Source: a phage | Length of the DNA stretch: 37,944 nucleotides | Reading direction: 5' to 3' (one strand) | Sequence record: PZ247578.1 | Shown: piece by piece, positions 1 through 37,944 of the stretch | How the letters are laid out: each line of letters starts with the position of its first letter | How positions within the stretch are numbered: the first letter of the stretch is position 1 | The notes under the pieces: generated by a model | What the model saw: the letters and a program-made list of their open reading frames with translations, nothing else | What the model was told of the DNA's origin: nothing | Database searches by the model: none | Position numbers and translations under genes: made by a program

Positions 1-70
1 ACCTACAGTCCTACAACCTACAGTCCTACAACCTACAGTCCTACAACCTACAGTCCTACAACCTACAGTC
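1..70. repeat. Left terminal tandem array of a 15-bp unit (ACCTACAGTCCTACA), about 4.7 copies; probable part of the direct terminal repeat
   Basis: Perfect 15-bp periodicity read directly; the same unit recurs at the right end (37824..37944). Confidence 0.8.
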
Positions 71-224
71 ACAACCATAAGACACTCACATCCTACAGTC
101 ATAGACCTACAGTTAATAGACACAAGGCTATAGACTTAAGGTCTAAGACATGTTAGTCAAAGACTATATCCTCTTACACCATGGGGCCGACGATAGCTTA
201 ATCAATATTATTTAAGATTATCTA

Positions 225-253
225 TTGACTACAGGTCCAGACTATGGCTTAAT
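225..253 (+). promoter_or_regulatory. Candidate host sigma70 early promoter (TTGACT, 17-nt spacer, TG-n-CTTAAT)
   Basis: -35 TTGACT at 225..230 and an extended -10-like hexamer at 248..253; sits where T7 has the A1-A3 early promoters. The -10 is weak. Confidence 0.35.
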
Positions 254-365
254 AGCTTCCGTCAACACGACACGGCAACAACCGGATAGTGAAGACGCCG
301 GGTCATCCCGGTTAAGTAGACAGCCTGATAAGTCATACGAACAACAGGCAGATGACAGAAAGTAG

Positions 366-400
366 TTGACAAGATGTACCGACTTAAAGTAGTATGTACC
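366..400 (+). promoter_or_regulatory. Candidate host sigma70 early promoter resembling T7 A2/A3 (TTGACA ... TAGTAT GTACCACAT)
   Basis: TTGACA at 366..371, TAGTAT at 390..395 (18-nt spacer), followed by GTACCACAT as I recall downstream of the T7 A3 -10. Confidence 0.5.
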
Positions 401-510
401 ACATCAACACGAAACAACGGTGACGACCAACACTGAAATGGTCTACCTGAAGTCCTCTGACTGAAGGGAATGCTCTTTAACAATCTGGATAAACTCTTAA
501 TGTGCGCCGA

Positions 511-586
511 CAGTGATTAACTACAGGGTCTTTGAGTCTACATCTGAGGGCCCTGACTGATAGTCACTAACAACTGAGAGGATATA
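511..586 (+). repeat. Copy 1 of an approx. 75-bp duplicated leader element ending in the Shine-Dalgarno of the Ocr-like gene; candidate RNase III processing site or early regulatory leader
   Basis: Near-identical to 1331..1402 (a few mismatches); contains the self-complementary core AGGGCCCT. Confidence 0.6.
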
Positions 587-589
587 ACT

Positions 590-1087
590 ATGGAACGTAA
601 CGCTAACGCATACTATGAGCTGCTGGCTGCAACCGTTGAGGCATTTATCGAGCGTATTCAGTACGACCACCTGACTCAAGATGATGACTACAGCGATGCG
701 CTGCATGAGGTCGTAGACGGTCAGGTCCCGCACTATTACCACGAGATTTTTACGGTGATGGCTGCTGATGGTATAGACAACGAGTTCGAAGACTCTGGGA
801 TGATACCTGAAACCAAGGACGTAACGCGTATCCTACAAGCTCGCATCTATGAGGCGCTGTATAACGATGTGTCTAATAGCTTGGATGTAGTCTGGTTTGA
901 GGATGAAGAGGCAGACGAAGAGGATGAATATTGGGTAGTTGACGCTAAAACAGGCGCAATAATTGTGCAAGCTGTAGCTCTTGAGGTCGCTACTGCATGT
1001 GCCAAGGTTAACTATGCGGCAGGTCGCCACCTGAAGGTGGAAGACATCAATGATAACGTAGTGTTCGACCCTGCGGCTGAGGACTGA
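590..1087 (+). CDS. Ocr-like DNA-mimic anti-restriction protein (gp0.3 homolog) with a C-terminal extension of about 50 aa
   Basis: The stretch [45 protein letters not shown] matches recalled T7 Ocr ([45 protein letters not shown]); acidic [10 protein letters not shown] tract; SD GAGAGGA; 165 aa versus 117 aa in T7. Confidence 0.8.
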
Positions 1088-1092
1088 GAGCG

Positions 1093-1269
1093 ATGATAAC
1101 CTACGGTTTATGCCAGCACCACGTCACCATCGCCCGACTTATGGTCAAGACCGGGCAATTAAACCACGAGGAGTCTATGCGTCTCTTGAAAGTGGTCTAC
1201 AGGAGACGCAAGCGCATACACGACAGCTTACACTCTGAGGATAACCAACAATGTACAGATAACTTATAG
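1093..1269 (+). CDS. Small hypothetical early protein (58 aa), gene 0.4-position ORF
   Basis: ATG directly after the Ocr stop with a weak SD; below the ORF-track length cutoff, translated by hand. Confidence 0.3.
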   Translation: MITYGLCQHHVTIARLMVKTGQLNHEESMRLLKVVYRRRKRIHDSLHSEDNQQCTDNL

Positions 1270-1330
1270 CAGTGAACAGGCATTCTACGATGGGTGCTAC
1301 GAGCTGATGAAGCGCGATACTTGCTAGCGA

Positions 1331-1402
1331 TAGTGATTAACTACAGGGTCTTTGAGTCTACATCTGAAGGCCCTGACTGATAGTCACTAACAACTGAGAG
1401 GA
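1331..1402 (+). repeat. Copy 2 of the approx. 75-bp duplicated leader element, directly upstream of ORF 1408..1635
   Basis: Near-identical to 511..586, including the SD. Confidence 0.6.
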
Positions 1403-1407
1403 CAGAT

Positions 1408-1635
1408 ATGAACACAATCACTGGTGCCATAACCAAAGGTTTTCGAGCAATTTTCGGTGAAACGCAAGAAGTATGCACCAATCATAAATTCGTACTTTCT
1501 TGCGTAGTAGGGGACGAGTTTGACGGATTCGATAAACTGGTGGTTTGCGACCATTGTGGACAAGAGGCTATCCAACGCTCAAACGGTAAATTTGAATTAA
1601 TAGACGATAGCCTTACAGAAGGAGACGGCGAGTAA
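1408..1635 (+). CDS. Hypothetical early protein (75 aa), Cys-rich with a possible zinc-ribbon arrangement (C..C ... CDHC)
   Basis: SD GAGAGGA; preceded by the duplicated leader; four Cys positioned like a small Zn-binding module. Confidence 0.6.
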   Translation: MNTITGAITKGFRAIFGETQEVCTNHKFVLSCVVGDEFDGFDKLVVCDHCGQEAIQRSNGKFELIDDSLTEGDGE

Positions 1636-1667
1636 CCTAGATAAACAGGAGAGAACCAAATCGTAGC

Positions 1668-1695
1668 TTGACCATAACGCTGACAGGTGGATACT
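1668..1695 (+). promoter_or_regulatory. Candidate host sigma70 promoter (TTGACC, 16-nt spacer, GATACT)
   Basis: The -10 hexamer GATACT is the one I recall for T7 A1; spacing 16 nt. Confidence 0.4.
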
Positions 1696-1705
1696 GAGTG
1701 ATAGA

Positions 1706-1736
1706 CGAGAGGTCATCGACTGATAGGTGGCCTCAA
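1706..1736 (+). ncRNA. RNase III-like hairpin (GAGGUCA ... UGGCCUC), R0.5-like position
   Basis: 7-bp stem with one G-U pair and a 13-nt loop; same AGGTCA...GGCC(T) motif as the hairpins at 5483, 12305 and 34590. Confidence 0.4.
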
Positions 1737-1767
1737 AGATTACCACTTACATTAATAGGAGTTAACT

Positions 1768-1857
1768 ATGAATATCGGTTACTGGGTGTGCTTATCTCCG
1801 GTCATCTTTCTGATAGGGTATGGGATATACGACTGTATTAAACGGAAATCACTATGA
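1768..1857 (+). CDS. Small hydrophobic early peptide (29 aa, MNIGYWVCLSPVIFLIGYGIYDCIKRKSL)
   Basis: SD TAGGAG; one predicted transmembrane-like segment; stop overlaps the next start (ATGA). Confidence 0.4.
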   Translation: MNIGYWVCLSPVIFLIGYGIYDCIKRKSL

Positions 1858-2051
1858 GTCTTGCACTATTGATAGCCATAGGCTATGGACTTATCGCCTA
1901 CGTGCTGGTGAGAGACATCAACAAGGCACGTAAAGTCTATAAATTCAACTATGTACGTCTGGGCCGCTGGACTGTACGTCAACCTAACGGACGATTCATG
2001 CGCAACTTAGCGAACGTCTGGGATATAGCAACTCTTGGGAGCAAACTGTAA
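1854..2051 (+). CDS. Hypothetical early protein (65 aa) with an N-terminal hydrophobic helix
   Basis: Translationally coupled to the ORFs on either side. Confidence 0.55.
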   Translation: MSLALLIAIGYGLIAYVLVRDINKARKVYKFNYVRLGRWTVRQPNGRFMRNLANVWDIATLGSKL

Positions 2052-2377
2052 TGAACAAGTCATACGGGATTAATCTGGTACACTCTATGGACGCAGACAT
2101 GCAAATGTTAAGCCTACTGGCTACCGGGTATCGTCACGGAACGTCAAGTCACACCGCACGTCAACAGCAGGAGCGGGACCGTGTACTACAGGCGCGACTC
2201 CGGGCAGAGGGCCATATATACGAACTGATGAGTCTGGCGTTTGGTGGACGACCGCTCACTGACGATGGTAAACTTTTAGTCTCAGGCTGGAAGGCGATAG
2301 ACCAACGGTCAGCCATCAAGCACACGACTCACGGTGACTTCAGTCATCTTCACGCTAACCCACTGATATGCAAGTAA
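2051..2377 (+). CDS. Hypothetical early protein (108 aa)
   Basis: ORF with SD GGGAG, coupled to the upstream ORF (TAATG); occupies the T7 0.6/0.7 region but is far too short to be the 0.7 kinase. Confidence 0.55.
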   Translation: MNKSYGINLVHSMDADMQMLSLLATGYRHGTSSHTARQQQERDRVLQARLRAEGHIYELMSLAFGGRPLTDDGKLLVSGWKAIDQRSAIKHTTHGDFSHLHANPLICK

Positions 2378-2382
2378 TTATG

Positions 2383-2406
2383 ACTTAACTATCACTATAG
2401 GACTCA
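2383..2406 (+). promoter_or_regulatory. Phage RNAP promoter-like sequence (TTAACTATCACTATAGGACTC) upstream of the RNA polymerase gene
   Basis: Matches the core repeated 11 times in the window; followed by an R1-like leader (GACTCAAGGTC, then two copies of TAAGTGAAAGAC). Confidence 0.6.
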
Positions 2407-2474
2407 AGGTCTAAGACTCCAAGTGAAAGACCAAAGAGACTTTAAGTGAAAGACTAATAACAAGGACTTTAAGT

Positions 2475-5156
2475 ATGAGCGTCATCTCTATTGACAAACA
2501 CGACTTCTCTGATGTGTCGAACGCCATTGAGCCGTTTAACCTGCTGGCTGACCACTACGGGCAAGACCTTGCAGTCAAACAGCTTCAGCTTGAGCATGAG
2601 GCATATACAGAAGGCGAGCGACGTTTCATCAAGAACCTTGAGCGCCAGACTGAGCGCGGGGAACTGGCAGACAATCAGGTCGCCAAGCCTTTGATGCAGA
2701 CTCTGGTCCCTAAGATTGCGCAAGCCGTCAAGGAGTGGCATGAAGGTCCAGACGGGAAACTGTCAACCTCTCGTCCTAGCGTAGCGTTCACCATGTTGAG
2801 CACTGATGAGAAGGCCGTCAAGGACCGCTCTATGCGCATCTCCTGTGAGTCCGCTGCGGTTATCATACTGAAGGTCATACTCTCAAAGCTGGTAAAGCCT
2901 GAAGGGATACCGATTACACCGATGGCCTCCGCGATAGGTCGCACACTTGAGGACGAAATCCGCTTCGGTCGCATCCGTGACAAAGAGAAAGAGCACTTCA
3001 AGAAGGCGATAGCTGATAACCTGAATAAGAGGGCCGGGGCGTCATACAAGAAAGCCTACATGCAAGCGGTCGAGGCGTCCATGCTGGAGCAAGGCCAACT
3101 GGAAGATGCGTGGGGGACTTGGAGTCCTACAGAGGCTGTCCACGTTGGCATCAAGATGCTCGAGATTGTCATCCAGTCAACACAACTGGTCGAGCTTAAG
3201 CGGTACGGTGCTGGTAATGCAGCGGCTGACGTAGAGATGGTCCACCTGTCAGACTTCTGGGTCAAGAAGATGGCACAACGAGGATTCAGCCTTGCGGGTA
3301 TCGCTCCAGTCTACCAGCCTTGCGTCGTTCCACCTAAGCCGTGGACTGGTGTCGTAGGTGGTGGGTACTGGGCCAAAGGTCGCAGACCGTTACCATTGAT
3401 TCGCTTAGGGTCTAAGTCTGCGGTAGCACGTTATGAAGACGTATACATGCCTGAAGTCTATGACGCTGTGAATATCATCCAGAATACACCTTGGAAAGTG
3501 AACAAGAAGGTATTGGACGTGGTGAACACGGTCGAGAAGCTGAACAACACGCCTATTGAGGACATCCCTCAGATGGAACCGCTGAAGCCTGAGGACTATG
3601 CTGGTGAAACCGAGGAGGAACTAAAGGCATGGAAGAAGGCTGCTGCTGGTATCTATCGCCGCGAGAAGGCCAGACAGTCACGCAGATTATCACTGAGCTT
3701 TATCGTTAACCAAGCAAACAAGTTCTCTCAGTTCAAGGCCATCTGGTTCCCGTACAACATGGATTGGCGAGGTCGTGTCTACGCTGTCCCGATGTTCAAC
3801 CCTCAGGGTAACGACATGCAGAAGGGGCTCCTGACTCTGGCAGTCGGAAAGCCTATTGGTGCTGACGGTTTCAAATGGCTGAAGGTCCACGGTGCAAACT
3901 GTGCGGGTGTCGATAAAGTCACCTTCGATGAGCGCATCAAGTGGGTGGAAGACAACCACGAAAACATCATGGCTGCTGCTAAGGCACCGATGGATAGTAT
4001 TGAGTGGTGGGGCAAGTTAGACTCTCCGTTCTGCTTCCTAGCTTTCTGCTTCGAGTATGCTGGCGTAATGCACCACGGCTTGTCTTACTCCTGCTCGCTG
4101 CCGATAGCGTTCGATGGGTCCTGCTCTGGGATTCAGCACTTCAGCGCTATGCTTCGCGACCACATCGGTGGACATGCAGTAAACCTGACGCCATCCGGTA
4201 AGGTCCAAGACATCTACCGCATCGTGTCTGACCGCATTGAGGAGGAGCTTAAAGTCCTACTGGTTAACGGTACGGACAACGAGATGGTAACTCACGAGGA
4301 CAAGAAAACTGGTGAGATTACCGAGCGTCTCAAGCTGGGGACACGAGAGCTTGCCCGTCAGTGGCTGACCTACGGTATGTCACGAAAGGTCACTAAGCGT
4401 TCGGTCATGACTCTGGCCTACGGGTCGAAAGAGTACGGCTTCGCAGACCAAGTTTACGAGGACATCGTGATGCCAGCGATTGACTCAGGGTCTGGCGCTA
4501 TGTTCACTGAACCAAGCCAAGCGTCTCGCTTCATGGCAAAGATGATTTGGGAAGCTGTGAGTGTGACAGTAGTTGCTGCGGTTGACGCGATGAAGTGGCT
4601 TCAAGGTGCTGCCAAGCTGCTGGCTGCTGAGGTGAAGGACAAGAAGACTGGAGAAATCCTGAAGCCTTGCCTTCCGGTACACTGGGTCACACCTGATGGG
4701 TTCCCGGTCTGGCAGGAGTACCGCAAGAAGGATACTACTCGTCTGAACCTGATGTTCTTAGGGTCATTCAATCTTCAGCCTACCGTCAACAAAGGTACGA
4801 AGAAAGAGCTGGACAAGCACAAGCAGGAGTCAGGCATTAGCCCGAACTTCGTCCACTCACAAGATGGTAGCCACCTCCGCAAGACTGTAGTCCACACTCA
4901 CCGAAAGTATGGCGTGATGTCATTCGCAGTGATTCACGATAGCTTCGGGACCATCCCGGCTGACGCTGAGTATCTGTTCCGTGGCGTCCGTGAGACGATG
5001 GTAGAGACTTACCGCGATAACGATGTGCTGCTTGACTTCTACGAGCAGTTCGAATACCAGCTTCACGAGAGTCAGCGCGACAAGTTGCCTGAGCTTCCGA
5101 AGAAAGGTAAACTGAATATCGAGGACATCTTGTCTTCAGACTTTGCATTCGCTTAA
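2475..5156 (+). CDS. Single-subunit DNA-directed RNA polymerase (T7 gp1 homolog), 893 aa
   Basis: Catalytic motifs DGSCSGIQHFSAM and HDSFGT; length and position as in T7; ends in FAFA like T7 RNAP. Confidence 0.97.
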   Translation: MSVISIDKHDFSDVSNAIEPFNLLADHYGQDLAVKQLQLEHEAYTEGERRFIKNLERQTERGELADNQVAKPLMQTLVPKIAQAVKEWHEGPDGKLSTSRPSVAFTMLSTDEKAVKDRSMRISCESAAVIILKVILSKLVKPEGIPITPMASAIGRTLEDEIRFGRIRDKEKEHFKKAIADNLNKRAGASYKKAYMQAVEASMLEQGQLEDAWGTWSPTEAVHVGIKMLEIVIQSTQLVELKRYGAGNAAADVEMVHLSDFWVKKMAQRGFSLAGIAPVYQPCVVPPKPWTGVVGGGYWAKGRRPLPLIRLGSKSAVARYEDVYMPEVYDAVNIIQNTPWKVNKKVLDVVNTVEKLNNTPIEDIPQMEPLKPEDYAGETEEELKAWKKAAAGIYRREKARQSRRLSLSFIVNQANKFSQFKAIWFPYNMDWRGRVYAVPMFNPQGNDMQKGLLTLAVGKPIGADGFKWLKVHGANCAGVDKVTFDERIKWVEDNHENIMAAAKAPMDSIEWWGKLDSPFCFLAFCFEYAGVMHHGLSYSCSLPIAFDGSCSGIQHFSAMLRDHIGGHAVNLTPSGKVQDIYRIVSDRIEEELKVLLVNGTDNEMVTHEDKKTGEITERLKLGTRELARQWLTYGMSRKVTKRSVMTLAYGSKEYGFADQVYEDIVMPAIDSGSGAMFTEPSQASRFMAKMIWEAVSVTVVAAVDAMKWLQGAAKLLAAEVKDKKTGEILKPCLPVHWVTPDGFPVWQEYRKKDTTRLNLMFLGSFNLQPTVNKGTKKELDKHKQESGISPNFVHSQDGSHLRKTVVHTHRKYGVMSFAVIHDSFGTIPADAEYLFRGVRETMVETYRDNDVLLDFYEQFEYQLHESQRDKLPELPKKGKLNIEDILSSDFAFA

Positions 5157-5170
5157 CAGGAGAGAGAGTT

Positions 5171-5386
5171 ATGAAATTTGCACACAAGCAGACTGGCGTT
5201 AAGGGCGGGACTCAAATCGTGACCGTAACAGAACACAACGGCAAGGGTCTGGTGAAGACCACGGTCATTCCTACCGAAATGTCAAAGCAGCTTAACGTCC
5301 CATTCAAGACCCTCGTCTATCTTGTGGAATCTAGCCACGAGAAATACCTGAAAGACGCAGTGTCCAAGCTGGAGCATACCAAATGA
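5171..5386 (+). CDS. Hypothetical protein (71 aa) between the RNAP gene and the phi1.1-like promoter; no T7 counterpart at this position
   Basis: Strong SD ACAGGAGAGAG; basic and Lys-rich. Confidence 0.6.
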   Translation: MKFAHKQTGVKGGTQIVTVTEHNGKGLVKTTVIPTEMSKQLNVPFKTLVYLVESSHEKYLKDAVSKLEHTK

Positions 5387-5460
5387 CAGACCTACAGTTA
5401 CTGGCCCTGTGGCTGGGAGCACTCGCAGTATTCACTTTAATCCAACGCAGAAGAGGTTAA
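5383..5460 (+). CDS. Small hydrophobic peptide (25 aa, MTDLQLLALWLGALAVFTLIQRRRG)
   Basis: ATG overlaps the upstream stop (AAATGA); single transmembrane-like helix with a basic C-terminus; hand-translated. Confidence 0.3.
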   Translation: MTDLQLLALWLGALAVFTLIQRRRG

Positions 5461-5463
5461 CCC

Positions 5464-5486
5464 TAAACTATCACTATAGGATTAGA
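5464..5486 (+). promoter_or_regulatory. Phage RNAP promoter (TAAACTATCACTATAGGATTAG), phi1.1-like
   Basis: Consensus core; immediately followed by an RNase III-like hairpin. Confidence 0.8.
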
Positions 5487-5530
5487 CTCAAGGTCATGAC
5501 TCAAAGTCGTGGCCTTCATGATTAACCCTA
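5483..5530 (+). ncRNA. RNase III-like processing hairpin (R1.1 position)
   Basis: AGACTCAAGGTCATG...GTGGCCTTCATGATTAAC; same family as 12305 and 34590. Confidence 0.55.
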
Positions 5531-5554
5531 ACTCATTCAATCAGGAGCTACACC

Positions 5555-5734
5555 ATGTATCAGAACACTATCAACTTCGAGCGAATCCGTGAACGTCAGC
5601 AGACTGAAGATTATATTCCGAAGGGACGCAAGCTGAACAAGACCAAGCGTGGTGGAGGTGTCAAGGGTGCTTTCCGTAACGCTGAAGGCAAAGACTCTAT
5701 GGTCAACCAAGAGAAATACTTCGTAGGAGCATAA
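5555..5734 (+). CDS. gp1.1-like small basic protein (59 aa)
   Basis: KGRKLNKTKR matches my recollection of T7 gp1.1; SD CAGGAG; below the ORF-track cutoff, hand-translated. Confidence 0.6.
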   Translation: MYQNTINFERIRERQQTEDYIPKGRKLNKTKRGGGVKGAFRNAEGKDSMVNQEKYFVGA

Positions 5735-5737
5735 GTC

Positions 5738-5998
5738 ATGAACCATTACGAGCTTAAAGATTTCGCAAAGAGTCTTGGACTTGTGGTTGAGCACGACTGG
5801 TATGAGGACCTCCAGCGTAGACTTAAGGTAGAGCGAGTGTCCTTCAGGACAGACTACAGGTACTCACCAAAGAACGGCTACGAGAGAGGGGACCTGATAG
5901 CGAGACTTGAGTTTAATGACTCAATGGGTCCAACAGAATACGCCGATGCCATCGGTCCGGCTTACAACGCACTTAAACAATTTGAACTGTGGAGATAA
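5738..5998 (+). CDS. gp1.2-like protein (possible dGTPase inhibitor homolog), 86 aa
   Basis: Position and size match T7 gp1.2 (85 aa); a shared HDWYED / DDWYD-like motif; weak similarity only. Confidence 0.5.
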   Translation: MNHYELKDFAKSLGLVVEHDWYEDLQRRLKVERVSFRTDYRYSPKNGYERGDLIARLEFNDSMGPTEYADAIGPAYNALKQFELWR

Positions 5999-6002
5999 CA
6001 CA

Positions 6003-7064
6003 ATGACAACTATCAAAACCAACCCGCATCGCGCTGTAGATTACTCTGAGTCAGGCGTTAAGAAAGCGCTTGAAGCTGCTGGGTCGCTGGAAGCCGAAGT
6101 GAAGTATGACGGTGTGCGATTGAATATTCCGGTCTTCCCTGATGGGCGAACTGAATGGTTAAGCCGTGAGTCAAAGACGCTGCCGGCCTTAGACCATTTG
6201 TCAACAGTTGGTCAGGACATCGGAGCATGCCGTGCGTCCGACTGGCGATGGTTCCTGAAGCAAGCAGGACATGAAGTCTCTGGTCTGATGATTGACGGAG
6301 AGGTGATGGTCAAGGGTGTAGACTTCAACACATCCTCAGGTCTTATCCGCACCATGTGGTCTGACCGCAAGAACTACAAGTGGAACATTAACCCTAAGGC
6401 CGATATGGAGACCAAGAAGTCTAACAAGGTCCCATTCCAGATTAGCCCTGAGTTCCTACAAGTGGTCGTCTACGGGGTCATCGACCTTAACATCATCAAC
6501 GACCCGAAAGCAGAAGGTCCTATCCATAGCGTAACCCGCCTGAAGGCCGAAGCTATCGTCCCTCTCCTCCAGAAATACTTCCCTGAAATAAACTGGGTTC
6601 TGTCTGAGTCACACACGGTCTATGACCTTGAGTCGCTCAACTCCCTGTACGAACAGAAGCGTCTGGAAGGACATGAGGGTCTGGTAGTCAAGGACCCACT
6701 TGGTAAGTGGAAGCGTGGTAAGAAGTCAGGCATGTGGAAGATGAAGCCTGAGGAGACCATCGACGGGACCGTGTGTGGCCTCGTGTGGGGGACTCCTGGC
6801 AAGGCTAACGAAGGTAAGGTGATTGGCTTTGAGGTGCTGCTTGAGGATGGAATGGTGGTTAATGCTTGTGGTCTGACTGAAGAACAGAAGGATGAGTTTA
6901 CGGAAGCCTGTAACACTGATACATATATTCTCGGTGGAATCAATCCATACGAAGGCTGGCAGTGTGAAGTCCTATTCATGGAGCGCTTCCCGGATGGCTC
7001 ACTACGTCACCCTAGCTTCAAGTGCTGGCGCGGGACGGAAGATAACCCTACCATTAAGAGCTAA
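6003..7064 (+). CDS. ATP-dependent DNA ligase (gp1.3 homolog), 353 aa
   Basis: N-terminus MTTIKTNPHRAV..EAEVKYDGVR carries the KxDG adenylation motif and resembles T7 ligase; start taken at the internal ATG 6003 rather than the ORF-track start 5907. Confidence 0.92.
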   Translation: MTTIKTNPHRAVDYSESGVKKALEAAGSLEAEVKYDGVRLNIPVFPDGRTEWLSRESKTLPALDHLSTVGQDIGACRASDWRWFLKQAGHEVSGLMIDGEVMVKGVDFNTSSGLIRTMWSDRKNYKWNINPKADMETKKSNKVPFQISPEFLQVVVYGVIDLNIINDPKAEGPIHSVTRLKAEAIVPLLQKYFPEINWVLSESHTVYDLESLNSLYEQKRLEGHEGLVVKDPLGKWKRGKKSGMWKMKPEETIDGTVCGLVWGTPGKANEGKVIGFEVLLEDGMVVNACGLTEEQKDEFTEACNTDTYILGGINPYEGWQCEVLFMERFPDGSLRHPSFKCWRGTEDNPTIKS

Positions 7065-7072
7065 CTAAACGT

Positions 7073-7110
7073 CAACCCAGTGGTCTTCGGACTGCTGGGT
7101 TTCTTTGCTT
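7073..7110 (+). terminator. Intrinsic terminator (T7 TE-like): stem-loop with a UUCG tetraloop plus a U-rich tail
   Basis: AACCCAGTGGTC-TTCG-GACTGCTGGGTT followed by TCTTTGCTTTG; lies just after the ligase gene, as TE does in T7. Confidence 0.75.
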
Positions 7111-7148
7111 TGTGCTAGCAAGCTATCGTCTGGGACACCAGCTAGACC

Positions 7149-7172
7149 CTAAGCTATCACTATAGGACAACC
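7149..7172 (+). promoter_or_regulatory. Phage RNAP promoter variant (AAGCTATCACTATAGGACAACC)
   Basis: Core ATCACTATAGG with a -12 variant. Confidence 0.7.
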
Positions 7173-7198
7173 GTAACTTCGACCTAAGGAGGCCGACC

Positions 7199-7453
7199 AT
7201 GTTTAAGAACTTAATGTTCAACCGTTATTCCAATACCTTCCATCTGTCCAACAACCCGTTCGCCTGCATTAAGCGCAACGAGAAGCTGGGCTACTTCGGG
7301 AAGGCCGTTAAGCTGTCACCTACAGTCTACGCTCTGATTACTCCGGGCAAAGCTGAAGAGGCTCGCCAGAAGCGTGAGACAAATGTGCCAGTGGTATACA
7401 CCAAGTGGCCACGCGTTCGTCTATTCATTGAGTACATGAAGGAGGTGTTATGA
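7199..7453 (+). CDS. Hypothetical protein (84 aa), gene 1.5/1.6 position
   Basis: SD AAGGAGG; ORF follows a phage promoter. Confidence 0.65.
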   Translation: MFKNLMFNRYSNTFHLSNNPFACIKRNEKLGYFGKAVKLSPTVYALITPGKAEEARQKRETNVPVVYTKWPRVRLFIEYMKEVL

Positions 7454-7522
7454 TTAGATGTATTGCTTTCTTAGAGAAAGATGACCGTTAACACACATAC
7501 ATGCAATAAAGGAGCTAACAAT

Positions 7523-7996
7523 ATGAACGCACTTGAACAAGAGATTATCATTAAGTTGGTAGATAATAACGAAGGTCGCCCAGATGATTTGAATGGCTGC
7601 GGTATTTTCTGCCATAATGTCCCTTGCTACCTATGCCCTGTAAATATCAATAAAAAGATAACCTTAGGTGAAATCCGAGCGATGGACATACGTAAGCCTA
7701 AACTGGAGAAACCAGAGGTAACTACTACAGAAGACCAGCCTTACGCTAAGGCTATCGACGACGTACGCAAGCCGTCCCACTATCAGGTCTTTGACGGTGT
7801 GGAGTCCATTGAGATTATCGCTCGGTCCCTGACTGTCAGCGAGTTCCGTGGTTTCTGCATGGGTAACGTCCTGAAGTATCGACTACGAGCTGGTAAGAAG
7901 TCAGAGCTGGCGACTATGGAGAAGGACCTGAACAAAGCAGCCTTCTATCAGGAGCTGTTCGACCTACATAAAGGTAAGTGCTATGCTGCCGAGTGA
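7523..7996 (+). CDS. gp1.7-like protein with a DUF3310-type C-terminal motif (possible nucleotide kinase), 157 aa from ATG 7523
   Basis: PSHYQV..GVESIEII..F..GNVLKYRLRAGKK resembles the motif I recall in T7 gp1.7 relatives; SD AAAGGAG at 7523; an upstream ATG at 7481 is possible. Confidence 0.6.
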   Translation: MNALEQEIIIKLVDNNEGRPDDLNGCGIFCHNVPCYLCPVNINKKITLGEIRAMDIRKPKLEKPEVTTTEDQPYAKAIDDVRKPSHYQVFDGVESIEIIARSLTVSEFRGFCMGNVLKYRLRAGKKSELATMEKDLNKAAFYQELFDLHKGKCYAAE

Positions 7997-8078
7997 GTGG
8001 TGCGAGCGTAAATTTGAGGAGACAGGTAACGTCGATTACCTTCAGCTCTACAACTTATGGAAGGAGCGTGGTCTATGA
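7983..8078 (+). CDS. Small hypothetical ORF (31 aa), gene 1.8 position
   Basis: Overlaps the gp1.7 stop and the gp2 start; hand-translated. Confidence 0.3.
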
Positions 8079-8233
8079 CTGACGTAGAGAAGAAATACAT
8101 CGTTGAGCTTGAGGGGCGCGTTCAGTCCTTCGAGGTTCCGGTGTACGCAAAGTCTCTTGAAGAGGCTACACTGAAGTCCCAAGAGTATGAGGACGCTGGG
8201 TTTGTGGTCGGACGGATTCGTCCTGAGGCCTAA
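8075..8233 (+). CDS. gp2-like inhibitor of host RNA polymerase (52 aa)
   Basis: [14 protein letters not shown]...[10 protein letters not shown] matches recalled T7 Gp2 (SFEVPIYAETLDEA...AGFEVTRVRP); SD AAGGAG; hand-translated. Confidence 0.8.
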
Positions 8234-8253
8234 ACTATCACTGTAGGACAGAC
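8231..8253 (+). promoter_or_regulatory. Phage RNAP promoter variant (TAAACTATCACTGTAGGACAGA)
   Basis: Core with A-to-G change at -4 (CTGTAGG). Confidence 0.6.
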
Positions 8254-8289
8254 GTCCAGTTCGTAACTTTAAATAGGAGATTTACACCG

Positions 8290-8988
8290 ATGGCTAAAGA
8301 TCAACTGAAGACTTTCACCACTCCGGTAGCTGGTATCGTTGAGCCTTACGCATGGCTGAACAAAGCAGACACCAAGTTTAACGAGCGTGGTGAACACAAA
8401 GTCAACCTGACATTCGACCTGAGCAACCCGAAGGTCCGTAAGATGATTGATGTCTTACAGAAGATTCACGACGATGCGTATGCGAAAGCACTCGCAGACC
8501 ACGAGAAGAACCCACCTCAGGTTCAGCGTGGCAAGAAGCCTATTGAACCACGAGAAGGCGACATGCCGTGGATTGAGAATGGTGACGGTACTGTTACCCT
8601 GAAGTTTAAATGCTTCGCGTCTTACCTGAAGGATGGTAAGTCCGAGCCTATCATATTACGGTTCTACGACACCGATGCTAAGTTAATCCGTGACGTCCCG
8701 AATATTGGTGCTGGCTCCAAACTGAAGGTCAAGTTTAAAGTTCTGCCGTTCAAGTGGAACGCTGCGACTGGTGCAAGCGTTAAGCTCCAGCTTGAGTCCT
8801 GCCTTCTGGTAGAACTGAAGGAGTGGAAAGGTGATGGCGCTGGTGGTGATGGTGGCTGGGGTGACGATGAAGACCTCGGTACTGGCTACAAAGCGTCAAC
8901 CGATGGTGACTTCGGGTCTGACGACTTCAGTGACGATGGTTGTGATGGCGATGACGACTCCAACTCTGGTGGCGATTACGACTTCTAA
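8290..8988 (+). CDS. Single-stranded DNA-binding protein (gp2.5 homolog), 232 aa
   Basis: GKKPIEPREGDMPW, KLKVKFKVLPFKWNAATGASVKLQLES, and an acidic C-terminal tail ending in DF, as in T7 gp2.5. Confidence 0.93.
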   Translation: MAKDQLKTFTTPVAGIVEPYAWLNKADTKFNERGEHKVNLTFDLSNPKVRKMIDVLQKIHDDAYAKALADHEKNPPQVQRGKKPIEPREGDMPWIENGDGTVTLKFKCFASYLKDGKSEPIILRFYDTDAKLIRDVPNIGAGSKLKVKFKVLPFKWNAATGASVKLQLESCLLVELKEWKGDGAGGDGGWGDDEDLGTGYKASTDGDFGSDDFSDDGCDGDDDSNSGGDYDF

Positions 8989-9440
8989 TGGCCCAATGGT
9001 CTGCAAAACGGGGGCACTCTGTGGGTGCCTACCGCTCTGGACTTGAAGCCAAGAACCAGCAGTGGCTGGAACAGAACGGCGTCAAAGCGGAGTACGAAAG
9101 CCATTATATCAACTATGTGATTCCGGCTTCCGACCACAAGTACACACCAGATTTTATCCTTCCTAACGGTATCATCGTGGAGACCAAAGGTATCTTCGAT
9201 AGTGATGACCGTAAGAAGCACCTTCTGGTACGAGAACAGCACCCAGAGTTAGACATTCGGTTCGTGTTCTCAAGTTCCCGCTCCAAGTTATACAAAGGGT
9301 CTCCGACCACGTATGGCGCATGGTGCGAAAAGAACGGCTATAAGTATGCCGATAAGTTCATCCCGGTTGAGTGGCTGCGAGAGGCGACTGTACGTCTGCC
9401 TTCAGGTATACTCATTCCCAAGAAGAAAGGAGTTAAGTGA
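8988..9440 (+). CDS. Endonuclease I, Holliday-junction resolvase (gp3 homolog), 150 aa
   Basis: YTPDFILPNGIIVETKG, DDRKKHLLVREQHPELDIRFVFSSSRSKLYKGSPTTYG closely match recalled T7 endonuclease I. Confidence 0.93.
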   Translation: MAQWSAKRGHSVGAYRSGLEAKNQQWLEQNGVKAEYESHYINYVIPASDHKYTPDFILPNGIIVETKGIFDSDDRKKHLLVREQHPELDIRFVFSSSRSKLYKGSPTTYGAWCEKNGYKYADKFIPVEWLREATVRLPSGILIPKKKGVK

Positions 9441-9910
9441 TGACTCAGAAATATAGACTTAATGTTAGTGACTACGGGTGGCCTAAGGGTACTATCGTTA
9501 CGAAATGTGCGGAAGACCCCTCACCCATCCCCGGAATTACTCTGGTAGAATCCTCAGAGCGTGGCAAATTCAAGCACGGAGCAGCAGGTTTTGACACTCA
9601 GCCTGACGGTATGTGGGGGGCGTGGGTTTCAAATGAAGATCTTGAGGAAATCTTAGAGGATAAACCGCAAGTCCTGCCAGCCTCAAGTGTCCCTCCTGTC
9701 ACCGTTAAACGTGAAGTCCTGACCATCAACAAGATTGGTGTAGGTCAGACGTTCATCGTCCACGGTAAGCCTGACGAAGTGTACGTGAAGATTAGTAACT
9801 CTCACGTCTTCAACCATAAGTTGCTCCAGATGCACACGACTGACGCACATCGCTTCCAGTCACATCTGAATCTAGTGGTCGTAGAATTGGTGGTGTACAA
9901 TGGTAAGTAA
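9440..9910 (+). CDS. Hypothetical protein (about 156 aa) inserted between endonuclease I and lysozyme; no T7 counterpart
   Basis: SD AGAAAGGAG; start overlaps the gp3 stop (TGATG); 3' end overlaps the lysozyme start by 11 nt; no motif I recognise. Confidence 0.65.
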   Translation: MTQKYRLNVSDYGWPKGTIVTKCAEDPSPIPGITLVESSERGKFKHGAAGFDTQPDGMWGAWVSNEDLEEILEDKPQVLPASSVPPVTVKREVLTINKIGVGQTFIVHGKPDEVYVKISNSHVFNHKLLQMHTTDAHRFQSHLNLVVVELVVYNGK

Positions 9911-10358
9911 GGTACAGTTCAACCCACGGTCCAGGACTGACGCTATCTTCGTTCACTGTTCGGCTACCAAGCCAGATATGGACATCGGGGTAGAGACCAT
10001 CCGTATGTGGCACAAGCAGCAAGGCTGGCTGGACGTAGGCTACCACTTTATCATCAAACGTGATGGAACTGTGGAAGAGGGTCGCCCGGTCAATGTCGTA
10101 GGGTCGCACGTTAAGGACTGGAACTCACGGTCTGTAGGCGTCTGCCTTGTAGGTGGAATTGACGCTAAGGGCAAGTTTGAAGCTAACTTCACTCAGTCCC
10201 AGATGAACTCACTGCGCAACAAGCTGGCTGACCTGAAGGCCCTGTATCCTCAGGCAGAAATAAAAGCACACCATGATGTAGCACCTAAGGCGTGTCCAAG
10301 TTTCGACTTGCAGCGCTGGCTATCTACCAATGAACTGGTAACTTCCGACCGAGGCTAA
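9900..10358 (+). CDS. N-acetylmuramoyl-L-alanine amidase / T7-type lysozyme (gp3.5 homolog), 152 aa
   Basis: DAIFVHCSATKP, WLDVGYHFIIKRDGTVEEGR, APKACPSFDL, C-terminal NELVTSDRG: near-collinear with T7 lysozyme. Confidence 0.95.
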   Translation: MVSKVQFNPRSRTDAIFVHCSATKPDMDIGVETIRMWHKQQGWLDVGYHFIIKRDGTVEEGRPVNVVGSHVKDWNSRSVGVCLVGGIDAKGKFEANFTQSQMNSLRNKLADLKALYPQAEIKAHHDVAPKACPSFDLQRWLSTNELVTSDRG

Positions 10359-10377
10359 ACTATCACCTTAGGGATGG
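10355..10377 (+). promoter_or_regulatory. Divergent phage promoter-like sequence (CTAAACTATCACCTTAGGGATG) followed by a short hairpin
   Basis: Core altered to CACCTTAGGG; GGGACA-N8-TGTCCC stem and TTTGTT at 10376..10401. Confidence 0.4.
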
Positions 10378-10423
10378 GACAATAAGTCCTGTCCCTTTGT
10401 TCGCATTCGTGATTAAGGAGTGA

Positions 10424-12127
<1,704 letters not shown>

Positions 12128-12138
12128 GGAGGAGTACA

Positions 12139-12303
12139 TTGCTAAGAAAACTTAAAGCTCGCTACCATCGGTTCATGTACAAATGGTGGAGCGATGAAGC
12201 AACCTGCCTGTCGAACATTCTGGGAGACCAGCGGTTCAACTCTGAGGCATGGAAGAAAGCTAACCGGAAGTTCATGTATCACTTCTTGCGTACAGACTTC
12301 TAG
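12139..12303 (+). CDS. Small basic hypothetical protein (gene 4.3/4.5 position), start uncertain
   Basis: ORF overlaps the gene 4 stop; AAGGAGG precedes TTG 12139; the ORF-track start is GTG 12106 and an ATG lies at 12175. Confidence 0.4.
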
Positions 12304-12304
12304 G

Positions 12305-12350
12305 TCTAGACTCAAGGTCATTCACATCGAGTGGCCTTTATGATTAGACT
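12305..12350 (+). ncRNA. RNase III-like processing hairpin (R4.7 position)
   Basis: AGACTCAAGGTCATTCACATCGAGTGGCCTTTATGATTAG; same family as 5483 and 34590. Confidence 0.55.
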
Positions 12351-12357
12351 AAACGGA

Positions 12358-14538
12358 GGATTAACCATGTTTGACCTTAAGAGTATCTGGGGTTCTGACA
12401 TCGAGACCAACGGTCTCCTTGATACAGTCTCCCAGTTTCACTGTGGGGTCCTGATTAACGCCGAGTCGAATGAGACCCTTAAGTATGGGGTAGCTCCGAT
12501 GGTCGGTATCGTCGGTGGCTTCAAAGAGTATGTGCATAAAGTGGAAGAGATTGCCGCATCACCTGATGGCATGCTGGTATTCCACAATGGTATCAATTAT
12601 GACGTCCCTGCTATTGACAAGCTGAAACGTCTGTACTTTGGGAAACGCTTTAACTTCCCTAAACACAAGATGATGGATACCTTGGTGCTTGGGCGCTTGA
12701 TGTATCCAAACATTAAGTTCTCAGACATGGGAGCGGTGAAAGCTGGTCGTCTGCCACCTCAGATGATGGGACGGCAGTCTCTTGAGGCTTGGGGCTATCG
12801 TCTCGGTGAGATGAAAGGTGAGTACAAACACGATTACGTTGCCAAGTGCAAGGCTGAAGGTATCGAATATAAGGCTGGGGACGAATGGTTGTTCCCATCT
12901 CAGGAGATGCTAGACTATAACGTTCAAGACGTTGTGGTCACACTGGCGTTGTTCAAGAAGTTCCTGACTGACAAGTATTACTTCCAGTCTGAACAGTTTG
13001 CTTTCGACCAGATTTATGCGTTGCGTCTGGAACATGATGCTGCGTGGACCTGTGCGAAGATGGAACGTAACGGCTATCCGATGAACACCGAGATGGTCGA
13101 AGGCTTATATCGTGAACTCACTGTCAAACGTGCAGAGCTGCTGGACAAGCTGCGTTCGACTTTCGGTAGCTGGTACGCACCAAAGGGAGGCAAGGAGTTC
13201 TTCAAGCACCCACGGACAGGCAAGGACCTTCCGAAGTATCCACGAGTCGTGTATCCTAAGGTCGGGTCAGTATTCAAGAAGCCGAAGAACAAAGCTCAAC
13301 GCTTAGGTCTGGAGCCTTGCGAGTTCGACTCACGAGACACGATGGAGGGAGCACCGTTCACACCTATCACTTACGTTGAGTTTAATCCGGGAAGCGGAGA
13401 CCACTTAGCGAAAGTCTTGATGGAGCGTGGTTGGGAGCCTGTGGACTTCACTGACACTGGGAAACCTGTAGTCGATGACGAGACGTTAGAACACGTTAAG
13501 CTACCAGACGCAGAGGCTCAGGCTTGCGTAGAGCTGGTCCGTGAGTATCTGGTAGTCCAGAAGCGCATCGGTCAGGCGGCTGAAGGTAAGAACGCATGGT
13601 TGAAACTTGTAGGTCCAGACGGACGTATGCACGGTTCAATCAACCCATGCGGTGCAGTAACAGGACGTGCGACTCATAGTTCACCAAACATGGCTCAGGT
13701 CCCTGCTAACGGTGCTCCGTATGGTGAGATTTGCCGTGGTGCTTTCGGTGCAGCTTGGAACAAGACGGATGGTAAGCCAGACCCTTGGATTCAAGTAGGC
13801 GTGGATGCTTCAGGTCTTGAGCTTCGTTGTCTGGGGAACCGAGCGGCTCCGTTTGATGGTGGAGATTATGCGAAGACTGTGGTCGAAGGTGACATACACT
13901 GGGCAAACGCAGTAAACGCTGGTTTAGCACCTAACGTCCCACGCGATAAATCGAACCACGACCATGATGCTTTCCGTAACAACGCTAAGACGTTCATCTA
14001 TGCGTTCCTGTATGGTGCAGGGGCCGCTAAGATTGGACTGATAGTTGGTGGTGGTAAGAAGGAAGGTGCGGCCCTGATGAAGAAATTCATTGAGGGTACA
14101 CCAGCTATCAAGGACCTCAGGGAAGCTGTGAGTAATACGTTAATCTCAGACTCTAAGTGGGTGGACGGAGAGAACATCGTCAAGTGGAAACGCCGTTGGT
14201 TGCGTGGACTTGATGGTCGCCGTATCCACATCCGGTCGCCACACTCAGCACTGAACGCCTTACTTCAAGGCGATGGTGCGGTAGTCTGTAAGCACTGGAT
14301 TGTCGAGACTGAACGTATGCTCGAAGAGGCAGGGTATGTTCACGGCTGGGAAGGTGACTTTGCGTACATGGCGTGGGTGCATGATGAATTGCAGATTGCG
14401 TGTCGTACTCAGGAGATTGCCGAAGAAGTCGTCAAGATTGCTCAACTTGCTATGCGTAAGGTGGGTGAGTTCTATAACTTTAAATGCGTCCTTGATACCG
14501 AAGGTAAGATTGGACCAACGTGGAAGGAGTGTCACTAA
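12358..14538 (+). CDS. DNA polymerase (gp5 homolog, family A with 3'-5' exonuclease), about 726 aa
   Basis: Exo motif SDIETNGL, KFHCGV, VFHNGINYDVPA; start taken at ATG 12358 (SD GGAGG) because ATG 12331 lies inside the conserved hairpin. Confidence 0.93.
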   Translation, partial: GLTMFDLKSIWGSDIETNGLLDTVSQFHCGVLINAESNETLKYGVAPMVGIVGGFKEYVHKVEEIAASPDGMLVFHNGINYDVPAIDKLKRLYFGKRFNFPKHKMMDTLVLGRLMYPNIKFSDMGAVKAGRLPPQMMGRQSLEAWGYRLGEMKGEYKHDYVAKCKAEGIEYKAGDEWLFPSQEMLDYNVQDVVVTLALFKKFLTDKYYFQSEQFAFDQIYALRLEHDAAWTCAKMERNGYPMNTEMVEGLYRELTVKRAELLDKLRSTFGSWYAPKGGKEFFKHPRTGKDLPKYPRVVYPKVGSVFKKPKNKAQRLGLEPCEFDSRDTMEGAPFTPITYVEFNPGSGDHLAKVLMERGWEPVDFTDTGKPVVDDETLEHVKLPDAEAQACVELVREYLVVQKRIGQAAEGKNAWLKLVGPDGRMHGSINPCGAVTGRATHSSPNMAQVPANGAPYGEICRGAFGAAWNKTDGKPDPWIQVGVDASGLELRCLGNRAAPFDGGDYAKTVVEGDIHWANAVNAGLAPNVPRDKSNHDHDAFRNNAKTFIYAFLYGAGAAKIGLIVGGGKKEGAALMKKFIEGTPAIKDLREAVSNTLISDSKWVDGENIVKWKRRWLRGLDGRRIHIRSPHSALNALLQGDGAVVCKHWIVETERMLEEAGYVHGWEGDFAYMAWVHDELQIACRTQEIAEEVVKIAQLAMRKVGEFYNFKCVLDTEGKIGPTWKECH

Positions 14539-14822
14539 TGGCTATTACTAAACGTATTCGTGTGAGTTTTGACCTGAAGATGGTTGTTAGCTCAAAGGAA
14601 GAAGAGACTATGTGTCGCCAACTGTCTGAGATGACTAAAGCCTACGCTGATGGAGAGAAGCTGGATGGACTTCAGTTGGCTATGGTCAAAGCAGCAATCG
14701 AGTCAGGACCTGAGTCTGCCCTCGAGATTGTCGTCAAGAAGGTCATCAAGGAGGAGCTGGTGGACGCCTTTAGTGATGACCAGTTCGGTGTGTCCAACCT
14801 GCGATTCGAGGTCAAGCAATGA
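14538..14822 (+). CDS. gp5.5-like protein (94 aa)
   Basis: N-terminus MAITKRIRVSFDL resembles recalled T7 gp5.5 (MAMTKKFKVSFDV); start overlaps the polymerase stop (TAATG). Confidence 0.6.
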   Translation: MAITKRIRVSFDLKMVVSSKEEETMCRQLSEMTKAYADGEKLDGLQLAMVKAAIESGPESALEIVVKKVIKEELVDAFSDDQFGVSNLRFEVKQ

Positions 14823-15028
14823 GTGAATACTTACGGGTCCTAGCGGCCCTTAAGTCCTGCCCTAAGACCTTCCAGTCTAACTATGTGCGCAATAACGCTG
14901 CACTTGTGGCTGAGGCTGCGAGTCGTGGACATCTAAGCTGCCTGTCTATGGATGGGCGTAACAACGGTGCGTGGGAAATTACCGCTGCTGGCACCAAGTT
15001 CCTGAACCAACACGGAGGCTGTCTATGA
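14819..15028 (+). CDS. gp5.7 homolog (69 aa)
   Basis: LKSCPKTFQSNYVRNNAALVAEAASRGH..GAWEITAAGTKFL nearly identical to recalled T7 gp5.7. Confidence 0.85.
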   Translation: MSEYLRVLAALKSCPKTFQSNYVRNNAALVAEAASRGHLSCLSMDGRNNGAWEITAAGTKFLNQHGGCL

Positions 15029-15891
15029 GCGAAAAGAAAATAGCTCTTGTGTTAGATGGTGACTACTTAGTGTTTTCATCTATGGCTGCTGCTGAGGACG
15101 AGACAGATTGGGGTGATGATATTTATACCCTTATCTGCGACCATGCCAAGGCTCGTCGTATCCTTGAGAACACCATCGCTGAAATCGTTAAGAAGCGCAA
15201 GGCGTGGAAAGACGCTAAGATTGTGATGTGCTTTACTGACGATAACAACTGGCGTAAGAACGTTCTGCCTACCTATAAGGCCAACCGTAAAGGTTCTCGC
15301 AAGCCTGTTGGTTACAAGAAATTCGTATCCGAAGTGATGGCTGACCCACGGTTCAACAGCTTCCTGCGTCCTACTCTTGAGGGTGATGACTGTATGGGTA
15401 TCATCGGGACCAGACCTCAGATTGTTGGATGTGATCATGCGGTTCTGGTGTCCTGTGATAAGGACTTCAAGACCATCCCGAACTGTGAGTTCTTCTGGTT
15501 AACCACTGGTGAAATCCTGAGTCATACGACTGCTGAGGCAGACTACTGGCACATGGAGCAAACCATCAAGGGTGACACTACAGATGGCTACGGTGGCATT
15601 CCGGGGATGGGCGAGGATACCACTCGTGCGTTCCTTGACGAGCCGTACTACTTCGTGCAGGAGAGCCGTGAGCTTAAGACTGGTAAGAACAAAGGCCAGA
15701 TTAAGACTGAGTGGAAGAAGTACCCTAAGCGTGAAGACATGACGCTGTGGGACTGCATGGTGACTCTGGCTGCTAAAGCTGGGATGACCGAGGAGGAACT
15801 TCTGGTCCAAGCTCAGGTCGCTCGTATTTGTCGAGCATCTGACTATGACCCTAAGTACAAGGAGGTCATCCTGTGGACACCATCCATGTAA
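15025..15891 (+). CDS. 5'-3' exonuclease (gp6 homolog), 288 aa
   Basis: VLDGDYLVF N-terminal motif and FEN/PIN-like acidic residues; start overlaps the gp5.7 stop. Confidence 0.88.
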   Translation: MSEKKIALVLDGDYLVFSSMAAAEDETDWGDDIYTLICDHAKARRILENTIAEIVKKRKAWKDAKIVMCFTDDNNWRKNVLPTYKANRKGSRKPVGYKKFVSEVMADPRFNSFLRPTLEGDDCMGIIGTRPQIVGCDHAVLVSCDKDFKTIPNCEFFWLTTGEILSHTTAEADYWHMEQTIKGDTTDGYGGIPGMGEDTTRAFLDEPYYFVQESRELKTGKNKGQIKTEWKKYPKREDMTLWDCMVTLAAKAGMTEEELLVQAQVARICRASDYDPKYKEVILWTPSM

Positions 15892-15965
15892 TTTACTGGG
15901 TCGGACTTCTGGCCCTTTACTGCATGTACAAGTGGTTCGGGTCGAACAACCGTCCTAAACACTGA
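15873..15965 (+). CDS. Small hydrophobic ORF (30 aa) with a GTG start, gene 6.3 position
   Basis: AAGGAGG then a 7-nt spacer before GTG; overlaps the gp6 3' end; hand-translated. Confidence 0.3.
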   Translation: MDTIHVIYWVGLLALYCMYKWFGSNNRPKH

Positions 15966-16019
15966 GTCTAACCGATAGTCATATCCTATTAATCCAACAG
16001 TAATCCATAGGTGAAACAC

Positions 16020-16042
16020 TAAACTATCACTATAGGGACTTT
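16020..16042 (+). promoter_or_regulatory. Phage RNAP promoter (TAAACTATCACTATAGGGACTT), phi6.5-like
   Basis: Full consensus core. Confidence 0.85.
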
Positions 16043-16101
16043 AGGACCTAAGATATGACTATAAGATAGACTTTAGTCTTAACTTAAAGAGGAGATTCAA
16101 G

Positions 16102-16374
16102 ATGGCTATTAATGCTATTGAAAACGTTGTTAAGCAGTTACAGGAAGAAAGACTCGATGTCCCGAACATCTCCCAGTCTGCCATCCAGTTCCTGCACGTA
16201 TTGTTCAACGCAAGCTATGCTGAGAAGATGGGAGCTATTAGTCTCCTCAAGCAGCAGGGCTACAGCGATGCGTTCATTGCCGGATTCATCAAGGGTCTCC
16301 AGTATTGTTCTGACACTCTCGACTCTGCGATTGCTATGCGTCGTGAGCTGAAAGATACCGTTCAGTTCGATTAA
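16102..16374 (+). CDS. Hypothetical protein (90 aa), gene 6.5 position
   Basis: SD AAGAGGAG; ORF follows a promoter. Confidence 0.7.
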   Translation: MAINAIENVVKQLQEERLDVPNISQSAIQFLHVLFNASYAEKMGAISLLKQQGYSDAFIAGFIKGLQYCSDTLDSAIAMRRELKDTVQFD

Positions 16375-16388
16375 CTGTAGGAGGGACT

Positions 16389-16613
16389 ATGTGTTTCAGT
16401 CCAAAGATTAGCACTCCGAAGCCTTCGGTCCAAGCACCTGAACCAGCACCCCTGAGTGAGGAAGTTGCGTCAGTTGACATCGGGGCTGAATCGGATGTGG
16501 ACACCAACGAGACCAAAGGTATCAAAGACCTGAAGGTCAAGAAGGAGTCTGCAACTAAAGATAAATCGTCAGTTAGCCGCGCCATGCGATCCTCTGGCGT
16601 CAACATGGGGTAA
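16389..16613 (+). CDS. gp6.7-like virion protein (74 aa)
   Basis: N-terminus MCFSPKISTPK matches recalled T7 gp6.7 (MCFSPKIKTPK); SD GTAGGAGGG. Confidence 0.8.
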   Translation: MCFSPKISTPKPSVQAPEPAPLSEEVASVDIGAESDVDTNETKGIKDLKVKKESATKDKSSVSRAMRSSGVNMG

Positions 16614-16617
16614 GACA

Positions 16618-17022
16618 ATGCTACCATATCTCAACTCACGCGAAGGTCGCCACATGTGCGCTTGTCGCCTCTGGGAAGACGGGCAGTCTAACTTCAAGTC
16701 ATTCGAGGACTTCAAGGCTCATACTTACCGTATGGCTGACGAGTTCGATGGTGAAGAGTACACGATCTACGATGCATCAGGCCAACCAGTAGCGTATCTC
16801 TACATGCTGGCTACCACGTCTTGGCACCGACCGACTCCAGGTCTTGACCTTTCAATAGTCGCTATTCGTCGTGACTCGCAGTCCTCCCGCAAGGTTCTTG
16901 AGACTGTCAGACACATCATAGACGAAGAGTGCAAGCGTTGGGGTCTTGGCTGGTATTCTCGTGTCAAGCATGTTTCCGGGTCGGTAGACATCGTAACAAC
17001 TAAGGAGATTAATCGTGGGTAA
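16618..17022 (+). CDS. gp7-like protein (134 aa)
   Basis: Position and size match T7 gp7 (133 aa); no motif confirmed. Confidence 0.6.
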   Translation: MLPYLNSREGRHMCACRLWEDGQSNFKSFEDFKAHTYRMADEFDGEEYTIYDASGQPVAYLYMLATTSWHRPTPGLDLSIVAIRRDSQSSRKVLETVRHIIDEECKRWGLGWYSRVKHVSGSVDIVTTKEINRG

Positions 17023-17263
17023 ATCAATCAGTAAGGCCTTCAAGAAAGTGGTGAAAAGTACGTTAGGGACCGTTGGTCTTGGCTCTGATGACGCGCCTAA
17101 GGTTGTTGAGGCTAAGACCCCAGCAGCACCAGTGGAAGTACCGAACGACAAAGTGGATGGTGTGGATACTGAAGCAACCGCATCTGATGAGAAGAAAGTG
17201 AAGCGTTCCGGTAAGCGTAGCCTTCAGGTCTCTCGCACCTCTGGTGGCGGTATTTCTATTTAA
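17015..17263 (+). CDS. gp7.3-like tail/ejection protein (82 aa), GTG start
   Basis: MGK..KK N-terminus and C-terminal SGKRSLQVSRTSGGGISI, as recalled for T7 gp7.3 (..SGGGINI); SD TAAGGAG 7 nt upstream of GTG. Confidence 0.8.
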   Translation: MGKSISKAFKKVVKSTLGTVGLGSDDAPKVVEAKTPAAPVEVPNDKVDGVDTEATASDEKKVKRSGKRSLQVSRTSGGGISI

Positions 17264-17274
17264 GGAGGTGACGA

Positions 17275-18843
17275 ATGGCTGAACGTGAAGGGTTCGCTGC
17301 TGAAGGAGCCAAAGCGGTCTATGACCGACTGAAGAACGGTAGACAGCCATATGAGACACGCGCTCAGAACTGTGCTGCTGTCACTATCCCGTCACTGTTT
17401 CCTAAGGAGTCCGACAACTCGTCTACTGAGTACACAACTCCGTGGCAAGCTGTAGGTGCTCGCTGCTTGAACAACTTAGCTGCAAAGCTGATGTTGGCAT
17501 TATTCCCTCAGTCACCGTGGATGCGACTGACAGTCTCCGAATATGAGGCCAAGACCTTGAGTCAGGACTCAGAGGCAGCTGCTCGTGTTGACGAAGGGCT
17601 GGCTATGGTCGAGCGTGTGTTGATGGCCTACATGGAGACCAACAGTTTCCGTGTACCATTGTTCGAAGCTCTGAAGCAGCTTATCGTCTCCGGTAACTGT
17701 CTGCTATACATTCCAGAGCCTGAACAGGGTACTTACAGTCCTATGCGAATGTACCGCTTAGTGTCCTACGTTGTTCAACGTGATGCTTTCGGTAATATCT
17801 TGCAGATTGTGACTCTCGACAAGGTAGCGTTTAGTGCTCTACCGGAAGACGTTAAGTCACAACTCAACGCAGACGACTATGAGCCTGACACAGAGCTGGA
17901 AGTATATACGCACATCTACCGTCAAGACGACGAGTATCTACGTTATGAGGAAGTGGAAGGCATTGAGGTAGCAGGGACCGATGGTTCCTACCCACTGACT
18001 GCATGTCCATACATCCCGGTACGAATGGTTCGACTGGATGGTGAAGACTATGGTCGTTCTTACTGCGAGGAGTATCTGGGTGACCTGAACTCGCTGGAGA
18101 CGATTACAGAAGCTATCACCAAAATGGCTAAGGTAGCCTCCAAGGTGGTTGGCCTCGTTAACCCGAACGGTATCACGCAACCTCGTCGTCTGAACAAGGC
18201 GGCTACAGGTGAGTTCGTTGCCGGTCGCGTTGAGGACATCAACTTCCTGCAACTGACTAAGGGTCAGGACTTTACGATTGCCAAGTCGGTGGCTGATGCT
18301 ATCGAGCAACGTTTAGGCTGGGCCTTCCTTCTTAATAGTGCTGTTCAGCGTAATGCCGAGCGAGTCACTGCTGAAGAGATTCGTTATGTTGCTGGCGAAC
18401 TGGAGGCGACCTTAGGTGGCGTGTACTCAGTACAATCCCAAGAGCTTCAGTTACCTATCGTCCGTGTGCTGATGAACCAACTTCAGTCTGCTGGCATGAT
18501 TCCTGACCTTCCGAAAGAAGCGGTAGAGCCTACTGTCTCCACTGGTCTGGAAGCGTTAGGTCGTGGTCAGGACTTGGAGAAGCTAACTCAGGCGGTTAAC
18601 ATGATGACTGGTCTTCAGCCGCTATCTCAGGACCCGGACATCAACTTGCCGACCCTTAAGCTACGACTCCTGAACGCTCTGGGTATCGACACCGCTGGCC
18701 TTCTGCTGACTCAGGACGAGAAGATGCAACGTATTGCTGAACAATCAGCTCAAGGAGCTGTGGTCAACGGTGCGTCTGCTGCTGGTGCTAACATGGGTGC
18801 TGCTGTAGGTCAGGGAGCTGGTGAGGACATGGCTCAAGCCTAA
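17275..18843 (+). CDS. Portal (head-to-tail connector) protein, gp8 homolog, 522 aa
   Basis: Extensive collinear similarity to recalled T7 gp8 (YETRAQNCA, PWQAVGAR, YRLVSYVVQRDAFGN, RVTAEEIRYVA). Confidence 0.95.
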   Translation: MAEREGFAAEGAKAVYDRLKNGRQPYETRAQNCAAVTIPSLFPKESDNSSTEYTTPWQAVGARCLNNLAAKLMLALFPQSPWMRLTVSEYEAKTLSQDSEAAARVDEGLAMVERVLMAYMETNSFRVPLFEALKQLIVSGNCLLYIPEPEQGTYSPMRMYRLVSYVVQRDAFGNILQIVTLDKVAFSALPEDVKSQLNADDYEPDTELEVYTHIYRQDDEYLRYEEVEGIEVAGTDGSYPLTACPYIPVRMVRLDGEDYGRSYCEEYLGDLNSLETITEAITKMAKVASKVVGLVNPNGITQPRRLNKAATGEFVAGRVEDINFLQLTKGQDFTIAKSVADAIEQRLGWAFLLNSAVQRNAERVTAEEIRYVAGELEATLGGVYSVQSQELQLPIVRVLMNQLQSAGMIPDLPKEAVEPTVSTGLEALGRGQDLEKLTQAVNMMTGLQPLSQDPDINLPTLKLRLLNALGIDTAGLLLTQDEKMQRIAEQSAQGAVVNGASAAGANMGAAVGQGAGEDMAQA

Positions 18844-18862
18844 ACTATCACTATAGGAACTT
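18841..18862 (+). promoter_or_regulatory. Phage RNAP promoter (TAAACTATCACTATAGGAACTT), phi9-like
   Basis: Consensus core. Confidence 0.85.
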
Positions 18863-18939
18863 AGACAAGATTCACAAAGCATTAGGCCGGGTGAGACTCC
18901 CGGTCTGTTCCTATCACCAACTTAAAGGAGAATGACTCA

Positions 18940-19824
18940 ATGTCTCAATCAGTTTATGCCGAGTTCGGCGTTAGCTCTAATGCAATCACTGGTTCCGTTG
19001 AGGACCTGAACGAACACCAGAAGTCTATGCTTGAACAGGACGTAGCTGTTCGTGATGGCGATGACGCTATTACCTTCAAGCAACTGGAAGCCGAAAACGA
19101 AGAGGCGACCGAAGAAGACGAGAACGTCGAAGAGACTGAGGGTGCTGAAGACAACGAGTCCGATGACGAAGAGTCTGAGACCGATGGTGAGCAGCCTGAG
19201 TTCATCGAACTAGGTGATGCACCGAAAGAGCTGACTGAAAGTGTCACCGCTCTGGATGAAAACGAAGCTGCATTTGACGACATGGTGTCTTCTGCTGTAG
19301 AAGCTGGCAAGGTCACTGCTGATGAAATTATCGCTATCAAGGCTGAATACGCCAAGGACGGTAAGCTGTCTGACGCATCCTACGCTAAGTTGCAGGAAGC
19401 AGGTTACACCAAGCGTTTCGTAGATTCGTTTGTCCGTGGCCAGGAAGCTCTTGCTGAACAGTATGCTGCTGGTGTGGTTCGCTACGCTGGTGGTGCTGAA
19501 CAGTTTAATCGCATCCTGTCACACCTTGAGTCCAACGACCCGTCAACTCGTGAAGCACTGGAAGCTGCTATCATTCGTAAGGACATTGCTACTACCAAAG
19601 CTCTGCTGAATCTGGCTGGCAAGACTCTGGGTAAAGCTGTGGGTGTTAAACCTCAGCGTACCATCACCACTCAGGCTAAACCTGTGGTCGCACCTAAGGC
19701 TCCTCAGACCGAAGCATTCAGCTCCAAGGCTGACATGATTAAGGCTATGAGTGACCCGCGATACCTGCGTGACGCTAAATACACGATGGAAGTTCGCGCT
19801 AAGGTAGCTGCCTCAAGCCTGTAG
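18940..19824 (+). CDS. Capsid assembly scaffolding protein (gp9 homolog), 294 aa
   Basis: Highly acidic, Glu/Asp-rich; directly upstream of the major capsid gene. Confidence 0.85.
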   Translation: MSQSVYAEFGVSSNAITGSVEDLNEHQKSMLEQDVAVRDGDDAITFKQLEAENEEATEEDENVEETEGAEDNESDDEESETDGEQPEFIELGDAPKELTESVTALDENEAAFDDMVSSAVEAGKVTADEIIAIKAEYAKDGKLSDASYAKLQEAGYTKRFVDSFVRGQEALAEQYAAGVVRYAGGAEQFNRILSHLESNDPSTREALEAAIIRKDIATTKALLNLAGKTLGKAVGVKPQRTITTQAKPVVAPKAPQTEAFSSKADMIKAMSDPRYLRDAKYTMEVRAKVAASSL

Positions 19825-19826
19825 GA

Positions 19827-19849
19827 CTAAACTATCACTATAGGGAGAC
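19827..19849 (+). promoter_or_regulatory. Strong phage RNAP promoter (CTAAACTATCACTATAGGGAGACC), phi10-like
   Basis: Best match to the full consensus including GGGAGA; upstream of the capsid gene. Confidence 0.9.
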
Positions 19850-19950
19850 CAAGAGAAAGACTCAAGGTTTCCCTATTACTTCAGTCCATACGGATTGGGC
19901 ATACAGTAAGTAATATACTTTATCTTTCAATTGAATAGGAGAATTATCAT

Positions 19951-21000
19951 ATGGCAAACGTTCCGGGTCAGAAAGTAGGTACAGACCAAGGCAAAGGCAA
20001 ATCTGGTTCCGACGCTCTGGCGTTGTTCCTGAAGGTATTTGCTGGTGAAGTCCTGACCGCATTCACTCGCCGCTCTGTAACTGCTGACAAGCATATTGTC
20101 CGTACAATTCAGAACGGTAAGTCTGCTCAGTTCCCGGTCATGGGTCGCACCTCTGGTGTGTATCTGGCTCCGGGTGAGCGACTGTCCGATAAGCGTAAAG
20201 GTATCAAACATACCGAGAAAGTGATTACCATTGATGGTCTGCTGACTGCCGATGTGATGATTTTCGACATTGAAGACGCGATGAACCACTATGACGTGGC
20301 TGGCGAGTACTCCAACCAGTTGGGCGAAGCTCTGGCTATCGCTGCCGATGGTGCGGTACTGGCTGAGATGGCTATTCTGTGTAACCTACCGGCTGCATCT
20401 GATGAAAACATCGCTGGTCTTGGCAAAGCGTCTGTGCTGGAAGTTGGTACTAAAGCAGACCTGAACACTCCGGCTAAGCTGGGTGAAGCAATCATCGGTC
20501 AACTGACCATTGCTCGTGCGAAGCTGACATCCAACTACGTTCCTGCTGGCGACCGTTACTTCTACACCACGCCGGACAACTACTCTGCAATCCTCGCGGC
20601 TCTGATGCCGAACGCTGCTAACTATGCTGCGCTGATTGACCCAGAGACTGGTAACATCCGTAACGTAATGGGCTTCGTGGTTGTTGAAGTTCCACACTTG
20701 ACTCAGGGTGGTGCTGGGGAAACTCGTGGTGCCGATGGTATCACTATTGCGACTGGTCAGAAGCACGCCTTCCCAGCTACTGCTACTGGTGATGTTAAAG
20801 TTGCTCTGGACAACGTTGTGGGCCTGTTCTCTCACCGTTCTGCTGTAGGTACTGTTAAGCTGCGTGACTTGGCGCTGGAACGTGACCGTGACGTCGATGC
20901 TCAGGGCGACCTGATTGTTGGTAAGTACGCTATGGGTCACGGTGGTCTGCGTCCAGAAGCAGCAGGCGCACTGGTTTTCACAGCGGCGTCAGCGGGTTAA
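19951..21000 (+). CDS. Major capsid protein 10A, 349 aa
   Basis: DALALFLKVFAGEVLTAF, KHTEKVITIDGLLTADV, LMPNAANYAALIDPE, KYAMGHGGLRPEAAG closely match recalled T7 gp10A. Confidence 0.97.
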   Translation: MANVPGQKVGTDQGKGKSGSDALALFLKVFAGEVLTAFTRRSVTADKHIVRTIQNGKSAQFPVMGRTSGVYLAPGERLSDKRKGIKHTEKVITIDGLLTADVMIFDIEDAMNHYDVAGEYSNQLGEALAIAADGAVLAEMAILCNLPAASDENIAGLGKASVLEVGTKADLNTPAKLGEAIIGQLTIARAKLTSNYVPAGDRYFYTTPDNYSAILAALMPNAANYAALIDPETGNIRNVMGFVVVEVPHLTQGGAGETRGADGITIATGQKHAFPATATGDVKVALDNVVGLFSHRSAVGTVKLRDLALERDRDVDAQGDLIVGKYAMGHGGLRPEAAGALVFTAASAG

Positions 21001-21263
21001 CGACCTTTAAGGCCCTCTCTACAGAGGGTCCTACCTTAGAGACGTATAGTTCTACGGTGGGAACCAGCCTGAAGGTTGACTTCCCTGAGCTTTCAGATGT
21101 GACCGATTGGTCGCTGCTTGAGGTGACTACGCCTGATGGTGTTAGCTACTCACGTAGAACCAACAGTCTCTACTTCAAGGCCACCTCTGGCGTGGAAGGT
21201 CTGGTGATTGTTGGGTATGACGGTACGCCTGTGCGTTCCTTCAACGTATCTTTCACAAACTAA
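19951..21263 (+). CDS. Minor capsid protein 10B, produced by a programmed -1 frameshift at GGTTTTC (20973..20979), with a C-terminal extension of about 94 aa
   Basis: The heptamer matches the T7 10A/10B shift site; the -1 frame is open from the heptamer to the stop at 21261..21263. Confidence 0.7.
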
Positions 21264-21268
21264 TTGAA

Positions 21269-21308
21269 ACCCCTTGGGTGCCTTCGGGTGCTTGAGGGGT
21301 TTTTTTGC
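21269..21308 (+). terminator. Phage late terminator (T7 Tphi-like): GC-rich hairpin with a UUCG loop plus a U7 tract
   Basis: AAACCCCTTGGGTGCCTTCGGGTGCTTGAGGGGTTTTTTTGC, in the Tphi position after gene 10. Confidence 0.85.
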
Positions 21309-21323
21309 TTAAGGAGTAAACCT

Positions 21324-21890
21324 ATGGCTCAATACATTCCACTGAATGCTAACGATGACTTAGACGCCATCAACGATATGTTAGCTGCTATCGGTGAACC
21401 AGCAGTCCTACAGCTTGACGAGGGGAACGCTGACGTATCAAACGCTCAACGTATCCTGCATCGTGTCAATCGTCAGGTCCAAGCTAAGGGATGGAACTTT
21501 AACATCAATGAAGCTGCTGTCCTGACACCTGATGTCCAAGACAACAGGATTCGATTCCTGCCGTCATACCTTCGTGTAATGACTGCCGGGGCCACCAGCT
21601 ACTACAGCAACATGGGTGGATACCTGTACGACCTGTCCACTCAGTCAACCACTTTCACCGACCCTATCACGGTAGAGCTTGTGGAGATGAAGCCATTCTC
21701 CGAGATGCCTGTGGTCTTCAGGGACTACATCGTCACTAAAGCTAGCCGTGAGTTCAACGCTAAGTTCTTCGGTAGCCCAGAGTCTGAACTGTACCTTCGT
21801 GAGCAGGAAGCAGAACTCTATCAGCAGGTTATGGAGTACGAGATGGACACTGGTCGCTACAACATGATGTCTGACATCGGGAGGGACTAA
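21324..21890 (+). CDS. Tail tubular protein A (gp11 homolog), 188 aa
   Basis: LNANDDLDAINDMLAAIGEP, NAQRILHRVNRQVQAKGWNFNI, FRDYIVTKASREFN match recalled T7 gp11; start at ATG 21324 (SD AAGGAG), not 21264. Confidence 0.92.
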   Translation: MAQYIPLNANDDLDAINDMLAAIGEPAVLQLDEGNADVSNAQRILHRVNRQVQAKGWNFNINEAAVLTPDVQDNRIRFLPSYLRVMTAGATSYYSNMGGYLYDLSTQSTTFTDPITVELVEMKPFSEMPVVFRDYIVTKASREFNAKFFGSPESELYLREQEAELYQQVMEYEMDTGRYNMMSDIGRD

Positions 21891-22117
21891 TGGCTAGTCA
21901 CAACCTGAAGATTCACCGCCAACACTTTGGTCCGGTACAGCTAGGTCTAAAGACAGCAGAGCTGAGACTTAACGACCGGGACTTTAAGGTTGGCGATTGG
22001 CTTATCCTGAATGAGTGGGACAACGGATACACTGGACAACAGGTAGCTCGTAAGGTTGTCCACATTGCTGACGTTGGTGACATCGCTGAAGGATACGTCC
22101 TAATGAGTATGATTTAA
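21890..22117 (+). CDS. Small hypothetical protein (75 aa), possibly ASCH/PUA-like (DUF3850-type), between the tail tubular A and B genes
   Basis: Start overlaps the gp11 stop (TAATG); the pattern HxLKIHRQHF...RLNDRDFKVGDWLILNEWD...YTG...V looks like small ASCH-like phage proteins; from memory only. Confidence 0.55.
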   Translation: MASHNLKIHRQHFGPVQLGLKTAELRLNDRDFKVGDWLILNEWDNGYTGQQVARKVVHIADVGDIAEGYVLMSMI

Positions 22118-22126
22118 GGAGGGCCT

Positions 22127-24484
22127 ATGCCACTAATTACTCAATCAATCAAAAATCTTAAAGGTGGCATTAGCCAGCAGCCTGATATACTGAGGTTCTC
22201 AGACCAAGGCGAGGCACAGGTTAACTGCTGGTCATCCGAGAGTGATGGACTCCAGAAGCGCCCACCTACAGTCTTCAAGCGACGTCTTAACATCGACGTT
22301 GGGAGCAACCCTAAGTTCCACCTGATTAACCGTGACGAGCATGAGCAGTATTACATCGTGTTCAATGGGTCCAACATTCAGGTAGTTGACTTGAGTGGTA
22401 ATCAATACTCAGTGTCCGGTGTGGTAGATTACGTAACTTCCTCCAACCCACGAGATGACATCCGTGTCGTTACCGTGGCAGACTATACGTTCGTCGTGAA
22501 CCGTAAGGTTGTAGTCAAAGGAGGAAGCGAGAAGTCACACTCTGGTTACAATCGTAAAGCAAGAGCTTTAATCAACCTGCGTGGTGGACAGTATGGTCGA
22601 ACCCTTAAGGTTGGAATCAACGGTGGCGTTAAGGTCGAGCATAAGCTACCAGCAGGTAATGATGCCGAGAAGGACCCACCTAAGGTGGACGCTCAGGCCA
22701 TTGGTGCAGCTCTGAGAGACCTTCTTGTTGCTGCCTATCCTGCCTTCACGTTTGACCTTGGGTCTGGCTTCCTACTAATCACAGCTCCTTCAGGGACCGA
22801 CATTAACTCAGTGGAGACGGAGGATGGCTACGCTAACCAGCTAATCAGCCCAGTCCTAGACACGGTGCAGACAATCTCTAAGCTGCCTCTTGCGGCTCCC
22901 AATGGGTACATCATTAAGATTCAGGGTGAGACAAACAGTAGCGCCGATGAATACTACGTGATGTATGACTCCAACACTAAGACGTGGAAGGAGACAGTGG
23001 AGCCGGGAGTTGTCACTGGGTTCGATGTCACCACAATGCCACATGCTCTGGTCAGACAGTCTGATGGCTCCTTTGAGTTCAAGACTCTGGATTGGTCCAA
23101 GCGTGGTGCTGGTAACGATGACACAAACCCTATGCCTAGCTTCGTGGATGCTGCGATTAATGATGTGTTCTTCTACAGGAACAGACTTGGGTTCTTGTCG
23201 GGTGAGAACGTAATCATGAGCCGTTCAGCCAGCTACTTTGCGTTCTTCCCTAAGAGTGTGGCGACACTGAGTGATGCTGATCCTATTGATGTAGCTGTAA
23301 GTCACCCTCGAATCTCAATCCTTAAGTATGCCGTTCCGTTTAGCGAGCAGCTACTACTTTGGTCGGATGAGGTTCAGTTCGTGATGACAAGCTCTGGGGT
23401 CCTTACCTCGAAGTCTATCCAGCTTGATGTAGGCTCAGAGTTTGCCTTAGGTGATAATGCCAGACCGTTCGCTGTAGGACGCTCAGTCTTCTTCTCAGCT
23501 CCTCGTGGGTCATTCACCAGCATTAAGCGATACTTCGCTGTAGCTGATGTGTCTGATGTGAAGGATGCTGATGATACAACCGGTCACGTATTGTCCTACA
23601 TCCCTAACGGGGTGTTTGATATTCAAGGTACAGGGACTGAGAACTACATCTGCGTCAACTCTACAGGTGCGTACAACCGTATCTACATCTACAAGTTCTT
23701 GTTTAAGGACGGCGTACAGCTTCAAGCCTCTTGGTCACACTGGGAGTTCCCTAAAGATGATAAGATTCTGGCGTCTGCTTCTATTGGCTCTACCATGTTC
23801 ATCGTTCGTCAGCACCAAGGAGGGGTAGACATTGAGCACCTTAAGTTCATCAAGGAGGCAACTGACTTTCCGTTAGAGCCGTATAGACTCCACGTTGACT
23901 CCAAGGTGTCTATGGTAATACCAATTGGCTCGTACAACGCTGACACCTATAAGACTACGGTTGACATTGGTTCTGCTTATGGTGGAAACGCCCCGTCTCC
24001 CGGTCGGTACTATCTTATTGACAGTCAGGGTGCTTATTTGGACCTTGGGGAATTAAACAGTATATCTACTGTGATTACCCTCAACGGCGATTGGTCAGGA
24101 CGTACAGTGTTCATCGGACGGCCCTATCTGATGTCCTACAAGTTCTCACGGTTCCTGATTAAGATTGAAGATGATAGTGGCACTCAGTCTGAAGACACTG
24201 GTCGTCTACAGCTTCGTCGGGCTTGGGTCAACTACAAGGACACTGGCGCTCTGAGACTAATTGTCAGAAACGGTGAGCGGGAGTTCGTGAATACCTTCAA
24301 CGGGTACACCCTTGGTCAGCAAACCATCGGTACTACAAACATTGGTGACGGGCAGTATCGCTTCGCTATGAATGGTAACGCATTAACCACGAGTCTAACC
24401 TTAGAGTCCGACTATCCTACCCCAGTGTCCATCGTTGGGTGTGGCTGGGAGGCATCATACGCTAAGAAAGCTCGTTCAGTCTAA
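22127..24484 (+). CDS. Tail tubular protein B (gp12 homolog), 785 aa
   Basis: N-terminus ITQSIKNLKGGISQQPDILRFSDQG..QKRPP matches T7 gp12; SD AAGGAGGG. Confidence 0.93.
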   Translation: MPLITQSIKNLKGGISQQPDILRFSDQGEAQVNCWSSESDGLQKRPPTVFKRRLNIDVGSNPKFHLINRDEHEQYYIVFNGSNIQVVDLSGNQYSVSGVVDYVTSSNPRDDIRVVTVADYTFVVNRKVVVKGGSEKSHSGYNRKARALINLRGGQYGRTLKVGINGGVKVEHKLPAGNDAEKDPPKVDAQAIGAALRDLLVAAYPAFTFDLGSGFLLITAPSGTDINSVETEDGYANQLISPVLDTVQTISKLPLAAPNGYIIKIQGETNSSADEYYVMYDSNTKTWKETVEPGVVTGFDVTTMPHALVRQSDGSFEFKTLDWSKRGAGNDDTNPMPSFVDAAINDVFFYRNRLGFLSGENVIMSRSASYFAFFPKSVATLSDADPIDVAVSHPRISILKYAVPFSEQLLLWSDEVQFVMTSSGVLTSKSIQLDVGSEFALGDNARPFAVGRSVFFSAPRGSFTSIKRYFAVADVSDVKDADDTTGHVLSYIPNGVFDIQGTGTENYICVNSTGAYNRIYIYKFLFKDGVQLQASWSHWEFPKDDKILASASIGSTMFIVRQHQGGVDIEHLKFIKEATDFPLEPYRLHVDSKVSMVIPIGSYNADTYKTTVDIGSAYGGNAPSPGRYYLIDSQGAYLDLGELNSISTVITLNGDWSGRTVFIGRPYLMSYKFSRFLIKIEDDSGTQSEDTGRLQLRRAWVNYKDTGALRLIVRNGEREFVNTFNGYTLGQQTIGTTNIGDGQYRFAMNGNALTTSLTLESDYPTPVSIVGCGWEASYAKKARSV

Positions 24485-24510
24485 CTTATTGAAGGGCCTA
24501 TAGATTTACC

Positions 24511-24533
24511 TTAACTATCACTATAGGGACTAT
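24511..24533 (+). promoter_or_regulatory. Phage RNAP promoter (TTAACTATCACTATAGGGACTA), phi13-like, flanked by a perfect 12-bp inverted repeat
   Basis: Consensus core; flanking arms AAGGGCCTATAG (24492..24503) and CTATAGGCCCTT (24530..24541). Confidence 0.85.
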
Positions 24534-24560
24534 AGGCCCTTAAGGTTATAAGGAGACTTT

Positions 24561-25043
24561 ATGTATATTCGCAAGGCTACGGAACCAGATGTCCACTACT
24601 TTCTGTGGCATCTTTCAGCAGATGATGTTAATGAGTGCAAAGCAAACTATGGGTCAACCGTTGGTCTCTCTGAAAGACTGCTTAAGCACCTATCCCCGTC
24701 ATCTGTGGTTTTAACGAACGGTGTAGGCGAAGTGTTTGCCTATGGTGGAAACCAAGGGGATAACGTATGGTTCTTGACTTCTGGTCTTGTCTATAAGCTG
24801 AGACCTAAAGAGAAGCGAGAGTTCATAAAGCGTATCTCTGAGTACAGGGACTTAATGTTAGACCAATACGGGACCATCTGGAACTACGTGTGGTCAGGCA
24901 ATAAGTCTCACATTAAATTCTTGAAGTTGCTTGGGGCTAAGTTCCATGATGATTGGACTATCAGCCCGGTAACTGGTGAGCGTTTTCAATTATTCACTAT
25001 CTCTAAGGGGGACGTATGTGTGAACCAGTATCCATCGGTCTAG
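24561..25043 (+). CDS. gp13-like virion/assembly protein, 160 aa
   Basis: Position and size; SD TAAGGAG. Confidence 0.7.
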   Translation: MYIRKATEPDVHYFLWHLSADDVNECKANYGSTVGLSERLLKHLSPSSVVLTNGVGEVFAYGGNQGDNVWFLTSGLVYKLRPKEKREFIKRISEYRDLMLDQYGTIWNYVWSGNKSHIKFLKLLGAKFHDDWTISPVTGERFQLFTISKGDVCVNQYPSV

Positions 25044-25603
25044 GAGTCATGTCTGTAGCCGGGGCCACTATGTCCGCATCCCAGCAGGCCAAGGCCGAAG
25101 GTGCAGCAATTGACGCTCAGAACAGACAGGCTCAGGAAATGGTTAAGCAGATGAACTACTCTGACGCCAACCTGAAGATGCAGGAGCGAGACCTGAAGGA
25201 GCAGCAGATGGCTGAACTGACAGAGACCACTCTAAACGGTATCCGCAATCAGGGGATGGTCCGAGCTGCAGTGGCTGAGTCAGGTCTGGAAGGTAACTCT
25301 ATGGACAGGATTGAACGTCAGGTCGAAGGAGATACAGTCAAGGAGCGAGCAGGGATTACCGAAAGTTACAACCGCGACTATGCGGCTATCTTCGGGAACC
25401 GTATCGCCAACATTGAGAACACCAAGTCTGCTATCCGTGGTCAAGGTAAGATCATCAAGACCAGTCCGCTGGCCCATGCACTTAATGTTGCAAGCGCCGG
25501 GATGCAGGGGTACGCTGCTGGTAAGTCAATCTCTGGGGCATCAAGCTCTGGTGGTGCTGCACCGATTAGTGCTGCTAAAGGCACACCTACAGGTCATAGC
25601 TAA
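25016..25603 (+). CDS. Internal virion protein B (gp14 homolog), 195 aa
   Basis: MC.. N-terminus, GSIRAAIGES-like SGLEGNSMDRIERQVEG and ENYRRDY-like ESYNRDYAAIF match recalled T7 gp14. Confidence 0.85.
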   Translation: MCEPVSIGLGVMSVAGATMSASQQAKAEGAAIDAQNRQAQEMVKQMNYSDANLKMQERDLKEQQMAELTETTLNGIRNQGMVRAAVAESGLEGNSMDRIERQVEGDTVKERAGITESYNRDYAAIFGNRIANIENTKSAIRGQGKIIKTSPLAHALNVASAGMQGYAAGKSISGASSSGGAAPISAAKGTPTGHS

Positions 25604-25614
25604 GAGGAGGACTA

Positions 25615-27897
25615 ATGGCTAGTAATATTGAATCAGCTCTGGCTAATCGGACTATGGGTCGTGGCAGAGCGCCTGGTAAAACTATCTCCGTCAACTATCA
25701 AGCAGCCAGCGTTCAGGCTCCGACTGGGGACTCCGGGCTGGCTCGTGCATTAACTAACTTCGTTGAGTCTGGGACAGGATTGTACAAGCAGTTCAAGGAC
25801 GATGAGAAGACCAGAGCTGACGAGCGGTCTAACGAAATTATCCGTAAGTTGACACCTCAGCAGAGACGTGAGGCTATCCAGAACGGTACATTGCTGTATC
25901 AGGATGACCCTTACGCTATGGAAGCACTTCGAGTCAAGACTGGTCGCAATGCTGCCTTTGCTGTAGACGACGAGATTAACGTTAAGATTCAGAACGGTGA
26001 GTTCCGTACACGTCAGGACATGGAAGAGTATCGCCACCAGCGACTTCAGGACGCCGCTAAGTCCTATGCTGAAGAGGCGGGTATTAACCCTACCGACGAG
26101 TTCTTCCAGCGTGGCTTCAACGATAACATCACGGACAGAAACATCGCTATCTATGGGTCTTTCAATAAGTATTTCAGCAAGCAGTCTGAAGAGACAGCAA
26201 TGTTGAACACCCGTATTGAGATGAACTCATTCCTGAACGATGGCGACCTTATGCGTTCACCTGAGTCTGGCAAGACCTTCATGGCCTACCTTCGGGATGG
26301 ACTAACGACTGCTGCTATCCCATCGGACCAGCGAGCGCGGGAGGTCATTGCCCAGACGGTCCGTGACGCAATCCAGAAGTCAGGCGGCTCAAACTTCCTA
26401 CAGCAAGTACGAGGCGAGCGAATCACCCTTAACGGCGTGGATGCTACAGTCGAAGAGATTGTAGGACCTGATGTCTTCAACGCTGCTATTGTTGAGGCAC
26501 AAGGAACTGAGTACAAGCTGGTGGCTAAGTATCAGGAAGACTTAGCGTTAGGCGTTCAGTCTGCGATTCTTCAGGATGACCCAACCATCGGTCTGGCCCA
26601 GATTCAGAAACTCAAGGAGCAGAACAACCTGCTTCAGCCGGGTGAAGAACTAACGCCTCAGCGTCAGATGCTTATTAATGCCGAAGCCAGCTTACTGGAA
26701 GCGGTAAAGCGTAAGTCTGCTGAACAGGCGAAGGAGAACACGAAGTTAATCCAGACCCAGAACAAGCAACTGGTCATTGACCAAGTGTATCAGCGACGTC
26801 TGGCTGGAGACAACGTGTCCACCAACTATGAGGACCTTCCGGTCTCTGAAGCCACAGGAGAGTTCAAGCGTTCAGACATGAACAACTATGCGTCTGCTAA
26901 GCTACAGCAGATTGACCAGATGGACATCCCTGAGGCTGCTAAGGACGCACAGAAGGTGGCATTGTTAAGGGCTGACACTAACAATGGTCCGTTCCGTAAT
27001 GCCTTCCAGACGCTGACTAAGGACGCTGCTGGTGAGTGGCAAGCTGCGGTCATCCGTGGGCAGTACGACCCAGACAAGATGCAACGCTTCGAATCTCTTC
27101 GTCGTGCCTACACTCAGGACCCTTCAAGTTTTGCTGCTCTGTATCCTGACCAAGCTCAGTTGTTCTCTACGTTCGACCAGATGGACAAGATGGGTCTGGA
27201 CCCTCAGACGATGATTGAAGCTGATAAGCAAGCTGCAAGTCAAAGCCGTGAGATGCGCATGGAGTCAGACAAGGCGTGGCAGGAGTTGAAGAATGACTCT
27301 CGGAATAAGGACCTTTCGCGTCTTCCTACGTCTCTGGACGCAAGTGCTCGTAAGGTCTGGGACTCATGGTACTATCGTACAGGTAACGCTGACGCTGCAA
27401 CTCAGCAGACTCAACGCTGGCTGAATGAGAACACCGTAACGTTCCAGTCTGAAGGTTCTGACGGTAAGTCCATCGGCATGGTGTCAAAGCACCAGCTTAT
27501 GGTCGGGGATAGCCCAGAGTCGTGGCAGGTTGGTCGAGACATTATCGACACCGCTCGTAAGCAGCTCATTAAGGCCAACCCTTGGGTAGTGAACTCTCAG
27601 TTGTCCGTTGTTGAACAGAACGGCTCTATCTTCCTCCAAGACGCTACAGGGACTATTCGTATTCGCTACGATAAAGAACTTGTAGGTAAACTCTACCGCG
27701 AACAACAGCAGAAGGCACAAGATGCCGCATACGCTCAGGCAGAACGTGACGCTAACAAGCGAGCGCGTATCGTCGGGACTAAAGCTGCTGGTGACAAACG
27801 TCGAGCTGACCGAGAGGCCAACATCGAGAAGCGCGGTGGGATGTACAATGACGTCTCACTGGAGGGTATCGCAAACGTACTAATTGGTAAGGAGTAA
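25615..27897 (+). CDS. Internal virion protein C (gp15 homolog), 760 aa
   Basis: Size and position; SD AAGAGGAGG; Gln/Ala-rich predicted helical protein. Confidence 0.85.
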   Translation: MASNIESALANRTMGRGRAPGKTISVNYQAASVQAPTGDSGLARALTNFVESGTGLYKQFKDDEKTRADERSNEIIRKLTPQQRREAIQNGTLLYQDDPYAMEALRVKTGRNAAFAVDDEINVKIQNGEFRTRQDMEEYRHQRLQDAAKSYAEEAGINPTDEFFQRGFNDNITDRNIAIYGSFNKYFSKQSEETAMLNTRIEMNSFLNDGDLMRSPESGKTFMAYLRDGLTTAAIPSDQRAREVIAQTVRDAIQKSGGSNFLQQVRGERITLNGVDATVEEIVGPDVFNAAIVEAQGTEYKLVAKYQEDLALGVQSAILQDDPTIGLAQIQKLKEQNNLLQPGEELTPQRQMLINAEASLLEAVKRKSAEQAKENTKLIQTQNKQLVIDQVYQRRLAGDNVSTNYEDLPVSEATGEFKRSDMNNYASAKLQQIDQMDIPEAAKDAQKVALLRADTNNGPFRNAFQTLTKDAAGEWQAAVIRGQYDPDKMQRFESLRRAYTQDPSSFAALYPDQAQLFSTFDQMDKMGLDPQTMIEADKQAASQSREMRMESDKAWQELKNDSRNKDLSRLPTSLDASARKVWDSWYYRTGNADAATQQTQRWLNENTVTFQSEGSDGKSIGMVSKHQLMVGDSPESWQVGRDIIDTARKQLIKANPWVVNSQLSVVEQNGSIFLQDATGTIRIRYDKELVGKLYREQQQKAQDAAYAQAERDANKRARIVGTKAAGDKRRADREANIEKRGGMYNDVSLEGIANVLIGKE

Positions 27898-27901
27898 CAT
27901 A

Positions 27902-30900
27902 ATGGCGACTCGTGGTATTCGCAATAACAATCCGGGTAACATCCGGGTAGGTAAGGACCAATGGGAAGGAATGACTGGAGATGATGGCGCATTCGTCACC
28001 TTCGATAGTCCAGAGTCTGGCGTCCGAGCTTTAGGTAAAAACCTGCTGTCCTACGGTCGCCAAGGCTATGACTCCATCGAGAAGATTATCAACCGATGGG
28101 CACCTCCTAACGAGAACGACACTAAGGCTTATATCGACTCAGTGGTGGCTGCAACTGGTATTCCAGCTACACAGAGTCTAGACCTATCGGACCCTGACAC
28201 CCTGTCTTCTCTGGCACAAGCTATCAGCTTCCATGAGACAGGCTCACGGTACGACCCTGAAGTCTATCAGAAGGGAGTCGCACGGGCACTCAACGGCATT
28301 AGCCCAAAGACTCCACCAGTAAGCGCTAACGTATTTGACGCACTCACGGAAGGACTCAAGGCTAAACCTAAAGTAGCTCTTGGCGAGAACCTTCCGACCG
28401 CTGCTGGTCTGAATATTGAGGGTCAAGCACCTGAAGCTCCCAACGAATCGTTCGGTGAGATGTTCTATAAGGCTACTGGAGAGACCATGCGGGAACTAGA
28501 GGACCGCTCTACGTGGTTCGGTTTCGGTGCTGCTACAGAAGCTGAAGTGAAGAACTCTATGGTCGGCGTGGCTATCCGCGCTGGTAAGACCGAGGACTCA
28601 CTTGATGTCATTGGCGATGTGTTCAACCCTACCCGCTGGAACAACCATAAGTGGACTCGTGAAGAGTTGGACCAGATTCGTAACGCTGGGGTTCTGCCTC
28701 AGTATTACGGAGTCATTACTGGTGGTTCTCCTCAGAACCTGACCGAGCTTATTAACTTGGCGCTTGAGAACCAGAAGTTGGACCAAGAGAAGGCCAAGGC
28801 TGGGACTGGTGCTCAGCTAGCAGCTGGTGTTATTGGTGCTGGTGTAGACCCTCTGACATACGTTCCTATCGCTGGACAGGTTGGCAAAGGTGCGAAGCTG
28901 GTCAACAAGATGTTCACCGTGTCTGCTCAATCTGGAGCACTGGCTGGTGTGTCCGAGATGGCCCGTACCTCAGTGGCTGGTGGCGATGCTCATGTGGCTG
29001 AAGCTATCCTTGGTGGTGCTCTCTTCGGAGGTGGTATGACTGCTATCGCTGATGGGCTAGGCAGAGCCTTAGGCCGCAACACTAACGAGTTCGCTGGTCC
29101 AGCCACACGTCTGGAAGCTCGTGAGACAGCCCGTAACGTTGATGGTCAGGACCTGTCTCGTCTCCCTATTCAGGAAGGTGAGCCGACCTTTAGTCATCAA
29201 GGCGTTAAGTTCGCTGACGTTCCGAATGAGCCGGGTAGTGTACGACTTGAAGATGGTTCAATCCTGATTGGTGAGAACCCTCTGAACCCTAAGACACGTC
29301 AAGTCTTTGACGAAGTGATTGAGCCTGAACGTGCCGCTGCTGGTGTGAACCTTGGGGGACTTACCGAGATTGGCCTGAAGCTGCTTCGGTCTGAGAACCC
29401 TGAGATTCGTGGAGTCGCTGCTGACTTAGTGCGTTCACCAACCGGTATGCAGTCAGGGGCCTCAGGTAAAATCGGGACCACTGCGTCAGACGTATTCGAG
29501 AGACTTCGTGCTGTGGACCATCGGTTCTACAACGACATCGACGACGCGGTTACTGAGGCGCTCAAGGACCCATACTTCCAGACAGCATTCTGGCGAGACT
29601 CTGGCGCATTCCGTCAGGACATCTACCAGCGTGTGTCTATGGCTATTGAAGACGGAAGTGGGAACCTGAAGGCTGAACTGACTCCGGGAGAACTGAAAGT
29701 CTATGACCTGCTGAAGAACCAGTTTGATGCCAAGCGTGAGATGATGGAGAACCCGGCGATGTTTGGTCGTCCAGACGCTCAGTCTATCTTTCCGGGTAGC
29801 CGCTTCAATGGAACCTACGTCCCTCATGTGTATAGCAAACAGATGAAGGAGCTGTACATCAAGGAGCTTGGGAGTCCAGAGGCGTTGCAGGAGGCCATCA
29901 AGAAGTCATGGTTGACCAGCTATGCGTCTCGACCTGAGGTCAAGAAACGTGTGGACGAGGCACTCTTAGAGGCTGACCCTACGTTGACTCCAGAAGGACT
30001 TGCGGCTGCGGTCGATAAGTACGCCAACGATAAGGCTTATGGTATCTCTCACACCGAGCAGTTCGAGCGTTCATCCGTAATGGAGGAGAACATCAACGGG
30101 CTGGTGGGTCTGGAGAACAACAGCTTCCTTGAGTCTCGTAACCTGTTCGATAGCGATATGTCAATCGTTCTTCCTAACGGTCAGACCTTCAGTGTCAACA
30201 ACCTGCGTGAGTGGGACATGGACAAGATTGTCCCGGCCTACAACCGTCGAGTTAATGGTGATATTGCTATCATGGCTGGTACAGGCAAGACCACGAAGGA
30301 AATGAAGGACTTAGTTGAGACCATGATGAACAAGGCTGGCGATGACGGAAAGTTGAAAGGTGAAGTATCTACCTTACGTGACACCCTGAAGATTCTCACT
30401 GGTCGTGCTCGACGTGATGGTGCTGATGATGCGGCCTTCGCTACCGTGATGCGCACGATGACAGACCTATCGTTCTTCGCTAAGAGTGCCTACATGGGTG
30501 TTCAGAACTTAACGGAGATTGGTGGTATGCTAGCTCGTGGTAACGTCCGTGCAATGCTGCATGGAGTCCCGATGTTCCGTGACCTAGCCTTCCGTAACAA
30601 GAAGGTCGGGGCCTCAGAGATTAAGGACCTGCATAATGTTCTCTTCGGTAAGGAACTTGATGACTCAATACGTCCGTCTAAACAGGATGTCATTGACCGT
30701 CTGCGGTCTTACAGTGACCTCGGTCGTGGTACAGCTACAGCTCTGGGGACTGCCAAGTATTACACTGGTGAACTTGCTGTCCGCTCCCCGTTCACTAAAG
30801 TCCTCAACGGTACGACCAACTACCTGTTAGATGCTGGACGTCAGGGCTTCCTGTCTGACATCGTGGAGCATAGCCTGACTGGTAGTAAGCGTAAGTTCGA

Positions 30901-31789
30901 TGACCGCTGGCTGAAGACCGCTGGTATCTCTGACGAGCAGTGGAAGGGCATTAAGTCCCTAATCCGTGAGTCAGTGACTCGTGGTCCAGACGGGAAGTAC
31001 ACCATCAAGGATAAGAAGGCGTTCAGTCAGGACCCAAGGGCTATGGACCTATGGCGTATGGGTGACACCATCGCTGACGAGACGTTACTCCGGCCTCATA
31101 AGCTGTCAAACATGGACTCCAAGGCTTATGGTCCTCTCGCTAAGACTGTCCTTCAGTTTAAGAACTTCGTCATCAAGTCAATCAATGGTCGAACCATGCG
31201 AACATTCTATAACGCCACGAAGAACAACCGAGCGATGGACGCTGCACTGTCTACTGTGATGTCTATGGGTCTGGCTGGTATCTACTACATGGCTCAGGCG
31301 CACGTCAAGGCTTACGCTATGCAGGACGGTCGAGACCGAGATTATCTCAAGCAAGCTCTGGACCCAACGATGATTGGCTATGCGGCCCTGTCCCGTAGTT
31401 CACATCTTGGTGGACCCCTTGGGGTAGCTAACATTCTAGGTGGCATCGCTGGGTATGAGGACACTAAGATGCTCCGTTCGTCTATCCTCCCGCGTTCACC
31501 TACAGAGAAACCCGAACGTGCCATCTCATATGGTGCGGCTACAAGTGACCCTGTGATGAATGTCGTTGGTAACTTCTTGGAGCAGGTCCCGGCTTTCGGC
31601 TATATTGCTAACGTTGGCGCTTCGGCATACAACTTGGCTGGCTACCTCAAGGCTGATACTCGTGTCAACGAGCGTGACTACATGACCGGGATGTATAATA
31701 CGTTCCGTGAACTTGTACCGAATGACCCGATTACCCAGAAGTTGCTGCTTGGAACGTTTGAGGAGCAGGGCATCCACATCAAGGACTAA
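27902..31789 (+). CDS. Internal virion protein D (gp16 homolog), about 1295 aa; the N-terminal roughly 130 aa differ from the T7 transglycosylase domain
   Basis: From about residue 200 onward collinear with recalled T7 gp16 (STWFGF, PTRWN..WT.EELD.IR, VVTGGSP, RLEARETARN, RSPTGMQSGASGK, ENNSFLE.RNLFDSD); N-terminus begins MATRGIRNNNPGNIR. Confidence 0.9.
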   Translation: MATRGIRNNNPGNIRVGKDQWEGMTGDDGAFVTFDSPESGVRALGKNLLSYGRQGYDSIEKIINRWAPPNENDTKAYIDSVVAATGIPATQSLDLSDPDTLSSLAQAISFHETGSRYDPEVYQKGVARALNGISPKTPPVSANVFDALTEGLKAKPKVALGENLPTAAGLNIEGQAPEAPNESFGEMFYKATGETMRELEDRSTWFGFGAATEAEVKNSMVGVAIRAGKTEDSLDVIGDVFNPTRWNNHKWTREELDQIRNAGVLPQYYGVITGGSPQNLTELINLALENQKLDQEKAKAGTGAQLAAGVIGAGVDPLTYVPIAGQVGKGAKLVNKMFTVSAQSGALAGVSEMARTSVAGGDAHVAEAILGGALFGGGMTAIADGLGRALGRNTNEFAGPATRLEARETARNVDGQDLSRLPIQEGEPTFSHQGVKFADVPNEPGSVRLEDGSILIGENPLNPKTRQVFDEVIEPERAAAGVNLGGLTEIGLKLLRSENPEIRGVAADLVRSPTGMQSGASGKIGTTASDVFERLRAVDHRFYNDIDDAVTEALKDPYFQTAFWRDSGAFRQDIYQRVSMAIEDGSGNLKAELTPGELKVYDLLKNQFDAKREMMENPAMFGRPDAQSIFPGSRFNGTYVPHVYSKQMKELYIKELGSPEALQEAIKKSWLTSYASRPEVKKRVDEALLEADPTLTPEGLAAAVDKYANDKAYGISHTEQFERSSVMEENINGLVGLENNSFLESRNLFDSDMSIVLPNGQTFSVNNLREWDMDKIVPAYNRRVNGDIAIMAGTGKTTKEMKDLVETMMNKAGDDGKLKGEVSTLRDTLKILTGRARRDGADDAAFATVMRTMTDLSFFAKSAYMGVQNLTEIGGMLARGNVRAMLHGVPMFRDLAFRNKKVGASEIKDLHNVLFGKELDDSIRPSKQDVIDRLRSYSDLGRGTATALGTAKYYTGELAVRSPFTKVLNGTTNYLLDAGRQGFLSDIVEHSLTGSKRKFDDRWLKTAGISDEQWKGIKSLIRESVTRGPDGKYTIKDKKAFSQDPRAMDLWRMGDTIADETLLRPHKLSNMDSKAYGPLAKTVLQFKNFVIKSINGRTMRTFYNATKNNRAMDAALSTVMSMGLAGIYYMAQAHVKAYAMQDGRDRDYLKQALDPTMIGYAALSRSSHLGGPLGVANILGGIAGYEDTKMLRSSILPRSPTEKPERAISYGAATSDPVMNVVGNFLEQVPAFGYIANVGASAYNLAGYLKADTRVNERDYMTGMYNTFRELVPNDPITQKLLLGTFEEQGIHIKD

Positions 31790-31808
31790 ACTATCACTAT
31801 AGGAAACT
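31786..31808 (+). promoter_or_regulatory. Phage RNAP promoter (CTAAACTATCACTATAGGAAACT), phi17-like
   Basis: Consensus core. Confidence 0.85.
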
Positions 31809-31853
31809 GGAGGCGCTACCATAGGTCTCCGTTTAAATCACAAAGGAGGCATA

Positions 31854-34040
31854 ATGTCCACGATTACACAATTCCCTTCAGGAAACACTCAGTACAGGAT
31901 AGAGTTCGATTACCTAGCCAGAACGTTTGTTGTTGTTACGCTGGTGAATAGCTCTAACCCTACCCTGAACAGTGTACTGGAAGTTGGTCGAGATTACCGA
32001 TTCCTTAACCCAACGATGATTGAGATGTTGGTTGACCAATCAGGTTTCGACATCGTTCGTATTCACCGTCAGACTGGAACTGACTTAGTGGTAGACTTCA
32101 GGAATGGCTCAGTGTTGACAGCTAGTGACCTGACCAATTCAGAGCTTCAGGCTATCCATATTGCAGAAGAAGGTCGAGACCAAACGGTTGACTTAGCGAA
32201 GGAATATGCCGATGCTGCTGGTAGCTCTGCTGGCAACGCTAAGGATAGCGAGGACGAAGCACGACGAATCGCTGAGAGTATCAAGGCATCTGGTCGAATC
32301 GGCTATATTACCCGTCGCTCCTTCGAGAAAGGCTTCAACGTTACAACATGGAACGAGGTCCTGCTATGGGAAGAGGACGGTGAGTATTACCGCTGGGATG
32401 GTGCGCTTCCAAAGAACGTTCCTGCCGGCTCAACACCTGAAGCATCTGGTGGTGTTGGCATTGGTGCATGGGTTAGTGTTGGTGATGCTTCATTGCGCAG
32501 TGATTTGACCCTAAGCACTGGCGCACGGCGAGTTGGGACAACATCCGGCAGGACCGTACAGGCAGAGCTTGATATCCTCAAAATGGGGTACAAGACGCTT
32601 GATGACTTTGGTGCAAAAGGTGACGGAAGTACAGACGACACCGCTGCCATATTCAATGCCTTTTCGTGGGCCTCAACCAACGGACTACCACTTAGAGTTC
32701 CAAGCAAACCATATGTTTGGAATGGCGACGTTATTCCATACGATAATGTGACCCTCATTGGTGATAAGCGGCCCTATGCGGATTCAGGGTTAACTCGTCT
32801 TCTTGATGGTAGTATTATCGTAGGTACGCTCAGATTTAGTGGCAAAAACATACAAATCAGCAATATTGGAGTCGATCACGGTTCGTTCCGGTTCCCGTCG
32901 ACAGCTGGTGATGCCCTCATTGTATCAGCCCCTGAAAAATCAGGGCAGTATTGCCTTATAAGAAACTGTGTTGGACTAGGGCGAAATCCAACCGATGCAT
33001 TTCACGCTATTCTGTGTGAAGGTTATAAATATTCAATTATTGAAGATTGCATCGGCATACAGAATACATATAGCATCGCGCACAAAAGTGGTTATTCAAT
33101 CACGAATAATATAATATCCATAAACTCAAACACAGGTGTTATTGTTAAATCTGATAGTGCATTTGGTGATGCCAGTTTCTGTAATATTACCAATATTACC
33201 ATTGATGGAAATGAAAACTGTAATATTGGCTTGTGGGTTTTTGCGCAAGACGCTCAACTACAGAAGGTTAATGTATCTAATATTGTAGTATCTGGATGTA
33301 AATACGACATGGTGGTGCAGGCTGATGCTGGCGTCATCAATGAAATTAACATTAACAATCTGGCAAGCTCTGGGGCATCCATAGCGTCACTAGCACTGGT
33401 GGCTAATGCCGCCGATAAGATATACACCGTAAACATATCAAACATTTCAGCTGGCGAAGTTACAGGGCAAATTATTGATGCGCAGGTAGCTAATTTGCTG
33501 AATGTATCGAATGTTACTGGGCGAATTACCAGCTCATCGACGCACGTCAGTGACTCCATAAAGATAGGGGAATTAGTTGGCGCTTCAAATCTTGTTAATG
33601 TAATTCCCACTTTGAATTACAGTTTAACATCTCAGGCTGGAGTGACTTTTAATAACGCTTTTGAAAATAACAGCATCAGTAATGTTCGCGCTGCTATATA
33701 CGGAAGCGGAGCGCCGCGACCAGGGTATGCAACACAGGGCGCAAGCGGTGTCTCTGGAGTGCTTTCGGTAAGATATAGCCAGACAAACTCGTCATTCATA
33801 AAGCTAACTCTTCCTTCAGGAGCAGCTGAGATAGCTACCATACACACAACAGCCATCAATGGCTCGGTAATACCGGAAGGATATGTATTATGGATACAAA
33901 ACGCCACCTCCGGACAAAACCTAACGATAACTCCTTCTACTGCTGGTCATATCGTTACAACCGGGAATACTCCAAAGGTGTTGGCTGGCGGTGATAAAGT
34001 TGGCTTTATGTTTGATGGTAACACATGGATTCAGATGTAA
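31854..34040 (+). CDS. Tail fibre/tailspike (gp17 homolog): T7-like N-terminal adaptor domain fused to a pectate-lyase-fold beta-helix, probable polysaccharide depolymerase
   Basis: N-terminal approx. 150 aa resemble T7 gp17 (FDYLARTFVVVTL, LVVDFRNGSVL, AEEGRD); downstream LDDFGAKGDGSTDDTAAIFNAF is the pectate-lyase/tailspike signature; many N-x-[ST]/I-rich beta-helix-like repeats; C-terminal two-thirds is AT-rich. Confidence 0.85.
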   Translation: MSTITQFPSGNTQYRIEFDYLARTFVVVTLVNSSNPTLNSVLEVGRDYRFLNPTMIEMLVDQSGFDIVRIHRQTGTDLVVDFRNGSVLTASDLTNSELQAIHIAEEGRDQTVDLAKEYADAAGSSAGNAKDSEDEARRIAESIKASGRIGYITRRSFEKGFNVTTWNEVLLWEEDGEYYRWDGALPKNVPAGSTPEASGGVGIGAWVSVGDASLRSDLTLSTGARRVGTTSGRTVQAELDILKMGYKTLDDFGAKGDGSTDDTAAIFNAFSWASTNGLPLRVPSKPYVWNGDVIPYDNVTLIGDKRPYADSGLTRLLDGSIIVGTLRFSGKNIQISNIGVDHGSFRFPSTAGDALIVSAPEKSGQYCLIRNCVGLGRNPTDAFHAILCEGYKYSIIEDCIGIQNTYSIAHKSGYSITNNIISINSNTGVIVKSDSAFGDASFCNITNITIDGNENCNIGLWVFAQDAQLQKVNVSNIVVSGCKYDMVVQADAGVINEININNLASSGASIASLALVANAADKIYTVNISNISAGEVTGQIIDAQVANLLNVSNVTGRITSSSTHVSDSIKIGELVGASNLVNVIPTLNYSLTSQAGVTFNNAFENNSISNVRAAIYGSGAPRPGYATQGASGVSGVLSVRYSQTNSSFIKLTLPSGAAEIATIHTTAINGSVIPEGYVLWIQNATSGQNLTITPSTAGHIVTTGNTPKVLAGGDKVGFMFDGNTWIQM

Positions 34041-34133
34041 TCTCAGCCTGTGTAGGTAGAGGCTAACTACATGCTGACCAACGTATGGTAACAACTTTGG
34101 GTCACGGACGACCCGCTTTAAACTGGAGGTTTT

Positions 34134-34328
34134 ATGATTGAGTTAGACTTCAAGAATGAGGTCCTTAAAGCCTCTCCTATCGTCGGGACCGCTGCGGCTG
34201 ATGGTGCCAGTCGGTTCTTCTTCGGACTTACACTGAACGAATGGTTCTACGTTGCAGCTATCGCGTACACCGTTGTCCAGATTGGTGTGCTAGTCTACAA
34301 AACGATTAAAGGAGGCGGTAAAACATGA
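34134..34328 (+). CDS. Class II holin (gp17.5 homolog), 64 aa
   Basis: FFFGLTLNEWFYVAAIAYTVVQIG nearly identical to recalled T7 holin. Confidence 0.9.
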   Translation: MIELDFKNEVLKASPIVGTAAADGASRFFFGLTLNEWFYVAAIAYTVVQIGVLVYKTIKGGGKT

Positions 34329-34588
34329 CGCAGATGGACTTAGAGAAGTTCCTCTTAATGCTAGATACTGAACGTGCTCGACTCATGCTGCAAGACCTGC
34401 GGGATGACTCTAAGCGTTCTCCTCAGCTTTACAACGCCATTGAGAAGCTACTGGCTCGTCACAACTTTGTGTTAAGCAAGGTGTCTGTGGACGAGAAGAC
34501 GCTGGCTGATATGGAGGCCCTGAACGCAGAGTATGATAAGGTGCTTTCAGCGACTGAGGATAATGACACCGGGTATGGTGTTCAATAA
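34325..34588 (+). CDS. Terminase small subunit (gp18 homolog), 87 aa
   Basis: Position between holin and Rz as in T7; size matches T7 gp18 (89 aa); SD AAAGGAGG. Confidence 0.75.
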   Translation: MTQMDLEKFLLMLDTERARLMLQDLRDDSKRSPQLYNAIEKLLARHNFVLSKVSVDEKTLADMEALNAEYDKVLSATEDNDTGYGVQ

Positions 34589-34589
34589 G

Positions 34590-34640
34590 TGTTAGACTCA
34601 AGGTCATTACTATATGTAGTGGCCTTTATGGTTAACACTA
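34590..34640 (+). ncRNA. RNase III-like processing hairpin (R18.5 position)
   Basis: TTAGACTCAAGGTCATTACTATATGTAGTGGCCTTTATGGTTAAC; same family as 5483 and 12305. Confidence 0.55.
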
Positions 34641-34689
34641 ACTAGTGGAGGCGACTCTACGTGAAATCTGATAAACCTGGAGGGCAACT

Positions 34690-35139
34690 ATGCTCGAATT
34701 TTTAAAGAGAGCGGCTCCGTGGCTACTTGCAGCAGTGATGTTTGCTGGTGGCTACCACACCGCTAACAATAAGTGGGAGGCTAAGGTCAATGCAGAATAC
34801 ACCTCGAATCTTAAGGCATCGGAAGATACAAGACTTGCTGTCCAAGCTGAAGTCAACAAAGTGTCCAAACGGTTTCAGGACGAAATGTCCTCGCTGGAAG
34901 GCAGCACTGATAGGATTATTGCTGACCTTCAGTCTGACAATAAGCGGCTGCGCATCCGAGTCAAACCTACGAGTGGAGCCACGCAAAGTGACGGTCGATG
35001 CGTCATTGATGGTTACGCCGAACTTGACGAACGAGATGCTAAACGTCTTATCGCCATAGGAGTGAAAGGAGACAAGTGGATTAAGGCCCTTCAGGACACT
35101 GTGAGAGCCTTGCAGCAAGATAAGGAGGTGACGCATTGA
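34690..35139 (+). CDS. i-spanin (Rz-like, gp18.5 homolog), 149 aa
   Basis: N-terminal transmembrane segment [12 protein letters not shown]; charged coiled-coil-like periplasmic part. Confidence 0.85.
34790..35059 (+). CDS. o-spanin lipoprotein (Rz1-like, gp18.7 equivalent) embedded in the +1 frame of Rz; start uncertain
   Basis: +1-frame ORF has a hydrophobic stretch [16 protein letters not shown] then Cys (lipobox-like LTISGC, Cys at about 34949) and a short Pro-containing mature part; first in-frame ATG is 34790. Confidence 0.6.
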   Translation: MQNTPRILRHRKIQDLLSKLKSTKCPNGFRTKCPRWKAALIGLLLTFSLTISGCASESNLRVEPRKVTVDASLMVTPNLTNEMLNVLSP

Positions 35140-36899
35140 GTAAAGACTTAGTGGCGCGTCAGGCGCTAATGACTACCCGTATGAAGGCAGACTTCGTGTT
35201 CTTCCTGTTCGTCCTGTGGAAAGCTCTGTCACTACCAGTCCCGACTCGCTGTCAGATTGACATGGCGAAGAAACTATCGGCTGGGGACAACAGGCGTTTC
35301 ATCCTACAGGCGTTCCGTGGTATCGGGAAGTCATTCATTACGTGCGCATTCGTGGTATGGAAACTGTGGAACAACCCAGACTTGAAGTTCATGATTGTGT
35401 CGGCCTCAAAGGAGCGAGCCGATGCTAACTCCATATTCATCAAGCGAATCATCGACCTCATGCCTCAGCTTCAGGAACTCAAACCTAAGCAGGGACAGCG
35501 AGATGCGGTTATTAGCTTCGACGTTGGGCCAGCCAAGCCAGATCACTCACCTTCGGTTAAGTCTGTTGGTATCACTGGTCAGTTGACTGGTAGTCGTGCT
35601 GACATCCTGATTGCCGATGACGTGGAGGTTCCGAACAACTCAGCGACTCAGGCTGCACGAGACCGTCTGTCAGAGCTTGTGAAAGAGTTCGACGCTATCC
35701 TGAAGCCGGGAGGTACAATCATCTATCTGGGCACTCCTCAGAACGAGATGACCCTGTACCGTGAGTTGGAAGGTCGTGGGTATACCACTACTATCTGGCC
35801 AGCTCGTTATCCACGCGACAGGAAGGACTGGCAGTCTTACGGCGACCGTCTGGCTCCTATGCTTCAGGCAGAGCTGGAAGAGGACCCTGAGTCATTCTAC
35901 TGGCGTCCGACCGACGAAGTTCGCTTCGATGATACTGACCTGAAGGAACGTGAGCTGTCATACGGTAAGGCTGGCTTCGCCCTACAGTTCATGCTTAACC
36001 CGAACCTGAGTGATGCTGAGAAGTACCCTCTGAAGCTCCGTGACCTTATCGTAGCCGACTTGGACCCAGCGTCCAGCCCAATGGTCTACCAATGGCTGCC
36101 AAACCCTCAGAACAAGCGTGAGGACGTTCCTAACGTTGGACTCATGGGTGACTCATACCACACGTATCAGACTGTAGGTTCTGCATTCAGCTCGTACACC
36201 CAGAAGATTCTGGTCATTGACCCTAGTGGTCGTGGTAAGGATGAAACTGGTTATGCGGTACTGTATCAGCTCAACGGCTACATCTTCGCTATGGAAGTTG
36301 GTGGTATGCGTGGTGGGTATGAAGACTCTACGCTGGAAGCCTTGGCTAAGATCGGTCGTAAGTGGAAGGTCAACGAATACGTCATTGAGGGTAACTTCGG
36401 TGATGGTATGTACCTTGAGTTATTCAAGCCTGTAGCGGCCCGTATCCATCCTGCTGCTGTAACTGAAGTGAAGAGTAAGGGTCAGAAAGAACTCCGCATC
36501 TGTGACGTTCTGGAGCCTATCATGGGGTCTCACCGACTTATCGTTAACGCTTCTGCTATCGTCCAAGATTACCAGACAGCCTCTGATAAGGATGGCGTTC
36601 GTAACCCTATCTACTCTCTCTTCTACCAGATGACACGTATCTCTCGTGAACGTGGGGCCTTGGCACACGATGACCGACTTGATGCGCTGGCTATCGGTGT
36701 ACAGTTCTTCGTTGAGTCTATGGCTAAGGATGCCAACAAAGGCGAACGTGAAGTCACTGAGGAGTGGCTGGAGGAACAGATGGAGAACCCACGGAAAGGC
36801 TTCGAGTCCATCCACACTGAGTTCTGGGACAATGGGGTCCGGGTAACTCACGATACGGACGACGAGCTGGGGCTATGGTCCTACGTTACGTTCCACTAG
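35136..36899 (+). CDS. Terminase large subunit (gp19 homolog), 587 aa, probable TTG start
   Basis: Walker A-like FRGIGKSF; N-terminus as in T7 gp19; TTG preceded by TAAGGAGGTG. Confidence 0.93.
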
Positions 36900-36908
36900 C
36901 TGAATGAA

Positions 36909-36957
36909 TAACTATAGGCGAAAACTGAATTAATACTCAGTTAGTAACCTATAGTTA
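36909..36957. other. 10-bp inverted repeat TAACTATAGG ... CCTATAGTTA built from promoter-core fragments, loop about 30 nt
   Basis: Read directly; lies between the terminase gene and the rightmost promoter. Confidence 0.6.
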
Positions 36958-36994
36958 CTACCAGTCTAACCTACTGTTTTACAAGGAGTTTGGA

Positions 36995-37017
36995 CTTAAC
37001 TATCACTATAGGGAAGA
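36995..37017 (+). promoter_or_regulatory. Phage RNAP promoter (CTTAACTATCACTATAGGGAAGA), phiOR-like
   Basis: Consensus core near the right end. Confidence 0.85.
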
Positions 37018-37196
37018 CCCCCGGTTACTTATAGTATTACTGTAGTGAATATACATATGCAGACTTTATGCAAGACCTTAGGAGGCAGACTCCGAGTTCT
37101 TACCTAAGGCTTGCACCGATGGAAGGAGGGTGATATTAATCATAATCCCTCCAATACAGATAGTCACAGACCATAGATACAGGAGGTATGTAGCAT

Positions 37197-37355
37197 ATGG
37201 CAAAGACCAAAGCTGTACTTAAAGCTCTGGCGACCAATCGAGCTACATACAGGTTTCTTGCTGCTGTTCTACTTGCTTCTGGCGTTACTGCTGGAAGTCA
37301 GTGGGTCGGGTGGGTCGAGACTCTCGTATGTTCTCTGGTGTCTCAGTGTAATTAA
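37197..37355 (+). CDS. Small hypothetical protein (52 aa) with a hydrophobic segment, gene 19.5 position
   Basis: SD AGGAGGT 8 nt upstream; hand-translated MAKTKAVLKALATNRATYRFLAAVLLASGVTAGSQWVGWVETLVCSLVSQCN. Confidence 0.5.
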   Translation: MAKTKAVLKALATNRATYRFLAAVLLASGVTAGSQWVGWVETLVCSLVSQCN

Positions 37356-37699
37356 CGCAATCATGGTAACGATTCATGAGCGGAAGACCTAAGGTCAGTA
37401 CGTGGATAAAGACTCACTCTACTGACCTTAGCTACTGTAGTCAAGGACTTTAGGTAACACCTTAATAGAAGCTCACCTAGGGTCATCCTACTTATTGGTC
37501 TATCCTAGTGTCGCCTGACCTACGGTCCTTGACCTACAGTAGCTGCCACCTACGGTCACTCGATGAGTTTTGGACCAAAAGTTTGAGACCACATCTCACA
37601 GTTCAAGAACCTCAAGTCTCCCCATAGGCCCTCTTTCAGTCCAGACCAAAGGCCCTACCCGTGCCAGTCTATCATAAGGTTAGACAGATGGTCAAGACG

Positions 37700-37788
37700 T
37701 TAGGTCAACGATAGGTTGGGACTATGGGTTAGGTCAACGATAGGTTTGGACTATGGGTTAGGGAAGGACGATAGGTTGGGACTATGGG
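37700..37788. repeat. Three tandem 29-31-bp repeats (TTAGGTCAACGATAGGTTGGGACTATGGG) just inside the right terminal array
   Basis: Read directly; T7-like genomes carry short repeat series next to the terminal repeats. Confidence 0.75.
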
Positions 37789-37823
37789 TCTGTCTCTGAG
37801 TCTCTATCTGTATAACCATAGGT

Positions 37824-37944
37824 CCTACAACCTACAGTCCTACAACCTACAGTCCTACAACCTACAGTCCTACAACCTACAGTCCTACAACCTACAGTCC
37901 TACAACCTACAGTCCTACAACCTACAGTCCTACAACCTACAGTC
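37824..37944. repeat. Right terminal tandem array of the same 15-bp unit (about 8 copies); probable part of the direct terminal repeat
   Basis: Same unit and phase as 1..70; the window ends inside the array. Confidence 0.8.

Follow-up and report, generated by a model that had tools for sequence, protein, structure and literature searches.

A duplicated hairpin and leader resembling T7 RNase III processing sites in the early region of a K1F-like phage

RNase III processing in T7 and the early region of the window

Processing of early transcripts by RNase III has been known in the T7 family of phages since the 1970s. In T7 the host polymerase produces an early precursor of about 7 kb, which is cut co-transcriptionally by RNase III into mono- and dicistronic mRNAs; growth of T7 is possible without the enzyme, and optimal translation of several mRNAs needs the processing (PMC4858673). 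The R1.1 site of T7 is a two-turn hairpin, and its internal loop allows only one phosphodiester, on the 3' side, to be cleaved (PMC4858673, PMC1540722). After a single-strand cut at such an internal loop the upstream RNA ends in a 3' hairpin, which stabilises it (PMC3867540, PMC1540722). Antideterminants have been described as a G-C or C-G pair at position 2 of the proximal box, or at position 4 beside the cut (PMC1540722). Nothing relevant was found in the literature on RNase III sites or cleavage data for K1F-like phages or their genus.

The window, as the whole stretch of phage DNA analysed here is called, comprises 37,944 nt (PZ247578.1). Its left 2.5 kb matches Kayfunavirus (K1F-like, T7 family) sequences in 422 phage records, the best match being LI10P1 (95.9% identity). 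The order of genes is T7-like, with left-end repeats, host-type promoters, ocr, small early genes and RNA polymerase:

225..261, + strand: equivalent of a host (sigma-70) early promoter, upstream of the first repeat copy, by homology only (EcoDS1 'host RNAP promoter', 469-505)
366..395, + strand: host early promoter equivalent, TTGACA-18-TAGTAT (promoter scan 10/12; aligns with the EcoDS1 host promoter 609-647)
590..1087, + strand: ocr (gene 0.3), anti-restriction, first cistron of a predicted 559-1378 mRNA (Pfam PF08684, 7e-29; phrog_2568, 7.5e-53)
1093..1269, + strand: 58-aa early gene, second cistron of the same predicted mRNA (phrog_5058, 4e-24)
1408..1635, + strand: 75-aa early gene with four cysteines, sole cistron of a predicted 1379-1737 mRNA (phrog_32657, 1e-52)
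2475-5156: single-subunit RNA polymerase (gene 1)

The six early ORFs tested are all small, and ocr alone has a known function. Among the early ORFs at 590-2475 no homologue was apparent of the protein kinase encoded by T7 gene 0.7, an enzyme by which RNase III is phosphorylated and stimulated (PMC4858673). At the left end (1-105) an array of a 15-nt repeat, ACCTACAGTCCTACA, was observed in about five copies plus degenerate ones; it aligns just inside the terminal repeat of EcoDS1, and the window seems to start after, or without, a direct terminal repeat. Relative to EcoDS1 (640-810), the window lacks about 140 nt at about 396-420, among them the third host promoter annotated in EcoDS1 (764-800), and this phage appears to have two early host promoters rather than three.

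The repeat, its hairpin and the T7 sites

It had originally been predicted that a leader element of about 75 bp is duplicated in front of two early genes. A repeat search of the window found two direct copies of a 75-nt sequence, at 508-582 and 1328-1402, which are 820 nt apart and identical at 73 of 75 positions (97%). With up to three mismatches allowed, the 37.9 kb of the window contain the 57-nt hairpin core exactly two times, against 0.00 occurrences expected by chance (100 shuffles). The predicted coordinates (511..586 and 1331..1402) are slightly shifted, since the repeat begins 3 nt before them and its first copy extends to 582, not 586:

508..582, + strand: repeat copy 1, hairpin and 5'UTR through the SD GAGAGGA at 576-582 (repeat search, core count)
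512..568, + strand: type A hairpin of copy 1, by alignment the T7 R0.3 orthologue, lower stem 512-519/561-568, upper stem 524-533/546-555 (fold and T7-only model)
1328..1402, + strand: repeat copy 2, hairpin and 5'UTR through the SD at 1396-1402 (repeat search, core count)
1331..1389, + strand: type A hairpin of copy 2 (fold and T7-only model)

The copies differ only at C511/T1331 and G548/A1368. In each, the hairpin is followed by a 5'UTR of about 14 nt ending in the SD GAGAGGA, and the first 24 nt of the leader as well as the SD are common to both; past the shared GAGAGGA the sequences diverge (TATAACTATG vs CAGATATG). Each copy runs, as had been proposed, into the SD and start codon of an early gene, with 7 nt between SD and ATG for ocr (ATG 590) and 5 nt for the 75-aa ORF (ATG 1408). 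The distance to the ATG is 21 nt for copy 1 and 19 nt for copy 2. A self-complementary core, AGGGCCCT, had also been ascribed to the element. It was found in copy 1 only (547-554); because copy 2 and every relative examined have an A at that position (AAGGCCCT), AGGGCCCT is no conserved core and simply a piece of the 3' arm of the upper stem. As a functional core the palindrome, confined to copy 1 in the window, was rejected as incidental.

RNA folding, which had been put forward as a check, gave stable hairpins on the + strand for both copies (61 nt each), with -22.9 kcal/mol and z -3.5 for copy 1 and -24.5 kcal/mol and z -4.4 for copy 2. Each is an imperfect hairpin of about two turns, in which a lower stem of 8-9 bp (AGUGAUUA/UAGUCACU) is separated by an asymmetric internal loop, with 4-5 nt on each side, from an upper stem of 10-12 bp that begins CAGGGUC/GRGGCCCUG. 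The reverse complement folded no better than shuffles (z +0.3). Such strand-specific folding fits the several G-U pairs in the helix, which on the opposite strand would be A-C mismatches. The pairing partner of the variable position G548/A1368 is U in both copies, giving U-G in one and U-A in the other.

The search of related genomes that had likewise been suggested was made with a covariance model built from T7 sites only. In 20 Kayfunavirus loci it matched 59 hairpins, every one of them on the + strand, and pairing in them is kept by compensatory changes. In the alignment of 48 distinct rows fitted to the model, 94.3% of pair cells were paired, against 24-47% when the partners were slid by 1-3 columns, and compensatory changes on both sides were present in 11 of 19 pairs. 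Since this alignment had been fitted to the model, the count was repeated on a plain MAFFT alignment of the hairpin types A-D (described below), which is independent of it: 96.9% of pair cells were paired, against 26-49% when slid, and six pairs were changed on both sides. In the MAFFT alignment the upper stem was 100% paired, with compensatory changes in 5 of 10 pairs, and the lower stem was 93% paired, with changes on both sides in a single pair. RNAalifold gave the upper stem only on the MAFFT alignment; the lower stem was added by hand and verified through the pair counts. The type A family by itself showed little variation, mostly on one side of a pair. The covariation of base pairs across the types argues for selection on RNA pairing.

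The T7-only model was trained on seven sites (R0.3, R0.5, R1, R1.1, R1.3, R4.7 and R18.5), with cleavage coordinates that we take to be those of Dunn and Studier (1983). The positions taken in the same way for R0.7, R6.5 and R13 (3 of 11) had no canonical hairpin and were left out. Each of the seven training sites has the canonical GGCCUUUAU^GAU context and lies just before its namesake gene, and in the consensus of their alignment, which has 11 compensatory pairs, an internal loop separates a stem of 9 bp from one of 10 bp. When the window was scanned with filters off, the model gave six + strand hits at E <=3.5e-4, and the next hit had an E of 0.84. Copy 1 was matched at 503-572 (31.0 bits, E 1.5e-4) and copy 2 at 1323-1392 (29.5 bits, E 3.5e-4). 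These type A scores of about 30 bits are the lowest among the six because the upper stem is longer than in T7. The four additional + strand sites lie at T7-like positions:

1695..1748, + strand: type C hairpin, T7 R0.5-like, with a predicted cut A1737^G1738, preceding a 29-aa gene at 1768 (T7-only model 1688-1751, 36.9 bits, E 6e-6)
5469..5533, + strand: RNase III-type site after gene 1, T7 R1.1-like (T7-only model, 46.4 bits)
12293..12355, + strand: RNase III-type site, T7 R4.7-like (T7-only model, 48.1 bits)
34579..34643, + strand: RNase III-type site, T7 R18.5-like (T7-only model, 55.7 bits)

The T7 genome was searched in turn with a reciprocal model, for which 18 early hairpins of Kayfunaviruses were the sole input. 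Its eight best hits, all on the + strand, were R0.5, R0.3, R6.5, R1.1, R1, R18.5, R4.7 and R1.3, which supports the seven training sites and puts R6.5 at T7 18500-18576. A search of the whole window against Rfam gave no match at the gathering threshold, and positions 400-1800 had none at E <=1; Rfam apparently has no model for T7-type RNase III sites and hence no curated threshold for them.

Copy 1 with its flanks aligns with T7 817-927, where 85 of the 111 T7 nucleotides are identical. The shared blocks are the upstream TTTAACAATCTGG, the GGG/CCC and U-G at the base of the upper stem, and GCCCU(GAC)U^GAUA(G)UCACUAA(C)AACUG. Because of this alignment we regard copy 1 as the positional and sequence orthologue of T7 R0.3. 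Both are the first processing site past the host early promoters, about 30 nt before ocr, and they share extended sequence identity and the architecture of lower stem, asymmetric internal loop and upper stem. They differ in that T7 R0.3 has a 9-bp helix closed by a tetraloop and the hairpin described here a bulged 12-bp helix with a 7-nt loop. The loop-adjacent pair is A-U in T7 R0.3 and C-G here, as in T7 R1, and the 3' side of the loop reads UUAU^GAU in T7 and GACU^GAU here. The T7 sites are all unlike one another, whereas here a site is present twice at 97% identity.

Compared with T7 R1.1, both copies have the same kind of two-turn hairpin with an internal loop, and cleavage at one 3'-side phosphodiester is predicted for them. 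By alignment they also share with R1.1 an A-U pair at position 2 of the proximal box, a G-C pair at position 1 and a non-Watson-Crick position 4. In the register set by alignment with R1.1 and R0.3, position 2 is A525-U554 in copy 1 and A1345-U1374 in copy 2, and since it is A-U the binding antideterminant is missing. In this aligned register position 3 is C-G, like the genuine T7 R1 site, and position 4 is an A/A apposition in the loop, not G-C. The base pairs of the distal box appear to differ from R1.1: the positions aligned with it, in a register that comes from alignment only, are U-G and C-G here and U-G and A-U in T7 R0.3. The true counterpart of R1.1 in the window is the 46.4-bit site at 5469-5533, not the two copies.

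A pair of RNase III sites was one of the readings offered by the original prediction. It is favoured by the match of both copies to the T7-only model, by the recovery of T7 sites with the reciprocal model, by the covarying helices and by the alignment of copy 1 with R0.3. Both elements lie on the transcribed strand, with host promoter equivalents upstream and an SD and ATG just downstream. We consider it very probable that both copies serve as T7-type RNase III processing signals on an early polycistronic transcript, each fused to the 5'UTR and SD of the next cistron.

Hairpins among relatives and the origin of the second copy

Eleven relatives were compared, including K1F, PM129, LI10P1, HC12, Bia, IME177, SH3, PRF-SP4, EPr2 and EcoDS1. 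In every relative examined an RNase III-type hairpin is present 15-35 nt ahead of the start codon of each early gene group. Type A is always the first site past the host promoters; it is followed by an 81-aa gene in K1F, PM129, LI10P1 and HC12, and lies directly before ocr in the window, Bia, IME177, SH3, PRF-SP4, EPr2 and EcoDS1. Other early gene groups are preceded by the related types B, C and D (K1F, PM129, HC12, SH3, phiHAO1-1), which have the same lower stem (AGUGAU.A/UA.UCACU) and the same ACUACAGG/CCUGACUGAU core. The apical halves of their upper stems are unrelated in sequence, yet paired. The number of sites before gene 1 is three in the window and several close relatives, four in LI10P1 and HC12, and five in PM129.

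In PM129 two near-identical type B hairpins (1088-1151 and 1437-1500) and two type A hairpins were observed, each before a different early gene; the extra type A copy was recognised from BLAST and from reading of the sequence. With paired type B and type A hairpins in PM129, duplication of sites within a genome is recurrent in the genus. Concerted evolution was considered for the two copies in the window and set aside: the first site itself varies among members of the genus between GTGATT and GCGACT and between GGGTC and GGGCC, so identity alone does not show gene conversion.

The second copy lies within an inserted cassette, bordered as follows:

1251..1327, + strand: what remains of a 41-aa gene, out of frame through a 1-nt deletion (MYR*) and with its 3' end cut by the cassette; intact in phiHAO1-1 gp03
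1636..1693, + strand: right end of the cassette, with the dead SD and start of the next siphophage gene (AACAGGAGAGAACCAAATCG) and the tail of the 41-aa gene (CTTGACCATAACGCTGACAGGTGG)

A tblastn search with the frame of the remnant matched 100 phage records. The 41-aa gene is intact at the same place in phiHAO1-1 (gp03, MYQITYSSEQAFYDGCYEMMKRGAC...); in the window its ATG is at 1251, the deletion follows codon 2, and its tail survives at 1665-1693. Four of the five differences between the old frame and PM129 are synonymous. Bia and K1F do not have window 1234-1693, and their junction is 2 nt before the type C hairpin.

The 75-aa gene is at the DNA level 87-91% identical to a gene of Kagunavirus siphophages (Golestan gp47, CR01), the matched spans being 1392-1661 in the window, 1490-1760 in Golestan and 600-870 in CR01. 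In these siphophages of about 45 kb the gene is the first of a sigma-70 operon, beside a divergent gene for a cro/DicA-like repressor. The homology starts at the SD, which is included, and stops about 20 nt past the stop codon. This extent, together with the dead SD and start of the next gene retained in the window, suggests transfer from siphophage to podophage. This appears to be a recent transfer, between phage families that are unrelated and have E. coli hosts in common, and gives a clean example of a gene passing between a podophage and a siphophage that infect the same hosts. Copy 2 is common to the window and nine records; in at least 16 others, the HC12-like phages among them, the same gene stands behind a type D hairpin instead of a second type A.

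In our reading copy 2 is a paralogous copy of the first site and its leader, placed before a horizontally acquired gene and joined to it at the SD. The right end of the repeat coincides with the joint between resident leader and incoming gene, from which we infer that the duplicated unit was the hairpin with its leader down to GAGAGGA. The near-identity of the two copies is a matter of history, not design. The arrangement resembles the morons and boundary-sequence exchanges of lambdoid phages, in which a foreign accessory gene also stands between resident genes with its joints at short conserved intergenic sequences. It differs from them in that the cassette carries neither a promoter nor a terminator and is plugged in behind a copy of a resident processing site and leader.

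It is possible, though we put this forward tentatively, that the RNase III hairpin and leader of Kayfunaviruses serve in addition as a docking module that can be used again whenever a gene is captured. Early genes, whether foreign or shuffled, would become attached downstream of one copy of this module through recombination at the conserved 3' arm of the hairpin or at the SD. A newcomer would in that case gain a processed 5' end and a ribosome-binding site, and its upstream neighbour a 3'-protecting hairpin. Copy 2 with the siphophage-derived 75-aa gene would then be a case caught in the act, and the varying number of cassettes (three in the window and several relatives, four in LI10P1 and HC12, five in PM129) would be the footprint of the process.

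Predicted processing and other readings

Host RNA polymerase would start at the left-end promoters (about 225-261 and 366-395) and transcribe rightwards, each element would fold into its two-turn hairpin with an asymmetric internal loop, and host RNase III would make a single cut 3' of the loop. By register with the T7 sites the cuts are predicted at U558^G559, U1378^G1379 and A1737^G1738. The first two would release an 820-nt mRNA carrying ocr and the 58-aa gene, the last two a 359-nt mRNA with the 75-aa gene as sole cistron, and the third product would be a long mRNA extending into gene 1. Both shorter mRNAs would begin with the same 24 nt, GAUAGUCACUAACAACUGAGAGGA. The product upstream of each cut would keep a hairpin at its 3' end and be protected by it from exonucleases, the hairpin of copy 2 thereby forming the 3' end of the ocr mRNA. 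Cleavage of the copies, the precise cuts and the effects on stability and translation are predicted here from likeness to the T7 sites.

Several other readings of the repeat were weighed. The hairpins might be structured leaders that act uncut, controlling the access of ribosomes to the SD and so giving both genes the matched expression that had been proposed. Both hairpins are indeed followed by one SD and 24 leader nucleotides in common, though with different SD-to-ATG spacings (7 and 5 nt), RNase III processing in T7 influences the translation of several mRNAs (PMC4858673), and folding of copy 2 as a 91-nt segment pairs its 5' flank with the region of the SD. That flank lies outside the repeat, however, and the pairing is missing in copy 1, while the conserved, covarying part is an RNase III-type hairpin and no helix that sequesters the SD. 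When the mean unpaired probability of the SD was computed for four contexts (-200, -100, hairpin-only and processed), neither the precursor and the processed RNA nor the two copies differed consistently. We consider uncut leaders very improbable, and for the same lack of a consistent effect of processing on SD accessibility translational activation is not claimed. It is improbable, too, that copy 2 is a mere recombination scar from insertion of the 75-aa cassette, devoid of function. It does lie within the cassette that broke the 41-aa gene, and the repeat stops exactly at the SD, where the siphophage homology starts. Against this, every examined Kayfunavirus with the 75-aa gene has an RNase III-type hairpin ahead of it, which is of type A in 9 records and of type D in at least 16, the sole difference in the helix, G548/A1368, preserves the pair, and the T7-only model still recognises copy 2 as a site.

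A role at the level of DNA, as a target for recombination, replication or a nuclease, would account for the clustering of rearrangement breakpoints among relatives at, or within about 20 nt of, the hairpins, but this clustering may simply reflect the survival of intergenic joints. The structure is strand-specific through its G-U pairs, all 59 hits in the 20 loci are on the transcribed strand and the pair covariation indicates selection on RNA, which makes a DNA element highly improbable. The chance that the hairpins act on early transcription, as intrinsic terminators or as attenuators, is close to nil. They are stable, contain G+C and lie between genes; neither is followed by a U-tract, since CACUAACAACUGAGAGG comes next (CACUAACAACUG after the hairpins), a terminator scan found 0 sites in 1-2600, and transcription must pass through both to reach the essential gene 1 downstream.

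As processing signals of the T7 family the two copies are ordinary ones, not yet annotated in the genus. They are only mildly unusual, in the 97% identity of two sites in one genome and in the foreign gene behind the second. None of the six predicted sites is annotated in the records of K1F or EcoDS1, and with the predictions at 558/559, 1378/1379 and 1737/1738 and three later ones a transcript map would become available for the early region of this phage and of the genus. These results also explain why two unrelated early genes share a leader. For the engineering of K1-specific phages the hairpin and leader may offer a natural insulated slot for gene insertion.

No RNase III-type hairpin was detected upstream of the RNA polymerase gene at 2387-2470, where T7 has R1. 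A perfect phage-type promoter, AACTATCACTATAGGA, was observed at 2387-2402, directly before this gene, and EcoDS1 has an annotated 'phi' promoter there. Short repeats are present in 2400-2470, namely GACTCAAGGTCTAAGAC, which is also found at 133-149, and AAGTGAAAGAC in two copies. The core of the phage promoter, AACTATCACTATAGGR, has 11 matches in the window, all on the + strand, against 0.2 expected by chance (2387, 5466, 7152, 8233, 10358, 16022, 18843, 19830, 24513, 31789 and 36998). The promoter at 5466-5481 overlaps the RNase III-type site at 5469-5533, like phi1.1A and R1.1 in T7.

Follow-up and report, generated by a model that had tools for sequence, protein, structure and literature searches.

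The first early gene of the phage represented by sequence record PZ247578.1 encodes a long form of Ocr in which the DNA-mimic core is followed by an acidic tether and a C-terminal domain of 48 residues that is predicted to fold on its own, evolves under purifying selection and is present or missing as a cassette among closely related phages. By our assessment, the chances are about even that this extra domain is an accessory protein-binding module located at each tip of the Ocr dimer. What is new is the discrete folded domain and its behavior as a cassette, both absent from Pfam and from the searched literature; the sequence itself is not new, the long form having been in the databases since phage K1F (2005).

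The whole stretch of DNA analyzed (37,944 nucleotides) is hereinafter called the window. [quoted passage not shown] The open reading frame (ORF; plus strand, 165 aa) is as described, the peptide quoted from it corresponding to residues 118-165, and the extension is genuine, in that it is confidently predicted to fold, is conserved and is under selection.

The Ocr core of the gene 0.3 product

Ocr is the textbook DNA-mimic anti-restriction protein and is central to the work on BREX inhibition and on the sensing of anti-defense proteins. By its sequence, the product of gene 0.3 (590..1087, plus strand; ATG start, TGA stop, 165 aa) is unambiguously recognizable as a genuine phage Ocr. It matches the Pfam ocr family (PF08684) with 100.6 bits (cut-off 25; E=7.4e-29) across residues 8-94 and the PHROG 2568 'ocr-like anti-restriction' profile with E=7.5e-53; the latter profile, of 161 positions, extends into the C-terminal domain. 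A phmmer search of the PDB retrieved the T7 Ocr structure 1s7z (E=1.3e-24, residues 11-113) along with nine other entries for solved T7 Ocr, and the identity to T7 is 60.8% across residues 17-90 (tblastn). Alignment with T7 Ocr had been claimed for the first 115 residues; the homology is indeed strong, but it is secure only up to about residue 97, and acidity is the sole resemblance of residues 98-113 to the T7 tail.

The helical, acidic DNA-mimic core (aa 1-97; 590..880, plus strand) was delimited using the Pfam and 1s7z matches, the AF2 model and the selection analysis described below. The model contains helices at residues 7-25, 35-59, 63-67 and 75-96, with pLDDT values that are mostly between 75 and 87 in this block, that is, the predicted core is all-helical, as expected for the Ocr family. 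The complete protein includes 39 acidic and 9 basic residues (net charge -30, pI ~4.05), with a net charge of -17 for core residues 1-103. The T7 Ocr-BrxX structure (PMC11317158) served as the source of the BrxX-contact and dimer-interface residues: H48, Y49, Y50, I62, D63, E65, S69, K76 and Q83 are identical in the window protein, F54 and M57 are conserved, and S59 is replaced by A. All the features examined (profile, T7 homology, helices, charge, contact residues and gene position) place the protein in the Ocr family and, given the core residues, the net charge and the gene position, we take DNA mimicry directed at type I R-M enzymes and BREX to be, by homology, the likely primary function.

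T7 Ocr (gp0.3; PF08684; PDB 1S7Z), to which the core is homologous over residues ~8-97, is likewise a helical, very acidic product of the first early gene. Its 117 aa terminate in an acidic tail that is either helical or disordered, so the window ORF, which diverges after about residue 97, runs some 50 aa further. Neither T7 Ocr nor the Pfam model includes the poly-acidic tether and the 48-residue beta-beta-alpha-beta-beta domain of the window protein.

A tethered mini-domain at the C-terminus

The alignment of the long-form proteins (n=121) consists of four segments: a conserved core, an acidic linker, a conserved block and a short acidic tail. The C-terminal end of the core together with the poly-acidic linker covers aa 98-113 (881..928, plus strand; acidic run at 104-113). 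The linker has a net charge of -9 and appears to be flexible, with pLDDT below 50 at residues 107-110 of the full-length AF2 model, and its length varies among the relatives from 0 to ~25 aa (P0106, P0111, P0099, P0107 and L057). At the extremes of this range, P0106 and P0111 have no linker at all ('WFEGEYWVVD'), and that of P0099 is approximately 25 residues long.

The conserved block corresponds to an accessory mini-domain of 48 aa (aa 114-161; 929..1072, plus strand), hereinafter the module, which was delineated from the AF2 model, the omega values and the cross-clade alignment. The predicted elements are beta1 (114-118), beta2 (124-129), a helix (131-143), beta3 (148-151) and beta4 (157-159). 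Inside the full-length model (AF2, 56-sequence alignment), the module has pLDDT values of 83-89 and, when modeled alone (AF2, 23 sequences), it reaches a pLDDT of 95.6 and a pTM of 0.79. Because of this confidence in isolation, the module appears to be a mini-domain capable of folding on its own rather than an unstructured tail; a common unstructured tail, which the sequence-only reading had allowed for, is excluded by the stand-alone model and by the omega value of the module.

The consensus of the block is 'EYWVVD..TG..I..AV.L..A..CAK..Y..G.H..VED.ND.VVFDP', with a near-invariant acidic beta3-beta4 hairpin (VED-x-ND). Across the aligned long-form proteins, the module region occurs in 112 distinct sequences, which share invariant scaffold positions; the net charge of the module varies and equals -9 in K1F and IME15. 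The short C-terminal tail is usually 'EEDCE', and the same tail is found on short alleles.

Purifying selection on the module

A tree-based parsimony count of codon changes in 15 long alleles yielded 128.8 synonymous and 95.2 nonsynonymous changes in the core (omega 0.20), and 85.5 synonymous and 78.5 nonsynonymous changes in the module (omega 0.27; P=6e-17 for omega<1, binomial test, 15 alleles); recombination may inflate both classes of changes, and the asymmetry between synonymous and nonsynonymous changes should not arise from it. The pairwise Nei-Gojobori omega values are in the range of 0.2 to 0.6 for the module and 0.04 to 0.34 for the core. Purifying selection on the module is almost as strong as that on the core.

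The changes are unevenly spread along the module. Only synonymous changes were detected at Y114, V116, D118, T121, G122, L131, A134, G145, V150, E151, N154, D155 and V157-D160, and residues 150-161 are essentially frozen. Replacements concentrate at positions 123/124 and on the helix (132, 133, 140, 141, 143 and 144), and the helix cluster may reflect relaxed constraint on an exposed face, the surface exposure and electrostatics of the module being read from the sequence pattern.

The module is confined to Ocr genes

Sequence and profile searches with the module against Pfam, PHROG, NCBIfam, PADLOC and PDB yielded no significant match, the weak profile matches being HTH_64 (E=0.025) and DUF6172 (E=0.18). 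A search of 1.84 billion cluster representatives with the module HMM retrieved only two matches, both to large repetitive proteins; long Ocr is absent from this output, presumably being clustered under short-Ocr representatives. One of the matches (residues 1189-1222 of P0123, 'ELNRICKELYSSGSLTARSMMVEDINKAVGYDP', E=1.6e-6) lies within a Thr/Ser-rich repetitive protein of 2313 aa and is probably compositional or due to chance. The tblastn search of 50,697 phage genomes identified the module in ocr genes only, and word-indexed searches with the module retrieved fragments only (P0121, P0122 and P0125). Across these searches, the module was found exclusively in Ocr genes or their deletion remnants. 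The apparent stand-alone module genes were rejected: P0121 and P0122 result from a +1 G frameshift or from truncation, and P0125 is a remnant of an internal deletion in Ocr.

Fold searches with the module returned only generic small alpha/beta matches, and the Foldseek matches were non-significant. The module resembles in fold class, without profile support, the ClpS/ribosomal L7-L12 C-terminal domain, the T4 Dmd antitoxin and AcrIF9. A ClpS-like adaptor was rejected, with no profile match and with the structural match limited to a beta-alpha-beta sub-motif of a fold of about 80 residues. For T4 Dmd, the profile searches yielded no match, and the Foldseek match was non-significant. Many small phage proteins, some inhibitors of host defense among them, belong to this fold class, and homology is not claimable. 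None of the homology or fold matches (Pfam, PHROG, NCBIfam, PADLOC, PDB and Foldseek) gives the module a function, and none points to the second target suggested in the sequence-only reading.

Several other possible origins of the extension were considered and rejected. Fusion with a downstream small gene does not apply: the ORFs compared after ocr (phiHAO2-2 gp02, Klebsiella P293, K1-5 gp04 and K1F gp0.35/gp0.4-like) are unrelated to the module, and the gp0.4-like gene follows long and short alleles alike. PF26807 is not the domain of the extension, as this family is Phage_T7_GP04 and its match to P0096 is due to a half-module fused to the neighboring gene product. Likenesses to a DUF2188-type W-V...EA...G...V pattern and to an EF-hand-like DxNxD loop were unsupported by every search. 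In the literature searched, there is no description of the extra domain, its cassette behavior or its function; the K1F genome paper (J Bacteriol 2005), which lies outside this coverage, might mention the length.

Distribution of the long form among phages

The window is the genome of a Kayfunavirus. Its gene 0.3 is 97-99% identical in DNA to the counterparts in dozens of Kayfunavirus phages that infect Escherichia, and vB_EcoP-22664BS1 encodes an identical protein (100%, tblastn). An Ocr homologue is present in 573 phage records. At least 80% of the 165-aa query is covered in 72 of these; elsewhere, the match is limited to residues ~1-97, in many cases with 80-88% identity, and the protein is 108-119 aa long. 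All of the best 120 of 500 protein relatives are long-form proteins (162-179 aa), and 119 of these contain the complete module, the exception being P0096, a deletion-fusion that retains the front half of the module. Altogether, the long form is present in roughly 80 of the 573 Ocr-carrying phage records (~1 in 7).

Divergent long Ocr proteins are encoded by Stenotrophomonas phage IME15, Escherichia phage Ebrios, five Aeromonas phages and Kosakonia phage Kc166A (183 aa). Across three clades, the modules share 25-28% identity, with W, V, A, G, V-E-(D) and P invariant. The type phage protein, K1F gp0.3 (PHROG 2568; 169 aa), is 81% identical to the window protein and has the same long architecture, and it and the other Kayfunavirus 'Ocr-like' proteins differ from the window protein in allelic detail only. 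The long protein is less unusual than had been implied, being the standard form of gp0.3 in K1F and about 80 deposited phages.

The usual label of the long form in public records is 'Ocr' or 'ocr-like', but in several deposits, long Ocr genes are misannotated as 'protein kinase', 'N4-like RNA polymerase' or 'hypothetical protein'. In Ebrios (L050, 1-309 and 553-1077) and vB_AroA_KFSA9 (L052, 1-161 and 559-1077), a T3-type SAM hydrolase, annotated in Ebrios as a methyltransferase, is encoded beside the long Ocr, so that two different anti-restriction strategies adjoin in the early regions of these phages.

Long and short alleles differ by a cassette

In DNA alignments of close relatives, long and short alleles have the same sequence on either flank and differ by ~160 bp. 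The boundaries of this cassette are marked by a short direct repeat, GA(A/G)GAGGA(T/C), in the sequence coding for the acidic tail. As defined by the long/short DNA alignment, the upstream copy of the repeat (GACGAAGAGGAT) is located at 914..925 (plus strand), and short alleles join precisely at this copy to the downstream GAGGAGGA(C/T)TGCGAG. Joining at the GAAGAGGA repeat corresponds to an exact deletion of the cassette, as observed in natural short alleles such as L017, which encodes the window protein minus exactly the module. The short alleles of phiHAO2-2 and of the IMG/VR sequences L011-L017 and L019 differ from the window gene in lacking exactly the module cassette of ~160 bp; their core identity is 84-89%, and all have the EEDCE tail motif. 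The gp0.4-like gene of the window is also located downstream in L014, L015, L017 and L019, and phiHAO2-2 has an unrelated downstream gene.

The downstream repeat copy in the window, GAGGAC followed by TGA (1079..1087, plus strand), was defined from the alignment and the C-termini of K1F and phiHAO2-2. The relatives have TGC in place of the TGA at 1085-1087, and because of this TGC-to-TGA change, the window protein ends in ...AAED, without the usual terminal Cys-Glu. The stop codon of the window gene does not overlap the start of the next gene, in contrast to the TGATG of the relatives.

In a neighbor-joining tree of the core alone (100 residues, low resolution), the long alleles of the K1F group are scattered among the short ones, and long alleles appear at three further places in the 'MERNANAYY'-type Ocr clade. 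The most economical reading would be that the module is old in this branch of Ocr and has been repeatedly lost through repeat-mediated deletion, with a possible contribution of recombination between phages to the presence-absence pattern.

Several rare variants were detected in addition to the clean short alleles. Three metagenome contigs (L005, 2501-2520, and also L006 and L007; runs SRR33193082-84) contain an extra G in TATTGGG(G)TAG, which breaks ocr up into two overlapping ORFs, one for an Ocr of 117 aa and the other for the module (59 aa); this +1 G might represent either natural truncation or a sequencing error in the homopolymer. In the metagenomic protein P0096 (7 contigs), the front half of the module is joined by a deletion to the C-terminus of the gp0.4-like protein (...GRHLKAVYEGHKRIHDSLHAEDK). 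The 57-aa ORF P0125 (L053, 3001-3174; also L054 and L055) consists of the first ~10 residues of Ocr and the back half of the module; here, an internal deletion removes the DNA-mimic core, that is, almost all of Ocr, in Kc166A-like contigs from three unrelated samples, which suggests recurrent natural loss of Ocr.

Putative function of the long Ocr

Under the interpretation that we favor, gene 0.3 would be expressed as a functional Ocr, a highly acidic helical homodimer that would be made first after infection, mimic bent B-DNA and plug the clefts in which type I R-M enzymes and the BREX methyltransferase bind DNA. A flexible poly-Glu/Asp tether at the distal end of each monomer would bear the folded 48-residue domain and, because this tether attaches the module to the distal end of the helix, one module is predicted to be located at each tip of the dimer. 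There it would serve as an accessory protein-protein interaction unit, with the invariant acidic hairpin and the fast-evolving helix face forming an extra contact, either with the same defense complexes or with a further host defense factor. Such a contact would widen or secure the anti-defense activity and would be dispensable for the basic DNA mimicry.

Residues E107, E111 and E116 of the T7 Ocr tail form bonds with BrxX (PMC11317158), and given that the acidic tail already touches BrxX, a folded unit at this end of the protein could be well placed for added contacts. The role of the module as an accessory binding unit is compatible with the frozen hairpin and the rapidly changing helix face, the selection on the scaffold, the exclusive association with Ocr and the presence or absence of the module among near-identical phages. 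The variation in linker length from 0 to ~25 aa and the clustering of the replacements on the helix are in line with a tethered, independent unit. That the module is accessory and not essential is indicated by the short alleles with the same flanks that differ only by the cassette, and by the mixing of long and short alleles in the core tree. As many related phages do well with short alleles, any benefit that the module confers is conditional. Weighing against the binding role, the module matches no sequence family, and its partner is one that we infer. A bolder and only tentative reading, to which we assign a low probability, is that the tethered mini-domain is a second anti-defense device, namely, a shield or inhibitor that keeps PARIS-like, Ocr-sensing abortive-infection systems from detecting the mimic, or a Dmd- or Acr-like inhibitor of another defense. 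If this were the case, long Ocr would be a two-function counter-defense protein, with the second function gained and lost as a cassette.

It is also conceivable, although unlikely, that the module is a structural helper that engages no external partner and caps or stabilizes the disordered acidic tail; it would then protect the tail against host proteolysis, promote folding or solubility, or lengthen the acidic DNA-like surface. A small, compact, variably acidic domain that is always encoded in cis with Ocr, with no independent copy found, would fit this role, as does the viability of the short alleles. However, the core-like selection and the frozen, exposed acidic hairpin in three clades that share only 25-28% identity exceed the needs of a passive cap, and the unconstrained length of the linker speaks against an extension of the DNA mimic in a fixed geometry. 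Were the domain merely a stabilizer, the present observations would amount to a minor refinement of annotation.

Another explanation, which we regard as quite unlikely, derives from the sensing of Ocr by abortive-infection systems. PARIS senses T7 Ocr via AriA binding and is triggered by diverse small acidic proteins; the module could act as a steric or electrostatic bumper against such Ocr-sensing systems, or inhibit them directly, so that the DNA mimic would go on blocking R-M and BREX while evading or neutralizing the sensors. Apart from the binding of Ocr by AriA, this possibility is favored by the properties of the module as an accessory, polymorphic unit, placed at the tips on a tether, which is what would be expected of a conditional arms-race trait, by the concentration of replacements on one face, and by the natural remnants of Ocr deletion, which show selection against Ocr in some settings. 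There is, however, no link between the module and PARIS or another sensor; moreover, AriA still bound T7 Ocr carrying a C-terminal Strep tag, so that C-terminal bulk alone is not obviously protective, and the strongly acidic variants of the module (net charge -9, K1F and IME15) might even favor PARIS triggering.

A change in oligomerization, whereby modules would pair within or between dimers and alter the stoichiometry of Ocr or connect it into chains, seems very unlikely. Edge-to-edge dimerization is frequent in small beta-sheet domains, and contacts between dimers are compatible with all the data presented here. Nevertheless, the dimer-interface residues of Ocr are unchanged, and the monomer AF2 model is already very confident. 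Given the distal position of the module on the long helix and the essentially linker-less P0106 and P0111, pairing of modules within a dimer appears geometrically implausible. The same residues and the same geometry, the latter bearing on how far the module could reach, make the altered dimerization proposed in the sequence-only reading improbable. Finally, the probability that the extension is an artifact or non-functional read-through caused by a frameshift in sequencing, the loss of a stop codon or a recent, accidental fusion to the neighboring gene is negligible: such errors or accidents are represented by the rare frameshifted and deleted variants (the +1 G in L005-L007, P0096 and P0125), but 72 deposited phages and the best 120 of 500 database proteins all have the same uninterrupted frame (with the back half of the module replaced in P0096), the module combines a confident fold with significant purifying selection, and the gp0.4-like neighbor is unrelated to it in sequence and is present after long and short alleles. 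A frameshift or sequencing error truncating the ORF, the other trivial explanation that had been raised, is excluded by the same conservation of the frame in 72 phages and by the purifying selection on the extension.

Returning to the accessory module, the matched natural long and short alleles, which differ by one clean cassette, make the contribution of the domain directly testable. Its role bears on the modular upgrading of DNA mimics in the phage-host arms race and is relevant for therapeutic Kayfunavirus phages against pathogenic E. coli.

The early region around gene 0.3

Gene 0.3 is the first early gene of the window, with the gene for the T7-type RNA polymerase (893 aa) located downstream at 2475-5156, and K1F has the same layout of these two genes. 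Upstream of gene 0.3, a consensus scan identified a candidate sigma-70-like early promoter, TTGACA-18-TAGTAT (366..395, plus strand; 10/12), which is singled out solely by its plausible position, the number of sites in the scan being not above that in shuffled sequence. The gene is preceded by the Shine-Dalgarno sequence GAGAGGA (576-582, plus strand).

This ribosome-binding site (RBS) forms the end of a 75-nt direct repeat (D2; 508..582, plus strand), a long interrupted hairpin, the second copy of which (1328-1402; 97% identity) precedes a 75-aa ORF at 1408 and likewise ends in the RBS of that ORF. The predicted RNA folds of the two copies have energies of -22.9 and -25.5 kcal/mol (z = -2.0 and -2.5), and no Rfam family matches the repeat. 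These repeats are probably T7-style RNase III processing sites, an assignment that we assume by analogy with T7 R0.3/R0.5.

Immediately downstream of gene 0.3, a separate gene encodes a gp0.4-like small protein of 58 aa (1093..1269, plus strand), which belongs to the 3' flank shared by long and short alleles. It is 76% identical (E=6e-29) to a protein of L006 that carries a precomputed match to PF26807 (Phage_T7_GP04). Between ocr and the RNA polymerase gene (1093-2475), the window contains small ORFs only (no longer than 108 aa), with no gp0.7-type protein kinase; a serine/threonine kinase is encoded at this position in the other long-Ocr phages Ebrios, KFSA9 and SAKp10309. A 21-nt near-tandem direct repeat (2414-2434 and 2437-2457, 86% identical) lies directly 5' of the RNA polymerase start codon (2475).

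Both ends of the window share a 15-nt tandem repeat (ACCTACAGTCCTACA; 1-113, 37699-37789 and 37822-37944), and a 29-nt tandem array is located close to the right one. Apparently, the window is an almost complete genome (~38 kb) that was cut within the repeat arrays beside the terminal repeat.

Follow-up and report, generated by a model that had tools for sequence, protein, structure and literature searches.

The region between the ocr and RNA polymerase genes of a K1F-like phage is very probably the standard early accessory-gene block of Kayfunavirus

The best explanation for positions 1093-2377 of the analyzed phage DNA (37,944 nt, hereafter the window) as a whole is that they represent the standard early accessory-gene block of Kayfunavirus (K1F-like, T7 group), and we consider this explanation very probable. 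The window was 96% identical to a sequenced Kayfunavirus, and its positions 1-2480 were completely covered (100%) by Kayfunavirus LI10P1 at 95.9% identity. Only small ORFs were found between the gene for the Ocr-like protein (590-1087) and the RNA polymerase gene (2475-5156). The Ocr-like anti-restriction protein (165 aa, + strand; PF08684, E 7.4e-29; phrog_2568, E 7.5e-53) shared 61% identity with T7 gp0.3 and had a pN/pS of 0.35. Its gene marks the left boundary of the region. The ORFs of 75 aa (1408-1635), 65 aa (1854-2051), and 108 aa (2051-2377) named in the initial annotation were all present at these coordinates, but a 58-aa ORF at 1093-1269 had been left undescribed. Annotations of these ORFs also exist for K1F and for relatives, and many phage records label them "hypothetical". 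As judged from these sequence records, the gene layout of the region is not new and is already present in sequenced relatives.

The arrangement in this phage was shared with K1F and other Kayfunavirus genomes (NC_007456 / AM084414, LM33_P1, EcoDS1), where ocr is followed by a gp0.4-like ORF, a variable slot, the 65-aa gene, a gene of the 108-aa family ("gp0.38"), a phage promoter, and gene 1, with no gp0.7. The flanking DNA was 84-98% identical to that of K1F. In contrast to the analyzed genome, K1F lacks the cassette with the 75-aa gene, carries an 84-aa cassette upstream of ocr that is missing here, and has a 55-aa membrane ORF at the position of a 29-aa peptide in this genome. The content of the slot that follows the gp0.4-like gene and precedes the 29-aa gene was compared across 27 related loci, and different genes were found in different relatives. 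The early region had been called the least predictable part of the genome. It is indeed the most mosaic part of these genomes, but the description holds only for the 75-aa cassette.

Searches of Pfam and NCBIfam with the small ORFs found no family directly. Of the checks that had been proposed for each ORF, profile searches connected the 58-aa ORF to T7 gp0.4 and the 65-aa ORF to T3 gp0.6. In structure prediction, the models of the 75- and 108-aa proteins (pLDDT 56-57) matched their own families only. The 58-aa ORF (1093-1269, + strand) begins 6 nt past the ocr stop codon and encodes a basic protein. PF26807 (Phage_T7_GP04) is carried by 54/54 database homologs of this protein, a call that rests on the precomputed annotation of these homologs. 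Alignment of the 58-aa family with the T7 gp0.4 family by hhalign gave a probability of 96.4% (E 1.4e-9). Reciprocal HMM searches agreed with this: the gp0.4-family HMM matched the 58-aa ORF uniquely among 791 window segments (E 3.7e-7; next best, 1.2), and the HMM of the 58-aa family matched gene 0.4 uniquely among 817 T7 segments (E 9.6e-4; next best, 0.69). Both proteins are of ~50 aa, their genes directly follow gene 0.3 (in T7, the start of gene 0.4 coincides with the stop codon of gene 0.3), and they have in common the motif YGL..(9)..MV..G......M..LK..Y...K. The identity was only 34%, over 41 residues, and therefore the target of the 58-aa protein could have changed. Moreover, two features set the K1F-type branch apart from T7, namely a basic tail and a C-Q-H-H stretch that is invariant. 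These comparisons identify the 58-aa ORF as a diverged member of the T7 gp0.4 family. Clear homology to the characterized T7 0.4-0.6 proteins, which had been named as speaking against the initial reading, was thus found for one gene.

Three hairpins probably divide the early region. The first one, at 512-568 (-22.9 kcal/mol, z -3.0), lies in the ocr leader (508-582, + strand) together with a GAGAGGA ribosome-binding site. This leader and a second copy at 1328-1402 form a 75-nt direct repeat with 97% identity, in which the ocr leader is taken as the reference. The hairpin in this second copy, which is the leader of the 75-aa cassette, spans 1331-1389 (-24.5 kcal/mol, z -4.4). The third hairpin, at 1695-1749 (-19.8 kcal/mol, z -3.5), is followed by an AGGAG ribosome-binding site and forms the leader (1690-1767, + strand) of the 29-, 65-, and 108-aa genes. 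This leader was 92-99% conserved in 20 related loci, ahead of a 29-, 34-, or 55-aa membrane-type ORF. All three hairpins aligned with the annotated R0.3/R0.5 sites of T3 and the corresponding stretches of T7, and the consensus structure with the T3/T7 sites contained 16 pairs, 7 of which had compensatory changes. A search of Rfam with the hairpins returned no matching family. In structure and sequence, the three hairpins are of the T3/T7 RNase III-site type. By analogy with these sites, their cleavage would probably split the early transcript into three units: ocr with the 58-aa gp0.4 homolog (unit 1), the 75-aa gene alone (unit 2), and the 29-, 65-, and 108-aa genes (unit 3).

The hairpin leader was not confined to these genes. 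It was 96-100% identical over 20-75 nt ahead of nine different genes (Ocr and eight others), with up to three copies per genome. The boundaries suggest recombination at the leader. Comparable elements are the promoter-early stem-loops (PeSL), mobile regulatory cassettes of T4-type phages. Both are short conserved stem-loop regulatory elements at variable early-gene junctions and could serve as homology patches for shuffling. In contrast to PeSL, which combine a promoter with a terminator-like stem-loop, the element described here consists of an RNase III-type hairpin and a ribosome-binding site.

Unit 2 is a recent 336-bp insertion, in which a copy of the ocr leader is joined to a gene whose other occurrences are in unrelated phages. 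The cassette (1328-1663, + strand), consisting of the leader copy (1328-1402) and the 75-aa gene (1408-1635), was delimited by blastn colinearity: EPr2, L010, and L015 aligned to the window up to 1326 and again from 1664, with ~15 nt where the insert stands. Only 2/27 related loci have the cassette in common with this genome, namely vB_EcoP-101120B2 (L001) and LM33_P1 (L002). The insertion site lies in a 41-aa gene, of which relatives have an intact version (MYQITYSSEQAFYDGCYEMMKRGACYVANHHSLTITLTGGY). Alignment with seven relatives located its 5' remnant at 1251-1327, and alignment with relatives located its 3' remnant at 1664-1697, both on the + strand. In this genome, a 1-nt deletion shifts the reading frame of the gene and the cassette interrupts it (blastn break at 1326/1327); the insertion destroyed this resident gene. 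No repeat was present at the right cassette boundary, and thus the mechanism of insertion is only half explained.

The product of the cassette is an acidic Cys/His protein (pI 4.5), the homologs of which are encoded in unrelated phage contigs of ~43 kb. This horizontal distribution assigns the 75-aa gene a foreign origin by horizontal transfer. The pairs C23-x2-H26 and C47-x2-C50 were invariant across the 6 known sequences of the family. The AlphaFold2 (AF2) model was beta-rich, with strands 28-34 and 53-56 after each knuckle, but the pLDDT was only 57. Pfam returned ADK_lid below threshold only (E 0.034), and no named protein, Pfam/NCBIfam family, or solved structure was similar. Foldseek of the model against BFVD found only its own family, and PDB sequence searches with the 75- and 108-aa proteins were empty or above E 0.4. 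The earlier description of this protein as zinc-ribbon-like is plausible, given the invariant Cys/His pairs and the low-confidence model, and the product is possibly a small zinc-binding beta protein. A metal-binding role is probable, and a host protein as its target would be a guess.

These features bear on a different interpretation, according to which the variable genes, and above all the 75-aa cassette, serve as anti-defence functions against specific immune systems and not as general takeover functions. The cassette stands beside ocr, the leader of which it carries in a second copy, and it would therefore be expected to be expressed at the time and level of ocr. Its distribution is patchy and horizontal (2/27 relatives and unrelated phages), as is typical of counter-defence genes, and its product is acidic. 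Known anti-defence genes, namely those for Ocr, the SAMase family, and the gp0.7-type kinase (PMC13645617), are among the alternative occupants of the early slots. However, the 75-aa protein resembles no named protein, Pfam/NCBIfam family, or solved structure, no defence system is implicated, and the argument is one of association. We regard this interpretation as possible, although somewhat unlikely; it is compatible with the standard accessory-gene block that we favor.

Downstream of the variable slot, most of the 27 related loci carry the 29-, 65-, and 108-aa genes directly upstream of the RNA polymerase gene. Unit 3 is the conserved core of the early block. The 29-aa gene (1768-1857, + strand), present in 17/27 relatives, is preceded by AGGAG 7 nt upstream and encodes a membrane peptide with one hydrophobic helix (Kyte-Doolittle 1.66, residues 8-24) and a C-terminal KRK. 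The region had been described as encoding two small transmembrane-like peptides. The free-standing 29-aa peptide is real, but the other candidate, a 47-aa GTG ORF (1698-1841, + strand; phrog_36394), is not a gene, because its pN/pS was 1.20 in its own frame vs 0.25 in the +1 (29-aa) frame. The conserved 5' half of this ORF corresponds to the third hairpin. The second membrane helix of the region instead forms the N-terminal part of the 65-aa protein (residues 3-19, Kyte-Doolittle 2.52).

The 65-aa protein (1854-2051, + strand) is very basic (pI 11), with this helix as the predicted N-terminal membrane anchor. It aligned with T3 gp0.6 by BLASTP at 41% identity (E 2e-10; 65 vs 65 aa), and phrog_2385 matched both the 65-aa protein and T3 gp0.6 (E 1.7e-32 and 9e-30). 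It was found in 223 phage records, mostly at above 80% identity. On the basis of these alignments, the protein is a member of the T3 gp0.6 family. Like gp0.6 of T3 and phiYeO3-12, it has 65 aa, an N-terminal transmembrane helix, and a basic C-terminal part, and its gene lies in the early region, flanked by an R0.5-type site and by the gene that precedes gene 1. In T3, gp0.6 is followed by gp0.65 and a full-length kinase, whereas here the 108-aa gene follows. T3 gp0.6 is annotated as "unknown" (PMC4283147), and T7 gp0.6 is unrelated to the T3 gp0.6-type 65-aa protein. In K1F records, the 65-aa gene is labelled gene 0.6 or gp0.37. A 198-nt ORF at the same position, upstream of the kinase, was also seen in four further Studiervirinae records of different genera, which were compared by position only. 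T7 gp0.5 and gp0.6A were ruled out as homologs of the 29- and 65-aa ORFs, since BLASTP gave no alignment at E<=100. These T7 proteins belong to different PHROGs and had no tblastn match in the region. The 29-aa peptide resembles T7 gp0.5 in position and membrane character only.

The 108-aa protein (2051-2377, + strand; phrog_7066, gp0.38 in EcoDS1) is basic (pI 9.3), and its start codon overlaps the stop codon of the 65-aa gene (TAATG). Its N-terminus is variable, and its C-terminal 40 residues are nearly invariant (..TDDGKLLVSGWKAIDQRS.IKHTT.GDFSHLHANPLICK). The gene was present in 224 phage records. None of the 144 word-indexed homologs had a Pfam domain or a functional name, and a profile search of 1.84 billion representatives returned only 14 clusters, which comprised small unnamed proteins and one low-complexity match. 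The AF2 model was all-helical (pLDDT 56), and Foldseek against BFVD matched only the family itself. No relative was found in the PDB, in T7, or among shut-off domains, and homology to T3 gp0.65 was ruled out (hhalign 0.6%). Taken as a unit, the three proteins probably form a membrane-associated complex that acts on the host envelope or on membrane-linked defence, which is a guess.

The features above can be joined into a single and more ambitious reading, which we consider unlikely as a whole. Here, the hairpin and ribosome-binding site leader would be a portable module for recombination and expression by which K1F-like phages bring foreign genes into their early transcript. The 75-aa protein, acquired from an unrelated phage lineage at the expense of the resident 41-aa gene, would be a new counter-defence or takeover factor. 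As a separate matter, the universally conserved 29-, 65-, and 108-aa proteins would form a membrane-anchored module and might stand in for the shut-off domain of gp0.7.

The absence of the gp0.7 kinase from the region, as claimed initially, held for the whole window: tblastn with T7 gp0.7 gave a best E of 0.69 and nothing at E<=1e-3. The same query detected kinases at E 1e-29 to 1e-36 in 7/27 related loci. BLASTP and hhalign comparisons of the small ORFs with the kinase and shut-off domains revealed no resemblance. What this genome has in common with the T7/T3 gp0.7 locus (phrog_2828) is only the genomic neighbourhood, that is, an early position flanked by the small 0.4-0.6 genes on one side and gene 1 on the other. 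In contrast to T7 and T3, it has no homolog of gp0.7, and even its kinase-bearing relatives lack the shut-off domain. In these seven loci, the kinase is a 244-aa version that ends where the shut-off domain would begin. It occupies the variable slot and precedes the 65- and 108-aa genes as well as, in the loci that have it, the 29-aa gene. When full-length T7 and T3 gp0.7 were compared with the related loci, only the residues of the kinase domain were matched. Found in the variable slot of 7/27 loci, the kinase itself counts as an accessory gene of the clade. Hence, the wording that small ORFs stand "instead of" the kinase is apt as a comparison with T7 and does not describe a replacement event. 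The kinase was not swapped for another gene, and its short form is one of several alternative occupants of the slot. Homologs of gp2 and gp5.7 are retained in the window and would cover the shut-off of host transcription.

In a further alternative, the 108-aa protein, by itself or together with the 65-aa membrane protein, would be a functional stand-in for the C-terminal shut-off (DNA-binding) domain of gp0.7, encoded separately beside gene 1. The 108-aa gene occupies the gp0.7 position directly upstream of gene 1, and its product is basic. The shut-off domain is reported to be toxic, transcription-inhibiting, and DNA-binding (PMC13645617). The distribution is also complementary, with the 108-aa family in 27/27 relatives and the shut-off domain in 0/27, and with T7 having the domain and no 108-aa relative; however, this may reflect clade membership alone. 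The comparisons themselves spoke against the stand-in, because hhalign gave 0.2% for the 108-aa alignment vs T7 gp0.7 and 0.4% vs six shut-off domains, BLASTP vs gp0.7 reached only E 0.14-0.45, and the AF2 model shows no DNA-binding fold. These BLASTP and hhalign values rule out that the 108-aa protein is homologous to gp0.7 or to the shut-off domain, and we consider the functional version of the idea very unlikely.

Frame-specific pN/pS values showed that all five ORFs of the accessory-gene block (58, 75, 29, 65, and 108 aa) are under purifying selection. Compared with 8-15 distinct relatives, the annotated frames of the 58-, 29-, 65-, and 108-aa ORFs had pN/pS of 0.41, 0.22 (12 distinct sequences), 0.20, and 0.24, respectively, whereas the two alternative frames gave approximately 0.9-2.8. 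For the 75-aa ORF, pN/pS was 0.23-0.32 vs distant homologs, at a synonymous divergence of 0.5-0.85. Shine-Dalgarno-like motifs precede the 58-, 75-, 29-, and 108-aa ORFs. The motif before the 65-aa ORF is weak, and the start codon of this ORF overlaps the TGA stop codon of the 29-aa ORF (ATGA, 1854-1857). Across hundreds of phage genomes, the proteins are kept. Although the ORFs are short (29-108 aa), lacked Pfam domains in the direct search, and had at least one spurious neighbor (1698-1841) despite its PHROG family, the selection on the annotated frames, the translation signals, and the conservation of the proteins effectively refute the extremely improbable alternative that some or all of them are unexpressed chance frames in a regulatory leader region.

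A predicted core promoter of the phage RNA polymerase (2388-2402, + strand) marks where the region without phage promoters ends on the right. It is defined by the genome-wide pattern ACTATCACTATAGGA, which had 11 + strand matches vs 1.2 expected. The promoter lies 11 nt past the stop codon of the 108-aa gene and 73 nt ahead of gene 1. K1F and 17 further related loci had the site as well, and the pattern was absent from T7 and T3, the polymerases of which use different promoter sequences. No phage-type promoter was found before 2388, so the region is probably read by the host RNA polymerase, as are the corresponding early genes of T7. A scan of positions 1-2600 for sigma-70 promoters and terminators returned 3 sites vs 4.1 expected in shuffled sequences, and no terminators. 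Following the T7/T3 paradigm, the host RNA polymerase would probably transcribe the block from promoters at the left end.

The 65- and 108-aa proteins, each present in about 220 phage records, have no assigned function, and many phages of the K1F type are under investigation for use in therapy. For annotation pipelines, the region contains at least one false gene (the 47-aa GTG ORF), and the 29-aa gene is often missed. Kinase-less early regions are normal in K1F-type phages, so that the gp0.7 kinase, for which a broad anti-defence role was recently described (PMC13645617), belongs to the accessory genes here. The suggestion that the early proteins form a host-takeover repertoire applies to one member, the 58-aa protein, through its homology to the proven takeover factor T7 gp0.4; for the other members, such a role is inferred. 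T7 gp0.4 is an FtsZ inhibitor (PMC9372555, citing Kiro et al. 2013). Infection with K1F mislocalises FtsZ by a factor that is not known (Dhanoa et al. 2022; PMC9372555), and gene 0.4 is said in the same study to be absent from K1F. The gp0.4 homolog that directly follows ocr, YP_338091.1 in K1F, is therefore the obvious candidate for the FtsZ-targeting factor of K1F. By homology, the 58-aa protein most likely binds FtsZ and blocks host division like T7 gp0.4, a role that would fit the FtsZ mislocalisation in K1F infection (PMC9372555).

The small ORFs reported by the initial annotation between ocr (590-1087, Ocr anti-restriction protein) and gene 1 (2475-5156, RNA polymerase) are present, including 75 aa at 1408-1635, 29 aa at 1768-1857, 65 aa at 1854-2051, and 108 aa at 2051-2377; a 58-aa ORF lies at 1093-1269. 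By nucleotide comparison, positions 1-2480 of the window are 95.9% identical to Kayfunavirus LI10P1 at 100% query coverage, and at least 80% of this segment has a match in each of 33 phage records. tblastn placed homologs of T7 gene 1 through gene 19.5 downstream, in T7 order. These matches place the window among the K1F-type members of the T7 group. K1F and annotated relatives carry the same run of small "hypothetical" ORFs from ocr to gene 1; the region is the already known Kayfunavirus early region. T7 gp1.1, 1.2, 4.3, 4.5, 4.7, 5.3, 5.5, 5.9, 7, and 7.7 gave no tblastn match in the whole window at E ≤ 1e-3. The gp17 match was confined to the N-terminus (31869-32192), suggesting from the sequence a different receptor-binding part. 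At the left end (positions 1-75), the 15-nt unit ACCTACAGTCCTACA is repeated in tandem four and a half times; this array probably belongs to the terminal or concatemer-junction repeats that typify T7-group genomes.

Coding status was assessed by Nei-Gojobori pN/pS in all three frames, with each ORF compared to homologous DNA from 27 related loci. In the annotated frame, pN/pS was 0.41 (58 aa), 0.22 (29 aa), 0.20 (65 aa), and 0.24 (108 aa), compared with roughly 0.9 to 2.8 in the other frames; the controls gave 0.35 (Ocr) and 0.10 (RNA polymerase N-terminus). The 75-aa ORF gave 0.23-0.32 at a synonymous divergence of 0.5-0.85, measured against distant homologs, close relatives being too few. 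The region had been described as encoding two small transmembrane-like peptides. One of these, a 47-aa GTG ORF at 1698-1841 with its own PHROG family, gave 1.20 when read in its own frame, against 0.25 in the overlapping 29-aa frame. It was rejected as a gene, which strikes one false ORF from the region.

Three hairpins (512-568, 1331-1389, and 1695-1749) fold better than shuffled sequences (z -3.0 to -4.4). They align with the annotated T3 RNase III sites R0.3 and R0.5 and the corresponding T7 stretches, sharing a consensus structure in which seven of the 16 pairs carry compensatory changes. Processing at the predicted sites would yield three units: ocr with the 58-aa gene, the 75-aa gene alone, and the 29/65/108-aa trio. 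No phage promoter was found in 1-2387. A phage RNA polymerase promoter core, ACTATCACTATAGGA, lies on the + strand at 2388-2402, just 5' of gene 1, and is conserved in K1F as well as in 17 other related loci. Genome-wide, the pattern occurs in 11 + strand copies (1.2 expected); T7 and T3 lack it, their polymerases using different promoter sequences. From its position before gene 1, this promoter would let the polymerase raise its own production. The gene 1 leader (2401-2457) folds weakly (z -1.3); it contains the short direct repeats AGACTCCAAGTGAAAGACCAA and AGACTTTAAGTGAAAGACTAA, with a related copy at 133-149, and might be a degenerate R1 RNase III site.

Phage EPr2 and the related loci L010 and L015 are colinear with the window up to 1326 and resume at 1664, leaving 336 bp (1328-1663) extra in the window. 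This insert starts with a 75-nt copy of the ocr leader (508-582 = 1328-1402, 97% identical), followed by the 75-aa ORF; no repeat was seen at its right end. It interrupts a 41-aa gene (MYQITYSSEQAFYDGCYEMMKRGACYVANHHSLTITLTGGY), of which at least eight relatives have an intact copy. In the window, this gene was destroyed by a 1-nt deletion, causing a frameshift, and by the splitting, with remnants at 1251-1327 and 1664-1697. Only two of the 27 related loci share the insert. Among 5.8 billion proteins, the 75-aa protein falls into only five 90%-identity clusters, and homologs 71-74% identical to it occur in ~43-kb phage contigs of another kind, which carry AAA_25, DUF551, DUF2737, HNH_3, and lysozyme genes; DNA similarity of these contigs to the window is restricted to the 75-aa ORF. 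Judged by its boundaries and its relatives, the 75-aa gene is an inserted cassette of foreign origin. The protein is acidic (pI 4.5), and C23, H26, C32, C47, and C50 are invariant in the homolog alignment. Its AF2 model (pLDDT 57) has four beta strands, with CxxH and CxxC ahead of strands; neither fold nor sequence searches gave a match that would back a zinc-ribbon or other assignment.

The ocr-type leader, an RNase III-type hairpin with a ribosome-binding site, precedes nine different genes across the relatives: Ocr and eight others, including ORFs of 84, 58, 174, 67, 92, 150, and 75 aa. Up to three copies occur per genome, with matched stretches of 20-75 nt that are 96-100% identical. In K1F, an 84-aa cassette lies between two leader copies upstream of ocr, whereas the window lacks that cassette. 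The third hairpin is followed in relatives by a membrane-type ORF of 29, 34, or 55 aa. These boundaries suggest that the leaders may serve as homology patches for early-gene exchange.

The set had been proposed to be the "least predictable" part of the genome, but it is largely conserved. The 29-aa ORF has AGGAG 7 nt upstream and encodes a single hydrophobic helix. The trio overlaps at both junctions, the TGA of the 29-aa ORF with the ATG of the 65-aa gene, and the TAA of the 65-aa gene with the ATG of the 108-aa gene. Apart from its N-terminal membrane helix, the 65-aa protein is very basic (pI 11). It is present in 223 phage records and shares 41% identity (E 2e-10) and a PHROG with T3 gp0.6, a family with no known function (PMC4283147). 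The 108-aa protein occurs in 224 phage records, but a search of 1.84 billion representatives gave only 14 clusters. In alignment, its N-terminus varies and its 40 C-terminal residues are nearly invariant; searches of T7, PDB, Pfam, and NCBIfam found no relative. The 65- and 108-aa genes occur together in nearly all of the 27 relatives, sometimes with an endonuclease VII-type ORF between them. This intervening ORF (140-144 aa, endonuclease VII/HNH-type, phrog_2633, E 6e-42; L009, L020, L021, and L022, e.g., L009 2176-2598) looks like a homing endonuclease.

The absence of anything resembling the T7 gp0.7 kinase and its C-terminal shut-off domain was borne out: the best tblastn E in the whole window was 0.69, with no match at 1e-3. 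Seven of the 27 relatives (L012, L014, L019-L022, and L029; e.g., L014 1516-2250, Shigella phage SFPH2) have a 244-aa kinase of the gp0.7 type, which ends where the T7 shut-off domain starts. The kinase gene occupies a variable slot, with the 65- and 108-aa genes (and the 29-aa gene, in loci that have one) downstream of it. In place of Ocr, these loci have a SAMase-family gene (phrog_2226); no gp0.4-like gene was found in the flank retrieved around them. Kinases at least 60% identical to this version occur in about 47 phage records. The kinase is therefore an accessory occupant of a variable slot in this clade, and the window belongs to the kinase-less majority. The window keeps homologs of gp2 (8072-8224) and gp5.7 (14819-15025; both by tblastn), described for T7 as inhibitors of host RNA polymerase (PMC5569994). 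That the 108-aa protein functionally replaces the shut-off domain is favored solely by the complementary distribution of the two; it has no similarity to gp0.7 or that domain, and BLASTP and hhalign led us to reject it as a detached shut-off domain.

The 58-aa ORF adjoins the 3' side of ocr, as does gene 0.4 in T7. It shares 34% identity with T7 gp0.4 across 41 residues, and the two proteins weakly match each other's PHROG. hhalign of 25 members of its family against seven of the gp0.4 family gave a probability of 96.4% (E 1.4e-9). The gp0.4-family HMM matched only this ORF among 791 six-frame window segments (E 3.7e-7; next 1.2), and in the reciprocal search, gene 0.4 was the sole match in 817 T7 segments (E 9.6e-4; next 0.69). 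Precomputed PF26807 (Phage_T7_GP04) is assigned to all 54 database homologs. On this profile evidence, the 58-aa ORF is a homolog of gp0.4, so clear homology to the T7 0.4-0.6 proteins, which the initial annotation had named as grounds for refuting its reading, exists for this gene. The initial observation was correct and its interpretation partly right: the proposed host-takeover repertoire is a mosaic region in which one gene has a host-takeover homolog. Dhanoa et al. 2022 (PMC9372555) reported that FtsZ is mislocalised on K1F infection, that this phage "lacks the 0.4 genes," and that the peptide behind the effect was not known. The 49-aa K1F ORF at 1623-1772 is a member of the gp0.4-like family and is, by this homology, the obvious and concrete candidate for the FtsZ-targeting factor of K1F.

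Follow-up and report, generated by a model that had tools for sequence, protein, structure and literature searches.

The stretch of phage DNA analyzed here (37,944 nt, record PZ247578.1; referred to below as the window and numbered from its first letter) comes from a Kayfunavirus, a K1F-like phage of the T7 group with 93-97% identity to deposited phages. It carries a family of hairpins that are, with a probability of about 0.9 judged from sequence, this phage's versions of the host RNase III processing sites of T7 and T3. In the window the family consists of six canonical members and three promoter-embedded candidates. For the hairpins we observed homology to annotated T3 sites in both sequence and structure, and the gene neighbourhoods, strand specificity and covariation were established as well. 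The RNase III signal is textbook T7/T3 biology that was already known, and it involves no new biological principle. With six canonical sites and three candidates, T7 and T3 can serve as templates for a Kayfunavirus transcript map; the main use is in annotation, which serves the engineering of K1F-type phages and gene-expression modelling.

Sequence motif, fold and strand

The motif AGGTCA-N(8-20)-TGGCC occurs exactly four times in the window (at 1710, 5491, 12315 and 34601) against 0.28 copies expected, and four copies were reached in none of 100 shuffles. These are the four hairpins from which a previous sequence-only reading had proposed a family with a dedicated mRNA-processing role, equivalent to T7 R0.5, R1.1, R4.7 and R18.5. 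All four lie where that reading had placed them, on the plus strand and between genes, and the pattern it had described for the three long copies, AGACTCAAGGTCAT…GTGGCCTT(T/C)ATG(A/G)TTA, is exact. The proposed equivalence also holds, with neighbouring genes that agree with those of T3 and T7 at all four sites. The processing role gains support from the motif of the annotated T3 RNase III sites, and the signal would be the known host site rather than a new one.

In each of the four hairpins an asymmetric internal loop separates an upper stem of 9-12 bp from a lower stem, and z relative to shuffles ranges from -2.0 to -3.9; the lower stems comprise 7-9 bp and the internal loops 4-5 and 5-6 nt. 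These helices match the form of an RNase III substrate, namely about two turns of double-stranded RNA, an asymmetric internal loop and at least 10-11 bp from the cut to the apical loop (the requirement for 11 bp is from PMC1540722), with only 9 canonical pairs in the upper stem of the site at 1694. The hairpins are found 15-50 nt upstream of the next start codon, and the ORF map, the gene identities and the T3 and T7 feature tables place them in intergenic positions on the transcribed strand, at T7/T3 gene junctions. Folding energies range from -18 to -24 kcal/mol on the plus strand versus -10 to -17 kcal/mol on the minus strand, and each site contains 3-4 G·U pairs, whose counterparts in the opposite strand are A·C mismatches. 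Since the plus strand folds far better than the minus strand, the element acts as RNA. The internal loops fall into three subclasses. ACUCA/UAUGAU is found in the R1.1, R4.7 and R18.5 equivalents, the three sites that lie outside the early region ahead of gene 1; ACUAC/GACUGAU and ACGAG/CAAAGAU occur within that region.

Covariance models and relatives

The first covariance model was built from 14 T3/T7 sites only and contained no window sequence. In the window it gave six plus-strand matches, with scores of 29.6-57.6 bits and E values from 6e-12 to 8.5e-5, and then one of only 17 bits. A covariance-model search, with the window copies, had been suggested together with the sequence-only reading, and the four hairpins of that reading proved to be the top four matches (57.6, 49.8, 49.1 and 31.5 bits). 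The four-member family is genuine but incomplete, as it missed the hairpins at 509-569 and 1329-1389. A second model (R2), for Kayfunavirus, again matched exactly six places in the window, at 46-69 bits, followed by a next match at 11.7 bits. None of the 4227 Rfam families reached its gathering score anywhere in the window.

Six model matches were also found in K1F, in corresponding places, and the stop codon of gene 18 coincides with a model match in every Kayfunavirus-like locus examined. Relatives were taken from gp18-anchored loci in place of an IMG/VR scan with the pattern CAAGGTC-N(9-17)-TGGCCTT, which mostly returned single chance matches on unrelated contigs; only L027, L039 and L062 looked T7-like. 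Across 55 distinct relatives, in an alignment that was fitted to the model and therefore favours pairing, 94.5% of cells are paired versus 24-48% with the partners slid, and double changes occur in 16 of the 19 pairs.

Sites outside the pre-gene-1 early region

The highest-scoring member, the R18.5 equivalent (34585-34640, plus strand; 57.6 bits, E 6e-12, fold z = -3.9), is located between gene 18, encoding the small terminase (stop 34588), and gene 18.5, encoding a Rz-like spanin (ATG 34690). Cleavage is predicted near U34629^G34630, in the 3' side of its internal loop. The R4.7 equivalent (12299-12352, plus strand; 49.8 bits, E 6e-10, fold z = -2.8) overlaps the stop codon of a gene 4.3-like ORF (12303), and the DNA polymerase gene 5 (ATG 12367) follows 15 nt downstream. 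This site and T7 R1.1 have one and the same upper stem, AAGGUCAUUC/GAGUGGCCUU, and cleavage would be expected near U12341^G12342. The R1.1 equivalent (5475-5530, plus strand; 49.1 bits, E 9e-10, fold z = -3.1) overlaps the 5467-5480 phage promoter and lies directly 3' of it; the preceding gene ends at 5386, gene 1.1 (ATG 5555) comes next, and the putative cut is near U5519^G5520.

Early-region sites and a 75-nt direct repeat

The R0.5-like site (1694-1748, plus strand) has a variant internal loop (ACGAG/CAAAGAUUA). The T3/T7 model gives it 31.5 bits (E 3e-5), the Kayfunavirus model 58.6 bits. It is preceded by a gene that ends at 1635; after it come a short ORF (ATG 1769) and, at 1854, the homologue of gene 0.6, which is named 0.6 in K1F and EcoDS1, and T3 R0.5 is placed likewise. 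Orthologues of the site are present in K1F (1765-1819) and EcoDS1 (1489-1543), and relatives show a compensatory swap from GGUCAUC..GGUGGCC to GGCCACU..AGUGGUC. By analogy, this hairpin may be cut near A1737^G1738.

Two further members are R0.3-like, the first having the loop ACUAC/GACUGAU. It (509-569, plus strand; 29.6 bits, E 8.5e-5, and 46.4 bits with model R2) lies directly 5' of the ocr-like gene 0.3 (ATG 590), and the second copy (1329-1389, plus strand; 30.4 bits, E 5.5e-5, and 46.2 bits with R2) is upstream of the ORF at 1408-1635. Both belong to a direct repeat of 75 nt, whose copies (508-582 and 1328-1402) have 97% identity and carry the R0.3-like hairpin together with a Shine-Dalgarno sequence. 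Because these nearly identical copies flank the gp0.3 module, one might suppose that the hairpin-plus-Shine-Dalgarno unit is a portable junction by which early-gene modules are swapped. The three loop subclasses might also be functionally distinct, for instance in cleavage efficiency, timing, or binding without cutting, and would then program different mRNA fates instead of being interchangeable RNase III sites. We regard this reading as unlikely.

Promoter-embedded candidates and rejected sites

Three additional plus-strand hairpins resemble R3.8, R6.5 and R13 and are considered as candidates only. The R3.8-type candidate (10371-10407, fold z = -4.05) is a hairpin made up of the initial nucleotides transcribed from the promoter at 10359 and is followed by CCCUUUGUUCGCAUU. 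A 15-nt block, CCCTTTGTTCGCATT, recurs unchanged in T7 around the position that we take to be R3.8; the canonical covariance models gave no match to this candidate in the window. The R6.5-type candidate (15975-16062, fold z = -2.2) has an 11-bp lower stem (AUAGUCAUAUC/GAUAUGACUAU) around the phage promoter at 16023 and aligns in position with T7/T3 R6.5, with a non-significant R2 score of 9.4 bits (E 7). In the R13-type candidate (24485-24552, fold z = -3.76), a 12-bp stem (AAGGGCCUAUAG/CUAUAGGCCCUU) is formed around the phage promoter at 24514, ahead of gene 13. K1F and EcoDS1 have the identical sequence, whose 3' arm, GGCCCTTAAGGTTA, is similar to the motif of the hairpin family.

An R1 equivalent was considered at the half-motif ACTCAAGGTC (2402-2411) upstream of gene 1 and rejected, as this half-motif has no 3' partner, shows no folding advantage over shuffles (z = -0.26) and is matched by neither model. 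Neither model matches ahead of the ligase gene, where an R1.3 equivalent was sought.

Predicted processing and alternative explanations

T7 R1.1 is cut at a single phosphodiester (PMC4858673), and internal loops limit cleavage to one of the strands, with protective hairpins left at 3' ends (PMC1540722). By homology to such sites, we propose that each site in the polycistronic phage transcript would fold into a helix of about 20 bp with an asymmetric internal loop, whose upper part would be recognised by the RNase III of E. coli or Salmonella. The proximal box AAG/CUU would adjoin the loop, with the distal box UU/AG about 9-10 bp higher. The enzyme would then break a single phosphodiester inside (U/C)AU^GAU, in the 3' side of the loop, parting the upstream from the downstream mRNA, and the upstream RNA would keep the hairpin as its 3' terminus, guarded by it against 3' exonucleases. 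Cleavage, its precise positions and the stabilisation are all predicted in this way from homologous sites.

The optimum for E. coli RNase III (Pertzev & Nicholson 2006) is G-C, A-U or U-A, and A-U in the proximal box and U-A and U-G in the distal box (PMC1540722). The sites at 12299 and 34585 have exactly these optimal pairs, those at 34585 being G-C, A-U and A-U in the proximal and U-A and U-G in the distal box. At 5475 the first distal-box position is G-C and not the canonical U-A, and at 1694 the third proximal-box position is G-C and the first distal-box position is C-G. Such changes lowered reactivity in a minimal R1.1 substrate (PMC1540722). For this reason the sites at 1694 and 5475 may be weaker substrates. 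A similar box deviation, CAGGUCAUC..GGUGGCCUG, occurs in the annotated R1 of T3 and in the sequence at the position that we take to be R1 of T7.

These departures from the optimal pairs could also mean that the hairpins bind RNase III, or merely fold, without being cut, and act as mRNA stabilisers or as translational modulators of the downstream gene. Binding without cleavage is known for engineered R1.1 variants (PMC1540722), and a position 15-50 nt 5' of start codons would suit such a role. However, the upper stems at 12299 and 34585 are identical or nearly identical to that of the efficiently cleaved T7 R1.1, the UAUGAU internal-loop sequence around the T7 cut is conserved, and the R1 sites of T3 (annotated) and T7 (presumed position) show the same kind of deviation, which makes this explanation very unlikely. 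Hairpins that fold stably, contain G+C and occupy intergenic gaps on the transcribed strand might likewise terminate transcription or make host or phage RNA polymerase pause. We reject termination because no U-tract follows any of the hairpins; each stem runs into (U/C)AUGAUUA or a similar sequence. Moreover, a terminator scan of positions 1-8000 flagged none of five sites there, yet it found the early terminator at 7074-7101, and terminators do not show the layout of two helices with an internal loop and a covarying lower stem, so that a terminating or pausing role is hardly credible.

The duplicated 75-nt copy flanking a gene module is what would be expected of module-exchange units, and it raises the question of whether the hairpins act as DNA, in the form of protein-binding sites, recombination junctions or origin elements, with an incidental RNA fold. 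Against this stand the occurrence of all six sites on one strand, the 3-4 G·U pairs per site with a minus-strand fold weaker by 2-10 kcal/mol, and the compensatory changes that keep RNA pairing; we consider a DNA-level function highly improbable and retain RNase III processing sites as the preferred reading.

Comparison with T3 and T7

The K1F and EcoDS1 records annotate promoters and terminators and no RNase III sites, and a literature search that did not extend to the K1F genome paper or the phiYeO3-12 paper found no paper linking Kayfunavirus with RNase III. The T3 record AJ318471 lists ten stem-loops as 'RNase III recognition site' (R0.3-R18.5), seven of which have the window motif. R0.5, R1.1, R4.7 and R18.5 of T3 share with the window sites the (A)ACTCAAGGTC…GTGGCCTTTATGATTA blocks, the two stems with an internal loop, the strand and the neighbouring genes. 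T3 R4.7 directly precedes gene 5, as does the window site at 12299, and promoter and stem-loop overlap in T3 (phi1.1 at 5984-6006, R1.1 at 6003-6053) as they do at 5475. In contrast, the sequences of the apical loops and lower stems differ between the window and T3 with the pairing kept, and the window is without an R1.3 or canonical R1 equivalent and has the R0.3-type site in duplicate.

The T7 records NC_001604 and V01146, as displayed, list no RNase III features, and the cut coordinates of the T7 R sites used here are presumably those of Dunn & Studier 1983. The coordinates are corroborated by the family motif, which T7 carries there, and by the T3 annotation. T7 R1.1 is the model RNase III substrate of the Nicholson laboratory. 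T7 R4.7 precedes gene 4.7, a gene that is absent in the window. The gp0.7 kinase of T7 stimulates RNase III (PMC4858673), whereas the early region of the window contains no ORF of the size of this kinase.

T7 has ten RNase III sites, often beside promoters (PMC6938266). Like the window candidates, R3.8, R6.5 and R13 of T7/T3 are hairpins that enclose or start at promoters before genes 4, 6.5 and 13; the candidate sequences have otherwise diverged from these sites and are undetected by the covariance models. The layout of a promoter within a hairpin is nevertheless common to T7/T3 R13 and the candidate at 24485. T7 R1.1 and the window also have in common the UAUGAU segment of the loop and, apart from the departures at 1694 and 5475, the proximal and distal boxes.

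Phage context and the hairpin family

By megablast, the first 20 kb of the window matched Salmonella phage ST0223, several "Kayfunavirus sp." genomes and many K1F-like coliphages at 93-97% identity, the alignments covering more than 90% of the query. According to the ORF map the genes follow the T7 gene order, and PHROG matches identified an ocr-like gp0.3 (590-1087), the small terminase gp18 (34325-34588) and an Rz-like spanin gp18.5 (34690-35139). The phage promoter core ACTATCACTATAGG is present in eight exact copies and in three with one or two mismatches, all on the plus strand and each 5' of an expected gene. A strong intrinsic terminator (7074-7101, a 12-bp stem followed by a T-run) just 3' of the ligase gene occupies the position of the early terminator TE of T7, T3 and EcoDS1. 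The extreme left end (1-75) consists of about 4.5 copies of a 15-nt tandem repeat, ACCTACAGTCCTACA; such arrays close to genome ends are typical of the T7 group.

The sequence-only reading had proposed a family of four hairpins, and all four sequences are present exactly where it placed them (within 1694-1748, 5475-5530, 12299-12352 and 34585-34640), in intergenic locations by the ORF map. The common motif AGGTCA-N(8-20)-TGGCC occurs four times, on the plus strand only, versus 0.28 expected, and no shuffle gave four; the three long copies indeed share AGACTCAAGGTCAT…GTGGCCTT(T/C)ATG(A/G)TTA. As RNA, each of the four forms an upper stem (9-12 bp) and a lower stem separated by an asymmetric internal loop, and the z-scores range from -2.0 to -3.9.

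A covariance-model search was carried out with a model trained on seven T3 and seven T7 sites and nothing from the window, because circularity was to be avoided. The consensus fold of these 14 sites has 19 pairs, with compensatory changes in 11. With filters off, the plus-strand sites 34585-34640 (57.6 bits, E = 6e-12), 12299-12352 (49.8 bits, 6e-10), 5475-5530 (49.1 bits, 9.1e-10) and 1694-1748 (31.5 bits, 2.8e-5) were followed by 1329-1389 (30.4 bits, 5.5e-5) and 509-569 (29.6 bits, 8.5e-5), and the next match in the window reached 17 bits. The originally proposed hairpins are therefore the top four for a model blind to this phage; the four members are real, and the list was incomplete by the last two. 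A second model, built from relatives, recovered exactly these six sites with 46-69 bits, the rest of the window scoring at most 12 bits, and the K1F genome has six matches at corresponding places. Rfam had no family match over the window.

Evidence for selection on RNA pairing

Several results indicate that the hairpin element works at the RNA level and that selection maintains it. Among 55 distinct sequences, in an alignment that was itself fitted to the model, standard pairs fill 94.5% of cells, a share that falls to 24-48% once the 3' partners are shifted by 1-3 columns; in 16 of the 19 pairs both sides have changed. Inspection independent of this fit revealed clear swaps, such as that of GGUCAUC…GGUGGCC to GGCCACU…AGUGGUC among orthologues of site 1694, and at R18.5 pairing is kept in apical stems of differing length. 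The window sites contain three to four G·U pairs each, and their fold energy is -18 to -24 kcal/mol on the plus strand versus -10 to -17 on the complement. No U-tract follows any of the hairpins, and a terminator scan of 1-8000 found the early terminator at 7074-7101 and flagged none of the five hairpins it covered.

We also collected 35 loci from IMG/VR anchored on gp18. In all Kayfunavirus-like loci, defined by gp18 identity of at least 90%, a match of 45-62 bits starts at the gene 18 stop. Twelve IMG/VR loci from more distant T7-like phages (gp18 only 51-56% identical) have no match to either covariance model; thus the family is not universal in T7-like phages and is limited to a subset of them, the T7, T3 and K1F lineages.

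Equivalent gene junctions in T3 and T7

A phage promoter runs with its 3' end into site 5475-5530, 5' of gene 1.1, just as T3 R1.1 and promoter phi1.1 overlap. The last ORF of the gene 4 region ends inside site 12299-12352, which lies 15 nt 5' of gene 5 in the T3 R4.7 arrangement, and site 34585-34640 begins at the gene 18 stop, 5' of gene 18.5, like R18.5. Site 1694-1748 lies 5' of a short ORF and of the gene named 0.6 in K1F and EcoDS1, as does T3 R0.5, and 509-569 lies 5' of gene 0.3, like R0.3. Sites 509-569 and 1329-1389 belong to a 75-nt direct repeat (508-582 and 1328-1402, 97% identical), whose unit combines an RNase III-type hairpin with a Shine-Dalgarno sequence; this suggests either that the unit was duplicated or that modules are exchanged at junctions of this kind. 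The two copies flank the gene pair gp0.3 (ocr-like) and phrog_5058.

RNase III determinants and predicted cuts

Polycistronic T7 transcripts are cut by host RNase III at ten sites, often adjoining promoters, and T7 grows even without the enzyme (PMC6938266). R1.1 RNA is cut at one phosphodiester (PMC4858673); internal loops limit cutting to one strand, and the 3' hairpin so left shields upstream RNA from exonucleases (PMC1540722). Pertzev and Nicholson located the reactivity determinants in an 11-bp helix, with a proximal box (G-C, A-U or U-A, A-U, A-U or U-A) and a distal box (U-A and U-G) (PMC1540722). Read against these boxes, sites 12299 and 34585 have exactly the described pairs, and the upper stem of 12299 is identical to that of T7 R1.1. 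At distal-box position 1, site 5475 has G-C and site 1694 has C-G; site 1694 also carries G-C at proximal-box position 3. The deviation of site 1694 recurs in the annotated T3 R1 and at what we take to be the T7 R1 position. Cuts would be expected after 558, 1378, 1737, 5519, 12341 and 34629, give or take a base or two, as placed purely by homology through alignment with T7 coordinates.

Between gene 0.3 and gene 1 (590-2475) no ORF is of protein-kinase size (the largest is 108 aa), and the PHROG matches are all to families of unknown function. The phage appears to lack a kinase of the T7 gp0.7 type, which stimulates RNase III in T7 (PMC4858673).

Further candidates and absent equivalents

Three promoter-associated hairpins resemble non-canonical T7/T3 sites and are retained as candidates only, because the covariance models fail to reach them: an R3.8-type hairpin (10371-10407, z = -4.05) sharing CCCTTTGTTCGCATT with T7 R3.8; an R6.5-type hairpin (15975-16062, z = -2.2) with an 11-bp stem around the 16023 promoter, a positional homologue of R6.5; and an R13-type hairpin (24485-24552, z = -3.76) with a 12-bp stem around the 24514 promoter, identical in K1F and EcoDS1. 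An R1.3 equivalent is absent from the window, and nothing qualifies convincingly as R1; the half-motif ACTCAAGGTC at 2402-2411 was rejected as an R1 site, as its 3' partner is missing and its fold is no more stable than that of shuffled sequences. That region also holds a promoter ACTATCACTATAGG (2388-2401) directly 5' of the RNA polymerase gene (ATG at 2475), annotated as 'phi' at the equivalent place in EcoDS1, and, 3' of promoter and half-motif, an imperfect 21-nt repeat (2414-2434 and 2437-2457).

The transcript from the capsid-gene promoter starts with a hairpin, GGGAGACC…GGUUUCCC (19845-19877), with ACTCAAGGTT in its loop. Its stem arms match the T7 R3.8 hairpin and also what is presumably the T7 phi10 leader stem-loop.

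Comparison with known T3 and T7 sites

These particular copies may be unannotated so far, because the K1F and EcoDS1 records carry no RNase III sites and we found no open paper pairing RNase III with Kayfunavirus (the K1F genome paper lay outside the search). The T3 record AJ318471 annotates ten stem-loops, R0.3 to R18.5, as "RNase III recognition site", seven of which have the sequence (A)ACTCAAGGTC-loop-GTGGCCTTTATGATTA or one close to it. Blocks (A)ACTCAAGGTC…GTGGCCTTTATGATTA are also present in T7 at the cleavage coordinates that we take to be those of Dunn and Studier (1983), R1.1 for example being acaaactcaaggtcattcgcaagagtggcctttaTgattg. This homology supports reading the window hairpins as the T7/T3 RNase III processing signal, and with it the earlier proposal of a dedicated mRNA-processing signal. 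Knowledge of the signal goes back to the 1970s and 1980s, and this kind of element is fully known and annotated in T3.

Follow-up and report, generated by a model that had tools for sequence, protein, structure and literature searches.

A cognate phage promoter ahead of the RNA polymerase gene of a Kayfunavirus: gene 1 as a probable natural autogene

In the textbook scheme of T7 transcription, the gene of the phage RNA polymerase (RNAP) is an early gene that depends on the host enzyme for its expression. The locus described here, where a copy of the phage promoter lies directly upstream of the polymerase gene (gene 1), raises the question of whether a phage of the same group may also transcribe this gene with the very polymerase that it encodes. 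The DNA analysed, a stretch of 37,944 nt called the window below, comes from a T7-group phage of the genus Kayfunavirus (K1F-like); the 1.4 kb around the gene 1 promoter are 96.9% identical to Kayfunavirus LI10P1 and match 223 phage records. Both ends of the assembly fall within one 15-nt tandem array, ACCTACAGTCCTACA (positions 1-113 and 37822-37944), and the assembly thus represents a circularly opened genome. Another tandem array, with a 29-nt unit (3.1 copies, 37699-37789), lies just upstream of the right-hand 15-nt array. Our reading of the locus is that gene 1 is probably a natural "autogene", i.e., that a genuine promoter of the polymerase's own specificity is located 75 nt upstream of the gene. 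The features of the early region and the two downstream genes that matter for the argument are the following.

366..395, + strand: sigma-70-like early promoter, TTGACA-18-TAGTAT (sequence scan)
590-1087: Ocr homologue, upstream of gene 1
1668..1695, + strand: second sigma-70-like promoter, TTGACC-16-GATACT (sequence scan)
2051..2377, + strand: last early ORF, 108 aa, phrog_7066 (function unknown)
2383..2405, + strand: phage-RNAP promoter of gene 1, -17 to +6, with the core TTAACTATCACTATAGG at 2385-2401; a homologous site is annotated in CR44b and CR8
2475..5156, + strand: gene 1, single-subunit T7-type RNA polymerase, 893 aa (phrog_414, 1060 bits)
8057..8233, + strand: gp2-like inhibitor of host RNA polymerase (phrog_1307, E 2.4e-24)
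9900..10358, + strand: gp3.5-like amidase/lysozyme (phrog_822, E 4e-80)

Four small early ORFs are also found upstream of gene 1, and the stop codon of the ORF at 2051..2377 is only 6 nt ahead of the -17 position of the promoter. There is no gp0.7 kinase among the early ORFs, and the part of the early region that was examined shows neither an integrase nor a MarR context. The search for terminator-like sites on the + strand of positions 1-6000 returned none, so the path from the early promoters to gene 1 is clear and the host polymerase would supply the first gene 1 mRNA; the sigma-70-like promoter at 366..395 would be the source of these first, host-made transcripts. The early region also contains a duplicated 75-nt element (508-582 and 1328-1402, 97% identity), with one copy immediately ahead of the Ocr gene (590) and one ahead of the ORF at 1408. 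Both copies have RNase III-type hairpins (z -2.0 and -3.1) and are likely processing sites equivalent to R0.3 and R0.5 of T7.

An earlier inspection of this DNA, the sequence-only reading, had proposed a near-consensus phage promoter 75 nt ahead of the RNAP start, and this proposal was confirmed. The 17-mer TTAACTATCACTATAGG is present at 2385-2401 of the + strand with no mismatches and has the same letters as the copies at 24511 and 36996; compared with the majority form (TAAAC...), the gene 1 promoter is different at -14 alone. The core CACTATA (-7 to -1) and the G residues at +1 and +2 are in place (ATCACTATA followed by GGACTC, 2391-2405). With T7 as a model, G2400 is the predicted +1, which leaves 75 nt to the ATG at 2475 of the 893-aa RNAP ORF, and the predicted initial transcript, GGACUC, is class II-like. 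A matrix made from the other ten promoter copies of the window scores the gene 1 promoter at 31.6 bits, as compared with 27.0-39.3 bits for those ten and 18 bits for the best non-site in the window. A sigma-70 promoter overlapping the gene 1 promoter was looked for, and none was found.

The motif was matched 12 times in the whole window when up to three mismatches were allowed, versus 0.05 matches expected from shuffles. Eleven of these matches are true promoter copies, every one on the + strand, and six of the eleven, the gene 1 promoter included, have the GGACUC start. The twelfth match (1762, three mismatches) was discarded as a chance one; it shares bases with the start codon of a small ORF, and its score is under 12 bits, the listing threshold of the matrix scan of the window. 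The ten copies from which the matrix was made, each located by motif search and matrix, are as follows.

5462..5484, + strand: phage promoter just 3' of gene 1, with an RNase III-type hairpin (5479-5545) next to it
7148..7170, + strand: phage promoter copy
8229..8251, + strand: phage promoter copy, TGTAGG variant
10354..10376, + strand: phage promoter copy, the weakest (27 bits)
16018..16040, + strand: phage promoter copy
18839..18861, + strand: phage promoter copy
19826..19848, + strand: phage promoter copy with a GGGAGA start (class III-like), ahead of ORF 19951-21000
24509..24531, + strand: phage promoter copy, 17-mer the same as at the gene 1 site
31785..31807, + strand: phage promoter copy
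36994..37016, + strand: right-end phage promoter, phiOR-like, 17-mer the same as at the gene 1 site

The hairpin at 5479-5545 (AAGGUCAUGACUC...GUCGUGGCCUU, z -2.7) directly follows the promoter located after gene 1 and may be compared with T3, in which phi1.1 is followed by R1.1. Elsewhere, a weak promoter-like match, CCTAAGATATGACTATAAGATAGAC, scoring 18 bits, lies within 16041-16071; its putative +1 at 16064 follows that of the promoter at 16018-16040 by 29 nt.

A promoter that is used should follow its polymerase when the specificity of the latter changes, and the comparison of relatives bears directly on this point. For this comparison, 80 viral loci encoding relatives of the polymerase were fetched and T7-type promoter cores were located in each of them. 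The promoter is present at -75, -76 or -81 from the ATG in all 18 IMG/VR loci for which upstream sequence is available and which encode an RNAP 93-99% identical to that of the window. A promoter ahead of gene 1 is also present in K1F and CR44b, and the 111-nt stretch comprising the promoter and the leader has 219 matching records in the phage collection. Altogether, a cognate promoter is found 75-102 nt upstream of the polymerase gene in every K1F-like relative examined and in CR8.

The specificity loop of the window's RNAP is RLNLMFLGSFNLQPT, with N748, N756 and Q758 (T7 numbering). The RNAPs of two loci (L016 and L042) and of Shigella phage SFP21B are about 88% identical to it, and their loops are T3-like, carrying N748D and N756R where the window has two asparagines. 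Every promoter of these three is TTAAACCCTCACTATAGG, the copy at -75/-76 included, and the end of the ORF and the leader that flank the SFP21B-type -75/-76 copy are nearly identical to those of the window. The RNAP of Citrobacter phage CR8 (L014) is 79% identical to the window's, and its promoters, one of which is at -102, are of the AAGGAAGGTACACTATAGG form. The promoter bases from -12 to -8 go together with the loop, being ACTAT with N748/N756, ACCCT with D748/R756 and AGGTA with the loop of CR8, and in each of these three specificities the copy upstream of gene 1 follows the cognate version. In an experiment of Temme et al. (PMC3458549), T7 RNAP that had received a K1F-type specificity loop was active on a promoter with the K1F-subfamily bases at -12 to -7, orthogonally to the T7 and T3 promoters.

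The rewriting of the site ahead of gene 1 to the cognate sequence in lineages with changed specificity is a strong argument for its function, and we regard the comparative evidence that this promoter copy is used as good. The earlier claim that the polymerase gene is preceded by a promoter of its own polymerase is thereby strengthened: the promoter very probably works, as its position is kept in relatives and its sequence changes with the specificity loop. As far as sequence comparison goes, conservation and covariation prove selection of the site as a promoter and not which of its downstream consequences is selected; the selected effect would be a greater supply of polymerase. In the Kayfunavirus literature we found no start-site mapping or in vitro transcription of the gene 1 promoter, and phage K1B4, considered as a source of a Kayfunavirus transcriptome, was set aside as an unrelated phage.

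There is also variation among close relatives. In five of the loci (L010, L011, L012, L018 and L019) the site is at -81 and the leader is longer by 6 nt, and this L010-type subgroup has TAAAGG (i.e., -2A) at the gene 1 promoter alone, with TATAGG, TGTAGG or TTTAGG at its other promoters. The -2A variant and the longer leader may represent a lineage-specific tuning of promoter strength.

The transcript that would start at G2400 begins with a leader whose parts are listed here.

2400..2474, + strand: 5' leader of the RNAP mRNA, 75 nt, A-rich (A 32, G 16, T 15, C 12)
2414..2434, + strand: leader repeat copy 1, AGACTCCAAGTGAAAGACCAA, with the exact 11-mer AAGTGAAAGAC at 2421-2431
2437..2457, + strand: leader repeat copy 2, AGACTTTAAGTGAAAGACTAA, with the exact 11-mer AAGTGAAAGAC at 2444-2454
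2462..2466, + strand: Shine-Dalgarno-like AAGGA, 8 nt before the ATG (sequence and alignment)

The leader is 62.7% A+T versus 50.1% for the genome. The direct repeats that had been described in it on first inspection are indeed there as a duplication, and it is their wording that needs correction: the copies read CAAGTGAAAGAC (2420-2431) and TAAGTGAAAGAC (2443-2454) and are exact only as the 11-mer AAGTGAAAGAC, which has no further occurrence in the window. The longer, 21-nt copies are imperfect (86% identity, period 23). An exact repeat of at least 11 nt was obtained in 0.28% of 20,000 dinucleotide shuffles of the leader (P = 0.0028). The pair is not conserved across the genus, as one of its copies is degenerate in leaders of the L010 and L016 types. 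The AAGGACTTTAAGTATG block, which contains the ribosome-binding site, is invariant in Kayfunavirus leaders and differs in CR8.

The order of events that we propose is the following. Host RNA polymerase would start at the left-end sigma-70-type promoters and read through the small early genes into gene 1. The first polymerase molecules would then recognise the site at 2383-2405 and start at G2400, and the resulting mRNA would consist of the unstructured A-rich leader, with AAGGA as its ribosome-binding site, and the complete gene 1. Transcription from G2400 would establish a positive feedback and would, in addition, feed into the downstream 1.x genes. The gp2-like inhibitor, if its role is that of its T7 counterpart, would end the transcription of gene 1 by the host enzyme, so that gene 1 transcripts would come from the phage promoter alone, and the loop would sustain polymerase mRNA after this shut-off. 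Given a promoter that is conserved and covaries with the polymerase, a path with no terminator and a ribosome-binding site in the transcript, positive feedback is a natural consequence.

The loop is probably restrained both by the class II-like start of the promoter (GGA and not GGG) and by the gp3.5 lysozyme homologue. Class II-like promoters of T7 are more sensitive to inhibition by lysozyme, and by analogy with the T7 lysozyme its homologue probably damps the loop. Dubendorff and Studier reportedly found in 1991 that synthetic T7 autogenes are hard to maintain, which suggests that an unrestrained feedback would need a brake. It is also possible that the promoter is weak and the feedback small, since the transcript starts with GGACUC and not GGGAGA and since L010-type phages have the -2A variant at this site. 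Initiation in vivo, the size of the feedback and its brakes are what we infer here.

The alternative that survives best, and which we nevertheless consider unlikely, is that the promoter is real and is kept for a phiOL-like or origin-like job, that is, for the priming or activation of replication, in the manner of the T7 and T3 primary origins, where an AT-rich stretch follows a phage promoter, or for the entry or clearing of the leading part of the genome, with the additional gene 1 mRNA being a by-product. Kayfunaviruses are without phiOL, and the gene 1 promoter is their first phage promoter from the left end. Moreover, a relic is found at the place where T7 and T3 have phiOL.

129..149, + strand: left-end relic CTATAG-ACTTAAGGTCTAAGAC, with a match to the stretch from -5 to +18 at the gene 1 promoter and its leader (2396-2417)

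The relic agrees at 16 of 17 positions over GACTYAAGGTCTAAGAC and is conserved in K1F-type relatives. Upstream of -5 it is not promoter-like, and the matrix scores it below 12 bits. It may be a decayed phiOL, and its sequence match and position suggest kinship between the phiOL-position site and the gene 1 promoter. The high A+T content of the leader and the words CTTTAAG and AAGAC, which it has in common with the annotated primary origin of T3, are further points for an origin-like job. However, the A+T content is well under the 76.6% of the T3 origin and is not the highest among the regions downstream of the window's promoters, and the position of the T7 and T3 primary origin is taken by the promoter at 5462-5484, just after gene 1. 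Unlike phiOL, the gene 1 promoter is located downstream of the early genes and not between the terminal repeat and the host early promoters; host transcription would be past gene 1 before any polymerase protein exists, and the gain for genome entry should therefore be small. The cumulative GC skew, an indicator of low power in these phages, rises monotonically with no turning point near the site. The autogene remains the preferred reading of the locus.

A second alternative concerns the leader and is compatible with a working promoter. The stretch 2400-2474 may be a degenerate or atypical RNase III (R1-like) site or some other post-transcriptional control element, with the 21-nt repeats as its functional core, e.g., as binding sites for a translational regulator. 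We hold this to be quite improbable, in spite of several points that speak for it. In T7 as well as in T3, the host C promoter lies immediately ahead of gene 1, and in T3 it is accompanied by the RNase III site R1. The window's leader opens with GACUCAAGGUC, which is the 5'-arm word of the hairpin at 5479-5545 and of similar T7-group RNase III sites, the 11-nt repeat is improbable by chance, and the leaders of CR8 and gh-1 contain the same family of words, also repeated. On the other side, the 3' arm is missing, and neither 2400-2474 nor 2400-2490 folds better than shuffled sequence (z -0.28 to +0.82), whereas z is -3.9 to -4.4 for the annotated T3 sites R1, R1.1 and R1.3 and -2.0 to -3.1 for the RNase III-type hairpins of the window itself (5479-5545, 508-582 and 1328-1402). 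The predicted folds of three lineage-variant leaders disagree and share no structure, the repeat pair is not conserved, and an Rfam scan of 2250-2650 gave no family, its lone snoRNA match being far under the threshold and due to chance. A stable RNase III hairpin in the leader was therefore dropped: the sequence folds like shuffled sequence and the 5'-arm word is present alone. The repeat is a real local duplication and is most simply seen as part of an unstructured, translation-friendly leader.

More doubtful still is a scenario in which the gene 1 promoter is a transposed or duplicated phiOL, the left-end copy of which became the relic at 129-149, and the 21-nt repeats are operator-like and throttle the autogene. 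As part of this joint and improbable proposal, the repeats would be sites for a phage factor, a host factor or the polymerase itself. If this is true, a single-subunit polymerase would have a dedicated layer of control over its own synthesis that is absent from T7. Finally, it is scarcely credible that the polymerase makes no use of the site and that an inert copy arose here by chance or was left by recombination: about 0.05 chance matches are expected window-wide, the site is kept in every relative examined, and its rewriting to the cognate sequence in two lineages of changed specificity, unexpected for unused sequence, effectively excludes this reading.

The autogene arrangement as such is already known, since it is annotated in CR44b, CR8 and gh-1 and was mapped, together with a feedback model, in LUZ100. 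In addition, the genome paper on Sparklingdew lists the 18-bp repeat where SPD_007 ends, and SPD_008 of this phage is the RNA polymerase gene (PMC13298934). The addition made here is modest and consists of the covariation argument and of the relic at the phiOL position, which shares the initial transcribed sequence of the promoter.

The closest known systems are those of CR44b (NC_023576, 1814-1836) and K1F (NC_007456, about 2476-2498), which have a homologous element with the same 17-mer, a near-identical leader and the same 75 nt and do not differ from the window in anything of substance. CR8 (HG818824) has its own version of the promoter 102 nt upstream of the RNAP gene, and its leader, like the primary origin of T3, shares the CTTTAAG and AAGAC words. 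The site is labelled "predicted promoter" in the CR44b record and "promoter" in that of CR8, and neither record comments on autoregulation.

T7 and T3 resemble the window in having left-end sigma-70 promoters and the order of Ocr or SAM hydrolase, small early genes, gene 1 and then a phage promoter. In both, the sole upstream phage promoter is phiOL (405 in T7; 366-388 in T3), about 2.6-2.8 kb from gene 1, whereas the window has a phage promoter at -75, a leader that lacks a stable hairpin and, where phiOL would be, no more than a relic. The statement of the sequence-only reading that T7 gene 1 is transcribed only by the host RNAP is thus overstated, because phiOL is on the same strand and precedes the entire early region; what distinguishes these phages is the place of the nearest phage promoter and not its presence or absence. 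In the T7-like, Berlin-like, K11-like and other loci whose RNAPs are 58-64% identical to the window's, the 600 nt ahead of gene 1 contain no phage promoter. A scan of SP6 (NC_004831) detected no phage promoter upstream of 3392, i.e., before the RNAP gene, and VP4 has no annotated promoter ahead of its RNAP gene.

Two observations were made on these more distant loci. Most of the K11-like loci (L043-L080) have a K1F-type core (e.g., GATAACTATCACTATAGGTCT) about 57 nt downstream of their own phiOL and about 2,300-2,900 nt upstream of the RNAP gene, and their polymerases use ATTAGGTAGCACTATAGG-type promoters. A T3-like contig (L040) has T3-type promoters 617 and 1569 nt upstream of gene 1 with short repeats of the ACCTAAAG type between them, which points to a T3-like phage whose early region is much reduced.

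In gh-1, the annotated phi1 (NC_004665, 939-961) is a full-consensus cognate promoter located 97 nt upstream of the RNAP gene. There are no early genes before gene 1 of gh-1, and phi1 combines the place of a left-end (phiOL-like) promoter with that of the promoter of gene 1, unlike in the window, where about 2 kb of early genes lie upstream. The leader of gh-1 (L087, 939-1057) contains the direct repeat ATCTTAAAGAC twice, as well as CTCAAAGGTC, and shares this word family with the window's leader (AAGTGAAAGAC twice, and CTCAAGGTC).

In LUZ100, phi1 was mapped directly upstream of the RNAP gene by ONT-cappable-seq, and it was proposed that host read-through primes the polymerase, which then enters a positive feedback loop on its own gene (PMC10134795). 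LUZ100 is a distant and temperate-like phage, and a MarR-like repressor together with a terminator upstream is proposed to gate its loop; the start site of LUZ100 is mapped, whereas that of the window is predicted.

A self-driven polymerase gene thus appears to be a recurring natural design, found in Kayfunaviruses, CR8, gh-1 and LUZ100. The layout bears on the timing of the switch from host to phage transcription and on how a phage copes with the shut-off of the host polymerase. It is also relevant to K1F-type pairs of polymerase and promoter, which already serve as orthogonal expression parts. The synthetic T7 autogene (the term is used in PMC1500874 and PMC6395690) follows the same logic, in that a polymerase gene is placed behind its cognate promoter and a priming polymerase is needed. 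The synthetic autogene is engineered, whereas that of the window would be a natural one, embedded in a lytic programme and primed by host transcription.

What the first reader, a model, noticed from the sequence alone, without database searches (positions are those of the whole stretch)
5171..5460. Two extra ORFs between the RNA polymerase gene and the first downstream phage promoter
In T7 the RNAP gene is followed directly by the phi1.1 promoters. Here a 71-aa basic protein with a strong SD and a coupled 25-aa hydrophobic peptide sit in between, so they are co-transcribed with the RNAP gene.
Basis: inference. Interest (0 to 1): 0.5.

Follow-up and report, generated by a model that had tools for sequence, protein, structure and literature searches.

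The report
Two conserved small genes after phage RNAP
Both small reading frames after the RNA polymerase gene of this K1F-like (T7-group) phage are real, conserved genes of unknown function: a fast-diverging basic 71-residue protein that is already annotated elsewhere, and a 25-residue membrane-type peptide found in every relative but almost never annotated.

Summary
The window is a Kayfunavirus (K1F-like) genome.

- **ORF-A (5171-5386, 71 aa, pI 9.65)** has an AGGAG Shine-Dalgarno (SD) site 8 nt upstream. It is the hypothetical protein annotated in relatives as K1F/Dev2 "gp1.1" (phrog_8082). It is not a T7 gp1.1 homologue.
- **ORF-B (5383-5460, 25 aa, MTDLQLLALWLGALAVFTLIQRRRG)** overlaps the ORF-A stop (ATGA). 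It ends 1 nt before a perfect phage promoter (5462-5484), which is followed by an R1.1-type RNase III hairpin.
- **Distribution.** ORF-A occurs in 220 and ORF-B in 222 phage records.
- **Constraint.** pN/pS is 0.39 for ORF-A and 0.31 for ORF-B, against more than 1 in the other frames. No column permutation out of 500 reached the ORF-B value.
- **Contrast between the two.** ORF-B is always 25 codons and always coupled in 44 distinct loci. ORF-A is a hypervariable island (43% aa identity) between 96-99% identical flanks.
- **ORF-A structure.** It folds confidently (pLDDT 93.6) into a beta3-alpha-alpha domain with no informative structural match.
- **Lead for ORF-B.** In about half of the relatives a TM-less T3-gp1.05-like gene is coupled directly after ORF-B. 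In Klebsiella phages K11 and KP32, gp1.05 carries its own N-terminal TM helix. ORF-B therefore looks like a free-standing membrane anchor.

Function remains untested. Interest is modest.

The parts
2383..2405 (+). Phage-type promoter 94 nt upstream of the RNAP gene. It is context for the finding: it would let the phage RNAP transcribe gene 1, ORF-A and ORF-B.
   Evidence: It matches the promoter motif with 2 mismatches. It sits at the same position, -94 or -95, in 5 relatives.
2475..5156 (+). Gene 1, the T7-type single-subunit RNA polymerase (893 aa).
   Evidence: ORF list. Relatives annotate it as RNA polymerase.
5158..5162 (+). Shine-Dalgarno site AGGAG for ORF-A, 8 nt before the ATG.
   Evidence: Read from the sequence.
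5171..5386 (+). ORF-A: a 71-aa basic soluble protein with a beta3-alpha-alpha fold. It belongs to the family annotated as K1F/Dev2 'gp1.1' (phrog_8082). It is a hypervariable allele island.
5371..5374 (+). GGAG Shine-Dalgarno site for ORF-B, embedded in the 3' end of ORF-A.
   Evidence: A GAGG or GGAG lies 8-10 nt upstream of the ORF-B start in nearly all relatives, even though the C-termini of ORF-A differ.
5383..5460 (+). ORF-B: the 25-aa micropeptide MTDLQLLALWLGALAVFTLIQRRRG. It is predicted to be a single-pass membrane helix with the N-terminus out and the C-terminus in. Its ATG overlaps the ORF-A stop (ATGA).
5462..5484 (+). First phage promoter downstream of gene 1, the phi1.1 equivalent. 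It is a perfect match to the consensus, and +1 is at about 5479.
5490..5516 (+). 12-bp hairpin homologous to the R1.1 RNase III sites of T3 and T7. It is the probable 3' processing site of the mRNA carrying gene 1, ORF-A and ORF-B.
   Evidence: The fold has z = -2.8. It aligns with the annotated R1.1 of T3 and with the T7 region.
5555..5734 (+). The true homologue of T7 gene 1.1 (59 aa).
   Evidence: Pfam PF08200 Phage_1_1, E = 1e-10.

Best explanation
**What is shown.** ORF-A and ORF-B are two genuine protein-coding genes. They form the 3' end of the gene-1 transcription unit of a Kayfunavirus. The order is gene 1, ORF-A, ORF-B, then the phi1.1 promoter and the R1.1 RNase III site. ORF-A has its own strong SD. 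ORF-B has an SD embedded in ORF-A and an ATGA stop-start overlap, which implies translational coupling.

**ORF-A.** It is a soluble, basic 8-kDa protein with three beta-strands and two helices. It occurs in several strongly divergent alleles that are swapped between near-identical flanks. That is the pattern expected of a host-interaction (arms-race) accessory protein.

**ORF-B.** It is a 25-residue single-span inner-membrane peptide: a short acidic N-terminus outside, about 17 hydrophobic residues with an invariant Trp, and a QRRRG tail in the cytoplasm.

**What is inferred.** ORF-B works as a free-standing membrane helix that packs against, or anchors, other proteins at the inner membrane. 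It occupies the same place as the N-terminal TM helix of the Przondovirus (K11, KP32) gp1.05 'fusion protein'. In about half of the Kayfunaviruses, the TM-less coiled-coil gp1.05-like protein is coupled directly behind it. In this window gp1.05 is absent, yet ORF-B is still constrained. It must therefore also act on its own, with ORF-A, or on a conserved host membrane component. The biological role (host takeover, anti-defence or exclusion) is not determined.
For: **Identity and anatomy.**

**ORF-A.**
- Family: phrog_8082, E = 3.6e-42; 158 near homologues; 220 phage records.
- A profile search of 1.84 billion cluster representatives returned only 13 proteins at E <= 0.001. Nine are small ORF-A-like proteins or fragments. 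Four are 1,100-1,360-aa proteins hit in several short stretches, which were not examined.
- Coding constraint: pN/pS 0.39, against more than 1.2 off frame.
- AlphaFold2 model: pLDDT 93.6, strands 3-10, 13-22 and 25-34, helices 35-41 and 45-70.
- Hypervariability: against phage ST15, the RNAP 3' end is 96% identical, ORF-A 53% nt and 43% aa, ORF-B 99%, and gene 1.1 90%. ORF-A and ORF-B alleles assort freely.

**ORF-B.**
- Present in 222 phage records.
- In 44 of 44 distinct loci it is 25 codons long with an [A/G]TGA overlap.
- pN/pS is 0.31, and 0.10-0.14 within each allele class. No permutation out of 500 reached the observed value.
- Leu codons vary freely (CTA, CTT, CTG, CTC, TTA), while W10, A15, L19, I20 and R23-R24-G25 are invariant.
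- The relatives with the most divergent ORF-A (L060, L061) keep ORF-B. L060 differs from the window by 11 synonymous and 2 non-synonymous changes.
- Two 25-residue relatives, L099 and L100, keep the TM stretch, the Trp and QRRRG, with different Arg codons.
- No RNA structure or Rfam signal was found.

**gp1.05 link.**
- A PF25755 gene is coupled 4-5 nt after ORF-B in 24 of 46 distinct loci.
- K11 and KP32 gp1.05 consist of a TM helix, a coiled coil and a PF25755 domain.
- ORF-B remains constrained where gp1.05 is absent (pN/pS 0.26-0.34).
Against: - There is no direct evidence of transcription, translation or membrane localisation.
- Homology between ORF-B and the K11/KP32 TM helix cannot be demonstrated from about 22 hydrophobic residues. 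Only the MT[YD] start, the length and the basic end agree.
- The spacing between ORF-B and gp1.05 varies between 4 and 5 nt, so there is no fused product.
- No natural in-frame ORF-B-gp1.05 fusion was seen among the 120 closest gp1.05-like proteins.
- ORF-A and ORF-B alleles recombine freely. This argues against allele-specific contact between the two proteins.
- The pairwise pN/pS values are not phylogenetically independent.
- The near-invariant AGA-AGA-GGT codons may partly reflect a nucleotide-level role, as the SD for the downstream gp1.05 gene.
Confidence: 0.6

Rival explanations
1. ORF-B is a membrane-active effector in its own right, acting like a type I toxin or an exclusion peptide. 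An early-made 25-aa helix would oligomerise in, or perturb, the inner membrane, or block a host membrane protein, to shut off the host, counter a membrane-bound defence, or exclude superinfecting phages. ORF-A would be unrelated or a modulator.
For: - Its size and design (one TM helix plus a charged tail) resemble known small membrane toxins and regulators. This comparison is from general knowledge, not from a test here.
- It is conserved and constrained in genomes that lack gp1.05.
- It is a genus-wide core gene.
- It sits in the early transcription unit.
- The small residues A8, G/A12 and A15 lie on one helix face.
Against: - There is no homology to any known toxin, defence or anti-defence family in Pfam, NCBIfam, PADLOC, PHROGs or the PDB.
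- No toxicity data exist.
- Early membrane depolarisation would seem risky for a phage whose genome entry depends on transcription. This point is an inference.
Confidence: 0.2
2. ORF-B is only a translational relay. Ribosomes finishing ORF-A reinitiate on it so that they are delivered to the next gene (gp1.05 where present), or so that they unfold the RNA. On this view the peptide itself has no function.
For: - Both junctions are coupling junctions: ATGA upstream, and TAA plus 4-5 nt plus ATG downstream in 24 of 46 loci.
- The AGAAGAGGT codons double as the SD for gp1.05.
Against: - Selection acts on the amino-acid sequence: pN/pS 0.1-0.3, invariant W10 and QRRRG, and Arg codons that change while the residue is kept.
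- The length is fixed at 25 codons in 44 of 44 loci.
- The ORF is retained where nothing translatable follows it, as in the window and 20 other loci.
Confidence: 0.07
3. The ORF-B region is conserved as a DNA or RNA element, such as promoter-upstream DNA, a replication origin or an RNA processing signal, and the open frame is incidental.
For: - It lies directly upstream of the phi1.1 promoter. In T3 and T7 the primary origin lies near these promoters (T3 annotation).
- Nucleotide identity is very high among many relatives.
Against: - Variation is concentrated at third codon positions: 18 variable sites there, against 12 at first and 7 at second positions.
- The frame-specific pN/pS pattern points to coding.
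- There is no excess RNA structure (z = +0.8) and no Rfam hit.
- The ORF is kept intact where a 470-nt gp1.05 gene separates it from the promoter.
Confidence: 0.03

Closest known systems
K1F 'gp1.1' / Dev2 'gp1.1' hypothetical protein family (phrog_8082)
   Same: ORF-A is a member: E = 3.6e-42, 91.5% identical to K1F CAJ29348, in the same position directly after gene 1.
   Different: Nothing differs. The family has no known function. Its name is misleading, because it is unrelated to T7 gp1.1.
Przondovirus (Klebsiella phages K11, KP32) gp1.05 'fusion protein': N-terminal TM helix + coiled coil + Phage_T3_1_05 domain (PF25755)
   Same: - It is the first coding element downstream of gene 1.
- It begins with an MTY... 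start followed by a hydrophobic helix of about 20 residues ending in basic residues, like ORF-B.
- In about half of the Kayfunaviruses, ORF-B is followed 4-5 nt later by the coiled-coil plus PF25755 protein. ORF-B plus that protein reproduces the K11 architecture.
   Different: - In K11, KP32 and T3 the gene lies after a phage promoter (phi1.05). Here ORF-B lies before the first promoter.
- ORF-B is a separate polypeptide with its own stop codon.
- The window has no PF25755 gene at all.
- Sequence homology of the TM segments is unprovable.
- The function of gp1.05 is itself unknown.
T7 gene 1 - phi1.1A/B - R1.1 - gene 1.1 arrangement
   Same: Same order of RNAP gene, phage promoter, RNase III site, genes 1.1, 1.2 and 1.3, and an early terminator.
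   Different: - T7 has 25 nt between gene 1 and phi1.1A. This phage has 305 nt there, carrying two genes.
- This phage also has a phage promoter upstream of gene 1, which the T7 record does not list.
Bacterial and phage small single-pass membrane proteins (for example type I toxins, small regulators of membrane proteins, and the Pf3-coat-like design of acidic N-terminus, TM helix and basic C-terminus)
   Same: Size of about 25 aa, one hydrophobic helix, a basic cytoplasmic tail, and omission by gene callers. The resemblance to named examples is from general knowledge only.
   Different: No sequence match to any such family was found. No antisense RNA or toxicity has been shown.
[not shown]
   Different: - Identity is 3-10%.
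- Foldseek against the PDB is not significant.
- ORF-A has no signal peptide, no lipobox and no Cys.
- ORF-A has three strands, and all LptE entries among the hits are longer chains (125-172 residues).
- T3SS chaperones, IclR domains and others score similarly, so this is a generic fold.

Membership tests
phrog_8082 (K1F/Dev2 'gp1.1' hypothetical proteins) | Full-length profile match | tested here: met
   E = 3.6e-42, residues 1-66 against profile positions 1-66 of 66. tblastn gives 91.5% identity to K1F gp1.1.
phrog_8082 (K1F/Dev2 'gp1.1' hypothetical proteins) | Position immediately downstream of the RNAP gene in a Kayfunavirus | tested here: met
   12-16 nt after gene 1 in most relatives. 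A 76-86-aa ORF is inserted in between in a few.
T7 gp1.1 (Pfam PF08200 Phage_1_1) | Profile match above the gathering score | tested here: not met
   ORF-A and ORF-B give no Pfam hit at E <= 1. The neighbouring ORF 5555-5734 matches with 42.3 bits against a cutoff of 21.
T3 gp1.05 (Pfam PF25755 Phage_T3_1_05) | Sequence similarity to T3 gp1.05 or to the profile | tested here: not met
   ORF-A against T3 gp1.05 gives no alignment at E <= 100 and no Pfam hit. The 156-aa gene in relatives does match, but it is absent from the window.
DUF2842 (label given to ORF-B in phage IMM-002) | Pfam profile match | tested here: not met
   No DUF2842 hit at E <= 10 for three ORF-B variants. The only hit is a sub-threshold DUF5325 match, 12-14 bits against a cutoff of 25.
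Single-pass small membrane protein (generic kind) | One hydrophobic stretch long enough to span a bilayer, flanked by charges according to the positive-inside rule | tested here: met
   Residues 4-20 have a mean Kyte-Doolittle hydropathy of 2.24 (1.88 in the second allele). D3 is N-terminal and R22-R24 are C-terminal and near-invariant.
Single-pass small membrane protein (generic kind) | Demonstrated translation and membrane localisation | not testable with these tools
   This needs Ribo-seq, mass spectrometry, tagging and fractionation.
N-terminal membrane anchor of gp1.05-type proteins (K11/KP32 architecture) | A TM helix directly preceding a coiled-coil plus PF25755 module downstream of gene 1 | tested here: inconclusive
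   True for relatives: 24 of 46 loci, as separate coupled ORFs. Not true for the window, which lacks PF25755. Sequence homology of the TM segments cannot be established.
LptE / rare lipoprotein B | Lipoprotein signal peptide with a lipobox Cys, and an LptE profile match | tested here: not met
   The ORF-A sequence has no Cys and no hydrophobic N-terminus, and no Pfam match. There is fold resemblance only.
Type I toxin-like membrane peptides | Toxicity on expression and control by an antisense RNA | not tested
   No family match in Pfam, NCBIfam or PADLOC. No Rfam hit in 4900-5800. The functional features would need experiments.

The most novel reading that the evidence does not exclude
ORF-B is a stand-alone, genus-wide 25-residue membrane-anchor subunit. 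It would be one half of a 'split' membrane protein whose soluble partner can be exchanged or lost: the gp1.05-like coiled-coil protein where present, or the hypervariable ORF-A. In that way the phage would tether alternative early effectors to the inner membrane. The contrast between invariant ORF-B and hypervariable ORF-A would then reflect a fixed membrane or host contact combined with an arms-race surface.
Probability: 0.2. Interest if true: 0.6.

Novelty: new member of a known kind. Interest (0 to 1): 0.4.

Why it matters
ORF-B is a concrete case of a strongly constrained micro-gene, 78 nt long, that standard phage annotation misses. Of the four commonest variants, only two exist as deposited proteins, one record each, and one of those carries a spurious domain name. 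This is in a genus widely isolated for phage therapy (E. coli K1, Salmonella Typhi, Enterobacter and Citrobacter hosts).

It sits on the RNAP transcription unit and is more conserved than its neighbours. It also gives the first architectural clue, membrane anchoring, for the uncharacterised gp1.05 module of T3, K11 and K1F-type phages.

ORF-A, a hypervariable island between near-identical flanks, is a candidate host-interaction determinant.

Neither gene changes how T7-like phages are understood. Both are tractable targets for deletion and tagging experiments.

Tried and rejected
**Family and structure searches that found nothing informative**
- Pfam, NCBIfam and PADLOC gave nothing for either ORF. 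PHROGs gave nothing for ORF-B and placed ORF-A only in its own unknown-function family, phrog_8082.
- PDB sequence searches gave nothing: the ORF-A profile and ORF-B.
- The afdb50 structure library was unavailable.

**Searches for ORF-B elsewhere**
- tblastn with the 25-aa peptide found nothing, probably because of low-complexity masking. The DNA search worked instead.
- The search for homologous proteins refuses queries under 40 aa.
- A degenerate DNA pattern for the ...IQRRRG* end found ORF-B in IMG/VR only on ~40-kb Kayfunavirus-type contigs; the other hits were chance.
- Scans of viral and metagenome contigs with the ORF-A profile added few new types.
- There is no homologue in 5,426 E. 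coli genomes at the DNA level.

**Hypotheses tested and dropped**
- RNA element: no excess folding and no Rfam match.
- Antisense ORFs, two of which are annotated in IMM-002: rejected, because stops occur in all relatives.
- Co-evolution of ORF-A and ORF-B alleles: not seen.
- A natural in-frame fusion of ORF-B with gp1.05: not found among the 120 closest gp1.05-like proteins.
- Helical periodicity of ORF-B conservation: the peak is near 70 degrees rather than 100 degrees, so it is not used as evidence.

**Literature**
- Searches found only genome-annotation tables listing ORF-A as 'gp1.1' with no function.
- The original K1F genome paper is not held in the library.

Full report
**Identity of the window.** A megablast of 4600-6000 finds 274 phage records. 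The best are Kayfunavirus (K1F-like, Autographiviridae, Studiervirinae) at 95-98% identity. The early region has:
- an Ocr-like gene and several unknown small genes, with no gp0.7 kinase;
- gene 1 (RNAP, 2475-5156);
- the two ORFs of the finding;
- a T7 gp1.1 homologue (5555-5734, Pfam PF08200);
- a gene in the 1.2 slot and a ligase;
- a terminator-like hairpin at 7074-7101, where T7 has its early terminator (from general knowledge).

**Observation.**
- AGGAG at 5158-5162 lies 8 nt before the ORF-A ATG. GGAG at 5371-5374 lies 8 nt before the ORF-B ATG. The ORF-A stop and the ORF-B start overlap as ATGA.
- ORF-A is basic, with pI 9.65. Homologues range from 9.7 to 10.3.
- ORF-B reads MTDLQLLALWLGALAVFTLIQRRRG. 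Its hydrophobic core of 17 residues has a mean hydropathy of 2.24.
- One nucleotide after the ORF-B stop starts a perfect copy of the phage promoter CCTAAACTATCACTATAGGA. The window holds ten copies, where none is expected by chance.
- Right after the promoter is a 12-bp hairpin (5490-5516, z = -2.8). It aligns with the annotated R1.1 RNase III site of T3 and with the corresponding T7 sequence.

**Are they genes?** A 25-codon ORF alone is not evidence, since the first 9 kb hold 126 ORFs of at least 20 aa. The comparative data decide it.
- *Distribution.* ORF-A is found by tblastn in 220 phage records, and the 78-nt ORF-B by blastn in 222.
- *Sample.* I assembled about 100 loci from GenBank phages, IMG/VR, metagenomes and Logan assemblies.
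- *Integrity.* In 44 distinct ORF-A/ORF-B pairs, ORF-B is always intact, always 25 codons, and always starts with [A/G]TG overlapping the ORF-A TGA.
- *Constraint on ORF-B.* Nei-Gojobori pN/pS is 0.31 in frame, against 1.2 in both other frames. It is 0.10-0.14 within each of the two main alleles. Shuffling alignment columns gives a null median of 0.87, and none of 500 shuffles reached the observed value.
- *Which residues vary.* Leu positions use up to five synonymous codons. W10, A15, L19, I20 and R23-R24-G25 never change.
- *Most divergent ORF-A homologues.* L060 and L061 are about 30-40% identical to the window ORF-A by eye. Both are still followed by a coupled ORF-B. L060 differs from the window by 11 synonymous and 2 non-synonymous substitutions.
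- *More distant ORF-B versions.* Two have 25 residues: MTQLTLLVIWLAVLAVVIISQRRRG and VTDNQLWLTLWSAFLITFIVFQRRRG. They keep the design and the QRRRG end, encoded by different Arg codons.
- *Constraint on ORF-A.* pN/pS is 0.39 in frame, against 1.26 and 1.64 off frame.
- *Alternatives excluded.* Antisense frames contain stops in every relative. The region shows no excess RNA folding (z = +0.8) and no Rfam match.

Both ORFs are therefore protein-coding and under purifying selection. The values are pairwise and not phylogenetically corrected.

**What is already known.**
- ORF-A belongs to phrog_8082, of unknown function. It is annotated as 'gp1.1' in K1F, EcoDS1 and Dev2 and as 'hypothetical protein' elsewhere. 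The name is misleading, because the T7 gp1.1 homologue is the next gene.
- ORF-B is almost never annotated. Of the four commonest variants, two exist as deposited proteins, one record each: GA2A as 'hypothetical', and IMM-002 as 'DUF2842 domain-containing'. The DUF2842 label is not supported by Pfam.

**ORF-A structure and evolution.**
- With a 25-sequence alignment, AlphaFold2 gives pLDDT 93.6: three antiparallel strands, a short helix and a long C-terminal helix.
- Foldseek against the PDB finds nothing at E < 0.5. BFVD finds only the protein's own family. The fold is generic and gives no function.
- A profile search of 1.84 billion cluster representatives returns 13 proteins at E <= 0.001. 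Nine are small ORF-A-like proteins or fragments. Four are 1,100-1,360-aa proteins matched in several short stretches, which I did not examine.
- ORF-A is a local island of divergence. Between the window and Salmonella phage ST15, the last 600 nt of gene 1 are 96% identical, ORF-A 53% (43% aa), ORF-B 99% and gene 1.1 90%.
- At least four ORF-A allele classes combine freely with the two ORF-B classes. This is the pattern of an accessory protein that is replaced by recombination. Such a pattern is typical of host-interaction genes; that reading is an inference.

**The gp1.05 lead for ORF-B.**
- In 24 of 46 distinct loci, a 155-160-aa gene starts 4-5 nt after the ORF-B stop, with the RRRG codons AGAAGAGG serving as its SD. 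In 21 loci, including the window, the promoter follows directly.
- That gene is a homologue of T3 gene 1.05: BLASTP E = 7e-11, and Pfam PF25755. It consists of a coiled-coil-like N-terminal half plus the PF25755 domain, with no TM segment.
- In Klebsiella phages K11 and KP32, gene 1 is followed by promoter phi1.05 and a 186-aa 'gp1.05 fusion protein'. Its first ~22 residues are a hydrophobic helix, MTYSIVVTILLIITLTLLINTIRN. A coiled-coil-like region and the PF25755 domain follow.
- Concatenated ORF-B plus Kayfunavirus gp1.05-like protein aligns end to end with this architecture.
- ORF-B thus looks like a detached, or not yet fused, membrane anchor of a gp1.05-type module.
- Caveats: homology of two short hydrophobic helices cannot be proven, the 4-or-5-nt spacing rules out a fixed frameshift fusion, and no natural fusion was seen among the 120 closest gp1.05-like proteins.
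- ORF-B remains intact and constrained in genomes without gp1.05 (pN/pS 0.26-0.34; 20 unique sequences, none disrupted). It must therefore have a role that does not depend on gp1.05.

**Mechanism proposed.**
- *Shown:* gene order, signals, coding constraint, predicted fold and hydrophobic design.
- *Inferred, expression:* Host RNAP early, and phage RNAP from the conserved promoter 94 nt upstream of gene 1, produce an RNA that RNase III probably trims at R1.1. This leaves a tricistronic message carrying gene 1, ORF-A and ORF-B. Ribosomes initiate ORF-A at its strong SD. They start ORF-B by reinitiation or at its own SD.
- *Inferred, function:* ORF-B inserts into the inner membrane with its N-terminus out and the RRRG tail inside. 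There it acts through helix packing, as an anchor or partner for phage proteins, or on a conserved host membrane component. ORF-A is a soluble, fast-diverging effector.
- The biological pay-off (host takeover, anti-defence or exclusion) is unknown.
- Rivals are a stand-alone membrane-active effector, a pure translational relay, and a nucleic-acid element. They are ranked separately. The last two are disfavoured by the amino-acid-level constraint.

**Verdict.** ORF-A is an already catalogued hypothetical gene. ORF-B is a systematically overlooked micro-gene that is a core feature of the genus, with a plausible but unproven link to gp1.05 membrane anchoring. This is a new member of a known kind (small phage membrane proteins and early accessory genes). 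It is of moderate interest and readily testable.

Noticed in passing
window 2383-2405: A phage-type promoter (ACTTAACTATCACTATAGGA) lies 94 nt upstream of the RNAP gene, followed by an ACTCAAGGTC... hairpin-like sequence. It sits at the same offset in five relatives. The T7 record lists only an E. coli promoter (C) before gene 1. This would allow the phage RNAP to transcribe its own gene.
   Followed up: partly
L001 2073-2303; L008; L100 2227-2487: Some relatives carry an extra 76-86-aa ORF between the RNAP gene and ORF-A. The stretch between gene 1 and phi1.1 is therefore a hotspot for insertion and deletion of small genes.
   Followed up: no
L003 2364-2834, L004, L006, L013 and others; absent from the window between 5460 and 5462: A T3 gp1.05-like gene (PF25755, 155-160 aa) is present in about half of the Kayfunavirus loci and is cleanly absent in the rest. 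Some records label it 'microtubule-binding protein', which looks spurious.
   Followed up: partly
window 5738-5998 and the same slot in relatives: The gene 1.2 slot holds at least four unrelated-looking alleles: 82-83 aa starting MSERWLFD or MSRRWLFD; 87 aa MGRLYSGNLNAF; 94-95 aa MGMFSRAHSGNL; and 86 aa MNHYELKDF, as in the window. The window's version has no PHROG match and only a sub-threshold Pfam match. Its 3' end overlaps the longest ligase ORF (5907-7064, TTG start).
   Followed up: no
window 5446-5457 (ORF-B codons 22-25): The Arg codons are almost invariably CGC-AGA-AGA followed by GGT. AGA is, from general knowledge, a rare codon in E. coli. Together they form AGAAGAGG, which is the SD for gp1.05 where that gene is present. 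The sequence is kept even where no gene follows.
   Followed up: partly
L025 (IMM-002) 1334-1530: The IMM-002 record annotates two antisense ORFs over the ORF-B region, as 'metal resistance protein' and 'hypothetical protein'. The antisense frames carry stops in all 44 relatives, so these are over-annotations.
   Followed up: yes
L028 1398-1660 (Enterobacter phage 04_vB_Eclo_IJM): In this relative ORF-B is followed after 2 nt by the ATG of gene 1.1, with no promoter and no RNase III hairpin in between. The record also has a fragmented RNAP annotation, so sequence quality is doubtful.
   Followed up: no
one search hit table: Several near-identical Kayfunavirus records are deposited as phages of Staphylococcus, Enterococcus or Acinetobacter. 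These are probably host mislabels or contaminants.
   Followed up: no

What the first reader, a model, noticed from the sequence alone, without database searches (positions are those of the whole stretch)
9440..9910. Unannotated ORF inserted in the DNA-metabolism cluster between endonuclease I and lysozyme
T7 gene 3 abuts gene 3.5. Here a 156-aa ORF with a good SD, coupled at both ends, sits between them and has no motif I recognise. Insertions at such sites in T7-like phages are often host-interaction or anti-defence genes.
Basis: inference. Interest (0 to 1): 0.6.

Follow-up and report, generated by a model that had tools for sequence, protein, structure and literature searches.

The report
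Modular two-barrel phage accessory protein gp3.2
The ORF is a real, expressed-looking gene of K1F-like (Kayfunavirus) phages, known as hypothetical "gp3.2": a near-invariant basic C-terminal mini-barrel behind a swappable, hypervariable N-terminal SH3-like barrel, with no known function, so it is a reasonable but unproven candidate host-interaction factor.

Summary
ORF 9440-9910 (+) encodes 156 aa, has an AAGGAG Shine-Dalgarno site, and overlaps the endonuclease I stop and the amidase start. T7, T3, KP32, BA14 and gh-1 have nothing at this junction.

The gene is not new. It is K1F gp3.2 / CR44b gp3.01 (PHROG 16385), found in about 221 phage genomes and always called hypothetical.

What I add:
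- **Architecture:** an acidic N-module "A" (aa 1-72; AlphaFold pLDDT ~95; SH3-like barrel), a Pro-rich linker, and a basic C-module (aa 87-156) with the invariant signature SNSHxFN…QMHTT…RF.
- **C-module:** it is the conserved core. It stands alone as a 74-aa protein in many Kayfunaviruses and is under purifying selection (dN/dS 0.13).
- **N-modules:** at least seven unrelated N-modules (A, B, D, E, F, G, H) occur in front of it, singly or in pairs. They are found only at this site and are flanked by conserved DNA.
- **A-module variation:** 26 invariant scaffold positions sit next to positions with up to 17 residue types. Its alleles are much older than the flanking genes. dN/dS >1 is not shown (0.64 in independent sister pairs).

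No family, structure or paper gives a function. Best guess: a non-enzymatic, modular binding protein of the middle-gene class aimed at host factors. Anti-defence is possible but untested. Interest is moderate.

The parts
8237..8249 (+). Core of a phage-RNAP promoter (ATCACTGTAGGAC), the phi2.5 equivalent. It starts the transcription unit 2.5-3-3.2-3.5.
   Evidence: Pattern search: 11 matches against 0.44 expected by chance. Its position matches the phi2.5 promoters annotated in T7, T3 and BA14.
8988..9440 (+). Gene 3, endonuclease I (upstream neighbour). Its stop overlaps the gp3.2 start.
   Evidence: annotated as endonuclease I in relatives.
9427..9432 (+). Shine-Dalgarno site AAGGAG for gp3.2, 7 nt upstream of the ATG.
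   Evidence: Read directly from the sequence.
9440..9910 (+). gp3.2 coding sequence (156 aa plus stop), a member of the K1F gp3.2 family / PHROG 16385.
   Evidence: (E 6e-92, full length).
9440..9655 (+). N-module 'A' (aa 1-72). It is acidic (pI 4.7) and an SH3-like five-stranded barrel. Scaffold motifs are GWPxGT(I/L)VTxC…LVE…G…QPxGMWGAWV. Hypervariable positions are 10-12, 16, 28, 30, 31, 33, 43, 49, 51 and 64-67.
9656..9697 (+). Pro-rich linker (aa 73-86, EDKPQVLPASSVPP). It is conserved among the multi-module variants with N-modules A, B, D and E (F-type variants have a different linker) and absent from C-only variants. It is the downstream boundary of the exchangeable N-module cassette. 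In some relatives an extra module is inserted here.
   Evidence: Alignment A1.
9698..9907 (+). C-module (aa 87-156, = PHROG 15211). It is basic (pI 9.5), beta-rich and probably an SH3-like barrel. It is the conserved core of the family.
9794..9841 (+). Invariant signature SNSHVFN(x4)QMHTT (aa 119-134), modelled as a beta-hairpin. With R138-F139 these are the residues invariant across all lineages, so this is the presumed functional site.
   Evidence: Alignments A3 and A5. Secondary structure.
9900..10358 (+). Gene 3.5, amidase/lysozyme (downstream neighbour). Its start overlaps the gp3.2 end by 11 nt.
10358..10395 (+). Next phage promoter (AACTATCACCTTAGGGA) followed by the hairpin GGGACA…TGTCCC and a T-run. 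This is the downstream end of the unit containing gp3.2.
   Evidence: The same element is annotated as a promoter in CR44b.

Best explanation
gp3.2 is a non-enzymatic, modular binding protein of the middle (class II) gene set of K1F-like phages. It is made with SSB, endonuclease I and the amidase from one transcript, with translational coupling.

The basic C-terminal mini-barrel, with its invariant polar hairpin SNSHxFN…QMHTT…RF, is the functional core. It docks on something that does not vary among Enterobacterales hosts or among these phages: a conserved protein, a nucleic acid or a small ligand.

The acidic N-terminal SH3-like barrel is an exchangeable specificity or modulator module. Its rigid scaffold displays about 15 highly variable loop positions. 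Whole modules (A, B, D, E, F, G, H) are swapped by recombination between the conserved end of gene 3 and the conserved linker/C-module.

I infer that the variable module adapts the protein to variable host factors, meaning host takeover or counter-defence.

**Shown:** that it is a real gene, its architecture, predicted folds, conservation pattern, cassette exchange and transcription context.
**Inferred:** binding rather than catalysis, a host-directed role, and any anti-defence role.
For: - **Real gene under purifying selection:** C-module dN/dS 0.13 at dS 0.76.
- **Expression context:** SD site, overlaps with both neighbours, and a single phage promoter upstream.
- **Two independent modules:** the C-module stands alone as a 74-aa protein. 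A, B, D, E, F, G and H occur in front of it, including three-module forms.
- **Census:** A 56, B 27, D 21, F 4 of about 221 records, always one copy at this site.
- **Fold:** A is a confident SH3-like barrel. C is beta-rich with weak SH3-like matches.
- **No catalytic family or motif:**
- **A-module variability:** 26 invariant positions next to positions with up to 17 residue types in 85 alleles. Pooled pairwise omega is 0.28 against 0.06-0.12 in the C-module and the two neighbouring genes, and synonymous divergence is 0.48 against 0.12-0.15 in the two flanking genes.
- **Cassette flanks:** 97% identical upstream and 82-91% identical downstream around unrelated modules.
- **Dispensable in nature:** the gene is absent from T7, T3, KP32, BA14 and gh-1, which share the same neighbours. 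Deletion and frameshift variants exist.
- **Host skew:** A is mostly in Escherichia phages (39 Escherichia plus 7 records named only Kayfunavirus, of 56) and in 1 Salmonella record, whereas 59 of 221 family records are Salmonella phages.
Against: - No experiment, homologue of known function or specific structural match supports any partner.
- Positive selection on the A-module is not demonstrated: pN/pS is 0.64 in independent sister pairs and no site is individually significant. The variable positions may simply be unconstrained loops.
- The C-module is nearly universal and nearly invariant in the genus and strictly syntenic with endonuclease I and the amidase. That pattern also fits a phage-internal function.
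- The host skew of modules is confounded by clonal sampling.
- TH20, the isolate lacking the C-module, is an UNVERIFIED GenBank record.
Confidence: 0.4

Rival explanations
1. Phage-internal DNA-metabolism or regulation cofactor. The small basic C-barrel binds nucleic acid, as Sso7d, KOW, Tudor or L2-type barrels do, or binds one of its co-translated neighbours (endonuclease I, amidase/RNAP inhibitor, SSB). In this way it tunes host-DNA breakdown, recombination, or the lysozyme-RNAP switch. The N-modules are dispensable decorations.
For: - It always sits between gene 3 and gene 3.5 with overlapping or abutting reading frames, even in the most divergent lineages.
- It is co-transcribed with SSB, endonuclease I and the amidase.
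- The C-module is basic in every lineage, pI 8.4-10.1.
- It is nearly universal and nearly invariant in the genus.
- Fold matches include the RNA/DNA-binding barrels L2, EF-P, KOW and Tudor.
- The C-only form is the most common architecture.
Against: - Five other genera have the same endonuclease I and amidase but lack the gene, so it is not needed for their basic function.
- This reading does not explain the swapping and hypervariability of the N-modules.
- Natural C-module deletions exist.
Confidence: 0.3
2. Small-molecule sponge. The C-module oligomerises and sequesters an invariant immune signalling nucleotide, as Tad2 or Acb2-type proteins do. This would explain an invariant polar pocket in a tiny non-enzymatic protein.
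For: - The invariant residues are mostly polar (S, N, S, H, N, Q, H, T, T, R) and lie on one predicted hairpin.
- The C-only form is a 74-aa protein.
Against: - No Pfam family of any kind matched at E up to 1, and by my knowledge that library includes DUF2829 (PF11195), the Tad2 family.
- A sponge has no obvious need for variable N-terminal barrels.
- Oligomerisation and ligand binding are untested.
Confidence: 0.08
3. Not a functional protein: a chance ORF, or conservation caused by a DNA/RNA element such as a promoter or RNase III site.
For: None beyond the lack of any assigned function. One sigma-70-like match at 9859-9887 is within chance expectation.
Against: - dN/dS is 0.13 with high synonymous divergence.
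- The reading frame is conserved across about 221 genomes and in divergent lineages.
- The N-module fold is predicted with high confidence.
- No phage promoter lies inside the ORF.
Confidence: 0.02

Closest known systems
Escherichia phage K1F gp3.2 / EcoDS1 gp3.2 / Citrobacter phage CR44b gp3.01 (PHROG 16385; function unknown)
   Same: Full-length homologue (72-79% aa identity; 95% to the ST1749 / ST0223 allele). It has the same position between gene 3 and gene 3.5, the same two-module architecture and the same overlaps with its neighbours.
   Different: This exact allele is not in a 15-billion-protein collection. The differences are concentrated in the hypervariable positions of the N-module. 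Nothing is known about the function of any member.
74-aa 'gp3.2' of Cronobacter phage Dev2, Salmonella phage ST57 and others (PHROG 15211)
   Same: Homologous to aa 87-156 (80% identity) and at the same genomic site.
   Different: These proteins lack the N-module and the Pro-rich linker. This shows the C-module can stand alone.
SH3-like small beta-barrels (eukaryotic SH3 domains; FeoA, DtxR C-domain, KOW, Tudor, L2)
   Different: There is no sequence similarity and no Pfam SH3-type hit. The scores are generic for the fold and imply no shared function.
Small host-directed class I/II proteins of T7 (gp0.3 Ocr, gp2, gp4.5, gp5.5, gp5.9): stoichiometric inhibitors of host proteins (from established knowledge, not tested here)
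   Same: Small, non-enzymatic-looking, early/middle-expressed and lineage-variable. It is dispensable in related genera.
   Different: There is no homology to any of them: the exhaustive HMM search found only 18 clusters, and apart from a spurious repeat-protein hit (P0133) all were gp3.2-type. The modular conserved-core plus swappable-module design is not a known feature of those proteins.
Tad2 (DUF2829) / AcrIIA7 anti-defence barrels
   Different: There is no sequence or profile match. The structural score is at background level for the fold.

Membership tests
K1F gp3.2 family (PHROG 16385) | Full-length profile match | tested here: met
   E 6.2e-92, residues 1-156 on profile positions 1-157 of 157. 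255 homologues, the 120 listed being 49-91% identical.
K1F gp3.2 family (PHROG 16385) | Location between gene 3 (endonuclease I) and gene 3.5 (amidase) in a T7-like genome | tested here: met
PHROG 15211 (stand-alone C-module) | Profile match to the 74-aa family and presence of SNSHxFN…QMHTT…RF | tested here: met
   E 7.8e-40, aa 87-156 on profile positions 5-74 of 74. Invariant columns in A3 and A5.
SH3-like small beta-barrel fold (structural class, not a sequence family) | Five-stranded barrel with SH3 topology, supported by structural comparison | tested here: met
Canonical SH3 / bacterial SH3 domain families (Pfam SH3 clan) | Significant profile match to an SH3-clan family | tested here: not met
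   No Pfam hit at E up to 1. No PDB sequence or profile hit.
Tad2 / DUF2829 signalling-molecule sponges | Profile match to DUF2829 | tested here: not met
   No Pfam hit for the window protein or nine relatives.
Tad2 / DUF2829 signalling-molecule sponges | Specific structural similarity and an oligomeric ligand pocket | tested here: inconclusive
Known anti-phage-defence related proteins (PADLOC-DB) | Profile match | tested here: not met
   No hit for the window protein. Two N-modules gave only marginal chance-level hits, E 0.002-0.003 at about 15 bits.
HNH / homing endonuclease insertions (common between T7-like core genes) | HNH or other nuclease motif | tested here: not met
   No Pfam or NCBIfam hit. 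Genuine HNH ORFs in relatives are separate genes.
Anti-defence protein (functional class) | Inhibits a defence system when expressed, and its loss sensitises the phage | not testable with these tools
   No literature on this gene.

The most novel reading that the evidence does not exclude
gp3.2 is a mix-and-match phage adaptor. An invariant effector barrel engages a conserved cellular or phage machine. It is coupled to a library of hypervariable, exchangeable SH3-like recognition modules that target rapidly evolving host factors such as defence proteins. This would be a cassette-based, protein-level diversification system in a lytic T7-like phage, conceptually akin to swapping receptor-binding modules but acting inside the cell.
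Probability: 0.12. Interest if true: 0.75.

Novelty: new member of a known kind. Interest (0 to 1): 0.38.

Why it matters
Kayfunaviruses (K1F, LM33_P1, the CR44b type, and many Salmonella Typhi phages) are used or proposed for therapy, and nearly all of them carry this gene. If the C-module has a conserved intracellular target and the N-modules tune host specificity, allele type could help explain or engineer intracellular host range. It could also yield a new small inhibitor or binder scaffold. If instead the gene is a phage-internal cofactor of endonuclease I or the lysozyme-RNAP switch, it marks a genus-specific twist on the classic T7 programme. Either way, the modular pattern described here turns a 20-year-old hypothetical ORF into simple experiments: C-only against A+C, and allele swaps.

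Tried and rejected
- **DNA/RNA element causing the C-module conservation.** Rejected: dN/dS is 0.13 with dS 0.76, and there is no phage promoter inside the ORF.
- **Internal duplication (A homologous to C).** No support: hhalign probability 0.06%.
- **Known domain in any alternative N-module.** None found in Pfam, PHROGs, PADLOC or NCBIfam. The Imm11 (E 0.08-0.13), Cas6 and DruB hits are below threshold and treated as noise.
- **P0133, a 1872-aa hit from the exhaustive search.** It is a repetitive protein whose summed weak matches fall on the Pro-rich linker. Spurious.
- **Positive selection on the A-module.** Some close pairs look striking (1 synonymous against 9 nonsynonymous), but independent sister pairs give pN/pS 0.64 and no site passes a binomial test. 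Not claimed.
- **More A alleles from metagenomes.** Only 6 loci were found.
- **Literature.** The only mention of gp3.2 is in an annotation table. Nothing appears in accessory-gene or anti-defence screens.
- **General accessory hotspot at the gene 3/3.5 junction.** Rejected: the junction is empty in T7, T3, KP32, BA14 and gh-1.

Full report
**1. Observation**

The window encodes an ORF at 9440..9910 on the + strand, 156 aa from ATG 9440 (157 aa from GTG 9437). AAGGAG lies at 9427-9432, 7 nt before the ATG. The ATG shares one base with the TGA stop of the upstream gene (8988..9440, endonuclease I). The last 11 nt overlap the ATG of the downstream gene (9900..10358, N-acetylmuramoyl-L-alanine amidase / T7-type lysozyme). 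The surrounding order is SSB (8290..8988), endonuclease I, this ORF, amidase, primase/helicase (10427..12127).

T7 gene 3 (10257-10706) does abut gene 3.5 (10706-11161). The same empty junction is seen in T3, KP32, BA14 and gh-1.

**2. Identity of the window and of the ORF**

Megablast of 8900-10500 finds 227 phage records. The best (Salmonella phage ST0223, phage ST1749, IME177) are 96% identical, and all are Kayfunavirus (K1F-like Studiervirinae). The ORF corresponds to gp3.2 of K1F and EcoDS1 and gp3.01 of CR44b. It is annotated everywhere as hypothetical.

It matches PHROG 16385 over its full length (E 6e-92). Its C-terminal 70 residues also match a separate 74-aa family, PHROG 15211 (E 8e-40). 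Both have unknown function. Pfam, NCBIfam, PADLOC and PDB sequence searches give nothing. The exact allele is absent from a collection of about 15 billion proteins.

**3. It is a real gene**

Across 30 loci the C-terminal module has dN/dS 0.13 with dS 0.76. This is comparable to the amidase (0.10-0.125) and to endonuclease I (0.05). So the conservation is on the protein, not on a DNA or RNA element.

Phage-promoter cores map at 8237 (before gene 2.5) and 10362 (after gene 3.5), with none inside the ORF. Sigma-70-like and terminator-like matches in the region are at chance level. gp3.2 therefore sits in the class II unit 2.5-3-3.2-3.5.

**4. Anatomy**

Alignments show three parts.

- **Pro-rich linker (aa 73-86, EDKPQVLPASSVPP).**

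A and C show no sequence relationship (hhalign probability 0.06%). Foldseek against viral models finds only the family itself.

**5. Distribution and modularity**

An exhaustive HMM search of 1.84 billion representatives found only 18 clusters. Apart from a spurious repeat protein, all are gp3.2-type. The C-module is the constant part. It stands alone as a 74-aa protein, for example in Salmonella phage ST57 and in Dev2-type phages. It also follows at least seven mutually unrelated N-modules.

| N-module | Example | Source |
|---|---|---|
| A | this window, K1F | |
| B | CHX131 | |
| D | STP-SP4 | |
| E | P0124 | |
| F | CR8 | |
| G | P0129 | |
| H | Providencia-type phages | |

Three-module forms also exist: A+B+C at 226-227 aa and A+D+C at 220 aa.

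In 50,697 phage genomes about 221 records carry the family. A is in 56, B in 27, D in 21 and F in 4. Each occurs once per genome and only at this site. Even the most divergent members lie between endonuclease I and the amidase.

Unrelated N-modules are embedded in conserved DNA. Relative to the window, the B-type loci CHX131 and L013 are 97% identical over the last 150 nt of gene 3 and 82-91% identical in the linker and C-module. This fits cassette exchange by recombination.

**6. Evolutionary pattern of the A-module**

I compared 15 phages that have all four features.

| Region | Synonymous divergence (pS) | Omega |
|---|---|---|
| A-module | 0.48 | 0.28 |
| C-module | 0.25 | 0.12 |
| Endonuclease I | 0.12 | 0.06 |
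| Amidase | 0.15 | 0.10 |

So the A alleles are much older than the genomes that carry them, and the locus is a mosaic hotspot. The window and IME177 are 96% identical overall. Their gp3.2 proteins differ at 13 residues in aa 1-72 and at none in aa 73-156.

Among 85 distinct A-modules, 26 positions are invariant. These include G13-W14-P15, T18-T21, C23, D26, L35-E37, G47, G50, Q54 and G57-V63. Positions 28, 31, 43 and 64 each carry 17 residue types. Codon parsimony shows about 30 positions with only synonymous change. The hypervariable positions change at 1.2-3.6 times the global synonymous rate.

By topology the variable positions lie mostly in the beta1-beta2, beta2-beta3 and beta3-beta4 loops and the beta4-beta5 turn. 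These correspond to the RT, n-Src, distal and 3-10 elements of SH3 domains.

A conservative test on six independent sister pairs gives pN/pS 0.64, and no single site is significant. Diversifying selection is therefore plausible but not shown. A rigid scaffold with nearly unconstrained loops fits equally well.

**7. Dispensability**

The gene is absent from other Studiervirinae genera that have the same neighbours. Natural variants include:

- a C-module deletion in the isolate TH20 (an UNVERIFIED record) and in metagenomic P0132;
- an internal A-module deletion (P0123);
- a frameshifted A-module (P0122).

**8. Interpretation**

There is no catalytic motif. The protein consists of two small barrels, one invariant basic module with a polar invariant hairpin, and a swappable acidic hypervariable module. 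It is expressed in the middle phase with tight coupling to DNA-metabolism genes.

- **Best explanation (confidence about 0.4).** It is a non-enzymatic modular binder. The C-module engages an invariant partner, and the N-module adapts the protein to variable host factors (host takeover or counter-defence).
- **Main rival (about 0.3).** It has a phage-internal role, binding nucleic acid or modulating endonuclease I, the amidase or the phage RNAP. The strict synteny, the basic charge and the near-universality of the C-module favour this.
- **Signalling-molecule sponge (about 0.08).** The evidence does not exclude it, and only background-level structural resemblance to Tad2 supports it.
- **Non-functional ORF.** Effectively excluded.

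**9. Novelty and verdict**

The ORF is a further allele of a gene family annotated since the K1F genome, with no known function. The modular architecture, the fold assignments and the conserved-core plus variable-cassette pattern are, as far as the searched literature shows, undescribed. They do not establish a function.

Interest is moderate. It is a well-defined, experimentally tractable candidate in therapeutically relevant phages, but it would not surprise a T7 specialist, and the anti-defence idea remains speculative.

Noticed in passing
window 10340-10430 (compare L002:1931-2270): The window lacks the 71-aa gene 3.7 that K1F, IME177, CR44b, ST0223 and others carry between gene 3.5 and gene 4. 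About 240 bp are missing, with the junction at a TAAACT microhomology, so the amidase now ends on what was the 3.7 stop codon. The promoter and hairpin before gene 4 are retained.
   Followed up: partly
window 10358-10395: The phage promoter before gene 4 is a variant (…ATCACCTTAGGGA, against ATCACTATAGGGA at the late promoters). It is followed directly by the hairpin GGGACAATAAGTCCTGTCCC and TTTGTT. A relative annotates this hairpin as a rho-independent terminator, and it lies where T3 has the RNase III site R3.8.
   Followed up: no
window 2391, 5470, 7156, 8237, 10362, 16026, 18847, 19834, 24517, 31793, 37002 (+ strand): There are eleven matches to the phage-RNAP promoter core ATCACYNTAGGRA (0.44 expected by chance). 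This gives a promoter map for the window. The early and middle ones end in GGAC or GGAT, and the late ones in GGGA or GGAA.
   Followed up: partly
L006:1451-1900 (Salmonella phage STP-SP4); L007:616-1056 (phage TH20): HNH homing-endonuclease-like ORFs are inserted at neighbouring junctions in relatives: between 3.2 and 3.5 in STP-SP4, and between 2.5 and 3 in TH20. The window has neither.
   Followed up: no
L007:1498-1806 (TH20, UNVERIFIED record); proteins P0132, P0131, P0122, P0123: Natural disrupted forms of gp3.2 exist: an out-of-frame deletion of the C-module (TH20, P0132), truncation (P0131), a frameshift through the A-module (P0122), and an in-frame deletion of most of A (P0123). Some may be sequencing errors.
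   Followed up: partly
L045:4456-4812 (Providencia-type T7-like contig): An additional acidic 118-aa ORF lies between the gp3.2 homologue and the amidase. It has no Pfam or NCBIfam hit and may be another accessory insertion at the same junction.
   Followed up: partly
window 8831-9046 (+): A 71-aa ORF (GTG start) overlaps the end of gene 2.5 and the start of gene 3 in another frame. K1F and CR44b annotate the equivalent as gene 2.55. Whether it is really coding was not tested.
   Followed up: no
C-terminal tail of gp3.2, window 9878-9910, and relatives: There are two tail variants of the C-module. …LVVVELVVYNGK overlaps the amidase start by 11 nt. …LVAVELVVYDGE in C-only ST57 ends just before the amidase ATG without overlap, while in STP-SP4 the same tail overlaps a following HNH ORF by 11 nt. 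The variants assort independently of N-module type, which suggests further recombination breakpoints inside the gene.
   Followed up: no

Follow-up and report, generated by a model that had tools for sequence, protein, structure and literature searches.

The window (the whole stretch of phage DNA that was analysed, 37,944 nucleotides, record PZ247578.1) was a Kayfunavirus genome, K1F-like and belonging to the T7 family, and its segment 19800-21400 shared 99% identity with Escherichia phages vB_EcoP-U8, LM33_P1, and others. The locus began with a T7-type late promoter core, CACTATAGGGAGA (19836-19848, + strand), which was the sole match within the window and lay upstream of the capsid gene in the phi10 position, the same place as the annotated phi10 of T7, T3, and K11. 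Gene 10A (19951-21000, + strand), with an ATG at 19951 and a TAA at 20998-21000, defined the zero frame and encoded the major capsid protein of 349 aa. This protein matched the Pfam family Gp10A-like (E 1e-104), and its residues 1-344 aligned with PDB entry 9vvq (E 4e-214); the T7 capsid entry 2xvr was matched as well. Downstream of the capsid gene, a Tphi-type intrinsic terminator with a conserved AACCCCTTGGG arm was identified at 21266-21303 (+ strand), consisting of a 17-pair stem-loop and a subsequent T run. The locus was bounded by gene 11 (21324-21890, + strand), which encodes tail tubular protein A (Pfam Tube, E 4e-46) and carried an AAGGAG sequence 7 nt upstream of its ATG. A 75-aa ORF (21890-22117, + strand) was located between the tail tubular genes 11 and 12, with an ATG that overlapped the gene 11 stop codon (ATGA); it encoded a DUF3850/ASCH-domain protein (Pfam E 2e-19) that was also found in Kc166A, HC12, and EV136_1.

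The slippery heptamer G GTT TTC was located at 20973-20979 (+ strand), in the register CT[G GTT TTC] ACA relative to 10A and six codons before the stop, where tRNA-Val in the P site and tRNA-Phe in the A site can re-pair in the -1 frame. The original prediction had placed this heptamer 19 nt before the 10A stop and had described a -1 frame that stays open for about 94 codons to 21263, just before a Tphi-like terminator. These positions were confirmed: 18 nt lie between the heptamer and the stop, and the TAA at 20998 begins 19 nt past the heptamer end. The -1 frame was open from 20925 to 21263, and re-reading of C20979 gave exactly 94 sense codons (HSGVSG...NVSFTN) followed by TAA at 21261-21263, with a gap of 2 nt between this stop and the terminator stem that begins at 21266. 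The -1-frame part of gene 10B occupied 20979-21263 (+ strand), and the full 10B, join(19951..20979, 20979..21263) on the + strand, would encode 437 aa. The predicted 10B sequence contained the junction GALVF/HSGVSG, with the peptide ...PEAAGALVFHSGVSGLTTFK, and its extension included HSGVSGLTTFK and ALSTEGPTLETYSSTVGTSLK. GGTTTTC occurred twice in the window, at 20973 and 1438; the second copy (1438-1444, + strand) was read as GGT TTT C within a 75-aa ORF (1408-1635), which is not the shift register, and was rejected as a slip site. Among shuffles of 20979-21263, 1.4% stayed open for 94 codons, and the length of the open frame was weak evidence by itself, the comparative evidence being decisive.

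The arrangement corresponded closely to that of T7, in which the gene 10 shift site is G_GU U_UUC (PMC5009743) and the -1 frameshift between 10A and 10B is credited to Condron, Atkins and Gesteland (1991), as cited in PMC5009743 and PMC2579914. T7 and the window shared the heptamer, its register (GTG GTT TTC AAA in T7), and the -1 direction, and in both the heptamer occupied an equivalent position within the conserved ...GGLRPEAAGA(L/V)VF capsid C-terminus. In both, the extension ended a few nucleotides before the same Tphi (AACCCCTTGGG...GAGGGGTTTTTT), although the distance from the shift site to the terminator was about 290 nt in the window and roughly 215 nt in T7. The statement that T7 uses the same heptamer with a shorter extension also proved correct, as T7 10A has 345 aa and T7 10B, at 398 aa, is longer by 53 aa. 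On the other hand, the tails themselves differed. The T7 tail comprises 56 aa in the new frame, is rich in alanine and charged residues, and lacks a Pfam match, whereas the window extension comprises 94 aa and was predicted to form a beta sandwich; no sequence similarity was found between the two.

The locus was compared with 17 related loci, giving 18 sequences together with the window. These included nine from Kayfunavirus (Peacock, U8, NS1, IME278, Kc166A, HC12, EV136_1, Dev2, and K1F), CR8 from Caroctavirus, four from Przondovirus (KP32, K11, TH50, and RoS7a), T7, the genome MK290739, and one metagenome contig; the set thus covered Kayfunavirus, Caroctavirus, Przondovirus, Teseptimavirus, and two further contigs, or at least five genera. 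GTT TTC and the A that follows it were invariant in all 18 sequences, and the preceding base was G in 17 of them, whereas the Ala and Gly codons immediately 5' of the heptamer each appeared as three to four synonymous codons in the same sequences. The invariance of GTT TTC could partly reflect codon bias, both being preferred codons in highly expressed genes. The -1 frame was open from the heptamer in 17 of 17 relatives, including those with extensions at only 40-50% identity. Among eight Kayfunavirus sequences, pN/pS was 0.29 in the -1 frame compared with 1.43 and 2.02 for the two alternative frames, and the variable columns were distributed over -1-frame codon positions 1, 2, and 3 as 25, 16, and 52. 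The substitution pattern indicates that the -1 frame is under purifying selection that is specific to this frame. Furthermore, a tblastn search with the extension returned matches in 455 phage records, and in KP32-type phages the match began right at the shift site, with extension residue 1.

Structure prediction, which had been proposed as a check on the extension, yielded a disordered linker of approximately 20 residues followed by an Ig-like sandwich of 74 residues. In the AlphaFold2 model, built on a 14-sequence alignment, the mean pLDDT of the extension was 79.6. The linker, residues 1-20 (HSGVSGLTTFKALSTEGPTL; 20979-21038, + strand), had a pLDDT of about 50 and lacked secondary structure, consistent with predicted disorder, and it was also the most variable stretch in the alignment of the extension family. 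Residues 21-94 (21039-21260, + strand) were modelled as a seven-strand sandwich at pLDDT 85-90, and this predicted beta sandwich had Ig-like structural neighbours. As a prediction, the assignment at fold level to a generic Ig-like sandwich, preceded by a flexible linker, is reasonably secure. Among solved structures, the K1F-like entry 9vvq, the Przondovirus-like entry 7y23, and the T7 capsid entries cover the 10A part only, and none includes the extension.

Against PHROGs, the extension matched phrog_7473, a family of unknown function (E 6.7e-37), with residues 15-94 aligned to positions 2-82 of the 82-position profile. A Pfam search with the window extension and 12 family members gave no match above threshold, the best being Big_3 (E 0.016) in two members. 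In two very large protein searches, all homologues were short ORFs adjoining a T7-like capsid gene, and neither an in-frame capsid fusion nor an occurrence of the domain within another protein was found; so far, the phrog_7473 domain has been seen only behind the -1 frameshift in T7-like capsid genes. The motif NSLYFKA...(V/I)xYDG gave significant phmmer matches to secreted bacterial proteins with many ELWxYDG / NALYF repeats; some of these proteins contain T9SS sorting domains. Distant matches to large bacterial proteins were considered as adhesin repeats and rejected, since the similarity is at the motif level only and does not amount to homology. The bacterial proteins consist of ELWxYDG / NxLYF repeats, gave Pfam matches to DUF6756 and PQQ_2/BamB-like propellers, and matched the extension only at the NSLYFKA...YDG motif, in many short stretches. 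This similarity seems to reflect convergent evolution of a beta-strand motif and can easily mislead searches for homologues.

Capsid extensions with Ig-like folds form a described group. The class of Ig-like domains on bacteriophages is reportedly due to Fraser and colleagues. A review describes this class (PMC5009743), and the same source states that the T3 capsid extension produced by a -1 shift is Ig-like, whereas that of T7 is not. T3 and the window both have an Ig-like C-terminal domain of about 80 residues reached by a -1 shift near the end of gene 10, both the fold and the shift being predicted in the case of the window. However, T3 slips at C CCA AAG (a lysyl site), in contrast to the G GTT TTC of the window, and Pfam assigns the extension of T3 to Big_2 (E 4e-10) but places the window domain in none of its families. 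A common origin with the Big_2 extension of T3 was rejected, as neither BLASTP nor Pfam nor hhalign (probability 0.6%) detected any homology. The window domain thus has the predicted fold of the Big_2/I-set/FN3 frameshift class without membership in those Pfam families.

The 10A body of HC12 was 100% identical to that of the window, whereas its extension was 75.5% identical; in EV136_1 the corresponding values were 95.6% and 49.5%. These values point either to exchange of the extension by recombination or to its divergence at a rate well above that of the shell. In K1F, the type species of the genus, the 10A body was 96.2% identical to that of the window, and the heptamer, the upstream sequence, and the terminator were identical, but a short T7-like tail of 48 codons in the new frame (...EETLTPQQKAARTRAAN...) stood in place of the Ig-like module. 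With a near-identical 10A, the same heptamer and terminator, and another tail, K1F therefore argues that the segment has been swapped as a cassette. The break points fell at the invariant heptamer on one side and the conserved Tphi on the other, suggesting that the segment from the slip site to Tphi is a swappable cassette within the genus. The window extension is a non-homologous module that stands in place of the short T7/K1F-type tail. Two records of the same domain family with the same slip site already carry an annotated joined 10B coding sequence, namely Escherichia phage Peacock (MK903279, QEG09703.1), with an extension 95.7% identical to that of the window, and Citrobacter phage CR8 (HG818824, CDM21625.1), with an extension at 48% identity. 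A note in the CR8 record states that the 10B product matches mass spectrometry, with extension or junction peptides unspecified, and the CR8 genome announcement is silent on both the capsid and mass spectrometry. In the literature searched, no junction-peptide data were found for this extension family.

A classical stimulatory hairpin or pseudoknot was not found 5-9 nt past the heptamer, and the fold of the 103 nt from the heptamer onward was not significant relative to shuffles (z-score -1.09). A local hairpin, GCCCTCT-CTAC-AGAGGGT (21012-21029, + strand), was identified as a candidate element 32 nt 3' of the heptamer, starting about 10 nt after the 10A stop; at 32 nt it is too far for the classical spacer of a -1 stimulator. 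It was kept in seven Kayfunavirus sequences through wobble changes only. Przondoviruses had a longer hairpin at a similar place, with two compensatory pairs among the four sequences compared; in Raoultella phage RoS7a, two pairs of this hairpin were changed on both sides with pairing retained. In each lineage examined, a hairpin was present about 20-35 nt 3' of the slip site. The Tphi terminator, AACCCCTTGGG...GAGGGGTTTTTT, was conserved 4-13 nt past the 10B stop in 17 of 17 loci, T7 included. For T7, frameshifting has been reported to involve a CCCC of the terminator, located more than 200 nt 3' of the shift site (PMC5009743), and by analogy the CCCC of the window terminator (21270-21273) is the best candidate for a stimulator.

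The interpretation of the locus as a programmed -1 frameshift was upheld, as the T7 arrangement was matched, the features were conserved in relatives, and the new frame was under purifying selection. It is very probable that a T7-type -1 slip at the heptamer makes a 437-aa 10B that carries a linker and an Ig-like domain. On the late gene 10 mRNA, most ribosomes would stop at the TAA at 20998 and release 10A, the shell protein of 349 aa. In the remaining minority, tRNA-Val and tRNA-Phe would slip in tandem from GUU UUC to GGU UUU at 20973-20979, and these ribosomes would read 94 more codons and stop at 21261, before Tphi, to give the 437-aa 10B. The shift rate of T7 gene 10 is about 10%. By analogy with T7, the shift presumably occurs in the window phage as well. 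10B would co-assemble with 10A into the shell because it retains the whole capsid fold, and its linker and 74-residue Ig-like sandwich would stand out from the outer surface of the capsid, decorating it at low copy number. The exposure of the C-terminal domain on this surface is likewise argued from analogy, and the domain may have a weak affinity for carbohydrates or surfaces, in keeping with proposals made for other Ig-like domains of phages. In K1F, g10b::gfp, in which GFP is fused to the C-terminus of 10B, gave stable fluorescent virions (PMC6277420), so that a domain fused to this terminus is tolerated in the virion. Together with the predicted linker and Ig-like sandwich, this is in line with the suggestion of the original prediction that the extra C-terminal portion may be a capsid decoration or display domain, whereas its picture of a T7 tail with additional residues did not hold. 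A more specific view, in which phrog_7473 represents an unclassified Ig-like capsid-display family, namely a fast-evolving, cassette-exchanged, low-copy adhesion module (e.g., for glycan or mucus) whose dose is set by frameshift efficiency, is put forward only tentatively, as a possibility somewhat less probable than its opposite.

Many GenBank records, including those of U8, NS1, Dev2 (gp10.1), HC12, Kc166A, and KP32, annotate the downstream ORF as a separate gene, and the ORF listing of the window contained a 68-aa ORF that begins with GTG. On this view, the tail would be a small gene in its own right ('gp10.1'), with translation beginning at an internal start such as the GTG at 21057 (68 aa) or through re-initiation once ribosomes have reached the stop of 10A, and its product would be separate from the capsid protein. 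However, the start codon was not conserved, with at least five different annotated starts in relatives and products ranging from 54 to 87 aa. The first possible start in the window was the GTG at 21057, which lacked a Shine-Dalgarno sequence and would cut off predicted strand 1 (extension residues 21-26). In all lineages, both the sequence homology and the open -1 frame reached upstream as far as the heptamer, and the extension frame was always -1 relative to 10A and always overlapped the 10A end. An independent gene is rated as very improbable. A different origin of the fused product is also conceivable, given that any -1 event within 20925-20997 would yield it: the shift could take place elsewhere in the 25-codon overlap (20925-21000), either as a P-site slip of tRNA-Gly on GGU while the slow stop codon TAA occupies the A site (GCG GGT TAA) or as RNA polymerase slippage on the T run. 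P-site slippage adjoining a stop is a known mechanism, and GCGGGTTAA was conserved within the Kayfunavirus subgroup. On the other hand, GTTTTCA was invariant but the sequence of the stop region was not, being different in the lineages of CR8, KP32, and MK290739, and the overlap contained no other runs or X XXY YYZ motifs. Furthermore, a run of four T residues is too short for transcriptional slippage to be efficient. The proven sites are the identical heptamer in T7 (PMC5009743) and TTTTCA in the T7-like phage Kvp1, in which the -1 shift was proven by mass spectrometry and leads to a different tail (PMC2579914). A shift at another position in the overlap is consequently rated as very improbable, marginally below an independent gene.

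The -1 frame might also lack any functional recoding and be a product of chance or a decaying remnant, with 10A as the sole product. The fraction of shuffles that stay open by chance (about 1.4%) and the failure to find a strong local stimulator would fit such a view. However, it conflicts with the frame-specific purifying selection indicated above and the invariant slip site, with conservation over at least five genera and 455 phage records, and with the confident prediction of a domain fold, and it is accordingly regarded as extremely unlikely. The observation behind the preferred reading, a very probable T7-type slip at 20973-20979, is real, and the joined 10B is already known, being annotated in Peacock and CR8. 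The additions made here are modest: an Ig-like fold, as predicted, that is unclassified in Pfam, a third unrelated tail type, and fast modular evolution.

The current understanding of the frameshift mechanism is unchanged by these results. T7-family phages have at least three unrelated tails behind the capsid frameshift, namely the T7/K1F tail, the T3 Big_2 domain, and the phrog_7473 Ig-like domain, and these three types fit the view that the slip site serves as a docking point for exchangeable low-copy surface modules. For engineering, the natural linker and domain mark a display position that is tolerated in K1F-like therapeutic phages. The value of recognising the T7-type shift lies mainly in annotation, where it leads to the correct 437-aa product. 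Most Kayfunavirus and Przondovirus GenBank records split the feature into a capsid gene and a 'hypothetical protein', or mislabel 10A as a minor capsid protein, and many such phages are therapy candidates against E. coli, Salmonella, and Klebsiella. In U8 and IME278, 10A was labelled 'minor capsid protein'. Several records present the out-of-frame tail as a separate entity, named either 'minor capsid protein' or 'hypothetical protein' and given varying starts, and the tail was unannotated in K11 and EV136_1.
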